From: Thermoanaerobaculia bacterium
GTDB taxonomy: Bacteria > Acidobacteriota > Thermoanaerobaculia > Gp7-AA8
Direction of reading: 5' to 3'
Length of the DNA stretch: 38,705 nt
Assembly: GCA_017883215.1 (NCBI GenBank)
Contig: JADGOA010000001.1
Span: 1-38,705 of the forward strand
The translations under genes and the position numbers were made by a program. The notes under the pieces were generated by a model. That model searched no databases and was not told the origin of the DNA. It was given only the letters and a program-made list of their open reading frames with translations. This document shows positions 1 through 38,705 of this stretch, in pieces. Position 1 is the stretch's first letter, and each line of letters opens with the position of its first letter.

Positions 1-18
1 TTTCTGGTTTCTGGTTTC
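1..18 (+). repeat. Truncated heptad array TTCTGGT x2 plus TTCGG abutting the tRNA 5' end (window edge)
   Basis: T TTCTGGT TTCTGGT TTCG, followed by the tRNA from position 19. The partner arm, if any, lies outside the window. Confidence 0.5.
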
Positions 19-108
19 GGAGAGATGGCCGAGTGGCTTAAGGCGCACGCTTGGAAAGCGTGTGTACGTTAACCCGTACCGTGGGTTCGAATCCCACTCT
101 CTCCGCCA
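19..108 (+). tRNA. tRNA-Ser (anticodon GGA), class II with long variable arm, CCA encoded
   Basis: Cloverleaf is readable by eye. Acceptor GGAGAGA/TCTCTCC; anticodon stem CACGC/GCGTG around loop TTGGAAA; variable arm GTACG..CGTAC; T-arm GTGGG-TTCGAAT-CCCAC; discriminator G then CCA. Confidence 0.93.
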
Positions 109-186
109 CTCCGCCGGCAAGACCGCGGGAATCGAAAAACCTGGCGCGCGGGATTTTCGGCTCTCCATTTCTCATTTTCCGTGTCA

Positions 187-317
187 GGTCCGCTGGGATG
201 AGCCCGGGTCCTGTGCAGCAGGCGCACCGAACCTCGTCAGGTCCGGAAGGAAGCAGCGATAAGGTGCTTCACCTGCGTGACACAGTCAGGCCTGGGCTCT
301 TCCGAGCGGACCTTTTT
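187..317 (+). ncRNA. ffs: Signal recognition particle RNA, small bacterial (4.5S-type); boundaries approximate
   Basis: Conserved domain IV motif GTCAGGTCCGGAAGGAAGCAGC at 236-257 with GGAA tetraloop. Flanks pair as a rod (GGTCCGCT 187-194 with AGCGGACC 305-312; GAGCCC with GGGCTC). T5 tract at 313-317. Canonical position just upstream of dnaX. Confidence 0.88.
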
Positions 318-325
318 GTCAGCGT

Positions 326-407
326 GTGGCGAGTCGCGAGTGGCGAGCAGGGGAACGGCCCGACGGGCAACCTACTCGCTACTGGCTACTCGCTACTCGC
401 TATACTC
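326..407 (+). repeat. Heptad-arm hairpin element A (GCGAGTR / TACTSGC family)
   Basis: 5' arm GTGGCGA GTCGCGA GTGGCGA (326-346). Loop around 354-370. 3' arm TACTCGC TACTGGC TACTCGC TACTCGC TATACTC (373-407). Arms pair at 17 of 21 positions by eye. Confidence 0.85.
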
Positions 408-415
408 ACCCACCC

Positions 416-2044
416 ATGTCTTATCAGGCCCTCGCGCGGAAGTACCGGCCGCAGCGCTTCAGCGACATCATCGGTCAGGACACGATCGTCCGGACGCTCC
501 AGAACGCCATCGAGAGCGGGCGCATCCACCACGCCTATCTTTTCTCCGGCGTTCGCGGTGTAGGGAAGACCACCGGGGCGCGCATCCTGGCCAAGGCCCT
601 GAACTGCGTCCACGGACCGACCATCGAGCCGTGCAACGAGTGCACGGCCTGCGTCGAGATCACCGAGGGCATCGATCTGGACGTGCGTGAGATCGATGCC
701 GCGACGTATACCGGCGTCGACAACATCCGCGAGTTGCGCGAGGCCACGCAGTTCCAGCCTGCCCGCGACCGTTACCGCATCTTCATCGTCGACGAAGCGC
801 ACATGCTCTCCACGCCTGCGTGGAACGCGCTGCTGAAGATCCTGGAGGAGCCGCCTGCGCACGTCATTTTCATGTTTGCGACGACCGAGGTGCACAAGGT
901 GCCGCAGACGATCCTCTCCCGGGTGCAGAAGTTCGCGCTCCGGAAGATCACGCTCGACGAACTGATCGCGCGTCTCGACGACATCGCCGGCAAGGAAGGC
1001 ATTCAGACCGACCGCGTCTCGCTGGAGATCATCGCCCGCAGGGGCGAGGGAAGCGTCCGCGACGCGCTCTCGCTGCTCGATCAGGTGATCGCATTCAGCG
1101 GCCGTTCCATCACGGCAGCCGACGTGGCTACCGTCCTCGGCCTTTCGGAGACGATCTTTTTCGCGCGGATCGTGGCCCTGATGGCCGACGGCGACCACTC
1201 CGGCATCCTGGAAGCGCTCCAGGAAGCGGCGGACATGGGACGCGATTTCAAGATGCTGTACCGCGACCTGCTCGGCTTCGTCCGCAACCTGCTGCTGATC
1301 GCCGGCGGGGCGAACGAATCGATGCTGGCCGCTTCGCCGGAGGATCTCGTGACGATCCGCTCGGTCTCGGACAGCTTCTCGTACACCGAGATTCTGCGCA
1401 TCGCCAATCTGCTGCTGCGCGACGACGAGACGGTGAACCGAGCCGAGCATCAACGGCTTGCGGTCGAGATCGCGCTCCTGAAGGCGGCCACGTTTCCGCG
1501 GCTGCGGGCCGTGGAGGATGTTCTCTCCGGCAGCGCCACGCCGGAGCGGCCGGCGCCAGCGGCCCGCCGCAGCGCCCCACCTGCAGAGTCGGCACCTCGT
1601 CCGCCCGCCTCCCGCGCCGCTGCATCTCCCTCAGCGAGATCTCAGAGTGCGCCGGCTGCAACGAAGGCCGCCGCAGAAGCTCCTCATCCGGTTCCGGAGG
1701 GCGCCGCCGACGTTTCCGCACTGATCGCGCGCCTTCAGAAGGCCAAGCCTCTCATCGCGACGTATCTCAGCAACGCGATCAGCGTGCGCAGGCAAGGCGG
1801 CCGCATCGCCTGGACTTTCGACGACTCGTTCTACGCCGACGCCGTCTCCGACGCCCGCGCCACGATCGAGCCGATCGCATCGGAAGTCTTCGGTGAGCCC
1901 ATCACGATCGAAGCGACGGCCGGTTCGCCTGCGCCCGCGGCGCGGCGCGCCGAAGACAAGCCCTCCGCACTCCGTGACGATCCCCTCGTCCGCGCGTTCC
2001 AGAAGCACCTCGGCGGCGAGATCGTCGACTCGAAAAAGCGTTAA
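416..2044 (+). CDS. dnaX: DNA polymerase III subunit gamma/tau
   Basis: [22 protein letters not shown]-terminus, [15 protein letters not shown] Walker A, Cys cluster [29 protein letters not shown] Walker B, SRVQKF sensor, Pro/Ala-rich linker and C-terminal domain. The ORF track starts at GTG 326, but 326-407 is a repeat hairpin, so ATG 416 is preferred. Confidence 0.95.
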
Positions 2045-2055
2045 GGAGACTCCAC

Positions 2056-2355
2056 ATGAATCCCAAACAGCTGATGAAACAGGTTCAGCAGATGCAGGCC
2101 CAGATGCAGCAGCGCATGGCCGAGCTGCGCGTCGAAGGAAGCGCCGGCGGCGGAATGGTGAAAGCGACCATGAACGGATCGAAGGATCTGCTGGCCGTTG
2201 TCATCGACAAGGAAGCCGTCGATCCGAACGACGTGGAGATGCTCCAGGATCTCGTCGTCGCCGCAGTGAACGAAGCCGCCCGAAAAGTCGACGAGGAAAT
2301 GCAGGGCCAGCTCGGCGCCATGACCGGCGGCATGAATATTCCGGGCCTCTTTTGA
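2056..2355 (+). CDS. ybaB: YbaB/EbfC family nucleoid-associated protein
   Basis: 99 aa with Q/M-rich N-terminus and the [35 protein letters not shown] pattern typical of YbaB. AAGGAG RBS at 2043-2048. Lies between dnaX and recR. Confidence 0.93.
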
Positions 2356-2356
2356 C

Positions 2357-2421
2357 GAGCGAGTGGCAAGTAGGGAAACCGGCGTTCTCTCCTACTCGCT
2401 ACTCGCTACTCGCTACTCGCT
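2357..2421 (+). repeat. Heptad-arm hairpin element B (same family as A)
   Basis: 5' arm GAGCGAGTGGCAAGTAGGGA (2357-2376). 3' arm TCTCC followed by TACTCGC x4 (2388-2421). 16 Watson-Crick pairs plus 2 G-U out of 20 in the inner register. Confidence 0.88.
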
Positions 2422-2426
2422 GAAAA

Positions 2427-3023
2427 ATGACAGCTCCTCCCTTAGCGAATCTCATCAACGAGCTCACCAAGCTGCCGGGTGTCGGCGGCAAGTCAGCGTC
2501 ACGTCTGGCGTACTGGATCCTGAAGCGTTCACCTGGAGAGGCGGAAGCGCTTGCTGCTGCCATCCTCGACGTGAAGCAGAAGATCTTCCGCTGCTCGATC
2601 TGCAACAACATGACGGACGTGGAACCGTGCGCGATCTGCACCGATTCGCGCCGCGATCCGACCGTCGTTTGCGTGGTGGAGGAAGCCTTCAACATCGCCA
2701 CGATCGAACAGACGCGCGAGTTCAAGGGGATGTTCCATGTCCTGCTCGGCGCGCTGTCGCCGCTGAAAGGGATCGGACCGCAGGATATCGACGTGGCCGG
2801 GCTCGTGAAGCGCGTCCAGGGGGGCTCGGTGCGCGAGGTGATCATCGCGACCAACCCGAACGTGGAAGGGGAGGCCACTGCGCTGTATATCGCGCAGCAA
2901 CTGCGGCCGATCGGCGTCAAGGCGACACGGCTCGCCTTCGGGCTGCCCGTGGGCGGCGATCTCGAATACGCAGACCAGGTGACGATGGCCAAAGCGCTCG
3001 AGGGTCGAAGAGAGATCGGGTAA
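2427..3023 (+). CDS. recR: Recombination protein RecR
   Basis: [20 protein letters not shown] helix-hairpin-helix, C4 zinc finger [16 protein letters not shown], Toprim region VCVVEE...[17 protein letters not shown]. Confidence 0.96.
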
Positions 3024-3024
3024 T

Positions 3025-3093
3025 GGGCAGTGCGCAGCAGGCAGTGGGCGGTGCGCAGGGGAAGACCGTTCCACTGCGCACTGCCCACTGCCC
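3025..3093 (+). repeat. Heptad-arm hairpin element C (GGGCAGT/GCGCAGY family)
   Basis: 5' arm GGGCAGT GCGCAGC AGGCAGT GGGCGGT GCGCAGG. Loop AAGACCGTT. 3' arm CCACTGC GCACTGC CCACTGC CC. Positions 3039-3061 pair with 3071-3093 at 20 of 23. Confidence 0.88.
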
Positions 3094-3121
3094 GTCGCGC
3101 TAGGTTCCTAAGTGTTTCCTG

Positions 3122-3130
3122 TGCTATACA
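3122..3130 (+). promoter_or_regulatory. Candidate extended -10 element TGcTATACA upstream of mglB
   Basis: TG at 3122-3123 and TATACA at 3125-3130, 35 nt upstream of ATG 3165. No convincing -35. Confidence 0.3.
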
Positions 3131-3164
3131 TTGCCGTCCGTTCCACGGGTACTGGTGACATCGA

Positions 3165-3665
3165 ATGGCCTCTCCTGATCTCGTGATGTACGAGGAGGAG
3201 TACCAGCAGATCAAGGACACGCTTCATCGTCTGCAGGTCGACTCCAACTCGAAAATCGTCTTTCTGGTCGACAAAAACGGCCAGCAGATCGCCTCAATGG
3301 GCGACATGCAGGGCGTCGACGCGACCTCCCTCGCCTCGCTGACGGCGGGGAACGTCGCCGCGACCGACGGACTTGCCAAACTCATCGGCGAAAAAGAGTT
3401 CTCCATCCTTTTTCACGAAGGGGAGAAGGACAACATCCACATCTCGCTGGTCGCCCAGCGAGTGATCCTCGTCGTCATCTTCGACGAGCGATCGTCACTC
3501 GGGTTGGTGCGGCTGCGGGTCAAGAAGGCCTCGGTTGAGCTCGAGCGGACATTTGAGGTGCTGCTGAAGAAGGCCGAAGCGGACCGGGGCAGTCTGGCAA
3601 ATCGCTTCGACTCGCCGTTCGCTGAGATCACAGACGAGGACATCGACAGCCTCTTCAGCGAATAG
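3165..3665 (+). CDS. mglB: Roadblock/LC7-domain protein, MglB-like GTPase-activating partner of MglA
   Basis: 166 aa with a Roadblock-like core ([13 protein letters not shown]...[19 protein letters not shown]...[15 protein letters not shown]) and an acidic C-terminal tail. Ends 5 nt upstream of mglA. Confidence 0.8.
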
Positions 3666-3670
3666 ACGCA

Positions 3671-4255
3671 ATGACCTTCATCAACTACGCCGCGCGGGAG
3701 ATCAACTGCAAGATCGTCTACTACGGCCCCGGCCTGTGCGGTAAGACGACCAACCTGCAGTGGATCTACGACAAGACCAATCCCCAGGCGAAGGGGAAGC
3801 TGATCTCGCTCGCCACGGAAACCGATCGTACGCTGTTCTTCGACTTTCTTCCCCTCGACCTCGGTACGGTCCGCGGATTCAAGACCCGCTTTCACCTCTA
3901 CACCGTCCCCGGCCAGGTGTTCTACGACGCCTCGCGCAAGCTGATCCTGAAGGGCGTCGACGGCATGGTGTTCGTCGCCGACTCGCAGGAAGCACGCATG
4001 GAAGCGAACGTGGAGTCGATCCAGAACCTCGACAGAAACCTCAAAGAACAGGGCTACGACCTTCAGACCGTGCCGTATGTCCTGCAGTTCAACAAGCGCG
4101 ATCTGCCGACGGCGCTGGCGATGGACGAGATGTATCGGCAGCTCAATTTCAAAGGGGAGCCAACCTTCGAAGCGGTGGCCATGAGCGGGACCGGCGTCTT
4201 CGACACGCTCAAGGCGATCGCCAAGCTCGTGTTGCTCGAGCTGAAAAAGAAGTGA
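3671..4255 (+). CDS. mglA: Ras-like small GTPase MglA
   Basis: Very close to my recollection of Myxococcus MglA: [42 protein letters not shown], the MglA-type [10 protein letters not shown] switch II, and NKRD. Confidence 0.95.
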
Positions 4256-4400
4256 TCTCGCGACCGGCGATGCTCGCCCGCCGCATGATCGAGTACTGAG
4301 CGGAGCAGGAGCCGCTGACCGGCGTCCGCGCGCATGGCCAGAGAGCCGACGCGCTGAGCCGTTCCTGTTTGCGACCACTCCGACGATAGAATCGCCCCAA

Positions 4401-5444
4401 ATGCGTCAGGGTTTGAACATCGTCGCCATCGGCGGCGGCACCGGATTGTCGACCCTTCTCCGCGGATTGAAGACGTACGTCGGCGCGGAAGGGGCGTGGT
4501 CGATCGCACGGCTTGCTGCGATCGTCACAGTCACCGACGAGGGCGGATCCTCCGGTGTGCTGCGGCGGCAGTTCGGGATGCTCCCGCCTGGAGACGTCCG
4601 CAACTGCATCGTCGCTCTCGCCGAAGAAGAGCATTTGCTGTCACAGGTATTCAACTACCGCTTCGCCGAGGAGTCGGAGTTCAAAGGGCATTCGCTGGGC
4701 AATCTCCTGCTGATGGCCATGACGGAGATCACCGGCAGCTTCGAGGACGCGGTACTGGCGGCCTCGGAAGTCCTGAACATCCGCGGCGAGATCTTTCCCT
4801 CGACACTGCAGGATGTGCGGCTCCGCGCGACGCTGGAGGACGGCACGGTTCTGATCGGCGAGGTTGCGATCAGCGGCTCTTTCCTCGGAGAAAAAGCGAG
4901 CACCAAACCGCGGCATGCACGCATCGCCACCGTCGCCATCGATCCACCTGACGCGGCCCCGGTTCAGCGGGCCCTCGATGCGCTCGCTGCAGCGGACCTC
5001 ATCATCATCGGGCCGGGCTCGCTCTACACTTCCATCCTGCCGAACCTCGCCATCCGTCCGCTCGCCGAGGCGCTGCGGAACTCGCGGGCGTTGCGCGTCT
5101 ACGTCTGCAACGTCATGACACAACCCGGCGAGACCGACAATTACGCGGCGCAGGACCACCTCAACGCCATCGTGGAGCACGCCGGTCTCGTCGTCGACGT
5201 CATGGTCATGAACGGGCGCAGGCCATCCGATGCGATCGTCGCGGCATACGCGGTCGAAAACCAGCATCCCGTCGAATTCGACGCTGCGAAAGTGCACGAG
5301 CTCGGCGTCACGCCTTTCTTCGGCGACGTCATCGCAGAGGGGAATTACGTGCGTCACGATTCGCCGGCGCTGGCAGATACGATCTTCCGGCTCTACGACC
5401 GCTACGGCCGCGCCAGAGAAAGGATGCGGCGAAGCGAAGGATGA
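4401..5444 (+). CDS. yvcK: YvcK/CofD-family (UPF0052) gluconeogenesis factor-like protein
   Basis: IVAIGGGTGLSTLLRGLK N-terminal motif, VTVTDEGGSSG, GHSLGNLLL and IIIGPGSLYTSILPNL are typical of the YvcK/CofD family. Confidence 0.85.
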   Translation: MRQGLNIVAIGGGTGLSTLLRGLKTYVGAEGAWSIARLAAIVTVTDEGGSSGVLRRQFGMLPPGDVRNCIVALAEEEHLLSQVFNYRFAEESEFKGHSLGNLLLMAMTEITGSFEDAVLAASEVLNIRGEIFPSTLQDVRLRATLEDGTVLIGEVAISGSFLGEKASTKPRHARIATVAIDPPDAAPVQRALDALAAADLIIIGPGSLYTSILPNLAIRPLAEALRNSRALRVYVCNVMTQPGETDNYAAQDHLNAIVEHAGLVVDVMVMNGRRPSDAIVAAYAVENQHPVEFDAAKVHELGVTPFFGDVIAEGNYVRHDSPALADTIFRLYDRYGRARERMRRSEG

Positions 5445-5451
5445 GCCATTG

Positions 5452-5493
5452 GGCATGACGCCTGACGCAGTCACGGCGCTCAGGAGTCATGCC
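5452..5493 (+). repeat. Hairpin element K (NNNNTGA heptads)
   Basis: GGCATGA CGCCTGA CGCAGTC / ACGGCGC TCAGGAG TCATGCC. Stems of 8, 5 and 3 bp with small bulges. Confidence 0.7.
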
Positions 5494-5519
5494 TGATCCC
5501 TCATCCCGGGAGCTCACAT

Positions 5520-6920
5520 ATGAACGAGAACCTCGAAGTCATCATCCTCGCGGCCGGTCTGGGCACGCGAATGAAGTCGGCCACCATCAAGATTCTTCAT
5601 CACGCCGCCGGCCGCCCCATCATCGATTACGTTCTCGACCTCGCGGCAGAAGTGTCCGGCCGCAATCCCATCGTCGTGGTCGGGCATCAACGCGAAGCCG
5701 TTCAGCAGGCCATCGGCGACCGAGCGCGGTTCGCCGTTCAGGAGCAGCAACTCGGAACCGGGCACGCCGTCATGCAGGCGGCGCAGCTCCTGGAGAGCGA
5801 ACACACTCCTGGCGGCACGGTCCTGATCCTCTCCGGCGATGTGCCGCTCACGCGCAGAGAAACGCTGCAGTCGCTCGTCGAGCAGCACCGGCGTGAGGCG
5901 AACGCGCTGACACTGCTGAGCATGAAACTCGATCAGCCGGCCATGTACGGCCGGATCGTGCGCGACGCCGACGGCACCGTGATGCGCATCGTGGAAGCGA
6001 AAGATGCCAGCGACGCGGAGAAGGCCATCCAGGAAGTGAACGCCGGGATCTACGTCTTCGACAGCGCGGACCTGCTGGCGAATCTCCGTCAGCTGTCGAC
6101 CGACAACACTCAAGGCGAGTATTACCTGACCGACCTGATCGGCATGATTCGCAACGCCGGCAAGCGCGTCGGGGCGGTCGTGGCCGCAGATCCGGTGGAA
6201 GCGCTGGGCGTGAATTCGCGAGGCGAGCTGGCGATCGTCGAAGCCGAAATTCAGAAGCGGGTCGTGCAGAAGCTCATGACCGAAGGAGTGACGTTCCGCA
6301 ATCCGACGACCGTGGTCGTCGACTCGACCGTGAGCATCGGCGCGGACTCGGTGGTCTATCCGTTCGTCACGATCGAGGGGACGACGCGCATCGGCGAGCG
6401 TTGCGTCATCGAGCCCGGCGCGCACCTGATCAACGTGACCATCGGCAACGACGTCCACGTGAAGACCGGCACGGTAGCCGAGGAGAGCACGATTGCCGAT
6501 TCGTCGGTGGTCGGGCCGTACGCCCATCTCCGCCCCGGCACGAAGCTCGGCGAGCACGTGAAGGTCGGCAACTTCGTGGAGACCAAGAAGGCCGTGTTCG
6601 GCGCCGGCGCGAAAGCGTCGCACCTCTCGTACATCGGCGACGCTGAGATCGGTGCGGACGTGAACATCGGTGCGGGAACCATCACCTGCAACTACGACGG
6701 CGTCAACAAGCACAAGACGGTGCTCGAGGACGGCGTGTTCATCGGCTCGGATACGCAACTGGTGGCGCCCGTCAGGATCGGCCGCGGCGCCTATGTCGGC
6801 GCGGGATCGACGATCACCATGGACGTGCCGGCGGATGCTCTCGCCCTCTCGCGCGTTCCCCAGAAGATCGTCGAGGGCTGGGCAACGCGCCGCCGTGAAA
6901 AGCTGAAGAAGCCGAAATAG
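5520..6920 (+). CDS. glmU: Bifunctional UDP-N-acetylglucosamine pyrophosphorylase / glucosamine-1-phosphate N-acetyltransferase
   Basis: ILAAGLGTRMKS nucleotidyltransferase motif, LILSGDVPL, YYLTD, then a long left-handed beta-helix of hexapeptide repeats ending CNYDGVNKHKT. Confidence 0.95.
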   Translation: MNENLEVIILAAGLGTRMKSATIKILHHAAGRPIIDYVLDLAAEVSGRNPIVVVGHQREAVQQAIGDRARFAVQEQQLGTGHAVMQAAQLLESEHTPGGTVLILSGDVPLTRRETLQSLVEQHRREANALTLLSMKLDQPAMYGRIVRDADGTVMRIVEAKDASDAEKAIQEVNAGIYVFDSADLLANLRQLSTDNTQGEYYLTDLIGMIRNAGKRVGAVVAADPVEALGVNSRGELAIVEAEIQKRVVQKLMTEGVTFRNPTTVVVDSTVSIGADSVVYPFVTIEGTTRIGERCVIEPGAHLINVTIGNDVHVKTGTVAEESTIADSSVVGPYAHLRPGTKLGEHVKVGNFVETKKAVFGAGAKASHLSYIGDAEIGADVNIGAGTITCNYDGVNKHKTVLEDGVFIGSDTQLVAPVRIGRGAYVGAGSTITMDVPADALALSRVPQKIVEGWATRRREKLKKPK

Positions 6921-7005
6921 CGCCATTTGCCCGCTATGTCGGCTGCTGAAAGACCTGCAGGACGCGCTGCTGCGCTTCGCTGCGTTCACGTCCGCTTGCA
7001 GCCGC

Positions 7006-8370
7006 CTAACGATCGGCGCTCAGGGCTTCGGCCCTGGCGGGCGGGAGAAGCTCCGCCGCCGATCCGCGGATCAGGTCGACCCGCATCCGACCGAAATCGA
7101 TGATGACCCGGAAGTTCTTCAAGAAATTTTCGCCGATGATCCCGGCGGCGTTTTCGTGCTCACCCGACGCGTACATCGGCAGCGACCGAAACGTGCCCGC
7201 CCATGGATGGATGCCGATCTCCAGGTTGTCGATTCTCGCACCGCGTTTCTGTGAGCCGCCGAGTCCCTGCAGCAGCGCCGAGTGAATACGCGGCGTGATC
7301 TGATCGATCGGCAGATTCATCAGCTGTCTCTCGTTCAGGAACGTGATCTCGGATCCGGTGTCGAGCACGAACAGGAACCAGCCCCGGCGATTGATCGTCC
7401 CGCGGATGAATGGTCGGAAGCTCTGCGTGAACAGGTTCTGATCGGGTGCGGGTCTGCGATCGCGGGCCGTGAGGGGCGTGAACGTCACGACGTTGCGGCG
7501 GAAATCGAGATCGGTTCGAAACTCCTTCAGAAAATTGGCGCCGAGGAGGAAGTCGATCTTGAACTCCCGCCGTCCGTTCATCACAAAGCGCATCTTGTCG
7601 TCGGGCATGATCGCCACGGGCACGTTCTCCACGACGATGTCGCCGAGGGTGAGCGAGTCCAGCATTCCGAACTGCACCGTGATCGGCTCGCCGAGAAGCC
7701 CGTAAAACGTCCCCTGGATGTCGCCCAGCCGCCGGATTCCGAGATCGTCGGCCAGTCTCCGCGACGCGATCGAGAGCACCGCACCGGAGTCGATGACGGC
7801 GTTCACCGTCTTCCTCCCGTTCACCCTGACGTCGATTCGCGGAACGTCGGGTCTGGAGCACTTCATGGCGATCTCAGAGGAGGACAAACCCGAGAACTTG
7901 TACACCTGAGACGTCGCCAGCGCCGCCAGATAATCGAGGTGCCACTGCTTCACGCCCATCCCGTGCGAGTTCGCCGCCTCGGCCCAGTCGAGGCTGGACG
8001 CATAGTTGTTCGAGAGATATTCGAGCTCGGAGAGCGACCACTCGAGGCGGGCCAGGGAATCCCGTGTGGGATTGAGTTCCAGCGCCGCGCGCAGGTGCCG
8101 GCGCGCCGCATCGTAGCGCGCCGTGGCCAGCTCGGCGTTACCCAGTGCCGCCAGCTCCTGAGCAGACTTGCGGCTTCGCCCCTCCACCACCGGCGTGAAC
8201 TCGATGGCCCGGAGGTAATCGGATTTCTTGATCATCGACTGCAGGTCCGACCCGCGATCGATCTGTAGAGGGTTGAGGAGGAGCGGTGCGATTGAGACGT
8301 CGGAATAGAGCGAACATCCCGCCAGCAGCACCAGCAGGAGAACCCGGGCGGCCATGCGAACGACAGTCAT
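7006..8370 (-). CDS. Lipoprotein with TPR-like N-terminal region and two retropepsin-like aspartic protease domains
   Basis: Signal peptide and lipobox LLLVLLAGCS. Two D(S/T)G catalytic-type motifs in retropepsin-like context (AVIDSGAVLSI and FVLDTGSEITF). An alternative ATG lies at 8355. Confidence 0.6.
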   Translation of the reverse strand: MTVVRMAARVLLLVLLAGCSLYSDVSIAPLLLNPLQIDRGSDLQSMIKKSDYLRAIEFTPVVEGRSRKSAQELAALGNAELATARYDAARRHLRAALELNPTRDSLARLEWSLSELEYLSNNYASSLDWAEAANSHGMGVKQWHLDYLAALATSQVYKFSGLSSSEIAMKCSRPDVPRIDVRVNGRKTVNAVIDSGAVLSIASRRLADDLGIRRLGDIQGTFYGLLGEPITVQFGMLDSLTLGDIVVENVPVAIMPDDKMRFVMNGRREFKIDFLLGANFLKEFRTDLDFRRNVVTFTPLTARDRRPAPDQNLFTQSFRPFIRGTINRRGWFLFVLDTGSEITFLNERQLMNLPIDQITPRIHSALLQGLGGSQKRGARIDNLEIGIHPWAGTFRSLPMYASGEHENAAGIIGENFLKNFRVIIDFGRMRVDLIRGSAAELLPPARAEALSADR

Positions 8371-8386
8371 GCCTCTTGAATGTTAC

Positions 8387-8422
8387 GCTGCCCGGACCTG
8401 CAGTGCTCTCCCGCAGGGCAGC
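8387..8422 (-). other. GC-rich hairpin between the EBP stop and the protease start (possible attenuator or terminator)
   Basis: GCTGCCC (8387-8393) pairs with GGGCAGC (8416-8422); a short inner TGC/GCA pairing is possible. No U-tract. Confidence 0.3.
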
Positions 8423-8468
8423 TGCTACCACGCGGAGACGCATTCGCCACAGGCCTGTTGTGAGTTCG

Positions 8469-12458
<3,990 letters not shown>

Positions 12459-12501
12459 GCGACACCAGGCGCTCAGTGCGCCAGTTCCTAGCGAGAAGTG
12501 A

Positions 12502-14913
12502 TCAGACGCCGATGCGTTTCGCCAGAGCGACAAAGCGCGGATCCGAGCGCAGGTTCTTCATGGTCGGGTCCACCTTCAGCCACACCACCGACTCCGATCG
12601 CTCGGAGTAGAGCATCCCCAGCCACCGCAGAGCCTCATCGCGATTGCCCAAGCCGGCGTTGACGCGGGCGAGGAAGAGCGGCGCGGCGTACCTCGATGAA
12701 GACGTCAGTTGTCCGATTGCATCGAGCGCTTTTTGCCGGTGACCGGCAATAGCGTTCACGTATCCCGACATTGAGAGGAGAACCGGCTTCTGGCCGTTGA
12801 TGGAAACGGCCTTGTCGAGCAGCGCCAGGGAGTCGTCGTACCGCCCCTGCAGAGCGGCGATCTGACCGCGAAGCACGTAGGCGGAGACAGCCTTAGGGTC
12901 GAGCTGCAGCGTCCGAACGGCCTGTTGTTCGGCCTCCGCGAGCCGCCCTGCGTAGAAAAGCGTTCTGCCCACGTCCAGGCTGGCAGCGACGGACAGCGGG
13001 TCGAGCTGCACGGCGCGCTGTTTTTCTGCAATGGCCCGATCAAACTGCTGCGTGACGATGAGGATCTCCGCGTAGTAGCGGTGCGCCTCCGCGTCGTTGG
13101 GATTGAGCATCAGAGCCGTGCGGAACTCACGCTCCCCTTCAACGAAGTCCCAGTCGTACCACGTGCGCACCAGAGCCAGCGCAACGTGCGCATCCGACAA
13201 ATTCGGATCGAGCTGCACGGCGCGTTCGGCGGCTTCCCGCGCCCGCGGCATGGCCTCCCGTGGCGGCATGTAGACGTTGGAAAGGTTGTAGTAGCTAGTG
13301 GCCAGGGCCGCGTAAGCGGGCGCGAAGGAACCGTCCTTGGCGATCGCTTCGTTGAAATGGACGATCGCTTTACGAAGCGATTCCTCGGTGTAGGCGTTGT
13401 AGTCGTACCGCCCGCGCATGTATGCCTGATAGGCCTCGCTGTTGACGACGGGGGCTCGCGCGATGCGCTGCCGTTCTTCGCCGGTGAGCTTGACCTGCAA
13501 GGCCTCGGAGATGCGCGCCGCAATCTCCTGCTGGATCGTGACCATGTCGGCCACTCCGCGGTCGTAATGATCGCCCCAGACCTGCGTTCCTTTGTCAACG
13601 TCCGTCAGAGCAGCGTGAACGACGAGGGTGTTACCGCGCTGCATCAGCTCGCCGGTCACGACTCCCCGGACGTGCAGCTCACGCCCGACGGCGAGCGGAT
13701 CGATCTTCTTCCCTTTGTACTTCGCCGCGGTGCTGCGGGCGATGATCTGCAGGCGCGGGATCTGCGACAGCGAATCCCTGACGCTTTCGGCGATTCCGTC
13801 GCTCAAGTATTCGCTGGCCGGGTCCGCGGACGTGTTCTCGAACGGCAGGACCACGATCGTGTCGATCGGCCGCTCTCCAAACGTACCTCCGCGTCCGATC
13901 GCGTAAGCCACGAGCGAGACGCACAAGAGCAGAACCACCAGGATGGAGAGTTGCATTGTGGTAACCCGGCTTCCCAGCGGTCCGAGAAGACCGACCGATG
14001 AGCCTGGGCGCTCCAGCGGCAGTGTCGTCGTCATGTGTCCGGGCTGCCGCGGGACACCCGTCGCCACCACGCCTAACCTTTTCTCGAACTCCAGCTGACG
14101 CCGCAGCGTCTGCAGGTCCTCGAACATCTCCTGCGCCGTCGCGTAACGATTCGTCCGGTCTCTCTGTAACGCTTTCAGGATGATGCGATCGAGCTCCGGT
14201 GGGACATTCGCCACCAGGCGCGACGGCGGCTCCGGATCACGCGTGGCGATGGCGATCGCCAGATCGACAAAGCTGGCCGCCGTGATCGGCAGGTGGCGCG
14301 TGAGCATTTCGTACATCACTGCGCCGATGCTGTAGATGTCGGAACGCGCGTCCGGGGAGTAACCGCGCGCCTGCTCCGGCGACAGATACAGGAGCGTCCC
14401 CATCACTGCGCCGGTGGTGCTGTCGGTCATGTCTTCGCCGTCGAGCAGTTTCGCCAGACCGAAGTCGAGAACCTTGACGTACCCGTCCGGGCGGAGCATG
14501 ACGTTCTCCGGCTTGATGTCGCGGTGAACGATGCCCGCTCCGTGTGCCGCCGCCATGGCACAGGTGATTCCGATCGAGGCGTCGAGCACCTCACCGATGG
14601 TCATCGGCTCCGGCGAGCTGATGCGATCGCGGAGTGTCGTCCCTTCGATGAACTCGGTGGCGATGAAATGACGGTGCGCGTCTTCACCCACTTCGTAGAT
14701 GGTGATGATGTTCGGATGATTGAGCGCCGACGCCGCGCGCGCCTCGCGTTGGAAGCGTCGCACGCGCTCGGCATCCTCCGTGAACCGCTGAGGCAGGAGC
14801 TTCAGCGCGACCTTGCGATGCAGAGTGGCATCTTCGGCGAGGTACACCTCGCCCATGCCGCCGACGCCGATCAGACGATCCACGACATAGTGGGAGATGC
14901 GCTCGATCGACAT
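12502..14913 (-). CDS. Ser/Thr protein kinase with one TM helix, a periplasmic TolB-N-like module and C-terminal TPR repeats
   Basis: Hanks kinase motifs GVGGMGEVYLA, VALK, HRDIKPENVML, DFGLAK, SPEQ. TM segment LSILVVLLLCVSLVAYAI. VVLPFEN...LSDGIAES module followed by several TPR-like repeats. Confidence 0.92.
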   Translation of the reverse strand: MSIERISHYVVDRLIGVGGMGEVYLAEDATLHRKVALKLLPQRFTEDAERVRRFQREARAASALNHPNIITIYEVGEDAHRHFIATEFIEGTTLRDRISSPEPMTIGEVLDASIGITCAMAAAHGAGIVHRDIKPENVMLRPDGYVKVLDFGLAKLLDGEDMTDSTTGAVMGTLLYLSPEQARGYSPDARSDIYSIGAVMYEMLTRHLPITAASFVDLAIAIATRDPEPPSRLVANVPPELDRIILKALQRDRTNRYATAQEMFEDLQTLRRQLEFEKRLGVVATGVPRQPGHMTTTLPLERPGSSVGLLGPLGSRVTTMQLSILVVLLLCVSLVAYAIGRGGTFGERPIDTIVVLPFENTSADPASEYLSDGIAESVRDSLSQIPRLQIIARSTAAKYKGKKIDPLAVGRELHVRGVVTGELMQRGNTLVVHAALTDVDKGTQVWGDHYDRGVADMVTIQQEIAARISEALQVKLTGEERQRIARAPVVNSEAYQAYMRGRYDYNAYTEESLRKAIVHFNEAIAKDGSFAPAYAALATSYYNLSNVYMPPREAMPRAREAAERAVQLDPNLSDAHVALALVRTWYDWDFVEGEREFRTALMLNPNDAEAHRYYAEILIVTQQFDRAIAEKQRAVQLDPLSVAASLDVGRTLFYAGRLAEAEQQAVRTLQLDPKAVSAYVLRGQIAALQGRYDDSLALLDKAVSINGQKPVLLSMSGYVNAIAGHRQKALDAIGQLTSSSRYAAPLFLARVNAGLGNRDEALRWLGMLYSERSESVVWLKVDPTMKNLRSDPRFVALAKRIGV

Positions 14914-15007
14914 GGGAATACGCGGAGAATAGCCGAAAACGGACCTGCGCAGTTACGGAAGTCCCTAATAAACTGCCCTGCCCTACAATGCCTCCCCCGG
15001 AGGAGCA

Positions 15008-15841
15008 GTGAACGACATCGAACTGGCGATAGAGGCCGCCCGCCGCGGCGCCGCGATTCTGCTGAAGTACTGGGAGCAGATCGGTAAAGAGGATGCCCAC
15101 ATCAAGGCCCGCAACGATTGGGTTTCCCGCGCCGACAAGGAAAGCGAAGCGGCCATCATCTCCCTCATCAGCGACAACCGCCCCGATGACGTCTTCCTCG
15201 GCGAGGAGAGCGGATTGTCCGCGGCCGCGGGCCCCAATGGCCGGACCTGGATCATCGACCCGCTCGACGGCACTTCGAACTACCTCCAGCACTTTCCGGT
15301 CTGGTCGATCTCCATTGCCCTGCGGCAACGGGACGAGGTGATCGCCGGCCTCGTTTACGAGCCGCTGCGCGACATTTTCTTCAGCGCCGAGCGCGGCGCG
15401 GGGGCGTACCGCGACGGCAAGCGGATGGAGGTCTCGACCCAGCCGGCGGTCGAGGGGGCGTTTCTCGCGACGGGGTTCCCATTTCGTGCGCAACAATTTG
15501 TAGCGACCTACTGTCGCATCTTCGAGGACGTGGTGTCGATCGCCAAAGGCGTGCGCCGCGCTGGATCGGCGGCGCTCGATCTCGCCTATACGGCCGCCGG
15601 CGTTTTCGACGGCTTCTTCGAGATGCATCTCGCACCGTGGGACGTCGCCGCCGGGTCGCTCCTCGTCACCGAAGCGGGAGGGCGAATCAGCGACTTCTCA
15701 GGCGGCCAACGTTGGCTGGAACGCGGGAACATCGTCGGCGCGCCGCCGGGCATTCACGAGGACCTGATCCGGATGATCGGCCGCCACGTGACCGAAGAGC
15801 AGCTGGACCGGCACCAAGCGAAGAAAATTTCTCAGCCGTGA
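15008..15841 (+). CDS. Inositol monophosphatase family protein (SuhB-like)
   Basis: GTG start preceded by GGAGGA. Motifs FLGEESG, WIIDPLDGTSNY and GSAALDLAYTAAG. Confidence 0.9.
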   Translation: MNDIELAIEAARRGAAILLKYWEQIGKEDAHIKARNDWVSRADKESEAAIISLISDNRPDDVFLGEESGLSAAAGPNGRTWIIDPLDGTSNYLQHFPVWSISIALRQRDEVIAGLVYEPLRDIFFSAERGAGAYRDGKRMEVSTQPAVEGAFLATGFPFRAQQFVATYCRIFEDVVSIAKGVRRAGSAALDLAYTAAGVFDGFFEMHLAPWDVAAGSLLVTEAGGRISDFSGGQRWLERGNIVGAPPGIHEDLIRMIGRHVTEEQLDRHQAKKISQP

Positions 15842-16449
15842 TGGGACCGAAGCTGCCACGCGACTTCTACATGCACGAAACCGTGCACGTTGCGCGGGCG
15901 CTGCTCGGCTGCGTCTTGTGGCGGCGCGTTCGCGGCCGCCTTCTCGCCGCCCGGCTGGTCGAGGTCGAGGCATACCTCGGCGCGAACGACATGGCCAGCC
16001 ATGCCCGCCGCGGTCTTCGCTCCGAGCGCAATGAGTCGATGTACCTCGAGGGCGGCCACGCTTACATCTATCTCAGCTACGGGATGCACTGGTGCATGAA
16101 CGTCGTGACGCAGGAAGCGGACATCGCCGAGGCCGTCCTTCTCCGCGCCGGTGAGCCGCTGCAGGGAATCGAGACGATGTGGAAGCAGCGCCCAAAAGCG
16201 AAGCGCGCGCGCGATCTGCTCAGCGGGCCGGGAAAACTGTGCGCGGGCATGTCGATCGACAAGAAACTCGACAGGGTGCCTCTCGACGGCGACCGCCTGT
16301 TCCTCACCGCGCGCGACGTGGTACTTACCGATGAGGACATCGCCATCTCGCCGCGCATCGGCGTCGATGGCGCCCCGGAAGCCGCTCATTGGCCGCTGCG
16401 TTTCTTTATCCGCGGAAACCCGCACGTGTCGGCATACCGAAATGTCTGA
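15841..16449 (+). CDS. mpg: DNA-3-methyladenine glycosylase (Mpg/AAG family)
   Basis: LPRDFY..TVHVARALLGCVL, VEVEAYLGANDMASHA, GHAYIYLSYGMHWCMNVV. ATG 15841 overlaps the upstream stop (TGATG). The longer ORF-track start at 15637 lies inside the previous gene. Confidence 0.9.
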   Translation: MGPKLPRDFYMHETVHVARALLGCVLWRRVRGRLLAARLVEVEAYLGANDMASHARRGLRSERNESMYLEGGHAYIYLSYGMHWCMNVVTQEADIAEAVLLRAGEPLQGIETMWKQRPKAKRARDLLSGPGKLCAGMSIDKKLDRVPLDGDRLFLTARDVVLTDEDIAISPRIGVDGAPEAAHWPLRFFIRGNPHVSAYRNV

Positions 16450-17041
16450 TCACTACCAGACGCTGGCCGCGCGGACAGAGTTCCGCCACAAGATCGAACG
16501 GTCCGAATTCCTCGGCATCGCCATCCCCGTCGCGAGCGAGGAAGAGTTTTTCGACGAGCTGCACCGCATCGAAAAGCAGCATTTCGACGCCACGCACCAC
16601 TGCTGGGCATTCCGGTTGCGCGCTGGCGAGGACGTGCGCGCGCGCAGCTCGGATGCAGGCGAGCCATCCGGAACGGCCGGAAAACCGATCCTCGTCGCCA
16701 TCGAGGCAGCCGGGGTGTCCGACGTCGCCGTCGTGGTCGTGCGCTGGTTCGGCGGGATCAAGCTCGGCACCGGCGGCCTGTCGCGCGCATATCGGGAAAC
16801 GGCGGCTGAGACGCTGCGGCTCGCACAGCGACTCGACCGATACGTCTATACGCGTTTTCGGGTGGTAGTCCCGTTCGATGCGTTCGGGATCGTCTACCGG
16901 CTGGCCTCTCCGCCGGACGTCGTCCTGCAAAAGGAGACCTTCGGTGAAAGGAATGATTTCGAGTTTCTCGTCCGGACCTCGGCTTCTGAGCGTTTCGCGG
17001 CGGCGCTGACGGAGCGGCGGCTTGAATTCGTCATCGAATGA
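16442..17041 (+). CDS. yigZ: YigZ / IMPACT family protein (UPF0029)
   Basis: IERSEFLGIAIPV, HHCWAFRL, DAGEPSGTAGKPIL, VVVVRWFGGIKLGTGGLSRAY. ATG 16442 overlaps the mpg stop by 8 nt. Confidence 0.9.
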   Translation: MSDHYQTLAARTEFRHKIERSEFLGIAIPVASEEEFFDELHRIEKQHFDATHHCWAFRLRAGEDVRARSSDAGEPSGTAGKPILVAIEAAGVSDVAVVVVRWFGGIKLGTGGLSRAYRETAAETLRLAQRLDRYVYTRFRVVVPFDAFGIVYRLASPPDVVLQKETFGERNDFEFLVRTSASERFAAALTERRLEFVIE

Positions 17042-17056
17042 CGCAGGCAGCGGGGG

Positions 17057-17458
17057 TCATTCCTCCGCCACGGTGGTCCTGGCGATGCGATCGCCGGTCC
17101 GCCGTTTTCCACTGAAGACCAGCACCGCCTCGATGAGGTTCCAGCCGGGAATGACGATCGGAATGTTGCGGAGGATGGAGCGGCCGTATCCGCAGTGTTC
17201 CGAGTGCGGGGTCACGATTCGCAAGCCGAGTAGACGTTTTCCGGGGGAGCGGCCGCGGTAGCCGTCGCGCAAGAGCATCGCCGCCATGAGGACGGCAACG
17301 GCGACGTACCAGACGATCTGAATCGCCTTGACGGAGCCGCCGATCCAGGCCATCGCATAACTGGCGATTGACGCAGGAAGGATCAGAATGATGGAAACGG
17401 AGAGCGCGTCAGTCAGAAATGCCGCAATCCGAAGGAGCGTCGTCTGGGATGAGTCCAT
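17057..17458 (-). CDS. RDD family membrane protein
   Basis: 133 aa with two or three hydrophobic helices and the RSPGKRLLGLRIV motif typical of RDD domains. Confidence 0.7.
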   Translation of the reverse strand: MDSSQTTLLRIAAFLTDALSVSIILILPASIASYAMAWIGGSVKAIQIVWYVAVAVLMAAMLLRDGYRGRSPGKRLLGLRIVTPHSEHCGYGRSILRNIPIVIPGWNLIEAVLVFSGKRRTGDRIARTTVAEE

Positions 17459-17512
17459 GCCGGGTGAAACTCTCTCGTGGCGAATCCGTAAGACTGCAGT
17501 GCAGGGTGTCTC

Positions 17513-18415
17513 ATGAATATGCCGACACGCAACATCTTTTTGATCGCCGCGGTGACGCTGGCCGCCTCGTGCTCACTCGGCGGGCCGACGCACGACGAAA
17601 CGATCAGCCGGACGTTCCCGGCGGCAGGCGTTCACCGTCTGGATCTACGGGAAGTCAACGGAAGCGTTGACATATCGGCTGGTCCAGCCGATTCGATCAC
17701 GCTCGTTGCGCACGTTCATGCCCGCGGCCAGCAGCCGGACGCACGCAAAGACAACAAGGGATATTTCGAAACGAACCTCGACGGCGAAACGCTCGTCGTC
17801 GGTCGCCGGAACGAGCGGCGGCATGTCGGCTTCCCATTCGTTTTCTCGACCCACAACGTCAGCGTCGACTACGACATCCATGTGCCGCCGCAGTTCGATC
17901 TGGAGCTGCGGACCGTGAATGGCCGCATTGCCACGCGGGGGGTGGACGGCGAGACAGATGCAGTGACTGTGAACGGCGCGATTGACGTCGAGAGCAGCGG
18001 CATGCGCGAGCTTCGCGCTCACACCGTCAACGGCGGCTTGAAAGTGCGATTCATGCAGACCTTCCAGGGTGCAAATCTGAAGACGGTGAACGGCGGCGTG
18101 GTGGCCGTCCTGCCGCCGAACGCTTCCTTTGCCTGCGATCTCTCGCAGGTCAACGGCGATTTCGAGGCTTCCTTCCCGCTGAACATCCACTCGCATCCGG
18201 GCAGCCGGCGCGTTTCCGGCGAAGTGAACGGCGGCCGGTACGACCTGCGGATCGTGACCGTGAACGGCGACATCCGCGTGGAAAACGGCGCCGGCACGAT
18301 GGCGGTGCCGCTACCACCGGCGGCGCCGGCAGGATCGACAGCGATGCCGGCCATGCCCGCACCACCGGCGCCGCCCGCGCCACCCGCGCCGCCGCACGGC
18401 TCGTGGGGAACCTAG
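17513..18415 (+). CDS. Lipoprotein with DUF4097-like repeated beta-helix (putative adhesin fold) and Pro-rich C-terminus
   Basis: Lipobox LAASCS. Recurrent VNG(S/A/R/G)(I/V/L) strands (VNGSVDI, VNGRIAT, VNGAIDV, VNGGLKV, VNGGVVA, VNGDFEA, VNGDIRV). C-terminal PAPPAPPAPPAPP tail. Confidence 0.6.
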   Translation: MNMPTRNIFLIAAVTLAASCSLGGPTHDETISRTFPAAGVHRLDLREVNGSVDISAGPADSITLVAHVHARGQQPDARKDNKGYFETNLDGETLVVGRRNERRHVGFPFVFSTHNVSVDYDIHVPPQFDLELRTVNGRIATRGVDGETDAVTVNGAIDVESSGMRELRAHTVNGGLKVRFMQTFQGANLKTVNGGVVAVLPPNASFACDLSQVNGDFEASFPLNIHSHPGSRRVSGEVNGGRYDLRIVTVNGDIRVENGAGTMAVPLPPAAPAGSTAMPAMPAPPAPPAPPAPPHGSWGT

Positions 18416-18449
18416 GGGTTACCCAGCAGCTGCAGAGCCCCGTTGGAAT

Positions 18450-18497
18450 GCGGGCGCCTCGCCCGCCGCGATCGGGCGTCCCGCGCCCGATCGCTTT
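18450..18497 (+). terminator. Tandem GC-rich hairpins with a short T tract (candidate intrinsic terminator)
   Basis: First hairpin: GCGGGCG-CCT-CGCCCGC (18450-18466). Second hairpin: GCGATCGGGCG-TCCCG-CGCCCGATCGC (18468-18494), followed by TTT. Lies 35 nt after the stop at 18415. Confidence 0.6.
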
Positions 18498-18583
18498 CCT
18501 AGTCTCGGAGAGCAGCCGGCCGCGACGCCAGCACTCCTGATGAACGACAGCTGAGCACCTCAGGCCTCGCTATACTCGGTGCG

Positions 18584-20035
18584 ATGGCGCCACGCGACCG
18601 CACCAACGCACTCCTCGCGGCTGCGCTTCTGATCGTCGTCACTCCGGCCGCGCTAGCGCCGATCTACAGCTACGATTTGTTCTGGCACCTCGCGGCGGGC
18701 CGGTGGATCGCCGCGCATCACGCGTTGCCGCTGACCGATCCGTTCGCGATCGGGAGCGACCGCGTTCCCTGGATCAACGGCGAATGGCTGTTCGAGGTTC
18801 CGCTTTTCTTCGTACATGCCGTCGGTGGCATCGCCCTCGTGGCGTGGTTGCGGGCGCTGATCGTCGCCACGACGTTCGCGGCCGGATTTTTCTTTGCTGC
18901 AAGACGCGGTGCCACCGGGATTGCGCTCCTCCTCGCTGCGCTGGCGTTCGCCGGCGGGAATGAGCGGCTCGACGCACGGCCCGGCACGGTGGCGGCTCTG
19001 TTCGTCGTCCTGGCAATCGCGCTGCTTGCGCAACGTTCTCGGGCCGCGACGATCGCGTACGTCCTCTTGTCGATCGCCTGGATCAACACCCACCCTTCCG
19101 CCCTCCTCGCCCCGGCATTCCCGGCGGCGGTCGCGCTACTGGCGCGCGAGAGGCGAGACGCGTGGATCACAGCTGCGGCGAGTGCAGCCGCGCTCCTCGT
19201 GAATCCCTTCGGCGTGGAGGCGATTGCGGCGCCGCTGCGCCTGACGGCATTCGCCGGGAGCGGGGCCTTCGTCAACGCGGAGTGGGTTCCGAGCCAACCG
19301 GCGGTTTTCCCACTCCTCTACGTCACCGTCGTCATCGGTGTCGTCGCGTTCGCCAGCGCACGCGATCGCCGCGACCACGTCTGGCGGATCGCGATCTTCG
19401 CGGTGCTGGCGTATCTGTCGATCGCGCACGTGCGGAATCAGGGGCTCTACTTCGCCGCGTTTCCGCTGCTCGTCGCGCCGATCGTCCGCATCGAGCGCGC
19501 GCAGCGTGCATTCGCCATCGCCGCACTCCTGCCGATTGCATCGGTTGCCGCTCGCGGCGACCACCGGCCTTCGCTGGTTGCGCATCGTTTCCCGGTCGCC
19601 GCCGTCGCCAGACTCCGGCAGACGAAACTCCAGGGCAACATCTACAACCCCGACCAGTTCGGCGGTTATCTGATCTGGTCCTTCTTTCCGCAGCGACGCG
19701 TGCTCACCGATGGCCGCAACGAGCTCTATCACTCGTTCCTCCGAGAGTACGCGGTTGCGCGCGTCGACAGCCGCGCCTGGCACGCACTCCTGCGCAAGTA
19801 CCGGATCGATCTGGCGGTCGACGAGTATCGCGGAGCACTCGACGTGGTCGACGGCCGCAGCGGCCGGCATCAGTCGATCCCAGCCTCGCTGGCGTATTTC
19901 CCGCGACGTGACTGGGCGCTCATCGGATACGACGAGGCGGGGATGGTGTTTGCGCGCCGTGCTGCCTTCACACCCGCAATCGTCGATCGGTGGGAGTTGC
20001 GTGGCATCGTGCCGGACGCTAAACGCAGTCGCTGA
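18584..20035 (+). CDS. Polytopic integral membrane protein (GT-C-like fold suspected; function unknown)
   Basis: 483 aa with about 10 or more hydrophobic segments. N-terminal YDLFWHLAAGRWI...PWINGEWLFE motif, which I associate with uncharacterised glycosyltransferase-like membrane proteins. No motif is firm enough for a specific call. Confidence 0.7.
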   Translation: MAPRDRTNALLAAALLIVVTPAALAPIYSYDLFWHLAAGRWIAAHHALPLTDPFAIGSDRVPWINGEWLFEVPLFFVHAVGGIALVAWLRALIVATTFAAGFFFAARRGATGIALLLAALAFAGGNERLDARPGTVAALFVVLAIALLAQRSRAATIAYVLLSIAWINTHPSALLAPAFPAAVALLARERRDAWITAAASAAALLVNPFGVEAIAAPLRLTAFAGSGAFVNAEWVPSQPAVFPLLYVTVVIGVVAFASARDRRDHVWRIAIFAVLAYLSIAHVRNQGLYFAAFPLLVAPIVRIERAQRAFAIAALLPIASVAARGDHRPSLVAHRFPVAAVARLRQTKLQGNIYNPDQFGGYLIWSFFPQRRVLTDGRNELYHSFLREYAVARVDSRAWHALLRKYRIDLAVDEYRGALDVVDGRSGRHQSIPASLAYFPRRDWALIGYDEAGMVFARRAAFTPAIVDRWELRGIVPDAKRSR

Positions 20036-20341
20036 TCAGTTCACGAGGTCGCGGCAGGAGTGCTCGTCGAGCGCGGCCTCATCGGGCCAGCGCGTGTGCA
20101 GCACGCGCTCGAAGTGCGGGCGCACGATGCGGTCATAGCGCTCCTCGAATCCGGGGAACAGATCGAGGATTGCTTTGCGCGCGCAGCTCACGAGGGAACG
20201 CGCTTCACGGTGCGACACAGTAATGTCGGTACTGATCAGGTTGTGGGTCAGTTCCACGATCATGCGAATGCGACGAAGCCGCCGGCGTTCAAAGAAGGCG
20301 GATCGAGTTTCGGGGATGGCCTGGAGCTCGAATTTCGGCAT
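20036..20341 (-). CDS. Hypothetical small helical protein
   Basis: ORF with protein-like composition (MPKFELQAIPETRSAFFERRRL...). ATG 20341 preferred over the upstream in-frame start at 20389. No recognisable family. Confidence 0.45.
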   Translation of the reverse strand: MPKFELQAIPETRSAFFERRRLRRIRMIVELTHNLISTDITVSHREARSLVSCARKAILDLFPGFEERYDRIVRPHFERVLHTRWPDEAALDEHSCRDLVN

Positions 20342-20436
20342 CGTCTCGTCACGCAGCCAAACGCTCGGTCCCACGAGCGCATTCCGCACTCTTGTTACAC
20401 ATGAAGGCCGCCGGGGAACCTGCTGCGGGCAGGGAG

Positions 20437-20520
20437 CGGCGAGTGGCGGTTTGAGGAAAAGACGAGCCGTCGGAAGGACGGCTAATCCTCGCCGCCTACT
20501 CGCCGCTTGCTGCTCGCTGC
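20437..20520 (-). repeat. Composite hairpin element D (GGCGAGTGGCG / CTACTCGCC motif, related to A/B) with nested inner hairpin
   Basis: GCGGCGAGTGGCGGTTTGAGGA (20436-20457) pairs with TCCTCGCCGCCTACTCGCCGC (20486-20506). Inner hairpin AGCCGTC-GGAAG-GACGGCT (20465-20483). Confidence 0.75.
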
Positions 20521-20521
20521 C

Positions 20522-21187
20522 TCAGGCGTGCTCGCTGTCGCCCTCAGCCCAGATCTCGTCGGCGAGAACGCGCTCGATGCGCGATTCGTAGTAACGGATC
20601 GTGGCGCGGCTTACCGCGCGTACGGCGGCGTAGTTGAGCACTCCGCCGGAGACGGCGCCGACGATGGGAATCATCTTCGCCATGCGTTCCCTGGCGATGC
20701 GCGTTCCGATCTTCTCCGCGATGACGCCGCCCTCCATCGTCGCCGACTCGAGAACGGTGGCGATGCCCTGCTTGCCGACGCCGACGCCTGATGCGTACGC
20801 GAGGCATTGCAGCGCCTCGGAGAACCGCTCGCGCGACGATGGCTCATGACCGTACAGAGTGGCGATGCCCAGGATGAGGCGGAACTGTTGATACACGAGA
20901 TAGGCGAGGTCGGCTCCCAGCGTCCCGATGGCGATGAAGCCAGAGGGAAGTCCGGTCACCGCACCGGCTGCGGCACAACGGATGGCCGTTCGGCGCGCCA
21001 GCGTACGGGCATAGTCTTTCGCCTCATAGTCAGGTGCGGCGGCCCGAAGCTCGTCCACTTCCTTGCGGATCTTGCCGGTGTCGATCTCTTCGAAAAGCGC
21101 GCGGAAGACTTCTTCCAGAACCGAGTCCGCTCGCTTCTTGAATGCTCGCGCTTTTCCCATGGTGATCGCCGCACTGATGACAGTCAC
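20522..21187 (-). CDS. EcsC-family-like protein
   Basis: Pattern ARRTAIRCAAAGAVTGLPSGFIAIGTLGADLAYLVYQQFRLILGIATLYG resembles EcsC-family proteins. This is from memory, not a search. GTG start overlaps the FmdB stop (GTGA). Confidence 0.5.
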   Translation of the reverse strand: MTVISAAITMGKARAFKKRADSVLEEVFRALFEEIDTGKIRKEVDELRAAAPDYEAKDYARTLARRTAIRCAAAGAVTGLPSGFIAIGTLGADLAYLVYQQFRLILGIATLYGHEPSSRERFSEALQCLAYASGVGVGKQGIATVLESATMEGGVIAEKIGTRIARERMAKMIPIVGAVSGGVLNYAAVRAVSRATIRYYESRIERVLADEIWAEGDSEHA

Positions 21188-21468
21188 TCGGACTTGCTCC
21201 CGCTCTTCGACTCCGGTTTCGACTCCGGTTTCGATTCGGATTTCGACTCGGGTTTCGATTCCGATTTCGATTCGCTGGAAGTCGATGACTTGCTCGGGTA
21301 GTCGGTCTTATAAAACCCTGACCCTTTGAATTGAATCGCCGGCGCGGAAAAGAGTTTCTTCATGTCCCCGCCGCATTTGGGACAGTGCGCGTACGGCGGA
21401 TCAGAGAACTTCTGAATCACCTCGACCCGCTCACCGCACTGCTGACATTGGTATTCGTACAGAGGCAT
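21184..21468 (-). CDS. FmdB-family zinc-ribbon protein (CxxC_CxxC_SSSS) with low-complexity ESKP tail
   Basis: MPLYEYQCQQCG...HCPKCGG...FKGSGFYKTDY is the canonical FmdB zinc ribbon. The C-terminus is SESKSESKPESKSESKPESKPESKSGSKSE. Confidence 0.9.
   Translation of the reverse strand: MPLYEYQCQQCGERVEVIQKFSDPPYAHCPKCGGDMKKLFSAPAIQFKGSGFYKTDYPSKSSTSSESKSESKPESKSESKPESKPESKSGSKSE
21206..21277 (-). repeat. Six tandem 12-nt units (TTCGAYTCSGRT on the + strand) encoding the ESKS/ESKP tail
   Basis: Units at 21206, 21218, 21230, 21242, 21254 and 21266, read directly from the sequence. Confidence 0.9.
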
Positions 21469-21582
21469 CGCCCTGCCCTTCCATTCGACGCGAACCTGAA
21501 CAGTGCACGCAGAACGCCGATTTCAACCGGCGAGCCGAGTATAGCGGCGAGGCCAGCGGCAATCGATGATGCGCGTACCAAT

Positions 21583-21623
21583 GGGCGGTGGGCAGTGCCA
21601 GCAGACTGCCGCGCACTGCCCAC
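21583..21623 (-). repeat. Hairpin element E (GGGCAGT family, as in C)
   Basis: GGGCGGT GGGCAGT GCC... with an 11-bp perfect stem: GTGGGCAGTGC (21588-21598) pairing with GCACTGCCCAC (21613-21623). Confidence 0.75.
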
Positions 21624-21638
21624 GTCCACTACACAAAA

Positions 21639-22244
21639 TCACCTCGACAAAGGCGAGATCTTCTCGTGCGAGCTGGCTTCAGCGGCGATCAGCACTCCGT
21701 CGCGGAAGTAGACGCCGGCTACCCCGCCTTCGGTCGTGCGGTAGTACCACGACTCGATTCGGGCATCGCGGCGATGCGTGGCGACCTTCCAGCCGGGGAT
21801 CGGCTTTCCGAGCAGCTGCGAGACCTGCTTCTGCGACATCCCCTTCTCGAGGGTGGAGAGCTTCTGCCGTGACACGGTGAGGCGCTCAGCCGCGAGTGCC
21901 AGCCCGCGGCGGGCGTCCTCGTTGTTGGAGTCGTTCGACAGGACGGCGCGATAGAAGCGGATCGCATCCTGGTAGCGGCCGAGGCTGGCGAGCTCGGAGG
22001 CGAAGTCGAGCTGGATGCGCTGGTAGACGGCGCGGGCGCGGCTGTGCGTGGGGTGCTTCTGGACGAAGGCGCCGAGGGTGTCGGCGTAAAGCTGCTTTTC
22101 GTTGGTGGAAGCGGTCGCGGCGGCTGCTGCCTTCTTGCGGTGAAGGACGTGCAGCCAGTCGCGTTGGGGCTCACCTTGATCGGATCGGGTGCCGCACGAT
22201 GCAAGGGTGACTGCGGCGAGGGAAACGAGGAGCATGCGTCGCAT
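21639..22244 (-). CDS. Lipoprotein with TPR-like segment and C-terminal SmpA/OmlA (BamE-like) domain
   Basis: MRRMLLVSLAAVTLASCG lipobox. LGRYQDAIRFYRAVL TPR-like segment. KGMSQKQVSQLLGKPIPGW...ESWYY resembles BamE/SmpA. ATG 22244 preferred over GTG 22292. Confidence 0.6.
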   Translation of the reverse strand: MRRMLLVSLAAVTLASCGTRSDQGEPQRDWLHVLHRKKAAAAATASTNEKQLYADTLGAFVQKHPTHSRARAVYQRIQLDFASELASLGRYQDAIRFYRAVLSNDSNNEDARRGLALAAERLTVSRQKLSTLEKGMSQKQVSQLLGKPIPGWKVATHRRDARIESWYYRTTEGGVAGVYFRDGVLIAAEASSHEKISPLSR

Positions 22245-22298
22245 CGGCGAGACCTTAACACGCCGCGCACGATTTTTCGTGCGCTGGCGCACGTCGAG

Positions 22299-22406
22299 GA
22301 AAGCGAGTAGCGCGTCGCGCGTGGCGTGGTCGGGGACGGAGGTCCATGCAGTTCGTTGTCGGCTTTCGTCGGCCTTACTTGCGACTCGCTACTCGCTACT
22401 CGCTTC
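22299..22406. repeat. Heptad-arm hairpin element F (GCGAGTA family) in a divergent intergenic region
   Basis: 5' arm AGCGAGT AGCGCGT CGCGCGT GGCGTGG (22302-22329). 3' arm TGCGACT CGCTACT CGCTACT CGCTTC (22380-22406). 12 contiguous bp at the base (22301-22312 with 22394-22405), then imperfect pairing. Roughly 45-nt loop. Confidence 0.75.
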
Positions 22407-22412
22407 ATCGTG

Positions 22413-22441
22413 TTGACTTTACTGGGTGCCGGTCCAATAAT
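22413..22441 (+). promoter_or_regulatory. Candidate sigma-70-type promoter TTGACT-17 nt-AATAAT
   Basis: TTGACT at 22413-22418 and AATAAT at 22436-22441, with a 17-nt spacer. Lies about 58 nt upstream of ATG 22499, which has a GGAGGGA RBS. Confidence 0.45.
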
Positions 22442-22498
22442 CCCGATGCCTTACCAGATCATCAGGATACGGGTCAACCTACACCATCGGAGGGAGTT

Positions 22499-23869
22499 AT
22501 GGCCGTGAGGGGCGAGGAAGTCGCGGGCTCAATCGAGGCGCACGTACGCGAGTCCATCGAGCGGATGGTGAGCGAGATCCGCTCGTCTGTGGAGGACGTT
22601 CGCGGTGTCGTCGACTCCCAGCTCAAGGCCGCCCTTCAGAGCATTCAGGCTGACGTCAATGCCGTGTCGTTCCTGCCGTTCGTCCAGAAATCGATCTCGG
22701 AGCTGGAAGAGGCGTTCGCGGCAGCCAAGCCGGCGGCTGCGGCGGCAGGCGACGGTGGGCGTCTGAAACGGGCTGTGCAGGTCGTCGAGCAGGGCAAGTC
22801 TCAGGTCGACGTGCTCAATGCGCTCCTCGAGCAATGTCTCGAGTTCGGTTCACGCGCGGCCCTTCTGATCCTGCGCGGGGAAACGTTCAGCGGATGGAAA
22901 GGCGTTGGTTTCGCCGCACACGGCGGCAACGACGAGATGATCAAGCGTTTCAACGCCGCGCCGGGGCTCATCCCGCAACTCGACGAGGTCCTGCGGAACG
23001 AGCGCGTCGCGCTGTGGGACGGGGTCAATCTTTCGACGCGTTTCGGCGTCGGCGCCTCGGAGCGCGCCATCCTCGTGCCGATGGTGATCAAGGACAAAGT
23101 CGCAGCCGCTGTCTACGTCGATGCCGTCGCCGAAGAATCGGCGAAGCTCGATCCTGCGTCGATCGAGTTGCTCGTCTTCACCACCGGCCTGCTGGTCGAC
23201 ACGCTGGCGATCCGCAAGAAGTCACCGTCGCCATCGCTTTCGTCCGACAAGGCAGCCGCAGCCCAGCAGCCGAGACCGGCGGCCGCCGCGCCACAGCCGA
23301 GACCCGCTCCCCCCGCTCCGGAGTCGCCGCCAAGCGCGGAGTCGACCGTGGCGTTCAGTGCGCAGCAGATTCGCGACATGATGTCGACGCCCCAAAGGCC
23401 GGCCGCTCAACCCGTTCCGGCTCAACCTGTCCAACCTGTCGCACCGAGGCCCGTAGCGCCTCCGGCGCCCGTACAAGCGCCGGCTCCTCGCGCCGCCGCG
23501 CCCGTGACTGCGCACGCTGTCGAAGCCGCAGCGCACGAGGATCGGCCATCGACACAGTACATTCCGCCGGCGGGCGTCGTCGCTCGAGGGGCCGCTGCCG
23601 GCGCGCCGAGCGAGGACGTGAAGCGACACGACGAGGCGCGCCGCTTCGCCCGTTTGCTCGTCTCCGAGATCAAGCTCTACAACGAATCGAAGGTCGATCA
23701 GGGACGCAAGAACAAGGATCTGTACGAGCGGATGAAAGAAGACATCGATCGAAGCCGGCAGATGTACGACGAGCGCATTCCCGAAGAAGTGCGCAAGGCG
23801 TCGAACTACTTTTACGACGAGCTCGTCCGGATCCTGGCCGACGGCAACGCCGACGCGCTGGGGTTGTAG
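22499..23869 (+). CDS. Hypothetical protein: coiled-coil N-terminus, GAF-like middle, long Pro/Ala-rich linker, conserved-looking helical C-terminal domain
   Basis: ATG 22499 with GGAGGGA RBS; the upstream part of the ORF (22346-22498) translates the repeat element. C-terminus FARLLVSEIKLYNESKVDQGRKNKDLYERMKEDIDRSRQMYDERIP looks like a conserved module, but I cannot name it. Confidence 0.75.
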   Translation: MAVRGEEVAGSIEAHVRESIERMVSEIRSSVEDVRGVVDSQLKAALQSIQADVNAVSFLPFVQKSISELEEAFAAAKPAAAAAGDGGRLKRAVQVVEQGKSQVDVLNALLEQCLEFGSRAALLILRGETFSGWKGVGFAAHGGNDEMIKRFNAAPGLIPQLDEVLRNERVALWDGVNLSTRFGVGASERAILVPMVIKDKVAAAVYVDAVAEESAKLDPASIELLVFTTGLLVDTLAIRKKSPSPSLSSDKAAAAQQPRPAAAAPQPRPAPPAPESPPSAESTVAFSAQQIRDMMSTPQRPAAQPVPAQPVQPVAPRPVAPPAPVQAPAPRAAAPVTAHAVEAAAHEDRPSTQYIPPAGVVARGAAAGAPSEDVKRHDEARRFARLLVSEIKLYNESKVDQGRKNKDLYERMKEDIDRSRQMYDERIPEEVRKASNYFYDELVRILADGNADALGL

Positions 23870-23897
23870 TCGACTTCTCGCGGTCCTGTGCTGAACA

Positions 23898-23950
23898 GGT
23901 CACGAGGTGAGCTCGTGCCTTTGACGTCAAGACCTCATGACCTCGTGACC
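23898..23950 (+). repeat. Hairpin element G (11-bp stem; 8-nt direct repeat in the 3' arm; palindromic loop core)
   Basis: GGTCACGAGGT (23898-23908) pairs with ACCTCGTGACC (23940-23950). The 3' arm reads ACCTCATG ACCTCGTG. The loop contains the 10-bp palindrome TTGACGTCAA (23921-23930). Confidence 0.7.
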
Positions 23951-24017
23951 GGAAAGCTTTCCCCTGCACGCTGCCCGTCCACCGGCTGGCAGTCTCTTCG
24001 CAAAACGGGCAACTGAA

Positions 24018-26312
24018 ATGCCGCGACGTCTACGGCGCAAATGGCTCGTCCTGGGCGTGACGATCCCCATCGCGATCGGGTCGATCGCGCTGGGCATCTA
24101 CTTCCTCGTTTGGGAGCGGAAGTCGCACGAAGAGACGCGTCAGCACGCAAAGCCCGAGGCTCCGCCGGATCTGCAGAAGCTTCGCAACACATATGCGGCC
24201 GGCCTGGAGGCGGTTCAACGCGGGGACGGCGTCGATGCCGTCAAACAGTTCAGCTCCTTTACCTTTCACGACCGCGCTGTCGAGGAGTACCGGCTCTACT
24301 ACCTCGCCGTGGGCCAGCAGCTGATGCACGACGCCAAGCGGGCGCGCTTGACGCTGGCATTGCTGGAGGCGCGACAGCCGGCGTTCGTCTTCGCCGACGA
24401 CGCCGGTCTGACGTTGGCCGGTCTCTACGGAGGTGTCGCGGACTGGCGCCACACAGCCGGCCAATACGCCGCGGTGGCGTCCCGGACCGACTCGCCCGCA
24501 GTTGCGGCCGCGGCGCGCTGGGGGGAGGTCGAATCACGATTCTTCAGCGGCGACGTCGCGGCATCGATCGCCGCGGCGCGCCAGATCGCCATCAAGAGTC
24601 CGCGATCATCGCAGGCCGCATCGGCACTGGGGCTGCTGCGCGGCATCGACGGCACCGGGCCGGACGGCATGGTGCCGTTCTCGCCTGCCGAGCGCCTGGA
24701 GCGAGCGGTCTCTCTTCTGCGCGATGGTGACCCGCAGTCCGCGTTCGGCGAGCTGAGCGCACTGGAGCCGCTTGCTCCCTCCTCGATTCGCGATGCCGTC
24801 CGACTCAACGAAGGCCTCGCCCTCAACAGCCTCCATCGATACGAGGACTCGAACAAGATTCTCGACATGCTCGCATCCGGCCCGTTCAGGATCGCCATTC
24901 CGGCGATCTACACCGCGTCGAAGAACTACCGAGCCATTGCTGCCTCCATCAATCCGATAGTCATAAAGACCATCGTGCAGCGAAAGCAGGTCGGCAAGCG
25001 GAAGGTGACGGTCGGCAAAGGGGAGAAGCGCCGAACGATCATCCGGCCAAGATTCGCGAACGTGAAGAAGAACGTGCAGCTCGTCGACCTCGCGAAGAAG
25101 GCGAAGAAAGACGAGGCCGACCGCCTGGCGACGGAACGGTTGAAGGACCTGCTGCAGATCGAGACCGTCGCGCCCGAGGTGCGGCTGGAGGTGCTGAAAA
25201 CGCTGATCGGCATCACCGACGCGAAAAATCAGGATGCGTACGAACAGGAGCTGGTCGGCGAAGTGGTGAAGATCGATCCCTACGCGGATCCGGCTCTGCA
25301 GCACTTCTGGGACAAGGCCTGGGCGGCGTATTCCCGCGGTGACCTCAATGGCGCGAAGCCTCTGTTCCGCTTCATCGCCGACACCTACGGCAATCCGAAC
25401 GTAAAGCGGCAGGCGGAATACTGGTACGCCAGAACCATCGAGCGCCTCGGTGCGAAGGAAGAATCGGCCGCGATCTACCGCCGGCTCGCTTCCGCACCGT
25501 ACGAGGACATCTACTCCGTCCACTCCGTCGGCCGCGGCGCGCCCCGCGGCGTGGCCACGACGAATCCGCTGAAGATGAACCGTCCCGACTGGCGGGACAT
25601 CGCCGAACAGACCATGCCGGGCGGCCTGCGGCTGGCTTACGAGCTGACGGCCCTGAACGACATGCGCGACGCGCAGCTGGAGATCCGCAAGAATGCGGGC
25701 TTCGTGAACCGGCACTTCACCAACGCGCTGCTGGCCGATCTGTACAACAGCGCCGGCAACGCCGACCTCACGTATCGAACCATCCGCGCCGCGTTTCCGC
25801 AGCTCGCCACCGTCGAACAGGACGCCGTCCCACCGTACTTCTTGAAAATCTACTACCCGGTTCGGTACGAGGACGCCATCCTGAAAGACTCGCGTCGATT
25901 CGACGTCGACCCCTATCTGGTCATGGCGCTCATTCTTCAGGAGAGCTATTTCAACCCCAAAGCGAAGTCGCGGGTGGGAGCAACCGGCCTGATGCAACTC
26001 ATGCCCGGCACCGGGAAAGAGCTCGGCCAGAAGCTGCACGGCCGCTTCAGCATCACCCGCCTGAACGATCCTGATACGAACATCGAGCTCGGTACGTACC
26101 ACCTGCGGCACATGATTCAGATCTTCGCCGGCCACGTTCCGCTCGCCGTGGCGTCCTACAACGCCGGACAGGGAAACGTTCTGAAGTGGCGGAGGGCGGC
26201 CGCTTCGAAGCCGATGGACGAGTTTCTGGAATCGATTCCGTTCCCTGAAACACGCAACTATGTCAAACGGGTCACGCTTCTCCGCTCGTCATACGCACGC
26301 ATCGCGCAGTAA
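24018..26312 (+). CDS. Soluble lytic murein transglycosylase (Slt70-like) with N-terminal TM/signal anchor and superhelical domain
   Basis: C-terminal SLT domain LILQESYFNPKAKSRVGATGLMQLMPGT with catalytic Glu, and AVASYNAGQGNV. Long helical repeat region upstream. Confidence 0.88.
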   Translation: MPRRLRRKWLVLGVTIPIAIGSIALGIYFLVWERKSHEETRQHAKPEAPPDLQKLRNTYAAGLEAVQRGDGVDAVKQFSSFTFHDRAVEEYRLYYLAVGQQLMHDAKRARLTLALLEARQPAFVFADDAGLTLAGLYGGVADWRHTAGQYAAVASRTDSPAVAAAARWGEVESRFFSGDVAASIAAARQIAIKSPRSSQAASALGLLRGIDGTGPDGMVPFSPAERLERAVSLLRDGDPQSAFGELSALEPLAPSSIRDAVRLNEGLALNSLHRYEDSNKILDMLASGPFRIAIPAIYTASKNYRAIAASINPIVIKTIVQRKQVGKRKVTVGKGEKRRTIIRPRFANVKKNVQLVDLAKKAKKDEADRLATERLKDLLQIETVAPEVRLEVLKTLIGITDAKNQDAYEQELVGEVVKIDPYADPALQHFWDKAWAAYSRGDLNGAKPLFRFIADTYGNPNVKRQAEYWYARTIERLGAKEESAAIYRRLASAPYEDIYSVHSVGRGAPRGVATTNPLKMNRPDWRDIAEQTMPGGLRLAYELTALNDMRDAQLEIRKNAGFVNRHFTNALLADLYNSAGNADLTYRTIRAAFPQLATVEQDAVPPYFLKIYYPVRYEDAILKDSRRFDVDPYLVMALILQESYFNPKAKSRVGATGLMQLMPGTGKELGQKLHGRFSITRLNDPDTNIELGTYHLRHMIQIFAGHVPLAVASYNAGQGNVLKWRRAAASKPMDEFLESIPFPETRNYVKRVTLLRSSYARIAQ

Positions 26313-26314
26313 AT

Positions 26315-26387
26315 GGAAGTGATCGGAAGTGATCAGTCAGAATACGCGGAAGCCACTGATCACCGATCACTGATCACTGATCACTTC
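26315..26387 (+). repeat. Heptad-arm hairpin element H (GATC-rich AGTGATC/ACTGATC family)
   Basis: 5' arm GGAAGTGATCGGAAGTGATCAGTCAG. Loop about AATACGCGGAAGC. 3' arm ACTGATC ACCGATC ACTGATC ACTGATC ACTTC. Stems of 9 and 10 bp with a 3-nt bulge. Six GATC sites. Confidence 0.88.
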
Positions 26388-26388
26388 G

Positions 26389-26799
26389 ATGAACCAACGA
26401 ATCGCCGCTTTCACCGGCTTCTCAGGCTCGGGCAAGACGACGCTGATCGTGGCTTTGATCGGGCGGCTGGTCGCCGATGGCCGCACAGTGGCGGCAATCA
26501 AGCACACGCATCATCCTCTGAACGAGGAGAACCGCGGCGACACCGCGAGGTTCCGGGCCGCCGGCGCCGAGCCCGTGATTCTGGCCGGCGATGGTGGTGG
26601 CGTGGTCTTCACGAGCGGCGGCACGAACCGCATCACCTACGGCTCGCCGGTGGACCTGCTACGGCATCTGGACACGGAGGTGGTTCTCGTGGAGGGCTTC
26701 AAATCATTCAGCGGCTGGCCGAACGTCGAGATCACAAGCGAGCGGCGACCGAGCGTCGAAGAGGTTCTGGCGATTCTCGATAGAATCTGGACCTCATGA
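26389..26799 (+). CDS. mobB: Molybdopterin-guanine dinucleotide biosynthesis adapter protein MobB
   Basis: IAAFTGFSGSGKTTLI P-loop, AAIKHTHH, VLVEGFK. Confidence 0.85.
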   Translation: MNQRIAAFTGFSGSGKTTLIVALIGRLVADGRTVAAIKHTHHPLNEENRGDTARFRAAGAEPVILAGDGGGVVFTSGGTNRITYGSPVDLLRHLDTEVVLVEGFKSFSGWPNVEITSERRPSVEEVLAILDRIWTS

Positions 26800-27464
26800 T
26801 CGCATCGACGCGGTACCGCGCGGTGCTGTTCGATCTGGACGGCACGCTGGTCGACTCGTACGCCGCGCTGGCCGAAGCGGTCAACTTCGCGCGCCGGGCG
26901 CACGGTCTCGAAAATCTCCGCGAGGAACGCATTCGCGAGTTCGTCGGCGACGGCCTCGACAAGCTTCTGCAGCGCGCTTTCGAAACGAGCGACGTTCCGG
27001 AATCGGTGCAGGAGGCGTTCGAAGCGCGCTATGACGAGATCTGCTGCAGCGAGTCGCGGGTGCTCGCGGACGTCGAATCCACTCTCGAGGAGCTCTCGCG
27101 CCGCGGTCTGCCGATGGCCGTCTGCACCAACAAGCCGACATCGTTCTCGGTGAAAATCCTCGACTCGCTCGGCCTGGCACGGCACTTCTGCGCCATCGTC
27201 GGCCCCGATCTCGCCGGCGCGCGAAAACCGGCAGCGCAACACGTCCTGCGAACACTGGAAGCGACCGGCTGCGCGCCGCGCCAGGCGCTGCTCGTCGGCG
27301 ACATGCCGATCGACGTCGAGGCTGCGCGCAACAGCGGGGTCGACGTGGCCGTCGTGCCTACCGGATCGTCGACCGCGGAGCAGCTCAGGGCCGCGCGGCC
27401 GGACCACTACCTGGAGCGCTTCGCGGACCTTCTGCGCATTCTCCCGAACGGAGCCGCCCCTTGA
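26796..27464 (+). CDS. HAD-IA hydrolase, phosphoglycolate phosphatase-like
   Basis: AVLFDLDGTLVDS motif I, CTNKP motif II, LVGDMPIDVEAARNSG motif III. ATGA overlap with mobB. Confidence 0.78.
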   Translation: MIASTRYRAVLFDLDGTLVDSYAALAEAVNFARRAHGLENLREERIREFVGDGLDKLLQRAFETSDVPESVQEAFEARYDEICCSESRVLADVESTLEELSRRGLPMAVCTNKPTSFSVKILDSLGLARHFCAIVGPDLAGARKPAAQHVLRTLEATGCAPRQALLVGDMPIDVEAARNSGVDVAVVPTGSSTAEQLRAARPDHYLERFADLLRILPNGAAP

Positions 27465-28129
27465 GCGGCGGCATGGTGCCGCCACGCGCGCGCTTCCGAT
27501 TCGTCTTCTTCGACGTCGACTCCACACTCGTGACGATCGAAGGAATCGATGTTCTCTCGGGCAACGACCCGGAGATCGCAAAGCTGACCGAGGCCGCGAT
27601 GAACGGCGATATCCCGCTCGATCAGGTATACGGGAGACGGCTGGAGATCATCCGCCCGACCCGCCAGTCCGTCGAAGCACTGGGGCGGAAGTATCTGGCC
27701 TCACTCGTCGAAGGGGCCGGCGAGACGATTGCCGCTCTGCAGGACGCAGGCGCCTCCGTGCACCTCGTCACCGCCGGGATTGCGCAGGCCATCGCTCCGC
27801 TCGCCTTGGAGCTTGGGATCGCCCCGCGCGCCGTTCACGCCGTCACCCTTTCGTTTCGTGAGGACGGCTCGTATGAAGACTTCGACCGGCGATCGCTCCT
27901 GACGCGCCCGGGAGGGAAGGAGCTCGTCGTCCGCGACGTCCGCGCCCGGACCCACGGACGCGCGGCATTCGTCGGGGACGGAGTCAGCGATCTCGAAGCC
28001 AAGCCGGCAGTCGATCTCTTCGTCGGATTCGGGGGAGTTCACACCCGCTCGCGCGTGAAGGAGAATGCAGGGGTGTTTGTGGACGAGCCGCGGCTCACCG
28101 CGGTCCTGCCACACCTGATCGAGACCTGA
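27461..28129 (+). CDS. serB: HAD-IB hydrolase, phosphoserine phosphatase (SerB)-like
   Basis: VFFDVDSTLVTIEGIDVL motif I, LVTAG, FVGDGVSDLEAK motif III. 4-nt overlap with the upstream gene. Sits upstream of the aminotransferase and serA. Confidence 0.65.
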   Translation: MSGGMVPPRARFRFVFFDVDSTLVTIEGIDVLSGNDPEIAKLTEAAMNGDIPLDQVYGRRLEIIRPTRQSVEALGRKYLASLVEGAGETIAALQDAGASVHLVTAGIAQAIAPLALELGIAPRAVHAVTLSFREDGSYEDFDRRSLLTRPGGKELVVRDVRARTHGRAAFVGDGVSDLEAKPAVDLFVGFGGVHTRSRVKENAGVFVDEPRLTAVLPHLIET

Positions 28130-28145
28130 CGAGGCGGCGGACATG

Positions 28146-28179
28146 AGGCACGCGTCCAGCAGGGGACGTCCTCGTGCCT
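28146..28179 (+). repeat. Short GC hairpin L between the serB-like gene and the aminotransferase
   Basis: AGGCACG (28146-28152) pairs with CGTGCCT (28173-28179); inner CGTCC pairs with GGACG. Confidence 0.55.
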
Positions 28180-28204
28180 TCCACCTCCAGACGAGAGTGA
28201 TGCC

Positions 28205-29284
28205 ATGACAGACGACCTCTGCAGGTTCTTCGTTCCCGGGCCGACGTGGGTGCGTCCGGCCATCCTCCAGGAAATGATGCGGCCGATGATCGGCCACCGC
28301 AGCGCCGAGTTCCGCGACCTCTTCCGCCGCATCAACGCCGGCCTCAAGCCGCTGTTCGACACCGCACAGACCACGTTCGTCGTCACAGCCACGGGAACGG
28401 GAGTGATGCAGGCGGCGCTGGAGAACTGCGTCGCCCGCCGCGTGCTGGTGACCACCTGCGGCGCGTTTTCAGAGCGGTGGCTGGCCATCGCCGAGTCGCT
28501 CGGCTATGAAGCGGACCGACTCGACGTGCCGTGGGGAAAGGCCGTCGACGTCGACGTGCTGGCCGATCACATCGCCAGCCGTCGGGCCCGCTACGACGCC
28601 GTGACCATCACCTACAACGAGACCTCCACCGGAGTGACGAACGACGTGGCCGCCCTCGCGCGCGTCGTCCGCGAAGAGTCTCCGGACACGCTCATCCTGG
28701 TCGATGCCGTGTCGGCACTCGGCGGCATGCCGATGCATTTCGACGAGTGGGACCTCGACGTCTGCCTGGCCAGCGTGCAGAAGTGCCTGGCTCTTCCTCC
28801 GGGCATCACCGTCACCGCCGTCTCCGATCGGGCATTCGCCAGAGCGAAGAAGCATCCCTACCGCGGCACCTACTTCGATTTCGTGCAGTACGCAGCCAGA
28901 GCGGCGGAGGACAGCGTGCCGTCGACACCGTCGATCCCGCACTTCTACGGCCTGGCCCGTCAGCTCGACGACATCCTGCGAGGCGAAACGCTGGAGCGCC
29001 GCTTCGAGCGCCATCAGCAGATGCGCGACATCACCATCGAACGAACGTCTCACTTCGCCAAGCTGGCTGCCGACCGCGAGGTCGCTTCGCCGACAGTCAC
29101 CGCGCTACAGCCGGTGAAGAGCCCGGACGTGATCCGCGCCGAGATGAAGAAGCGTGGCTACACGCTAGGCGGCGGCTATGGCGAATGGAAGGAGACGAGC
29201 TTCCGCATCGGACACATGGGCGACATCACCATCGAGTCGCTCGAGGCTATGCTCGACGCGCTCACTGAGGTCGCCGCGTCATGA
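28205..29284 (+). CDS. Class V pyridoxal-phosphate aminotransferase (serine-pyruvate / phosphoserine aminotransferase type)
   Basis: FVPGPT N-terminus, TYNETSTGV, ILVDAVSALGG, and SVQKCLALPPG containing the PLP lysine. Its position between serB-like and serA suggests a phosphoserine aminotransferase role (inference). Confidence 0.82.
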   Translation: MTDDLCRFFVPGPTWVRPAILQEMMRPMIGHRSAEFRDLFRRINAGLKPLFDTAQTTFVVTATGTGVMQAALENCVARRVLVTTCGAFSERWLAIAESLGYEADRLDVPWGKAVDVDVLADHIASRRARYDAVTITYNETSTGVTNDVAALARVVREESPDTLILVDAVSALGGMPMHFDEWDLDVCLASVQKCLALPPGITVTAVSDRAFARAKKHPYRGTYFDFVQYAARAAEDSVPSTPSIPHFYGLARQLDDILRGETLERRFERHQQMRDITIERTSHFAKLAADREVASPTVTALQPVKSPDVIRAEMKKRGYTLGGGYGEWKETSFRIGHMGDITIESLEAMLDALTEVAAS

Positions 29285-29302
29285 GCGAACAGGAATGACC
29301 GC

Positions 29303-30889
29303 ATGACCATTCACCGCGTTCTCGTCACCGACAGCCTCGCCGAATCGGGCCTGGAGATTCTTCGCGCCGCGCCCGACATCGATCTCGATTACCGCGCCGG
29401 CCTCAAGGGCGAGGAGCTCCTCCGCGAAATCGCCAGATCGGACGCTCTCATCACGCGCAGCGGAACGGCGGTGACGGAGAAGCTCGTCGGTGCCGGCAAC
29501 CGCCTCCGCGTGGTCGGGCGCGCCGGGGTGGGCCTCGACAACGTCGACGTCGACGCCTGCACGGCGCGCGGCATCCTCGTCATCAACGCGCCGACAGCGA
29601 ACATCATGTCCGCGACCGAGCACACCATGGCCATGCTGCTCTCGCTGTGCCGGAACATCCCCGAGGCCGATGCCAGCGTCAAGCGGGGTGAGTGGATCCG
29701 TTCGAAATTCATGGGAACCGAGCTGAACGGAAAAGTCCTCGGCATCATCGGCCTGGGGCGCATCGGAACGCGCGTCACCGTTCGCGCCCGGGCCTTCGGC
29801 ATGCGGGTGATCGCCTATGACCCTTACGTCGCCGACACCGTCTACGAGCGCGTGAGCGCGGAGAAGGTTTCTCTCGACCAGCTGCTGGCGCAGGCTGACG
29901 TCATCACCGTCCACACACCGTTGACCGATGAAACGCGCGGCATGATCGGCGCGAAAGAGATCGCGAAGACCAGAGACGGAGTGGTTTTCGTCAACTGCGC
30001 TCGCGGCGGCATATTCGAGGAACAGGCGCTCGCCGACGCGCTGAATTCCGGCAAGGCCGCGGGAGCGGCCATCGACGTCTACGCCGACGAGCCTCCCGGA
30101 AAAGCGAACCCGCTCGTGTCGGCGAAGAACATCGTCCTCTCGCCTCACATCGGCGCGAACACGATCGAGGCGCAGGACCGAGTCGCGGTGCAGACGGCCG
30201 AAATGGTCATCGAAGCGCTTCGCGGCTCGATTTTCGTCTCCGCCGTGAATCTTCCCTTCGAAGGAACCGCAGAAGCCGAGACGGCGCCGCTGATCAATCT
30301 GGCGGAGAAGCTCGGGTTGTTCACCGCGCAGGTGATCACAGGTGCCGTCACCCGGACGGCCATCGAGTTGTGGGGCATCGAAGACCGCTTGACGAAGATC
30401 CTCTCCATCGCGGCGCTCAAGGGTCTCCTCACTCCGATTCTGTCGACGTCGGTGAATTTCGTGAACGCCGAGCAGATCGCCGACCAGCGCGGCATCGCCA
30501 TCTCCTCGACGACTCATCCCACGCCCCGCGACTACAACAACCTGATCACGTTTCGCGCATCGACCGAGCACGAAGAGTTCTGCATCTCCGGGACCGTCTT
30601 CAGCGAGAAGAACCAGCGCATCGTGTCGGTGAACGACTTCCGCGTCGAGTTCGAGCCGAAGGGCAACATGATCTACGCCATCAACAGGGACGTTCCCGGA
30701 GTGGTCGGCAAGGTCGGCACGCTCCTCGGCGACCGCGAGATCAACATCGCCGATTACAACCTTGCGCGGACGTCGACCAAAGGCAAGGCCATGGCCATCA
30801 TCACCGTCGACGAGCCGCTCGACCTCGAAACGCTCAACTTCCTCCGCTCGTACCGAGAGATGGAGCAGGTCCGGCAGGTGAAGCTGTAG
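29303..30889 (+). CDS. serA: D-3-phosphoglycerate dehydrogenase (long form with ASB and ACT domains)
   Basis: VGRAGVGLDNVD, GIIGLGRIGTRV NAD motif, HTPLTDETRGMI, NCARGG, SPHIGANT. C-terminal ACT-like NRDVPGVVGKVGTLLGDREINIA. Confidence 0.93.
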   Translation: MTIHRVLVTDSLAESGLEILRAAPDIDLDYRAGLKGEELLREIARSDALITRSGTAVTEKLVGAGNRLRVVGRAGVGLDNVDVDACTARGILVINAPTANIMSATEHTMAMLLSLCRNIPEADASVKRGEWIRSKFMGTELNGKVLGIIGLGRIGTRVTVRARAFGMRVIAYDPYVADTVYERVSAEKVSLDQLLAQADVITVHTPLTDETRGMIGAKEIAKTRDGVVFVNCARGGIFEEQALADALNSGKAAGAAIDVYADEPPGKANPLVSAKNIVLSPHIGANTIEAQDRVAVQTAEMVIEALRGSIFVSAVNLPFEGTAEAETAPLINLAEKLGLFTAQVITGAVTRTAIELWGIEDRLTKILSIAALKGLLTPILSTSVNFVNAEQIADQRGIAISSTTHPTPRDYNNLITFRASTEHEEFCISGTVFSEKNQRIVSVNDFRVEFEPKGNMIYAINRDVPGVVGKVGTLLGDREINIADYNLARTSTKGKAMAIITVDEPLDLETLNFLRSYREMEQVRQVKL

Positions 30890-30927
30890 CCTGTTAGGGC
30901 GCTCTCCCGTTACAATCAACCTCCTGA

Positions 30928-31914
30928 ATGCAATATCGCACTCTCGGCAATACCGGCATCAGGGTCAGCGAGATCGGGTTCGGCGCCTGGGCCATCGGCG
31001 GAACCGCCGACGCCTCCGGCGCGCCGTTAGGCTGGGGTCGCACGAGCGACGAGGACTCGCTCGCCGCCATCCGCACTGCGCGCGATCTCGGCGTGAACTT
31101 CTTTGATACGGCCGACAGCTACGGCTTCGGCCGTAGCGAGTCGCTCCTCGGCATCGTGCTCTCGCGATTCCGCAGCGACATCGTCATCGCCACGAAAGTC
31201 GGCGTCACTCGCACCTCCGACGGTGCCTTGCAGAAGAATTTCTCCAAGCAGCACATCTTCCACGCCGTCGACGGCTCTCTCAAACGCCTGCGAACCGATT
31301 ACATCGATCTGTACCAGGTGCACAATCCGACCATCGCCGACCTGCAGCGCGAAGAGATCCAGGAGGCCATGGAGCGCCTCCAGGAGATCGGCAAGATCCG
31401 CTACTGGGGTGTCTCGGTGTCGAGTGTGGAGGAGGGCATCGAGGTCATCAACCGCGGCTGGGGCCACGCTCTGCAGGTCCTCTATAACGTGCTGAACCAG
31501 GCCCCGGCGGCGGAGCTGTTTCCGCTGGCCAGACAGAAGGGCTACGGCATCATCGCCCGGGTGCCTCTGGCATCCGGTCTGCTGAGCGGGAAGTTCCGGA
31601 CCGATAGCGTGTTCGCGGCGGACGACGTGCGCCAGAACTTCCTCACCCCGAAGCGGCTCGCCGAAGCCATCCCACGCGTGGACGAAGTGAAGGCCATCAT
31701 CGGCGGCTCGACCCGTTTGCTGGCTCAGGGGGCGCTCGGCTTCGTCCTCGCCGACGAGGCCGTGTCGACGACGATTCCGGGCGCACGCAACGCGCGGCAG
31801 GTAGAGATCAATGTCGGCGCCTCCGAGGTCGTGTTGCCGGCCGACGTCGTGGAGCGCCTGCGAAAACGTCTGGGCGACTATAACTTCTACCAGAAGCATT
31901 CGATCCGGATCTGA
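30928..31914 (+). CDS. Aldo/keto reductase family oxidoreductase
   Basis: LGNTGIRVSEIGFGAW, NFFDTADSYG, IDLYQVHNP, IPGARNARQVEIN. Confidence 0.9.
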   Translation: MQYRTLGNTGIRVSEIGFGAWAIGGTADASGAPLGWGRTSDEDSLAAIRTARDLGVNFFDTADSYGFGRSESLLGIVLSRFRSDIVIATKVGVTRTSDGALQKNFSKQHIFHAVDGSLKRLRTDYIDLYQVHNPTIADLQREEIQEAMERLQEIGKIRYWGVSVSSVEEGIEVINRGWGHALQVLYNVLNQAPAAELFPLARQKGYGIIARVPLASGLLSGKFRTDSVFAADDVRQNFLTPKRLAEAIPRVDEVKAIIGGSTRLLAQGALGFVLADEAVSTTIPGARNARQVEINVGASEVVLPADVVERLRKRLGDYNFYQKHSIRI

Positions 31915-31935
31915 GCGTTTTCGGTGATGAACCTG

Positions 31936-32019
31936 GTAGGGACGCGCAGCAGCGCGTCCGCAACTCTCGTCGGCCCTCCCGCCCACCGGAGCTGCGGGCG
32001 CGCTGCTGCGCGCCCCTAC
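31936..32019 (+). repeat. Twin-hairpin element J (two mutually complementary 8-bp/tetraloop hairpins 36 nt apart)
   Basis: GTAG-GGACGCGC-AGCA-GCGCGTCC (31936-31959) and GGGCGCGC-TGCT-GCGCGCCC-CTAC (31996-32019). The arms are reverse complements except for one compensated base pair. Confidence 0.85.
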
Positions 32020-32138
32020 ATTCGCATTGCGGGGGATTCCTCGCCGCGCTCCACCCCTCCGGGGTTCCGCCAGCTCGGAATGACAGCGTCGGCCAGCTGT
32101 CGGAGTAATCGGCCCATCCGCTGCGTTTTGGTTTCGTC

Positions 32139-34880
32139 ATGCCGGCGAAAACGATCGTCATCCGTGGGGCTCGCACCCACAACCTGAAGAACGTCACGGT
32201 CGAGATCCCGCAGCGGCAGCTGACGGTGATCAGCGGGCCGTCGGGTTCCGGCAAGTCGTCTCTGGCCTTCAATACTCTCTACGCCGAGGGGCAACGGCGT
32301 TTCGTCGAGTCGATGTCGACGTATGTGAGGCAGTTCCTGGAGCGGATCGACCGGCCTGACGTGGACGAGATCGAAGGCATCCTCCCGGCCATTGCCATCG
32401 AACAGAAGAACTCGGTGAAGAACGCCCGCTCTACGGTCGCGACCGCCACCGAGCTTGCCGACCACCTCCGCCTTTTCATGACCTATTGCGGCGAGACCTG
32501 GTGCCCCGACTGCGGGGTGCTCGTGCGGAAAGAGTCGCCGCAGTCGATCACCAGCGAAATCGTCGCTTCGCTGGGCGGCAAACGCGTGGTCGTCCTGGCG
32601 CCGATCTTCTTCGAAGTGGAAAACCGCAACGAGGTCTTCAAGCAGCTGATCAAAGCGGGTTTCTATCGCGCCTGGATCAACGGCCAGACCGTCGACATCA
32701 AGGAGGCTGACACCAGCTCCTTCACCTCGCTCGAGCTCGTCATCACGCGCCTTCGCGTCGATGGCGAGCGGCTCTCGCAGATCACCGAGGCCATCGAGCA
32801 GGCCTTCGAGATCGCCAAGGGGACGGTGAACATCCTCGAGGAGTCGGAGGAGGGATGGATCAGCCATCGCTTCACCTCGCGATTCGCCTGCAACCGGTGC
32901 GGCACCGAGTTCATCGAGCCGACGCCGCATCTCTTCTCCTTCAACTCGCCCCTGGGAGCCTGCACGACCTGCCAGGGCTACGGACGCGTCATCGGCATCG
33001 ACATGGAGAAGGTCATTCCCAACCGCGACCTTCGCCTCGACGAGCTGCCGGTGGCGCCGTGGAACTCGCCGGGATACGAGGACTGCTACGAGGACCTCCA
33101 GAAGGCGTCGAAGAAATACGGTCTGCGGCTCGACGTCCCGGTGAAGGAGCTTTCGAAGTCGGAGTGGGACCTTCTCTACAACGGCCGCTCCAAGTGGTAC
33201 GGCATCAAGGGCTTCTTCGAATGGCTGGAGACGAAGAAATACAAGATTCACGTCCGTGTGAAGCTCGCCAAATACCGCAGCTACGACTCCTGTCCGCAGT
33301 GCCACGGATCGCGGCTGAAGACCGCCGCCTCGAACGTGAAGTTCCGCGACCTGCAGATCGGCGATCTGTTCGCCATGAACGTGAAGACCGCCCGCCGCTT
33401 CTGGGAGTATCTCCCGCTGTCGAAGCAGGAAGAAGCGATGGCCGGCCATCTGCGGCGGGAGATAGTCAATAGGTTGACATACCTCGACGAGGTGGGGCTG
33501 TCGTATCTCACTCTCGACCGCCAGACCCGGACGCTCTCGGGCGGTGAGTCGCAGCGCATCAACCTCGCCGCGGCCCTGGGCGGCTCCCTCACCGAGACGA
33601 TGTACGTCATCGACGAACCGACCGTCGGGCTTCACGCGCGCGACAGCGAGCGGCTGCTGGCCGTCCTTCGCCGGCTGCGCAACGCTGCAAACACCGTCAT
33701 CGTCGTGGAACACGATCCGACGATCATCGCCGGCGCCGATCACCTCCTCGAGCTCGGGCCGGGCGCCGGCGAGTACGGCGGCCGCCTCATGTATGCCGGT
33801 CCGCCGCGCCCGGCGAGCAACGACGAGACCGCCGAGTACGAGCGCGATCTCCGCACGGACGCCGGCCAGATCACCGTCCGCGGCGCGCGCGAGCACAACC
33901 TCCAGGACGTGAGCGTGTCGATTCCACTCGGGAAGCTCGTGGCCGTCACCGGCGTCTCCGGCTCCGGCAAGTCGACGCTCATCCGCAACTGCCTCTACAA
34001 CCGTTATCAGCGCGACATGCGCGGCATGACCGGCCTCGACGTCGGGCAGATCCAGGCCCTCGAAGGGACGAACTACATCTACGACATGCAACTCGTCGAT
34101 CAGTCGCCGATCGGCCGCTCGTCGCGCTCCAATCCCGCCACGTACATCAAAGCGTGGGACGAGATCCGCAAGCTTCTGGCCGCCACGACGGGGGCGAAGC
34201 TGAACGGCGTGACCGCCGGCATGTTCTCCTTCAACACGGTAGGCGGCCGCTGCGAGACCTGCAAGGGGGCCGGGACCGTCACCATCGACATGCAGTTCCT
34301 CGCCGACGTGACGGTCGTGTGCGACAAGTGCGGCGGCCGGCGGTTCGGCGAGCAGGTGATGAAGGTCAAGTACAAGGGGAAGGACGTCAATCAGATCCTC
34401 GACCTGACCGTGGACGAGGCGATGCGGTTCTTTGTCGACAAGCGCGCGGTCATGAGAAAGCTCGTGCCTCTCCGTTCGGTGGGACTGGGTTACCTTCGGC
34501 TCGGGCAGTCGACGGACTCGCTTTCGGGCGGGGAGGCGCAGCGGCTCAAGCTGGCCTCGTTCCTGGCCGAGGGGAGCAAGGCCGAGCAGGGCCGCCTGTT
34601 CCTCTTCGACGAGCCGACCACGGGCCTCCACTCGTCGGACGTGAAGCAGCTCATCGCCACATTCAGGGATCTGATCGACCGCGGCAACTCGGTCGTCGTG
34701 ATCGAGCACAACGTGCAGCTGATCGAAGCGGCGGACTACGTGATCGACCTCGGTCCCGAGGGAGGCGATCAGGGCGGGCAGGTCATGGCGGTCGGCACGC
34801 CCGAGGAGATCGCTGAGAATCCCGCGAGCATCACGGGGCGATATCTGTTCGCAGCGAAAAGATCCGCGGCCGTGGCGTGA
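32139..34880 (+). CDS. uvrA: UvrA-family ABC ATPase (excinuclease ABC subunit A or a divergent paralogue)
   Basis: GARTHNLKN, GPSGSGKSSLAFNTLYAEGQRRFVES, Cys modules (CPDCG, CNRCG, CTTCQG, CPQCHG, CETCKG, CDKCGG), two LSGGE signatures, and a second P-loop GVSGSGKSTL. Confidence 0.85.
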   Translation: MPAKTIVIRGARTHNLKNVTVEIPQRQLTVISGPSGSGKSSLAFNTLYAEGQRRFVESMSTYVRQFLERIDRPDVDEIEGILPAIAIEQKNSVKNARSTVATATELADHLRLFMTYCGETWCPDCGVLVRKESPQSITSEIVASLGGKRVVVLAPIFFEVENRNEVFKQLIKAGFYRAWINGQTVDIKEADTSSFTSLELVITRLRVDGERLSQITEAIEQAFEIAKGTVNILEESEEGWISHRFTSRFACNRCGTEFIEPTPHLFSFNSPLGACTTCQGYGRVIGIDMEKVIPNRDLRLDELPVAPWNSPGYEDCYEDLQKASKKYGLRLDVPVKELSKSEWDLLYNGRSKWYGIKGFFEWLETKKYKIHVRVKLAKYRSYDSCPQCHGSRLKTAASNVKFRDLQIGDLFAMNVKTARRFWEYLPLSKQEEAMAGHLRREIVNRLTYLDEVGLSYLTLDRQTRTLSGGESQRINLAAALGGSLTETMYVIDEPTVGLHARDSERLLAVLRRLRNAANTVIVVEHDPTIIAGADHLLELGPGAGEYGGRLMYAGPPRPASNDETAEYERDLRTDAGQITVRGAREHNLQDVSVSIPLGKLVAVTGVSGSGKSTLIRNCLYNRYQRDMRGMTGLDVGQIQALEGTNYIYDMQLVDQSPIGRSSRSNPATYIKAWDEIRKLLAATTGAKLNGVTAGMFSFNTVGGRCETCKGAGTVTIDMQFLADVTVVCDKCGGRRFGEQVMKVKYKGKDVNQILDLTVDEAMRFFVDKRAVMRKLVPLRSVGLGYLRLGQSTDSLSGGEAQRLKLASFLAEGSKAEQGRLFLFDEPTTGLHSSDVKQLIATFRDLIDRGNSVVVIEHNVQLIEAADYVIDLGPEGGDQGGQVMAVGTPEEIAENPASITGRYLFAAKRSAAVA

Positions 34881-34895
34881 GGTTGAGCCAAGCGC

Positions 34896-35447
34896 TCACA
34901 ATGCGCTTGCCACCAGATGGGCGACGCGCAGCGGCTCGGGGTAGAAGCCGTTGATGGCAAAGCGGCCGATGATCAGCGCCGCGTCGGCGGCTGTCGGTCC
35001 GACGCGCTGGACGTAGACCCCGCCCACCTTCTCCATCGCACCGAGCTTCTCGATGATCCGCCACTTGCGCGCGCCACCGCGGACGCGCGAGTAGAGGGCA
35101 TCGCGTATGGCAGCGAAGTCGGGGCGCTTTCTCGCCACGACGAGTACCGGCAGCCGCGTCGCCTCATGCAACGCGAAGACGTCGACGACGTTGAACCCGG
35201 CCACCGCGATCCCCTGGAGCATGATCAGCTGAAGATGCTCGACGAAGCGCGAGCCTGCGATCATCGCCGTCATCGTCCGGGCGGCATTGACGCCGTCGCG
35301 GCGCACCCTCCCGCGCAGCACCCCGTCGAGCCGTGAACCCGCGAAGACAATGCCGACCAGAGGCACGTCACCGCGATGCGAGCGCGCGAACGGCGCATCG
35401 TCGAACGCGATCACGTGCGAGAACCGCCGCAGCCGCGGATCTGTCAT
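34896..35447 (-). CDS. DUF99 / UPF0215 family protein (endonuclease V-like fold)
   Basis: VIAFDDAPF, PLVGIVFAGSRLDGVL, LQLIMLQGIAVAGFNVVDV, LPVLVV. This matches my recollection of the mainly archaeal DUF99 family. Confidence 0.72.
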   Translation of the reverse strand: MTDPRLRRFSHVIAFDDAPFARSHRGDVPLVGIVFAGSRLDGVLRGRVRRDGVNAARTMTAMIAGSRFVEHLQLIMLQGIAVAGFNVVDVFALHEATRLPVLVVARKRPDFAAIRDALYSRVRGGARKWRIIEKLGAMEKVGGVYVQRVGPTAADAALIIGRFAINGFYPEPLRVAHLVASAL

Positions 35448-35582
35448 CGTTTACAACAGTAGCGCAGGAGTAGCGGGACCGCCGCCTCCCAGGCGGCCGG
35501 CCCGGCAGCTCCCAGCTGCCGCGCGGGCCTGGAGCCCGCGCCCTGGCCGGCAACGAGCCGGCGCTCCCGCGTTCCATCATCT

Positions 35583-35612
35583 TTCATCCTGAACACTTTG
35601 CCGGACTACAAT
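35583..35612 (+). promoter_or_regulatory. Candidate promoter TTCATC-18 nt-TACAAT upstream of the OPT transporter
   Basis: TTCATC at 35583-35588 and TACAAT at 35607-35612. ATG 35675 is preceded by an AAGGAGA RBS. Confidence 0.35.
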
Positions 35613-35674
35613 GGCCCACCATTTTTGCACGCCGCGCCGCGGCTGCGCACATCAGACGCCGTCAAGGAGACCGG

Positions 35675-38017
35675 ATGAGTTCTGTACCGCAAGGTATGCC
35701 AGACATGGTCGGTGACAAACCGATGAAAGGCATCTTCACGCCTTACATCGCAGCAAGCACCAGGATGCGCGAACTGACGATCACGCCGCTGATCATCGGC
35801 ACGATCCTCGGGATGATCTTCGGCGCCTCCTCTCTGTACCTGGTGCTGAAAGTCGGTCTGACGGTGAGCGCCTCCATCCCGGTGGCGGTCATCTCGGTCA
35901 CACTCTTCCGCATCCTGCACAAGTTCGGCGGGCGGGACGCCACCATTCTCGAGAACAACATCGTGCAGACGGCCGGGTCAGCGGGCGAATCGATCGCCTT
36001 CGGCGTCGGTGTGACGATGCCGGCCATCCTGATCCTCGGATTCGATCTCGAGTTCACGCGCGTCATGCTGGTGGCCGTCCTGGGCGGCCTGCTCGGCATC
36101 CTCATGATGATTCCGCTGCGCAGCGCGCTCATCGTCGCGCAGCACGGCGTGCTCAAGTACCCGGAAGGGACCGCGTGCGCCGAGGTCCTGAAGGCAGGCG
36201 CGTCGCCGGAATCGCGAGCAGCGGCGTCCGAGGAGGCGAAGGCGGAGCAGGCGGCTCACGGCGGGGCGGAGACCAGCGCCAAGACCATCTTCACCGGATT
36301 TGGCATCGGCCTCGTTTACCAGACGCTGATGACCGGCTTCCGGGCGTGGAAGGACGTTCCCGAGAAGGTCTTCGGAAAGCCATTCGAAGCCGCGTCCATC
36401 GCCGCGGAGATCTCGCCGGCGCTGCTCGGCGTCGGCTACATCATCGGGCTGCGCATCTCCGCCATCATGTGCGGCGGCGGCGTGCTCGCCTATCTCGTCC
36501 TCATTCCGATGATCAAGTTCTTCGGCTCGCCCATCCCGGGCATTCTCCCGCCGGGCACGATGCCGATCAGCCAGATGGGCCCCTCGCAGATCCGCGGCGC
36601 GTACGTTCTCTATATCGGCGCCGGAGCCGTGGCCGCCGGCGGCATCATCAGCGTCTTCCGTTCGCTGCCGATGATCTGGCACGGCATGAAGGGCGGCATG
36701 CGCGACGTCCGCGCGGGCGGCGTGCACGAGGAGACCGGCGAAGTGCTGCGCACCCATCGCGACCTGCCGTTGAAGGTCGTGTTGATCGGCATCATTCTCC
36801 TGATCGTTCTGATCGCCTTCGCGAACCCGCTGTATGCCGGCGGCGTCGGACCGATCCCGCGCCTGGCCGCGGCGATTCTCATCATCGTCTTCGGTTTTCT
36901 CTTCGTGACCGTGTCGTCGCGCCTGACCGGCGAGATCGGATCGTCTTCAAACCCCATCTCCGGCATGACCGTGGCCACTCTCCTGCTGACGTGCCTGATC
37001 TTCCTGATGCTCGGCTGGACGGGAAAGAACTACTACGTAACGGCGCTGTCGCTCGGCGCAATCGTCTGCATCGCGTCGTCGAATGGCGGAACGACGTCGC
37101 AGGCGTTGAAGACCGGTCACCTGCTCGGCGCCACTCCACGCGCGCAGCAGATCGCGATTCTGGTCGGCTCGATCGCTTCGGCTCTCGTCCTGGGGCCGAT
37201 CCTCCTCAGCCTCAACAACTCCGCGACGGTTTGGGTCAAGATCGATCACGCCTCGTTCAGAGCGCCGGCGAACGAGATCTCGTCGTATACCGAGACAGTG
37301 GCCGGCCGCCAGGTCGGGATCGATACCACGCCGTATCACGTCTTCCACAAAGTCGACGAGACCGGCAGCCCCGCCGGCAAGTACCTGGTCAATGCCGACG
37401 GCACGCCGGTTTACCGGATCGACCCCGGCATCAACGGCACCGTGACACAGCTCCCCGACGGCACGCACGTGACGAAGTTCGACGCGCCCAAGGCCACGCT
37501 GATGTCGTACATCATCAAAGGCATCCTCAACCGTGAGCTGCCGTGGGGACTGGTGCTCCTCGGCGTCATGATCGCGGTCGTGCTCGAGCTCGCCGGAATC
37601 CCCTCGCTGGCCTTCGCGGTCGGCGTCTATCTTCCGCTCTCCTCCTCCAGTCCAATTCTCATCGGCGGGCTGGTTCGCTGGGCGGTCGACAAGTGGATCG
37701 CCAAGAAATTCGCCGGGCGCAATCTCTCCGAAGACCAGCTCGTGGCCGAAGGCGACAAGAGCGCCGGCGTTCTGATGGCCTCCGGCTACATCGCCGGCGG
37801 CGCCATCGCCGGAATCATCATCGCTTTCCTCGCCGGCGTGCCATCGATGTCGAAGGTCAACGACTGGATCCAGAGCTTCTCGAAGGGCAATCCGGCTTTC
37901 GAGGGTCCCCATGCCGACCTTCTGTCGATGATTCCGTTCGCCATTCTCGTCATCCTGCTCTACCTGGCCGGACGCGAAGTCATCCTTGCCCATCGCCAGG
38001 AGAAACCTGCCAGCTGA
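35675..38017 (+). CDS. OPT-family oligopeptide transporter
   Basis: 780 aa with about 16 hydrophobic segments. ELTITPLIIGTILGMIFGASSLYLVLKVGLT, NIVQTAGSAGESIAF and SNPISGMTVATLL motifs are typical of the OPT superfamily. Confidence 0.85.
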   Translation: MSSVPQGMPDMVGDKPMKGIFTPYIAASTRMRELTITPLIIGTILGMIFGASSLYLVLKVGLTVSASIPVAVISVTLFRILHKFGGRDATILENNIVQTAGSAGESIAFGVGVTMPAILILGFDLEFTRVMLVAVLGGLLGILMMIPLRSALIVAQHGVLKYPEGTACAEVLKAGASPESRAAASEEAKAEQAAHGGAETSAKTIFTGFGIGLVYQTLMTGFRAWKDVPEKVFGKPFEAASIAAEISPALLGVGYIIGLRISAIMCGGGVLAYLVLIPMIKFFGSPIPGILPPGTMPISQMGPSQIRGAYVLYIGAGAVAAGGIISVFRSLPMIWHGMKGGMRDVRAGGVHEETGEVLRTHRDLPLKVVLIGIILLIVLIAFANPLYAGGVGPIPRLAAAILIIVFGFLFVTVSSRLTGEIGSSSNPISGMTVATLLLTCLIFLMLGWTGKNYYVTALSLGAIVCIASSNGGTTSQALKTGHLLGATPRAQQIAILVGSIASALVLGPILLSLNNSATVWVKIDHASFRAPANEISSYTETVAGRQVGIDTTPYHVFHKVDETGSPAGKYLVNADGTPVYRIDPGINGTVTQLPDGTHVTKFDAPKATLMSYIIKGILNRELPWGLVLLGVMIAVVLELAGIPSLAFAVGVYLPLSSSSPILIGGLVRWAVDKWIAKKFAGRNLSEDQLVAEGDKSAGVLMASGYIAGGAIAGIIIAFLAGVPSMSKVNDWIQSFSKGNPAFEGPHADLLSMIPFAILVILLYLAGREVILAHRQEKPAS

Positions 38018-38066
38018 TCCAGTTGGAGCACGGCCGTTCGGTCGCTGCTCCTGTTCGACCCCGGCG

Positions 38067-38092
38067 AAACGGCCCGCTCCGGCGGGCCGTTT
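38067..38092 (+). terminator. Intrinsic terminator hairpin (usable from either strand)
   Basis: AAACGGCCCGC-TCCG-GCGGGCCGTTT, a perfect 11-bp stem with a 4-nt loop. A-run 5' and T-run 3'. Lies 50 nt after the OPT stop. Confidence 0.7.
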
Positions 38093-38150
38093 GGCCTAAC
38101 TCCGTCATCCTGAGAGGCTGTGCAGAAATCGGATAGAAGTGAACAGCCGA

Positions 38151-38223
38151 TGTGGCACAGACACTCCTGTCTGTGCTTCTGCAGCGCATTCCGCCCGGCA
38201 CAGACAAGAGTGTCTGTGCCACA
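38151..38223. repeat. Twin-hairpin element I
   Basis: TGTG-GCACAGACA-CTCC-TGTCTGTGC (38151-38176) and G-GCACAGACA-AGAG-TGTCTGTGC-CACA (38197-38223). 26-nt inverted repeat with 1 mismatch. Confidence 0.85.
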
Positions 38224-38247
38224 CGGGCTTCTCCGTTCTGGAAAGGC

Positions 38248-38607
38248 TCATCGCCGCGCGCGCGACGGAGCCGTCGTAACGAAGCGCTTCCGCTCGGCAG
38301 CACACCAGGTGGAAGCGATCCGACGCGCCGTCCAGTGCGGAAGGTTTCGCACGAGATAGATGTGCGTCGCCACCGCGGCGTTGAATGCGAGCACCACGAT
38401 GAGCGAGCTTTCGCGGCTCAGCACCGGGATGCGCGCCGACGTCCAATACAGGAAGAGCCAGTCGACGACGGCAACGAGCAGCAACTGCGAGAGGTCGCGG
38501 AGCAACGCCAGGCGCCGCGCGCGGGTGACGATCGCTCGGGAATGGCAGACGACTTTCGGTTCGCTGCCGGCCACGGTCACGCCAGGAAGAAGATCTCGCT
38601 CTTGCAT
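38248..38607 (-). CDS. Hypothetical small membrane protein (weak call)
   Basis: 119-aa ORF with two hydrophobic helices (LSQLLLVAVVDWLFLYW, SLIVVLAFNAAVATHIYLV). Competing overlapping ORFs exist on both strands. Confidence 0.35.
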   Translation of the reverse strand: MQERDLLPGVTVAGSEPKVVCHSRAIVTRARRLALLRDLSQLLLVAVVDWLFLYWTSARIPVLSRESSLIVVLAFNAAVATHIYLVRNLPHWTARRIASTWCAAERKRFVTTAPSRARR

Positions 38608-38705
38608 CTCGAAAGGTTCGACAGGAGAGCGAACCCGTAAATTCCAAATAACTGATGAGCTCCCTCGGAAGGCGGGGAGGCTGGCTCAGCACTTTCGTCG
38701 TGCTG

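Follow-up and report, generated by a model that had tools for sequence, protein, structure and literature searches.

Intergenic hairpins with heptanucleotide-repeat arms in a Thermoanaerobaculia genome: a probable new case of a repeat class that is known and still unexplained

The window analyzed here, the whole 38,705-nt stretch of DNA from a Thermoanaerobaculia bacterium, opens at the contig edge with a truncated TTTCTGG array (positions 1–18; TRF period 7, 2.6 copies, 100% match) that lies directly 5′ of tRNA-Ser (19–108). The spacer between the SRP RNA (202–300) and the start of dnaX (416) holds hairpin E1 (326–402; predicted ΔG −52.1 on the plus and −41.8 on the minus strand), with a 5′ arm of GGCGAGT/CGCGAGT/GGCGAGC and a 3′ arm of 4.4 copies of CTACTCG that ends 13 nt 5′ of the dnaX ATG. 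E2 (2357–2421; ΔG −31 to −34) fills the spacer between ybaB and recR, from the stop at 2353–2355 to the start at 2427, and its arms read GCGAGTG GCAAGTA GGGAAAC on the 5′ side and 4.3 perfect copies of CTACTCG on the 3′ side. E3 (3024–3100; ΔG −59) begins 1 nt past the recR stop and combines TGGGCAG/TGCGCAG/CAGGCAG/TGGGCGG with 3.3 copies of CCACTGC. A conserved, promoter-like box is visible 3′ of E3. E4 (5449–5496; ΔG −34.1) occupies the spacer between a cofD-like gene and an NTP-transferase gene.

In the second half of the window, the long hairpin E5 (20422–20520; ΔG −73.8 and −62.9) lies between two minus-strand genes, with its end 1 nt from the stop of 20522–21187(−); its arms include GGCGAGTGGCGG and CCGCCTACTCGCC, and a small separate stem-loop sits within its loop. 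E6 (21582–21628; ΔG −33 to −36), downstream of the stop of 21639–22292(−), has the arms GGGCGGT GGGCAGT and CACTGCC CACGTCC. E7 (22299–22407) lies between divergent genes and pairs GCGAGTA GCGCGTC GCGCGTG with 4.1 copies of TACTCGC; its C-rich arm, in sense orientation, is positioned 9 nt upstream of the GTG start of the minus-strand gene, and its right arm falls inside the longest ORF (22346–23869), yet upstream of the start called in close relatives. E8 (26313–26387; ΔG −30 to −32) fills the spacer from the stop of a transglycosylase gene (26310–26312) to the start of a MobB-like gene (26389), with two copies of GGAAGTGATC followed by AGTCAG in the 5′ arm and 4.6 copies of CACTGAT in the 3′ arm. 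Sense C-rich arms adjoin four starts in the window, those of dnaX, recR, the MobB-like gene, and 21639–22292(−). Start codons lie 3–13 nt from the stem base, and the genes downstream have no Shine-Dalgarno sequence.

Our own scan for period-7 arrays (at least three units, at least 85% self-match) found eight, compared with 0.42 in dinucleotide-type shuffles, and all eight fall in non-coding DNA, which makes up 7.1% of the window; the same scan returned zero or one array for each of the periods 5, 6, and 8–12. TRF places period-7 arrays at 1–18, 329–347, 372–402, 2392–2421, 3071–3093, 22376–22404, and 26354–26385, and an inverted-repeat scan pairs arrays at 3017–3100, 20422–20520, and 22301–22405. 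The arrays form seven clear hairpins, the majority of which adjoin stop or start codons, and every element is predicted to fold into a very stable hairpin on both strands (RNA ΔG −30 to −74 kcal/mol). Loop sequences and arm lengths are unrelated among the copies, which have only the heptad unit in common. The elements take up the few non-coding bases between genes, adjoining stop and start codons. As they were found again in independent ENA, Logan, and JGI assemblies, they are not an assembly artefact.

These results bear out much of an earlier note on this DNA, which had proposed a class of 7-nt-armed intergenic hairpins set by architecture, with different heptads sharing the same hairpin and gene-end placement, and had called for the comparison with shuffled sequence. 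Its families were correctly drawn: GCGAGTR/TACTCGC at 326, 2357, and 22299 with a relative at 20437, GGGCAGT/ACTGCCC at 3025 and 21583, AGTGATC at 26315, and the truncated array at 1–18. The placement that it described, 1–3 nt after a stop, holds for 2357, 3024, 26315, and, on the minus strand, 20520, and LLATRYSLLA is indeed a spurious peptide that the elements produce in the ORF track. The pairing in registers shifted by 7 nt that it anticipated is real for asymmetric elements: in folding, shortening the 3′ arm of either E2 or E8 by 7–14 nt shifts ΔG by less than 3 kcal/mol, and the extra 3′ units of both are energetically redundant. It did not recognize the elements as a described REP, BIME, MITE, or terminator family, and they are indeed distinct from REP, MITE, Rfam families, and canonical terminators: their loops are unrelated, an Rfam search of the window returned only the tRNA and SRP RNA and no match to the elements, and no T-tailed terminator was called at the four elements in 1–6000, the region scanned.

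Three of its at least 12 inverted repeats are of another kind. The inverted repeat at 186–313 is the SRP RNA itself, and two others are REP-doublet-like (REPIN-like) and contain no heptads. The first of these (31936–32019; ΔG −70 to −78) consists of two inverted copies of GTAGGGRCGCGCAGCAGCGCGYCC, a lone degenerate copy of which is found at 6960–6983(−), and the second (38135–38239) consists of two inverted copies of GTGGCACAGACACTCYTGTCTGTGC, a 25-mer that forms two more doublets in a related contig (L133). The NNNNTGA element that the note had placed at 5452, E4, is a good hairpin, but it falls below the three-unit, 85% threshold of our scan, and its weak 7-nt periodicity makes its membership of the class doubtful. 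An unpaired 8-nt array, 3.6 copies of TGACCTCA at 23922–23950, folds weakly (ΔG −9 to −11) and does not belong to the hairpin class; it is missing in a 90% relative (L206).

Among near-identical strains (98–99.6% identity), indels in the heptad elements are mostly whole units of 7, 14, or 21 nt. Over 7–8 kb shared with contigs that are 99.3–99.6% identical, the sole indels are one unit of E2, the 3′ arm of which has four units in the window and three in six near-identical contigs, and one additional 3′ unit of E1 in one contig (L006). In a more distant strain (L208; 98.2% identity, 22 kb compared), the 5′ arm of E7 is shorter by exactly 21 nt, E8 has gained 14 nt (two units) in its 5′ arm and 2 nt in its 3′ arm, and E6 differs by a 1-nt indel. 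Most length changes in the heptad arms are therefore exact multiples of 7 nt, a hallmark of replication slippage. The loss of three units from one arm of E7, with the other arm unaltered, fits neutrality better than function.

Comparison of orthologous spacers, another step that the earlier note had advised, revealed both presence/absence and co-varying arms. At the ybaB-recR site, stop and start overlap in L126, L127, L132, and L141, hairpins of GGTTGCN, GATCGTG, GTTGGCG, or 8-mers occur in other relatives, and a local seed for E2 was not found at this site in relatives. The SRP-dnaX site is empty in L126, L132, L136, and L141 and carries ATTGAGA/TCTCAAT in L127 and ATTGAAA/TTTCAAT in L130. 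Since a single substitution in the unit has here spread through both arms, some of the families that the note had called unrelated may be diverged relatives, although different heptads do share the architecture. L126, L127, and L130 have no E3 at the orthologous position, where TAG or TAA is followed by CGCTAGG, and the E4 site has a spacer of about 5–14 nt in L131 and L134, the two relatives that aligned. In L206, E5 has remodelled arms, E6 is missing with just CCGCGCACTG left, E7 has a perfect (GCGAGTA)x3, and the arms of E8 co-vary, CGGTGAT occurring with CACCGAT. Where L136 carries four units per arm, L135 has one GTTGCC/GGCAA palindrome, which may be an in-situ seed or a remnant. Across related genomes, heptad hairpins thus come, go, and replace one another in a given spacer, and a change of unit leaves the two arms largely complementary.

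This turnover raises the possibility of non-autonomous mobile elements, MITE- or REPIN-like, that would be moved by an enzyme in trans with the heptads as its iterated recognition sites. Orthologous sites differ in presence/absence, one heptad (GCGAGTR/TACTCGC) is present at four window sites with no local seed at ybaB-recR, two near-identical 56-nt elements lie at two spacers of L136, terminal inverted repeats would show the fixed polarity described below, and true REP doublets occur in the same genome. However, the window copies share only their unit, clear target-site duplications are absent (the stop and start codons by themselves dictate the TGA repeats on either side), no transposase gene lies in the annotated neighbourhoods, and arms alter one unit at a time in place. 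A single genome moreover uses a wide variety of units that lack a shared core, and some units resemble ancestral local sequence. We regard mobility of this kind as unlikely.

We further surveyed 441 kb of relatives, chosen by RecR alone, in which 83% of the DNA is coding and gene calls are crude (GC3 and longest ORF). This sample contains 80 period-7 arrays, compared with 13, 10, and 5 for periods 6, 8, and 9; 49 of the 80 have an inverted partner, and 69 of the 80 are intergenic or at the 5′ edge of an ORF. Elements lie between convergent (22), co-directional (30), and divergent (4) genes and sit a median of ~7 nt away from the gene end, a pattern that resembles that of REP. Enrichment between convergent genes and depletion between divergent ones, location a few nt past stop codons, and GC-rich, very stable stems are also what terminators or pause sites that need no U-tract, I-shaped or bidirectional, would display at the gene ends of a high-GC genome, and one cyanobacterial STRR hairpin has been suggested to act in termination (PMC2670836). 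Such a role is nevertheless quite unlikely, as the elements in 1–6000 have no T-tail, E2 and E8 fill operon-internal spacers, at the E2 site relatives have an overlapping stop and start and recR has no visible promoter, and E1 stands between the SRP RNA and the dnaX start codon; termination there would silence the downstream dnaX and recR.

The hairpins have a fixed polarity on either strand, the G-rich arm being 5′ and the C-rich arm 3′. Of 32 elements, 29 carry a G-rich 5′ arm (p = 2.6e-6), and across phyla 66 (TACTCGC)n arrays have their G-rich partner upstream, compared with 2 that have it downstream (p = 1.6e-17); non-heptad hairpins show no such bias (20 versus 14). In co-directional contexts, the sense strand is not preferentially the more stable one (14 versus 14), so there is no positive sign of selection on RNA over DNA.

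The sense C-rich arms at four window starts, upstream of genes with no Shine-Dalgarno sequence, could also be iterated binding sites for a protein, acting on RNA (S1-, Csp-, or CsrA-like) or DNA, with the hairpin secondary; C-rich arrays directly 5′ of starts would then be translational or transcriptional control sites. In Beggiatoaceae, direct TAACTGA repeats occur shortly before start codons (MacGregor 2015, PMC4679880), and deletion of heptamer repeats alters the regulation of a recO reporter in Nostoc. Against this, several unrelated units coexist in one genome, units are highly diverse and 36 elements have no common core motif, polarity and pairing persist where two genes converge and a start codon is absent, and relatives carry different unit sequences at the same site, which makes binding sites a very unlikely basis for the class. 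G-quadruplexes, proposed for the Xanthomonas and Nostoc repeats, would draw on the G-rich 5′ arms that are the rule and on the several GGG tracts of E3 and E6, and GGGAATC repeats do form them in vitro (PMC4692102). G3 tracts are missing from the majority of units, both in the window and in relatives (GCGAGTG, AGTGATC, GAATTGA, and GATCGTG are examples), and the complementary arm is always nearby and would out-compete a quadruplex; we consider this explanation extremely improbable.

The best overall explanation, which we favor as probable with modest confidence, is that the elements are hairpin-forming pairs of heptanucleotide microsatellites that originated by slippage and are tolerated or used. 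They would grow in situ from short palindromes or single units, arm-to-arm templated copying would keep the arms complementary, and elements would also spread or convert between sites within the genome. Slippage alone explains neither the 7-nt step nor the G-to-C polarity, and it fails for the L136 copies and for the unit shared by four sites with no local seed for E2.

By analogy, a contribution to mRNA 3′-end protection and translational coupling can be suggested tentatively, and we consider it doubtful. Because they lie inside operons, the elements would be transcribed and fold into very stable, REP-like stem-loops. At gene 3′ ends these would protect the upstream message, and between tightly coupled genes the hairpin would keep the stop within a few nt of the start that follows. 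A ribosome ending the upstream gene would melt the 5′ arm and leave the C-rich 3′ arm free to serve as a leader with no structure, so that coupling could survive the insertion. A change in unit number would alter stem or leader length, and expression could thereby drift or be tuned.

In bacteria, heptanucleotide SSRs are over-represented and, among long SSRs with units of 5–11 nt, make up the most abundant class, with polymerase slippage in steps of ~7 nt as the proposed cause; they are found in non-pathogenic species with large genomes, and slippage makes them variable (Mrazek, Guo & Shah 2007, as summarized in PMC4679880). The elements here are likewise heptanucleotide and slippage-variable; the arrays in that summary are direct, and inverted pairing, polarity, and replacement at orthologous sites are not mentioned there. 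The TAACTGA repeats of Beggiatoaceae, cyanobacteria, and Bacteroidetes are also 7-nt tandem, intergenic, a few nt at most from starts, and scattered across phyla but, unlike here, have a single unit sequence and are almost always direct (169 direct sets, one inverted; PMC4679880).

REP/BIME/REPIN elements are, as here, extragenic palindromes just past stops, common in convergent and co-directional contexts and rare in divergent ones, with species-specific sequence at conserved positions. REP elements stabilize upstream mRNA and affect translation near stop codons. They have a fixed consensus of 20–40 nt that is headed by GTAG or GTGG and lacks internal tandem periodicity, whereas heptad hairpins have only their unit in common and change by unit slippage; the REP-doublet-like elements of the window look quite unlike them.

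Closer counterparts are the 70–75 GGGAATC array pairs of Xanthomonas, which are in convergent inverted orientation, stem-loop capable, and 89–93% intergenic, with the upstream ORF ~28 nt away (Rehm et al. 2015, PMC4692102). For these and the Nostoc GGGGAYT repeats, no function was found (PMC4692102). Both share with the present elements 7-nt tandem units, ~90% intergenic location very near the upstream ORF, often two convergent arrays able to form a stem-loop, and length and sequence that differ between close relatives, and the polarity is the same, with the G-rich array following a gene on the coding strand or preceding one on the non-coding strand. In contrast, the elements here belong to a different soil lineage with several unit types in one genome (GCGAGTR, GGGCAGT, AGTGATC), most of them unable to form G-quadruplexes, and many fill operon-internal spacers exactly from stop to start.

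Filamentous cyanobacteria carry 7-bp STRR hairpins between genes such as hupS-hupL, for which transcript stabilization or translational coupling has been proposed (PMC2670836). In those spacers (STRR, hupS-hupL, nif), as here, 7-bp tandem units build operon-internal hairpins that vary between close relatives and are always structured. The units seen here differ from the STRR units CCCCAGT, TTGGTCA, and CAACAGT. To our knowledge, STRR have been described only in filamentous cyanobacteria; their sequences were reportedly presented by Mazel in 1990 and by Jackman and Mulligan in 1995. With this architecture already published for cyanobacteria and Xanthomonas, the claim of the earlier note to something undescribed fails. 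The heptad hairpins are, with high confidence, the counterpart of the cyanobacterial STRR hairpins and the convergent GGGAATC repeats of Xanthomonas, and the window would add a new example to a known, still unexplained repeat class.

The window has a GC content of 64.5% over its 38.7 kb of bacterial contig and encodes a tRNA-Ser (19–108; Rfam match 19–105), a bacterial small SRP RNA (202–300; Rfam), dnaX, ybaB, recR, an MglB/MglA-like pair, and ordinary housekeeping genes; soil and rhizosphere metagenomes are the source of the related and near-identical contigs compared with it. TRF places period-7 arrays at 1–18, 329–347, 372–402, 2392–2421, 3071–3093, 22376–22404, and 26354–26385, and an inverted-repeat scan returns arm pairs at 3017–3100, 20422–20520, and 22301–22405. 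Under a uniform criterion (at least three units, at least 85% self-match), the window contains 8 period-7 arrays vs 0.42 in shuffles, and 0 or 1 array for each of periods 5, 6, and 8–12. All 8 lie inside the non-coding 7.1% of the window, with units GCGAGTR, GGGCAGT, AGTGATC, and TTTCTGG. The candidate heptad hairpins, inverted repeats with arms of 7-nt tandem units, are E1 (326–402), E2 (2357–2421), E3 (3024–3100), E4 (5449–5496), E5 (20422–20520), E6 (21582–21628), E7 (22299–22407), and E8 (26313–26387). Folding of either strand gives very stable structures, with dG of −30 to −74 kcal/mol per element. The array excess, the confinement to non-coding DNA, and the stable folds bear out the earlier note's observation of 7-nt-periodic intergenic hairpins. 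Its placement of them 1–3 nt after a stop codon holds for E2, E3, and E8, and the end of E5 lies 1 nt from a stop codon; the distance to the next start codon is 13 nt for E1, 5 nt for E2, and 3 nt for E8.

Since the contig opens within the TTTCTGG array at 1–18, heptad hairpins may be break points of short-read assemblies. Under the longest-ORF rule, heptad arms are taken into dnaX (to 326; 326–415) and into the gene that ends at 23869 (extended to 22346; 22346–22411). Start codons can thus be miscalled and spurious repeat peptides or ORFs predicted, a practical concern for annotation. An 8-nt array, TGACCTCA repeated 3.6 times, occupies 23922–23950 in the spacer upstream of a transglycosylase gene; it has no pairing partner and is absent from L206, a relative at 90% identity.

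The grouping of at least 12 inverted repeats into one class stands for the heptad hairpins and fails elsewhere. The hairpin at 5452 (E4) is genuine, with weak 7-nt periodicity, and the elements at 31936–32019 and 38135–38239 are REPIN-like REP-doublets: inverted doublets of a 24–25-nt palindromic unit with the GTAG or GTGG head of the REP consensus. The first pairs two inverted GTAGGGRCGCGCAGCAGCGCGYCC copies, both of which are palindromes in their own right; it is also present in L208, the matching spacer of L206 having a weak anchor and an extra gene, and a single degenerate GTAGGGRCGCGCAGCAGCGCGYCC copy lies between convergent genes at 6960–6983. The second consists of inverted pairs of GTGGCACAGACACTCYTGTCTGTGC, which recur in the related contig L133 at 2401–2473 and 6631–6738; their occurrence at unrelated sites there suggests that this is a mobile REP family.

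The heptad hairpins themselves do not conform to a REP, BIME, or REPIN assignment, as their copies have only the unit in common, differ in loops and arm lengths, and lack a 20–40-nt palindromic consensus with a GTAG/GTGG head. For a MITE origin, filled and empty sites were compared for target-site duplications, with an ambiguous outcome, since the stop and start codons by themselves impose the flanking TGA repeats; the elements carry no conserved internal sequence. No transposase, and so no RAYT (Y1 transposase) that would tie the hairpins to REP elements, was found in the annotated neighborhoods (the 38.7-kb contig and short related contigs). Stable hairpins past stop codons also invite interpretation as intrinsic (Rho-independent) terminators, but none of the 4 elements within 1–6000 was called terminator-like; a terminator and promoter scan of that interval flagged no heptad element, and its 4 terminator-like sites, all elsewhere, compare with 3.9 expected from shuffles. 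An Rfam search at gathering thresholds, a check named in the earlier note, matched only the tRNA and SRP RNA in the window and no heptad element. The proposal that the hairpins fall outside known REP, MITE, and terminator families is thus upheld, as regards terminators for the 4 elements in 1–6000.

Comparison with close relatives shows that heptad hairpins act as microsatellites. Six contigs are 99.3–99.6% identical to the window over 3.5–8.3 kb; the 3′ arm of E2 has 4 units in the window vs 3 in all six, and the only other indel is in E1, which has one heptad more in L006 than in the window. L208 is 98.2% identical over 22 kb, with 321 substitutions and 11 indels; exactly 21 nt are missing from its E7 and 14 nt are extra in its E8, and E6 and E8 also show 1- and 2-nt indels. 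The remaining L208 indels comprise four in-frame coding repeats and three in other spacers (a 68-nt insertion and two short ones). Among the coding repeats, those at 21206–21274 (12-nt), 18355–18397 (9-nt), and 23423–23440 (9-nt) each differ by one unit, the first encoding the acidic, serine-rich tail of a Zn-ribbon protein. The 68-nt insertion, at window position 32073 in the spacer upstream of uvrA, contains the palindrome GAAGAAACCTCATAAATACAGGAGGTTTCTT and is a non-heptad hairpin insertion polymorphism. In L206, E6 is absent and the arms of E5, E7, and E8 are remodeled. The arm loss of E7 in L208 is unmatched by the other arm, a caution that mere tolerance may account for many copies.

Over longer distances, orthologous spacers reveal presence or absence of hairpins at two junctions and a matched change of both arms. 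In L126, L127, L132, and L141, the ybaB stop codon shares bases with the recR start (TAGTG or TTTTGACC); the same junction is wholly a GGTTGCN/GCAACC hairpin in L129, L131, L133, and L136, a GATCGTG/CACGATC hairpin in L137, a GTTGGCG/CGCCAAC hairpin in L140, and a hairpin of 8-mers in L130. The N-terminus of RecR is invariant whatever the spacer holds; its start codon is GTG or TTG at overlapping junctions and ATG wherever a hairpin is inserted. A promoter-like box, GCTAGGTTCCTAAGT...TGTGCTATACAT (3097–3135), lies upstream of the MglB-like gene and is kept in most relatives regardless of the insert between it and the recR stop. At the SRP RNA–dnaX junction, four relatives have a spacer of 34–37 nt without a hairpin, and these spacers hold a TACTCGC-like box, TAGACTCGCT or TATACTCG. 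The arms at this junction are ATTGAGA/TCTCAAT in L127 vs ATTGAAA/TTTCAAT in L130, a single substitution in all units of both arms, and the arms therefore evolve in concert. The mglA–cofD spacer contains a lone GTTGCC/GGCAA palindrome in L135 vs four units per arm in L136, and L136 carries near-identical, loop-less 56-nt GGTTGCC/GGCAACC palindromes 1.7 kb apart (2455–2511 and 4213–4268), each occupying a stop-to-start spacer, one at mglA–cofD and the other at ybaB–recR. Taken with the junction turnover, the L135/L136 contrast and the second L136 copy suggest that growth or shrinkage in situ and spread or conversion between sites both occur.

The preference for period 7 extends to 80 contigs of relatives (441 kb) picked solely for encoding a RecR relative. 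This set contains 80 period-7 arrays, 13 of period 6, 10 of period 8, and 5 of period 9; inverted partners no more than 150 nt away accompany 49 of the 80 period-7, 8 of the 10 period-8, and none of the 13 period-6 arrays. Sixty-nine of the 80 period-7 arrays fall outside coding interiors, with 83% of the DNA coding, and the median gap from heptad element to gene end is about 7 nt or less. The units are very varied (e.g., GAATTGA, GGATTTT, GTGCTGA, GATCGTG, GTTGGCG, and GGGAAAC), and a search of 36 units gave no common core apart from G-richness, which rules against a suspected ACTG/AGTG core. Scanning 185,579 species genomes for (TACTCGC)×3, three copies of the C-rich 3′-arm unit of E1, E2, and E7, found at least 119 stretches; the matches listed include Rhizobiales, Gemmatimonadales, Chloroflexia, Planctomycetota, Vibrio, cyanobacteria, and others. 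Most of these TACTCGC arrays lie on the 3′ side of a hairpin, opposite a 5′ arm of degenerate GCGAATA, GGGAGTA, or GGGAATA units. Mesorhizobium and Xanthomonas are further carriers of such elements.

These hairpins are polar. In the RecR-chosen set, 29 of 32 elements have a G-rich 5′ arm and a C-rich 3′ arm on either strand (p = 2.6e-6), and in 66 of the TACTCGC matches listed the G-rich partner lies upstream of the array, compared with 2 where it lies downstream and 40 that lack it (p = 1.6e-17). Intergenic hairpins without heptads serve as a control and show no bias (20 vs 14), compared with 16 vs 2 for heptad-overlapping ones. The convergent orientation and strand preferences of Xanthomonas repeats agree with this polarity (PMC4692102). 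Gene context was considered as its source: G-rich arms tend to follow stops (31:15) and C-rich arms to precede starts (15:8). However, this trend is weaker than the intrinsic polarity, which persists between convergent genes (22 of 56 elements, the others being 30 co-directional and 4 divergent, a REP-like distribution).

A broader reading, which we consider improbable, is that one sequence-independent polar process common to many phyla makes intergenic hairpins in 7-nt steps, which are later co-opted as slippage-tuned devices for translational coupling and mRNA stability. It leans on the fixed G-to-C polarity, missing from ordinary hairpins. The candidate process would be fold-back or break-associated synthesis, with the G-rich strand always running 5′ to 3′ toward the dyad, in a geometry like that of telomeres or of KOPS and Chi motifs in convergent arrangement; on this reading, the 7-nt quantum and the repeated, independent refilling of one stop-start junction would be marks of a mechanism not yet described. 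Readings of the units as HutP-like (UAGNNNN)3, Chi-like, KOPS-like, or telomere-like are speculation, each fitting one unit or the geometry and not the unit diversity.

In terms of function, the anatomy fits two established mechanisms as candidate roles, translational coupling and a REP-like protective effect on the upstream mRNA; roles in transcript stability and translational coupling have been proposed for cyanobacterial STRR hairpins (PMC2670836). The relevant anatomy is that hairpins take up whole stop-to-start spacers within operons, at sites where the genes of relatives overlap; for coupling, the upstream ribosome would have to melt the structure. No Shine-Dalgarno sequence was found at the downstream starts. 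Redundant 3′ units leave stem stability unchanged on folding, and extra ones could extend an unstructured C-rich leader at equal stem stability. When folding energies of the sense and antisense strands are compared, 30 co-directional TACTCGC hairpins split 14 vs 14, with no signal of RNA-level selection, and the window elements show no consistent strand preference.

These observations bear on the cause and function of the bacterial 7-nt repeat excess, a question standing since at least 2007. As cited in PMC4679880, Mrazek (2007) described heptanucleotide repeats as outnumbering every other class of long SSR in many bacteria and proposed polymerase slippage over about 7 nt as the cause. The phenomenon now extends to a high-GC soil lineage, and TACTCGC itself is shared by many phyla; most period-7 arrays take the hairpin form, with a strict G-first polarity missing from ordinary hairpins. 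The extension to this lineage, the sharing of TACTCGC among phyla, the hairpin majority, polarity, junction refilling, and two-arm change favor a structural or mechanistic cause over a protein that binds a specific sequence. The ybaB–hairpin–recR junction, for which 3-unit alleles, 4-unit alleles, and empty sites all occur in nature, offers a clean experimental system. For annotation, the elements are a source of spurious ORFs and mis-called starts (dnaX at 326; 22346).

The earlier note's interpretation is partly supported, its proposal of an undescribed class giving way to published systems of the same architecture. Cyanobacterial 7-bp STRR repeats form intergenic hairpins (PMC2670836), and Xanthomonas carries about 185 GGGAATC-type arrays, 89–93% of them intergenic and ~28 nt from the upstream ORF, with 70–75 convergent inverted pairs; the arrays are transcribed and differ from species to species, with no function known for them (PMC4692102). 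TAACTGA heptamers adjoin start codons (PMC4679880); further heptamers likewise lie beside start codons. The window elements display the features of the STRR-like/Xanthomonas-type class: tandem 7-nt units (TRF period 7 at seven places), an intergenic bias near gene ends, convergent inverted array pairs able to form a stem-loop, and variation in unit number and sequence (indels of 7, 14, and 21 nt). The described units GGGAATC, GGGGAYT, and STRR1–3 were not found among the window units, and a literature search found no papers on the exact window arrays; as unit identity defines named sub-families, the mismatch does not exclude membership of the class. The novelty of the heptad hairpins is thus modest. 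To our knowledge, a polarity this strong and general, set against a non-heptad control, the refilling of one stop-start junction by different units, and concerted two-arm change have not been shown together before. Matching the published heptad systems, the window elements therefore belong to a known kind, in which their units and host lineage are new.

Follow-up and report, generated by a model that had tools for sequence, protein, structure and literature searches.

The question raised by this locus is what a hairpin is doing between two genes, ybaB and recR, that overlap or nearly overlap in many relatives, and whether it matters for recR. In the stretch of DNA analysed here (38,705 nucleotides, hereafter the window) the gap from ybaB to recR measures 71 bases and is occupied by one copy of a repeated hairpin, element B, whose arms are runs of a 7-base unit. 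The reading that we favour, with a probability of about 0.6, is that element B belongs to a multi-copy family, the tandem-heptad hairpins, with REP-like genomic behaviour, that it probably affects recR through melting and leader length, and that it is neither a terminator nor a conserved, dedicated device. The junction is laid out as follows.

2056-2355, + strand: ybaB coding sequence (YbaB/EbfC DNA-binding protein), from the open reading frame and from Pfam PF02575 on the identical gene in L120
2357-2376, + strand: 5' arm of element B, GAGCGAGTGGCAAGTAGGGA, made of the G-rich degenerate heptads GA GCGAGTG GCAAGTA GGGA
2377-2389, + strand: loop and apical region of element B, AACCGGCGTTCTC, from sequence and folding
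2390-2421, + strand: 3' arm of element B, TCC, four exact TACTCGC units (2393-2420) and T
2422-2426, + strand: GAAAA spacer without a Shine-Dalgarno sequence, directly 5' of the recR start
2427-3023, + strand: recR coding sequence with ATG start at 2427, from the open reading frame and matches to the RecR HhH, ZnF and Toprim domains

The initial annotation had described element B as filling almost exactly the space between the ybaB stop and the recR start, and the coordinates behind this (TGA stop at 2353-2355, hairpin from 2357 to 2421, ATG at 2427) were verified. It also counted more heptads in the 3' arm than in the 5' arm, four against about three; the excess is real, and TRF called the 3' arm at 2392-2421 with 4.3 copies and a 100% match, but the 5' count has to be lowered to about two heptads plus GGGA. 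A recR start upstream of 2427 is impossible since an in-frame TGA lies at 2421-2423. That recR has no visible Shine-Dalgarno sequence was confirmed as well: GGAG, GAGG and AGGA are all absent from the 20 nt 5' of its ATG. Among seven called nearby genes only ybaB has a clear one (AAGGAG), and many genes appear leaderless. Since most genes in the window are without a Shine-Dalgarno sequence, its absence from recR is ordinary. We also considered the TGAC present at both flanks of element B (2353-2356 and 2428-2431) as a target-site duplication; it is not diagnostic, since any surviving insertion at this place would retain the stop and an xTG-ACx start.

Element B is predicted to form a stem-loop of about -31 kcal/mol at 2358-2421, with 2358-2376 pairing with 2403-2421. 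The stem is short and mismatched, and comprises 19 Watson-Crick and two G-U pairs (2365-2414 and 2381-2400). The G-U pairs had been taken as a hint of RNA structure in the sense orientation; two are present in the minimum free energy (MFE) structure, yet both strands are equally stable, at -31.1 (+) versus -31.2 (-) kcal/mol for the 71-nt gap and -36.8 (+) versus -37.9 (-) kcal/mol for a 101-nt region (z = -3.19 on the + strand, 1 of 200 shuffles being as good). When stability of sense versus antisense was used as a test of selection at the RNA level, no sense bias was found, the sense strand being the more stable one in 9 of 29 junction hairpins, and in the set from GTDB genomes described below the more stable strand was independent of gene direction. 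An RNAalifold analysis of six element B sequences gave compensatory change in only 2 of 18 pairs; it covers three independent lineages, with repeats mis-registered by MAFFT, and we do not count it as evidence since so few lineages are independent. Rfam returned no family at element B, either at the gathering threshold or at E up to 10, and no match at the gathering threshold for the hairpins of 18 other loci.

The surplus of 3' heptads had been expected to permit sliding of the register, and the prediction bears this out with two registers of similar energy, distal (-31.1 kcal/mol) and proximal (-30.7 kcal/mol). The stop and the start, 71 nt apart in the sequence, come near each other solely in the folded distal register, whereas in the proximal register and in the majority three-copy allele (see below) the base of the stem lies 13-20 nt from the AUG. 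The arrangement characteristic of termination-reinitiation, in which stop and start overlap or lie a few nucleotides apart, is not seen in the unfolded sequence but is seen in relatives that have no element.

The window contains at least seven hairpins with tandem 7-mer arms, element B among them, three to four of TACTCGC type and two of CACTGCC type. With up to 2 mismatches allowed, the sequence TACTCGCTACTCGC has 13 occurrences in the window where 0.31 would be expected, a count that none of 100 shuffles attained. A self-match scan of the window gave 7 arrays of period 7 and 0-1 for periods 5, 6 and 8-11, so that among short periods only 7 is enriched; all heptad arrays of the window are intergenic. 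In related loci TRF called 148 arrays of period 7 versus 40 of period 8. The other elements are listed below.

1-20, + strand: TTTCTGG x2.6, upstream of tRNA-Ser, the 3' arm of a further, truncated heptad hairpin
326-403, + strand: element A, GCGAGTn / TACTCGC hairpin of -46 kcal/mol between the SRP RNA and dnaX, of element B's family, with orthologues found
3024-3100, + strand: element C, GGCAGTG / CACTGCC-type heptad hairpin of -58 kcal/mol, beginning 1 nt past the recR stop
20418-20524, strand not assigned: degenerate CTCGCCG/TACTCGC-like long hairpin of -74 kcal/mol, just beyond the 3' end of a minus-strand gene
21583-21623, strand not assigned: second CACTGCC-type hairpin, just beyond the 3' end of a minus-strand gene
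22300-22405, + strand: element D, hairpin of the TACTCGC family located in a divergent intergenic region
26313-26388, + strand: element E, GGAAGTGATC / CACTGAT heptad hairpin filling the gap from a TAA stop (26310-26312) to an ATG (26389)

Elements B, C and E and the hairpins at 20418-20524 and 21583-21623 start 1-3 nt past a stop codon or sit just beyond the 3' end of a gene. Regarding the truncated array at 1-20, full hairpins stand directly upstream of tRNA genes in L136 and are also present in the corresponding upstream part of L140 and L143.

Comparison within the species and with near relatives gives the history of the element. Six same-species contigs carry three TACTCGC units in element B, and the window and L127 carry four, with identical RecR; the four-copy state is the minority allele. 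Element A has four or five units and element C gains one extra unit in L130, with positions kept in both cases. In L138, whose RecR is 87% identical, the junction reads TGA-TCAC-TTG, a 4-nt gap with no element. Element B was gained in an ancestor of the lineage, at a junction where ybaB and recR originally overlapped or lay a few nucleotides apart, and it now evolves by replication slippage, with three or four units within the species. It is retained across 4-10% RecR divergence with both arms still complementary. The two arms change jointly and the other copies in the same genome follow: L136 shows GCGGGTA/TACCCGC at its A site and its B site alike, where the window shows GCGAGTA/TACTCGC, and in L149 two copies separated by about 1.7 kb are nearly identical. 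The units and loops shared between copies may reflect copy-paste mobility. Joint change of the arms can, however, also stem from template switching or slippage at the DNA level instead of selection.

We then considered the same junction more widely, calling 82 related ybaB-recR junctions by tblastn anchored on YbaB. The genes overlap or abut in 26, are separated by a short spacer in 26 and by a strong hairpin in another 26. Long gaps are hairpins in 26 of 30 cases, with the base a few nucleotides from both stop and start; in the MFE structures of 29 junction hairpins, about 20 have this base 0-3 nt from the stop and about 21 have it at most 5 nt from the start. Nearly all are built from different 7-8-nt units (at least 15 unit sequences, scattered over the RecR tree). 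The junction hairpins have 13-46 Watson-Crick pairs, most of them at least 20. The neighbouring dnaX-ybaB junction carries a hairpin in 0 of 26 cases, versus 26 of 82 at ybaB-recR (Fisher p = 3.7e-4). The G-rich arm is the 5' arm in 25 of 29, and copies in the 3' arm exceed those in the 5' arm in 29 hairpins and are fewer in 8 (p = 7.5e-4); this excess could reflect a replication or mutation bias, since all compared loci represent one syntenic region. Element B is dispensable in many relatives, and the comparative data fit a translational link between recR and ybaB.

TACTCGC hairpins built like element B are also found in many phyla, mostly just after stop codons. Among 126 TACTCGC arrays in GTDB genomes, an inverted GCGARTA array lies upstream in 45 and downstream in only 1. 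The flanking genes are convergent in 16 cases, co-directional in 19 and divergent in 3, and for genes that end at the hairpin a crude ORF call puts the distance mostly below 15 nt. A literature search on TACTCGC, GCGAGTA, GCGAATA, TATTCGC, TACCCGC and GCGGGTA found nothing relevant, and the family may still be described elsewhere.

How could such a repeat act on recR? The family is built as (GCGAGTA)n - short loop - (TACTCGC)n, with two heptanucleotide simple-sequence arrays set as an inverted pair. In the dnaX-ybaB-recR transcript the element would fold at about -31 kcal/mol, from 3 nt past the ybaB stop to 5 nt before the recR AUG. On terminating at the ybaB stop, a ribosome would melt the basal helix and so release the complementary bases beside the recR AUG; since the helix would be melted in this way, the old translational link between the two genes could outlive the insertion. 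The surplus 3' heptads would form an unstructured, pyrimidine-rich leader, and the number of heptads would set its length and hence the initiation of recR without a Shine-Dalgarno sequence, as a slippage-driven rheostat. The predicted probability of being unpaired over positions -20 to -1 of the recR AUG is 0.20, 0.27, 0.46 and 0.59 with 2, 3, 4 and 5 heptads, respectively. The predicted opening of the 20 nt before the AUG as 3' heptads are added makes a tuning or coupling effect plausible, and element B may tune recR translation. All effects proposed here at the RNA level derive from folding predictions.

Other explanations have to be weighed against this one. We regard it as very improbable that element B is a terminator or attenuator independent of a U-tract, with recR expressed by read-through or from its own promoter. 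A stable GC-rich hairpin right after a stop codon would suit this role, as would the enrichment of the class at convergent gene ends; however, bacterial RNA polymerases generally require a U-tract for intrinsic termination, and here GAAAAAUG comes after the stem. At 2350-2430 the terminator scan gave nothing, with calls across 1-6000 equal to the shuffle expectation, and a scan of 1-6000 for sigma-70-like promoters found none, so the initial annotation was right in not considering the hairpin a simple terminator for lack of a U-tract. The last heptad (TACTCG) was rejected as a weak candidate for the -10 box of a leaderless recR transcript: the conserved final T is missing and no promoter was called. 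Moreover, co-transcription of ybaB and recR is implied since the junction is overlapped in relatives. This frequent overlap or abutment, together with the finding that long gaps are almost solely hairpins closing stop to start and that recR is without a Shine-Dalgarno sequence in every lineage examined, could instead be read as strict coupling, in which the hairpin was selected to join the ybaB stop to the recR start for reinitiation by terminating ribosomes. We consider this unlikely. Like elements stand where coupling is impossible (after the SRP RNA, in a divergent region, at convergent 3' ends in other phyla), and their presence, absence and copy number are all variable; the distance of the stem base from the AUG in the proximal register and the three-copy allele, and the Shine-Dalgarno-less norm of this genome, weigh in the same direction. 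In addition, the start codon is ATG in 24 of 26 hairpin junctions, where it appears to be needed just as at spacer junctions, while overlapped junctions use TTG or GTG, so the hairpin does not simply restore the state of overlapped coupling. The earlier idea of a coupling or tuning device is partly supported, by the stable hairpin, the overlapping relatives and a predicted tuning by heptads; specificity for this junction or for coupling is not supported.

The two remaining alternatives are possible, and we hold each of them only tentatively. In one, the hairpin blocks 3' exonucleases and/or is cut by RNase III, which would stabilise the dnaX-ybaB message, free a recR mRNA with a very short leader and yield more YbaB than RecR. 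The stem begins 3 nt past the stop, as in many REPs, the class is located at gene 3' ends, and most junction hairpins reach the size of an RNase III substrate (at least 20 Watson-Crick pairs), but the stem of element B itself is short and mismatched, and an effect of this kind would be common to any stable hairpin. This genome seems well suited to initiation on leaderless or Shine-Dalgarno-less messages, and the strong preference for ATG with the hairpin would fit, since leaderless initiation requires AUG. The other alternative is a neutral, selfish or mutational by-product, a slippage-prone palindromic repeat persisting where it does little harm. Its patchy distribution on the tree in so many unit sequences, the copy number varying within the species and the equal folding of both strands would all be expected then. 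Heptanucleotides have moreover been known since 2007 as the most over-represented of the longer simple repeats in bacteria, and their general over-representation has been ascribed to polymerase slippage (Mrazek 2007, as cited in PMC4679880 and PMC4692102). Against this stand the strong bias for one junction over the adjacent one, the G-rich arm placed almost always 5', the excess of the 3' arm on the sense strand, and the persistence of complementary arms across 4-10% RecR divergence.

The reading of element B as a REP-like, slippage-prone member of a hairpin family can be carried further, to a speculative picture that we think rather improbable. A self-propagating class of fixed handedness, G-rich arm first, would have spread across phyla and colonised stop-proximal spacers, including coupled junctions, where its members would act as ribosome-melted gates whose slippage-variable 3' arm sets the output of a Shine-Dalgarno-less downstream cistron: a reversible, heritable volume knob made from a mobile repeat in non-pathogenic soil bacteria. 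If recR is indeed tuned by copy number, slippage-driven expression control would not be confined to host-adapted pathogens but would also reach core DNA-repair genes in soil bacteria, and REP-like repeats would be tied to translation in genomes mostly devoid of Shine-Dalgarno sequences. If there is no effect, the junction would be a clean example of operon-junction constraints filtering selfish palindromes. The anatomy is tractable, with a fixed-handed hairpin of tandem units, natural three- and four-copy alleles and a predicted graded effect at a Shine-Dalgarno-less start, and a single conserved operon junction in Acidobacteriota has been colonised repeatedly. Element B offers such a case for the function and origin of heptanucleotide repeats.

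Several known systems resemble element B in part. In the MS2 coat-replicase region and in T4 genes 25 and 38, upstream translation or a hairpin governs access to the downstream start or its spacing; unlike element B, these are unique conserved structures with a Shine-Dalgarno sequence and not members of a dispersed repeat family. Cyanobacterial STRRs share the tandem heptanucleotides, the intergenic position and the multiple copies, and Calothrix and Xenococcaceae genomes were among the TACTCGC/TACTTGC matches. STRRs are, however, classically direct arrays with no defined relation to stop or start codons. Simple-sequence rheostats of 5' UTRs, for which the AGAT repeats before Moraxella uspA2 are an example (summarised in PMC4679880), likewise set expression by the copy number of a repeat that lies between a promoter or stop and the start codon, and a graded effect is predicted here too, but they belong to surface-protein genes of host-adapted pathogens and have no hairpin partner. 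The TAACTGA repeats of marine Beggiatoaceae, for which translational regulation was proposed, are heptamer arrays a few nucleotides 5' of starts without canonical ribosome-binding sites (MacGregor 2015, PMC4679880); in contrast to element B, they are almost all direct, with no inverted partner (169 direct sets and one indirect; PMC4679880).

The likeness to REPs and REPINs concerns genomic behaviour. These imperfect palindromes are short and extragenic, each genome has many copies of them and their sequence families differ from species to species; they are found mainly between co-directional or convergent genes just 3' of stops, with some copies inside replication genes (PMC3733652). An extragenic location, mostly 3' of coding regions and between co-directional or convergent genes, is what we found in the window and in the GTDB set. 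REPs less than 15 nt from a stop codon are described as stalling ribosomes (Liang et al. 2015, as cited in PMC12306157). Element B likewise has a predicted stem-loop (-31 kcal/mol), although at about 65 nt with arms of 20-32 nt it is longer than the palindrome of about 20-40 bp in a classical REP. It differs in having arms of 7-8-nt tandem units whose copy number slips, in lacking an unpaired terminal GTAG or CGTC tag, and in that no doublet (REPIN/BIME) arrangement was seen among tandem-heptad hairpins. GTAG occurs only inside the paired 5'-arm units of the TACTCGC family and at the apex (GTAGGGA), and is absent from the GGTTGCC, CGGGAAA and GGAAGAA families at the junction. The build itself recalls the paired convergent GGGAATC arrays of Xanthomonas, present as 70-75 pairs per genome and capable of forming stem-loops (Rehm et al. 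2015, PMC4692102). Those arrays also have a period of 7, are intergenic, vary in length among relatives at a kept position, and place the G-rich array first on the plus strand and second on the minus, so that the handedness appears identical. The unit of element B is different and has no G3 tract, thus no G-quadruplex is expected; in addition, the tandem-heptad hairpins fit gene junctions exactly, have been followed across orthologous sites, and include a TACTCGC/GCGARTA unit that crosses phyla. The features of paired inverted heptamer arrays, namely tandem near-perfect intergenic 7-mers in excess of chance, a variable number at a kept site and convergent arrays, are present in these elements.

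Element B, the tandem-heptad hairpin between ybaB and recR, is one of at least seven hairpins in the window (G+C 64%) whose arms consist of tandem 7-mers. These hairpins and the genes at the left end of the window are arranged as follows.

1-20: 3' arm (TTTCTGG) of a heptad hairpin cut off by the window start, upstream of tRNA-Ser
19-105: tRNA-Ser
202-300: SRP RNA
326-403: element A, same unit as element B, SRP RNA-dnaX interval
416-2044: dnaX
2056-2355: ybaB, TGA stop at 2353-2355
2356-2426: element B, ybaB-recR interval
2357-2376: 5' arm of element B, G-rich, GAGCGAGTGGCAAGTAGGGA
2393-2420: four exact TACTCGC units, which with a preceding TCC form the 3' arm of element B
2427-3023: recR, ATG start at 2427
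3024-3100: element C, GGCAGTG/CACTGCC, beginning 1 nt past the recR stop
20418-20524: unnamed hairpin, long and degenerate
21583-21623: unnamed hairpin, second CACTGCC-type copy
22300-22405: element D, TACTCGC, divergent intergenic region
26313-26388: element E, CACTGAT, filling a TAA-to-ATG gap as tightly as element B fills its own

The positions that the initial annotation gave for the ybaB stop, both arms and the recR ATG were correct on checking, but about two heptads, rather than about three, are present in the 5' arm. TRF places the array at 2392-2421 with 100% match, GAAAA separates the 3' arm from the recR ATG, and a recR start upstream of 2427 is excluded because of an in-frame TGA at 2421-2423. 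The structure of element B (fold z = -3.19) is not due to chance. Double heptads occur 13 times in the window versus 0.31 expected, and period 7 is the sole enriched short period (7 arrays; periods 5, 6 and 8-11 give 0-1). Given the window's several heptad hairpins, element E included, near-exact gap filling belongs to the class rather than to this one junction. Three long intergenic hairpins without heptad periodicity (5439-5506, 31936-32019 and 38135-38239; arms of 27-42 nt, 81-85% complementary) were also seen. The first runs from the CofD stop to just short of the glmU start, and the second, REP-like, begins with GTAGGG and ends with CCCTAC. An A+T-rich hairpin comparable to window 1-20 (AATTGAA/TCAATTT, L136:556-647) lies between tRNA genes in a relative, with similar ones in the corresponding upstream part of two others (GAATTGA/TTCTCAA, L140:677-769; GAAAATT/TTTTCAA, L143:560-646).

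Comparison of related loci shows element B to be a repeated, slippage-prone palindromic element, gained at an originally tight junction. The nearest named RecR relatives carry the labels Thermoanaerobaculia or Acidobacteriota. Among contigs with identical RecR, six have three TACTCGC units and two (the window and L127) have four, as counted in assemblies that include short-read contigs. Three short-read contigs from the species have their first base within element B or at its border (L126:1-35, L128:1-28, L129:1-25), which fits assembly breaks where a repeat is multi-copy or polymorphic. With RecR 99% identical, the loop is longer by 3 nt and TACGCGC is the first unit, followed by two or three TACTCGC; at 96% (L134) both arms are altered (GCGCGTA GCGGGTA GCGTGTG versus TACACGC TACCCGC); at 90% (L136) GCGGGTA makes up one arm and four TACCCGC the other; at 87% (L138) element B is absent and the junction reads TGA-TCAC-TTG. 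Element A varies likewise, with TACCCGC in L136 as in that genome's element B, and L149 carries two near-identical GTTGCCn/CCGGCAA hairpins about 1.7 kb apart. Loci of one genome have units in common, and a given locus has different units in different genomes; this points to copy-pasting or conversion between copies, in the manner of REP populations. The formal covariation signal is weak (2/18 pairs, three lineages), and arm covariation could also arise in DNA, via template switching within the palindrome. TGAC stands at both ends of element B, at 2353-2356 (with the stop TGA) and 2428-2431 (the A-TGAC start), and in relatives devoid of the element stop and start overlap within one xTGAC. The doubled TGAC may be a target-site duplication of 3-4 bp, or just what any surviving insertion must retain.

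We surveyed 82 ybaB-recR junctions (the window and L134-L218). In 26 the two genes overlap or directly adjoin (-4 to +1 nt), 26 have a spacer of 2-36 nt, in 26 a long gap of 39-150 nt folds at -17 to -83 kcal/mol, and 4 have a long gap with a weak fold. Arms of the 26 junction hairpins are nearly all tandem (7-mers in 15, 8-mers in 5), and the units all differ (GGTTGCC, GATCGTG, GTTGGCG, CGCGGATT, CGGGAAA, GGAAGAA and others). Because these hairpins are scattered over the RecR tree, the junction was colonised many times; the dnaX-ybaB junction (gaps of -4 to 14 nt) has a hairpin in 0/26 (Fisher p = 3.7e-4 versus ybaB-recR). With MFE folding, about 20 of 29 junctions have their stem base 0-3 nt from the stop, and about 21 of 29 have it no more than 5 nt from the start. 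Start codon choice in recR follows junction type: ATG is used in 24/26 hairpin and 20/26 spacer junctions (44/52 together) and in just 2/17 junctions at -4, 0 or +1 nt, the other 15 having TTG or GTG. Of the two arms, the 3' one has more copies in 29 hairpins and fewer in 8 (p = 7.5e-4), an excess for which transcription and replication orientation are inseparable, the loci coming from one syntenic region. There the surplus, C-rich 3' arm is on the sense strand; the GTDB set has no such link to gene direction.

In GTDB genomes, exact (TACTCGC)3 occurs at upwards of 119 sites, in groups including Rhizobiales, Gemmatimonadales, Chloroflexota, Planctomycetota, Verrucomicrobiota, Acidimicrobiia, cyanobacteria and Vibrio. 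An inverted GCGARTA-type array lies within 100 nt upstream of 45/126 TACTCGC arrays and downstream of 1 only, and by eye (uncounted) the 5' arm frequently terminates in TAGGGA, like element B. A crude ORF call gives 16 cases with convergent flanking genes, 19 with co-directional and 3 with divergent ones and, for genes ending at the hairpin, a gap mostly below 15 nt. The G-rich arm is also 5' in 25/29 junction hairpins (p = 1e-4). 'G-rich arm first' is a fixed, strand-independent handedness; one idea is that it may avoid transient exposure of C-rich, Rho-loading RNA. Across phyla (L001-L119) the pair reads (GCGARTA)n, loop, (TAYTCGC)n, with up to 15 tandem copies in Mesorhizobium loti (L032) and multiple matches in several genomes, e.g., five loci in Acidimicrobiia SMAG_U14414. 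The handedness appears to extend to the paired arrays of Xanthomonas.

How is element B most likely to act on recR? The RNA hairpin would start 3 nt past the ybaB stop, so that a ribosome terminating on ybaB would have to open the basal helix, which would free bases adjoining the recR AUG. The predicted probability that positions -20 to -1 before this AUG are unpaired increases with TACTCGC number (0.20, 0.27, 0.46 and 0.59 for 2, 3, 4 and 5 units), so natural 3-copy and 4-copy alleles should, on this model, differ in recR initiation. Tuning and coupling effects are plausible on such folds, and to that extent the initial annotation is supported. The dedicated coupling device it proposed fits the anatomy, but so do an RNase III site or exonuclease block of the REP type and a purely neutral passenger. 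A transcription terminator is unlikely, as that annotation also held, since the terminator scan made no call at element B.

Other points of it call for correction. Stop and start lie a few nucleotides apart at the stem base in one of two near-isoenergetic predicted registers (distal -31.1, proximal -30.7 kcal/mol), but not in the other. The hint of sense-strand RNA structure taken from G-U pairs is refuted, both strands being equally stable (plus -31.1 versus minus -31.2 kcal/mol for the 71-nt gap; -36.8 versus -37.9 over 101 nt). Nor is the missing Shine-Dalgarno of recR special: such absence is ordinary in the window's genes, ybaB alone having a clear one among seven called starts nearby, and sequences read by eye had none before recR in almost any hairpin junction (L204 has GGAG). 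Many window genes without a Shine-Dalgarno have a -10-like TAnnnT box (TATACT, TAGAAT, TACAAT) 7-11 nt before the ATG (400-415, 4385-4400, ~18565-18583, ~26776-26795, 30908-30927), which suggests that leaderless mRNAs are probably common in this bacterium.

In six relatives a tandem-unit hairpin lies in frame within dnaX, in the variable linker directly after domain III (L142:1520-1616, L144:1732-1866, L145:1883-1959, L146:1707-1800, L147:1762-1863, L153:1595-1685); its units are 8-mers, CGCGGTCT/ACCGCGAG, or 7-mers in L153. In E. coli dnaX this linker holds the frameshift site and stem-loop; no A-AAA-AAG-type slippery site was seen upstream of the six hairpins.

Our literature search found no paper with TACTCGC or GCGAATA units, and no Rfam family matched element B or the other hairpin loci searched. 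Among longer simple repeats in prokaryotes, heptanucleotides are the most over-represented, which has been ascribed to polymerase slippage (Mrazek 2007, as cited in PMC4679880 and PMC4692102). Xanthomonas genomes each hold 70-75 convergent, stem-loop-capable GGGAATC array pairs, conserved in position and varying in length among species (PMC4692102), and TAACTGA direct repeats of Beggiatoaceae lie directly upstream of starts without ribosome-binding sites (PMC4679880). REPs, defined by GTAG or CGTC tags, are extragenic palindromes downstream of genes, sometimes within replication genes (PMC3733652), and within 15 nt of a stop they stall ribosomes (as cited in PMC12306157). Element B is an inverted pair of heptamer repeats, REP-like, of a kind known but poorly understood.

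Follow-up and report, generated by a model that had tools for sequence, protein, structure and literature searches.

The closest known relatives of the element described here, designated H, are the heptameric SSRs with inverted pairs found in Xanthomonas and Nostoc, and the TAACTGA repeats. In Xanthomonas (unit GGGAATC) and Nostoc (unit GGGGAYT) the heptameric SSRs are intergenic, include 70-75 inverted pairs per genome and show no replication bias; those of Xanthomonas are commoner between convergent genes and rare between divergent genes (Rehm et al. 2015, PMC4692102). TAACTGA direct repeats have been described from marine Beggiatoaceae, cyanobacteria and Bacteroidetes, and in the Beggiatoaceae they have been proposed to act in translation; only 1 of 170 sets is inverted, the remainder being direct repeats (MacGregor 2015, PMC4679880). 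More generally, period 7 is over-represented among bacterial SSRs, with polymerase slippage as the suggested origin (Mrazek et al. 2007, as related in PMC4679880 and PMC4692102). We found no descriptions of heptad hairpins in Acidobacteriota or Verrucomicrobiota in the literature.

H lies between slt and mobB in an Acidobacteriota (Thermoanaerobaculia-like) MAG, within a 38.7-kb stretch of DNA that was analysed as a whole and is called the window below. The locus is composed of the following features:

26310-26312, plus strand: slt stop codon TAA, which ends the ORF 24018-26312 (764 aa), a lytic transglycosylase with a Pfam SLT domain (E = 9.6e-32)
26313..26315, plus strand: ATG immediately 3' of the slt stop, which starts a 156-aa frame-0 ORF (26313-26783) running across the hairpin and judged spurious
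26316..26337, plus strand: purine-rich 5' arm of H, consisting of GAAGTGATC, a GGA bulge and AGTGATCAGT, equal to two AGTGATC heptads (MFE structure and Tandem Repeats Finder, TRF)
26338..26353, plus strand: central loop of H, CAGAATACGCGGAAGC, unpaired or weakly paired in the MFE fold
26354..26386, plus strand: pyrimidine-rich 3' arm of H, the tandem heptamer CACTGAT x4.6 with CACCGAT as its second unit (TRF and MFE fold)
26389..26391, plus strand: mobB start ATG, one base past the stem and without an SD; mobB spans 26389-26799 (136 aa; Pfam MobB, E = 1.7e-21)

An earlier note on this DNA had placed the slt stop at 26310-26312 and the mobB start at 26389, with a heptad hairpin between them and no SD for mobB. 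All of this was borne out: the ORF list and the Pfam matches agree with both codons, a significant stem-loop occupies 26316-26387, and direct reading of the 13 nt upstream of the ATG revealed no GGAGG-like sequence. In the RNA MFE fold, 26316-26324 and 26328-26337 pair with 26369-26387 at -30.4 kcal/mol (z = -4.2), an energy equalled by none of 200 shuffles, and the two strands folded as DNA give z-scores of -4.0 and -3.6. On the 3' side, pairing with the 5' arm is confined to 26369-26387, and two 3' heptads lie unpaired in the apical region. The heptad make-up claimed in the earlier note was recovered by TRF, which reports CACTGAT x4.6 with 92% matches at 26354-26385. The 5' arm is reported as a 10-nt unit, GGAAGTGATC x2, at 26315-26334; it reads as a 10-mer repeat because the GGA bulge separates its two AGTGATC heptads.

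The start of mobB is further backed by its orthologues, which are also 136 aa long, begin at the same position and have the common N-terminus M-x-x-R-[VI]-A-A-F; an exact-protein look-up with the MobB of the window gave no match. The 156-aa ORF was rejected: its frame closes after 8 codons in strain L250 and after 21 in L248, and its third positions coincide with the second positions of mobB, which carries the Pfam match in the other frame. No terminator-like site of the intrinsic (Rho-independent) kind was predicted at H, whose tail is CGATGAACC, and no promoter was predicted there. None of the Rfam covariance models reached its gathering score on H, the best at E <= 10 scoring 16 and 14 bits against cut-offs of 48 and 40. 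We also considered anti-SD/SD mimicry, as GGAAGTGATC is one mismatch away from GGAGGTGATC, which is complementary to the usual 16S 3' tail, and the orthologous locus L002 has AAGGAGG at the place corresponding to this unit. Matches with at most one mismatch, mostly intragenic, number 11 in the window against 3.6 expected, and an SD is absent in three of the four distant orthologues. The resemblance is therefore not distinctive, and this candidate was rejected.

Compared with the SSRs of Xanthomonas and Nostoc (PMC4692102), H and its relatives share tandem 7-nt units that are overwhelmingly intergenic and near the 3' end of the upstream ORF. They also share the inverted pairs, often with the purine-rich arm first, in which two opposed arrays form a stem-loop, as H does with its z of -4.2. 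Strand bias is missing in both groups, both are rare between divergent genes, and both occupy the same site in related strains with widely variable length and sequence. Unlike those SSRs, the unit of H (AGTGATC/GATCACT) has no G-tracts, which makes a G-quadruplex or an i-motif impossible; because AGTGATC lacks a run of G, H is a different sequence variant of the same inverted-pair architecture. The host also differs, being an Acidobacteriota MAG, and several heptads are used here in place of one dominant unit.

The likeness to the TAACTGA repeats lies in the unit and in its placement. The H unit TCACTGA is one position away from TAACTGA and is not itself TAACTGA, a heptamer that does occur as a variant within H-related arrays elsewhere. 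In both cases arrays of 2-6 copies run in the sense direction up to a few bases from a start codon without an SD (the H array ends at 26386 and the ATG begins at 26389), and in both the units drift among NNACTGA variants. However, H differs from the direct repeats in having a complementary 5' arm with which it folds, and the strong sense-strand bias reported for Beggiatoa has no counterpart in the class surveyed here. The period spectrum of our survey agrees with the long 7-nt-unit SSRs (Mrazek et al. 2007) and with the cyanobacterial STRR heptamers. Those surveys, in the descriptions of them available to us, treat the arrays as direct repeats, and hairpin pairing and purine-to-pyrimidine polarity do not figure in those descriptions.

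Heptad hairpins are not confined to the slt-mobB spacer, and the intergenic spacers of the window contain at least six of them, H included. The siblings of H are:

Element A, 329..402, plus strand: SRP RNA-dnaX spacer, 3' arm CTACTCG x4.4
Element B, 2358..2421, plus strand: spacer between the ybaB stop and the recR start, 3' arm CTACTCG x4.3
Element C, 3017..3100, plus strand: 3' of recR, GGGCAGT-type units against CCACTGC x3.3
Element D, 22301..22405, plus strand: CGAGTAG-type units against CTACTCG
Element E, 23900..23950, plus strand: 5' of slt, a hairpin of 7-8 nt units (GACCTCN)

The geometry of H was said in the earlier note to match that of element B, and it does: the ybaB stop (2353-2355) is followed by the stem at 2358-2421 and the recR ATG at 2427. 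The claim that the two belong to entirely different sequence families stands for the unit, which differs, but not for the design, which is common to both and includes an ACT core in each. In all six elements the longer arm is the 3' one on the coding strand, is pyrimidine-rich and adjoins the downstream start; the sense-strand fold is the better one for A and D, and not for B, E and H. Arrays of period 7 number eight in the window, against one each at periods 5, 6, 8 and 9. H itself has the properties of a heptameric SSR, namely at least three head-to-tail 7-nt units, an intergenic position and variation by whole units, in a window with an excess of period 7.

The history of H can be read from related strains. 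In four relatives with 69-73% Slt identity the slt-mobB spacer measures 9 nt (L001, L244 and L246) or 20 nt (L002), and no hairpin is found in any of these four spacers. This comparison shows H to be lineage-specific, gained in the ancestor of this species group in a spacer that is 9 nt long in most relatives. L250, which is 98.2% identical to the window over 22 kb, carries in H an additional 14 nt (two heptads, AGTGATCAGTGATT) inserted at 26328 in the 5' arm, so that this arm has four AGTGATC units, together with 2 nt and four substitutions. In L248 and L249 (90.5% identical) the 5' arm contains GGCGGCC heptads and the spacer is 84 nt long. The window shares the loop segment AGTCAGAAT with L250 and L248, the remaining loop being variable, and the slt stop codon is TAG in L003 and L248. 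Element D behaves in the same manner, lacking exactly 21 nt (three heptads) of its 5' arm in L250. Three of the 11 indels between the window and L250 in 22.2 kb fall in hairpins D and H (the 21-nt deletion and the 14-nt and 2-nt insertions).

The variation of H was read from three independent versions; L003 was left out of the comparison, since its contig ends inside the array and is uninformative on this point. One Logan contig ends inside the H array. All three versions fold significantly (z = -4.2, -9.8 and -3.9) with the stem base abutting the stop and start codons in each, and the stem strength spans -30 to -52 kcal/mol between 98%-identical strains. As these alignments show, H has changed since its gain, whole heptads being added or removed and units substituted, and the hairpin has been kept in every version examined.

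REP, BIME and REPIN elements are extragenic palindromes of short spacers that are found preferentially at gene 3' ends and are able to stabilise operon transcripts or to punctuate them. The REPs are copies of a conserved consensus of 20-40 nt with a GTAG or CGTC head and are mobilised by RAYT transposases. That a 9-nt spacer abruptly grew by about 67 nt could be taken to mean that H is a mobile palindromic element of the REP/REPIN/MITE kind, inserted whole by a transposase such as RAYT and belonging to a dispersed family. CTACTCG-type elements do occur at three loci of the window, and the REP-like preference for gene 3' ends and convergent spacers points the same way. So does the motif GCAGGGGA, shared by the loops of A, C and one further hairpin (4 matches against 1.25 expected, with 3 of 100 shuffles reaching 4), although this sharing is suggestive only. 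However, H is built of tandem heptads, varies by unit indels and is unique in the window, where ACTGATCACTGATC matches only H and no second, near-identical copy of the REP type is found. Across the wider class the units differ from site to site, with 196 distinct ones among 595 arrays, and what distinguishes the strains is whole-unit indels in the arms, not whether the element is there. The arms are not flanked by terminal inverted repeats, a target-site duplication is not clearly visible, and the 38.7-kb window has no transposase gene, RAYT included. We thus consider a mobile origin very improbable.

Searches with GATCACT x3 and CTACTCG x3 each matched at least 120 loci from diverse phyla, many of them with the hairpin design of H. 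The earlier note had allowed that H might be an isolated curiosity. This holds insofar as the window contains no second AGTGATC hairpin, but not for heptad hairpins as such, given the siblings of H in the window and the same heptad arrays and hairpins at these loci elsewhere. When the query-selected arrays were excluded, the fetched loci contained 220 arrays of period 7 compared with 66, 85, 23 and 26 at periods 5, 6, 8 and 9; among short periods not divisible by 3, period 7 dominates. A complementary partner was located at most 120 nt away in 282 of the 595 arrays. The purine-rich arm was the 5' one in 111 hairpins and the 3' one in 16 (34 vs 11 with query-selected hairpins excluded), and H has the same polarity. 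The elements were commoner between convergent than between divergent genes (45 vs 17), and members of the class tend to lie at gene 3' ends and in convergent spacers. H belongs, as an ordinary case, to a widespread group of 7-base microsatellite palindromes, which lengthen and shorten by complete repeat units and occur in many bacterial phyla.

The orientation of single arrays relative to transcription was unbiased (31 vs 32). A sense-strand bias, whether of the arrays or of the longer arm (30 vs 31), was rejected for the wider class. Strand-specific RNA selection via G-U pairs was rejected as well, as hairpins between co-directional genes (n = 43) were divided 21 vs 22 (Wilcoxon p = 0.51).

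These data bear directly on whether H is a selected cis-regulatory RNA for mobB or for the downstream HAD/serine-pathway genes, acting as a translational operator, a processing or stability determinant or an attenuator. In its favour, all three versions have the stem base next to the stop and start codons, mobB has no SD, and the hairpin was kept in the 90.5%-identical species despite the turnover of its arms. In addition, all window elements place the longer, pyrimidine-rich arm beside the downstream start on the sense strand, and the Beggiatoaceae TAACTGA repeats, for which a translational role has been proposed, occupy the same position (PMC4679880). However, the wider class has neither a sense-strand bias nor a difference in stability between sense and antisense, and a stem strength that ranges between -30 and -52 kcal/mol in strains 98% identical to each other fits a tuned regulator poorly. 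Moreover, relatives express mobB from a 9-nt spacer without such an element, and no Rfam family matches it. We therefore treat dedicated regulation as a tentative reading and, on balance, an unlikely one.

The conserved part of the repeat unit could instead reflect a protein ligand, with H as an array of binding sites for a protein whose monomers each cover 7 nt, either a cold-shock-domain or S1-like protein on RNA or a binder of single-stranded DNA. The unpaired extra 3' heptads would then serve as a landing pad from which the hairpin is opened, the binder being of the type proposed for the TAACTGA repeats. In arrays from many phyla the A-C-T(-G) core shows a conservation of 0.94, 0.94, 0.78 and 0.89 while the other positions drift, the 7-nt period fits the footprint discussed in PMC4679880, and two heptads of H are indeed unpaired. 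Nevertheless, the even orientation of single arrays speaks against a strand-specific RNA ligand, many unrelated heptads make arrays of the same design, and we identified no candidate protein. Such an array of protein sites is quite improbable in our view.

The earlier note had laid its emphasis on GATC, with Dam-like methylation or restriction in mind, and its count of six GATC and several TGATCA was accurate. The GATC sites of H are at 26321, 26331, 26358, 26365, 26372 and 26379, and four of the 22 TGATCA in the window are within H. This is the densest GATC cluster of the window (six in 65 nt, the next-best having five), and by sequence reading the versions of L248 and L250 keep 5-6 GATC each. 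One could suppose that H matters as a cluster of GATC sites to be bound or modified, whether by a methyltransferase resembling Dam, by a reader of the SeqA or MutH type or by a restriction system specific for GATC. However, among 358 flanking units of GATCACT arrays the least conserved positions are T3 (0.71) and C4 (0.58) of the GATC itself, whereas A5 and C6 reach 0.94. Because the ACTG core and not GATC is conserved, the GATC density of H is a by-product of the unit TGATCAC. The sibling elements of the same design carry no GATC, and GATC is over-represented in the window (409 sites vs 317 +/- 14 expected) and therefore not avoided. The 38.7-kb window has no methyltransferase or restriction gene. 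To our knowledge, Dam/MutH/SeqA systems are typical of a subset of Gammaproteobacteria and not of Acidobacteriota, which we also counted against a role of GATC. No tie between H and methylation was found, GATC itself is not the conserved feature on the sequences compared, and we rate a function of this kind as extremely improbable.

Taken together, H is probably a palindromic heptanucleotide microsatellite (AGTGATC on the 5' side and GATCACT on the 3' side) that was gained in this lineage, turns over unit by unit, is maintained by slippage and is tolerated in a coupled gene pair. The indel patterns suggest that it would arise and persist through processes acting on the DNA, namely replication slippage or misaligned pairing within the repeat arms. 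An origin at the level of DNA fits the class, since the arrays are indifferent to the direction of transcription. In the slt-mobB transcript, H would form a stem of -30 to -52 kcal/mol whose base would set the slt stop beside the SD-less mobB start and bury the start region. The two genes would then be translationally coupled, mobB relying for its translation on ribosomes that complete slt and open the 5' arm. Inhibitory hairpins between two cistrons act in this way in the MS2 coat-replicase pair of phage and in ribosomal-protein operons. The likeness of H to the MS2 type is one of geometry only, in that the stem base would bring stop and start together and a ribosome terminating there would open the 5' arm and release the start; unlike the MS2 type, its stem varies by 20 kcal/mol between strains, and relatives have a 9-nt spacer. 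H would accordingly be tolerated, as slt-mobB coupling survives, and not recruited as a dedicated regulator. From the predicted fold we infer that H would most likely result in a strong hairpin between the cistrons, by which the stop and start codons are kept together.

Some observations were counted against this microsatellite explanation. The 3' position of the longer arm in all six window elements, a bias absent in the class, could reflect RNA-level selection in this lineage. The persistence of the hairpin over about 10% divergence, together with the ACT(G) core, exceeds a purely neutral prediction, and the ATG at 26313 could steer reinitiating ribosomes into the wrong frame. A broader idea is that heptad hairpins form a coherent cross-phylum class, marked by the ACT(-G) core, the purine-5'/pyrimidine-3' polarity and the preference for gene ends, which arises from a shared sequence-specific process and has been co-opted here as stop-to-start bridges that replace SD-dependent initiation (mobB, recR and dnaX). 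The shared process may involve a conserved activity, either single-strand binding or nicking, or else the 7-nt period may be set by the footprint of a polymerase. This idea is speculative and unlikely to hold as a whole.

For annotation, our results remove a tempting but unsupported methylation story from the slt-mobB locus. The H array explains assembly breaks at this locus, and the spacer length at heptad-hairpin junctions is strain-variable and calls for caution in annotation. The excess of 7-nt microsatellites in bacteria has, as later papers relate, been known since 2007. With three dated versions (98% and 90% identity), the H locus offers a clean natural example of unit-wise turnover in which the hairpin is kept. 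The survey hints at class-wide rules (the ACT core, the purine-to-pyrimidine polarity and the avoidance of divergent promoters) that are testable at genome scale. If true, stop-to-start bridging would give operons a novel means of preserving translational coupling over long spacers.

The slt-mobB junction is occupied by a hairpin, element H, that reaches from the slt stop codon to the mobB start codon; in this respect the earlier note was confirmed as written, the ORFs, the fold, the GATC sites and the missing SD all holding. The features at this junction are:

24018-26312, slt ORF (Pfam SLT domain), upstream of H
26316-26387, element H, heptad hairpin
26389-26799, mobB ORF (Pfam MobB domain), downstream of H

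The junction runs from the stop TAA (26310-26312) through ATG, GAAGTGATC, GGA, AGTGATCAGT and CAGAATACGCGGAAGC into the heptads CACTGAT, CACCGAT, CACTGAT and CACTGAT, followed by CACTTC, G and the mobB ATG (26389), ahead of which the junction sequence holds no SD-like sequence. Tandem Repeats Finder detected 4.6 copies of CACTGAT at 26354-26385 and two copies of a 10-nt unit on the 5' side at 26315-26334. The RNA of 26310-26391 was predicted to fold at -30.4 kcal/mol (z = -4.2), which none of 200 shuffled sequences equalled; in this fold 26316-26324 and 26328-26337 pair with 26369-26387, and two 3' heptads are left in the apical region. As DNA, H had a z of about -4 on either strand.

The behaviour of H was followed in three close relatives (L250, L248 and L249), reached through the cluster that groups sequences with the window's Slt at 90% identity. 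Close relatives of the window are JGI 3300086718 Ga0683564_0000249 and JGI 3300046703 Ga0494758_0000132.

Spacers between slt and mobB and their predicted RNA folds (L249 has the same spacer sequence as L248)
Window: spacer 76 nt; -30.4 kcal/mol, z = -4.2
L250 (98.2% DNA identity to the window over 22 kb): spacer 92 nt; -51.8 kcal/mol, z = -9.8
L248 (90.5% DNA identity to the window): spacer 84 nt; -37.8 kcal/mol, z = -3.9

Relative to the window, H of L250 is longer by two heptads in the 5' arm (AGTGATCAGTGATT) and by an AT inserted in the 3' arm, and it differs by four substitutions. L248 has GGCGGCC heptads in place of a portion of the 5' arm, and its 3' units are diverged. All three versions of H keep the base of the stem no more than a few bases from the slt stop and the mobB start. 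Over 22.2 kb, the window and L250 differ by 321 substitutions (1.44%) and 11 indels, among which a 14-nt and a 2-nt indel fall in H, and element D of L250 lacks exactly 21 nt, that is, three heptads. Substitutions in H amount to 4 in 76 nt (5.3%), compared with the background of 1.44%. Thus, whole-heptad turnover between relatives with the hairpin retained shows that H behaves as a palindromic heptamer microsatellite, which changes by whole units and stays a hairpin. Such behaviour is not that of a conserved regulatory site or of a transposed unit. We regard a heptamer microsatellite as the probable identity and origin of H. In another strain (L003, 99.4% identical), the Logan contig breaks off within the 3' array of H, as assemblies typically do at repeats.

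Tandem repeats in coding sequence likewise differ by whole units, in frame, between near-identical strains (window positions 18374, 21263, 22739 and 23423). The varying units include the 9-nt unit CCCGCGCCA, a 12-nt unit in the array at 21206-21274, and the 9-nt unit CAACCTGTC; L003 lacks the last of these as well. Therefore, repeat-mediated indels are common in the lineage of the window.

Slt homologues placed the window in Acidobacteriota, near MAGs named Thermoanaerobaculia. More distant relatives (Slt identity 69-73%) keep the synteny of slt, mobB, two HAD genes, an aminotransferase gene, serA and an aldo-keto reductase gene, and the window's mobB start at 26389 is the positional orthologue of theirs. 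Their slt-mobB spacer is 9 nt (AACAnCGGn) in L001, L244 and L246 and 20 nt, with AAGGAGG, in L002, and the hairpin is missing from all four. No heptad arrays were found in the 13-22 kb available for each of L001, L002, L246 and L247. This comparison of spacers shows that H was gained within the species group of the window. L244 has heptad hairpins of its own at other junctions, one with GCTCTTG/CAAGAGC and a second with two copies of GGGATGA opposite 5.7 copies of TCATCCC, which begins directly after a stop codon, like H. These hairpins (6755-6817 and 9671-9735 in this 69%-identity relative, GCA_041643075.1) stand where the window has none or a different hairpin, indicating that the same permissive spacers are colonised independently and recurrently.

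An ORF of 156 aa (26313-26783), in the wrong frame for mobB, starts at the ATG directly 3' of the slt stop; its frame stays open solely through the variant heptad CACCGAT, which abolishes the one frame-0 TGA. Since this frame closes after 8 codons in L250 and 21 codons in L248, the ORF was rejected as a real gene and is considered spurious. Reinitiation at this ATG could be relevant to mobB coupling.

At the DNA level, H may arise and persist through slippage or out-of-register pairing of the repeat arms; arms built of tandem units can pair in several registers, providing a ready route to the gain and loss of units. On the slt-mobB transcript, the predicted stem would juxtapose the slt stop with the mobB start, which lacks an SD, and would bury that start. 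A ribosome terminating at 26310-26312 would then melt the first dozen or so pairs and expose the mobB AUG, and mobB would stay translationally coupled to slt, as presumably across the 9-nt spacer of the relatives. That such coupling is a consequence of H is a tentative proposal, which we consider less likely than not. Because the computed folds spread over 20 kcal/mol between strains, it can be argued that the strength of the stem is not finely selected.

H contains six GATC and four TGATCA sites and is the densest GATC cluster of the window, and the earlier note had read it as a possible dense target of a GATC methyltransferase or restriction system. This reading was not supported. Position by position, the 358 units that flank the seeded GATCACT match were conserved at 0.89 (G), 0.77 (A), 0.71 (T), 0.58 (C), 0.94 (A), 0.94 (C) and 0.78 (T); GATCACT arrays keep an A-C-T-G core and the middle of GATC drifts. 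In CTACTCG arrays, ACT is kept best, with T5 at 0.93. Moreover, GATC is absent from the sibling elements in the window, and it is over-represented in the window as a whole (409 against 317 ± 14). The window encodes housekeeping functions only, with no methyltransferase, restriction enzyme or transposase genes. On these sequence grounds, GATC in H is taken to be incidental.

The design of H recurs at five further sites in the window:

329-402, element A, SRP RNA to dnaX
2358-2421, element B, ybaB stop to recR start
3017-3100, element C, after recR
22301-22405, element D, intergenic
23900-23950, element E, upstream of slt

In each, two or three 7-nt units make up a purine-rich arm on the 5' side, and beyond a loop follows a pyrimidine-rich 3' arm that holds more of them. 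The units vary from site to site: three loci have CTACTCG, a fourth has CCACTGC, a fifth GACCTCN, and H has CACTGAT. This bears out the earlier note's claim that the unit family of H differs from that of element B; H-type heptads were found at no second place in the window. Eight arrays of the window have period 7, and periods 5, 6, 8 and 9 are represented by one each. In all six elements it is the longer arm that lies, on the sense strand, beside the downstream start, a bias that the wider class does not have. A TTTCTGG array (2.6 copies, 1-18), truncated by the window start, extends precisely up to where tRNA-Ser(GGA) begins (19-108); it probably represents the 3' arm of a further heptad element, located in a tRNA leader. 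The octamer GCAGGGGA occurs four times (347, 3055 and 28159 on the plus strand; 23960 on the minus strand) against 1.25 expected, always in or beside intergenic hairpins: in the loops of A and C, in the hairpin between the HAD and aminotransferase genes, and beside E. L244 has related loops (GGGAAAGACCG), and loops of metagenomic CTACTCG elements commonly start with AGGGA/AGGGG.

Other repeats were also observed. A separate palindromic family, GTCATTCCGAGC...GCTCGGAATGAC (variant GTCATCCTGAGC), fills intergenic spacers in related Thermoanaerobaculia contigs (L247, 19757-19874 and 20862-20964; L002, 16752-17022); the window has a half-site at about 32075-32110, and a similar motif occurs in an unrelated Ruminococcus locus (L014). 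Two long nested non-heptad palindromes are intergenic at 31936-32019 and 38135-38239, with arms of 39 nt (-70 kcal/mol) and 42 nt (-64 kcal/mol); beside the former, at window position 32073, L250 has an extra 68-nt hairpin-containing insertion. Relatives also carry, between the inositol monophosphatase and Impact_N genes, a gene for a 202-aa 3-methyladenine DNA glycosylase (Pur_DNA_glyco) (compared regions: window 15841-17041, L248 1953-3153, L250 1847-3047). By our own ORF call, the window has there a 309-nt gap and then a 296-aa ORF with the Impact domain from residue 117; a frameshift, a fusion or a gene-calling artefact could account for the difference.

An exact scan for GATCACT x3 in one-genome-per-species contigs returned at least 120 loci, compared with about one expected by chance (our own estimate from 4^20 20-mers and 1.2e12 positions scanned). 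Among the matches listed were Acidobacteriota, Verrucomicrobiota, Chloroflexota, Bacteroidota, Desulfobacterota, Planctomycetota, Ruminococcus, Microcystis, Streptomyces and others. CTACTCG x3 likewise gave at least 120 loci in metagenome contigs, with 37-73% G+C among the matches listed. In the listed matches whose contexts were read, arrays drift to neighbouring units (TCACTGA, TTACTGA, CCACTGA, TAACTGA; CTACTCG, CTATTCG), and among the matches listed many have a complementary arm upstream, some stop-to-start exactly like H (e.g., L129). In several Verrucomicrobiota MAGs (L007, L035, L040, L091, L111, L117, L118, L119) the array has a conserved tail, GATCACT(C/T)GGCACTT, lying 15-27 nt before ATG in those with a callable ORF start (L007, L035, L040, L091, L118), which points to a possible 5'-leader element, specific to that lineage and based on the GATCACT heptad. 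One Ruminococcus bromii assembly has GATCACT arrays on five separate contigs (L014, L017, L023, L025, L060); a common motif of about 40 nt, ..ATGTATGCAC(T/C)AGC..GCG(T/C)CCTGATCACT, precedes the array in L017, L023 and L025, L014 showing only its GCGTCCTGATCACT end, and the arrangement resembles a dispersed repeat that ends in heptads.

A census of 248 sequences (the window and fetched loci, 1.65 Mb) contained 595 period-7 arrays of 196 distinct units; 282 of the arrays had a complementary partner within 120 nt. The purine-rich arm was 5' in 111 hairpins and 3' in 16 (each counted once, at least three shared 7-mers required), and in hairpins not selected by the queries 34 against 11 (P = 8e-4). 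With crude gene calls (ORF length and GC3, only loci with at least 55% G+C), there was no bias relative to transcription for pyrimidine-rich single arrays (sense 31, antisense 32), for the long arm (3' in 30, 5' in 31) or for sense RNA stability (higher in 21 hairpins, lower in 22). By the same calls, class elements were more numerous in convergent than in divergent spacers (45 vs 17) and commoner downstream than upstream of genes.

H and its class resemble, in architecture and population behaviour, the intergenic GGGAATC and GGGGAYT heptamer SSRs of Xanthomonas and Nostoc (Rehm et al. 2015, PMC4692102). Those lie near the upstream ORF without strand bias, are rare between divergent genes, differ in length and sequence between related strains, form 70-75 convergent array pairs capable of stem-loops per Xanthomonas genome, and have no known function (PMC4692102). 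However, H lacks their G-tracts, and therefore no G-quadruplex is possible in it. TAACTGA, one base apart from TCACTGA, forms direct repeats that end just before SD-less start codons, are almost never inverted and have a proposed translational role via S1, Csp or CsrA (MacGregor 2015, PMC4679880). A general excess of 7-nt SSRs and the idea of polymerase slippage go back to Mrazek et al. 2007, as cited in both papers. H lacks a defining feature of each of REP/REPIN elements, intrinsic terminators, Rfam families and Dam clusters.

H is thus an addition to a known, functionally unexplained kind of element. The period-7 preference, the cross-phylum ACT(G) core, the arm polarity and the sense-strand arm order in the window keep a more interesting class-level reading open, and these regularities carry somewhat more interest than the H locus, where it is modest.
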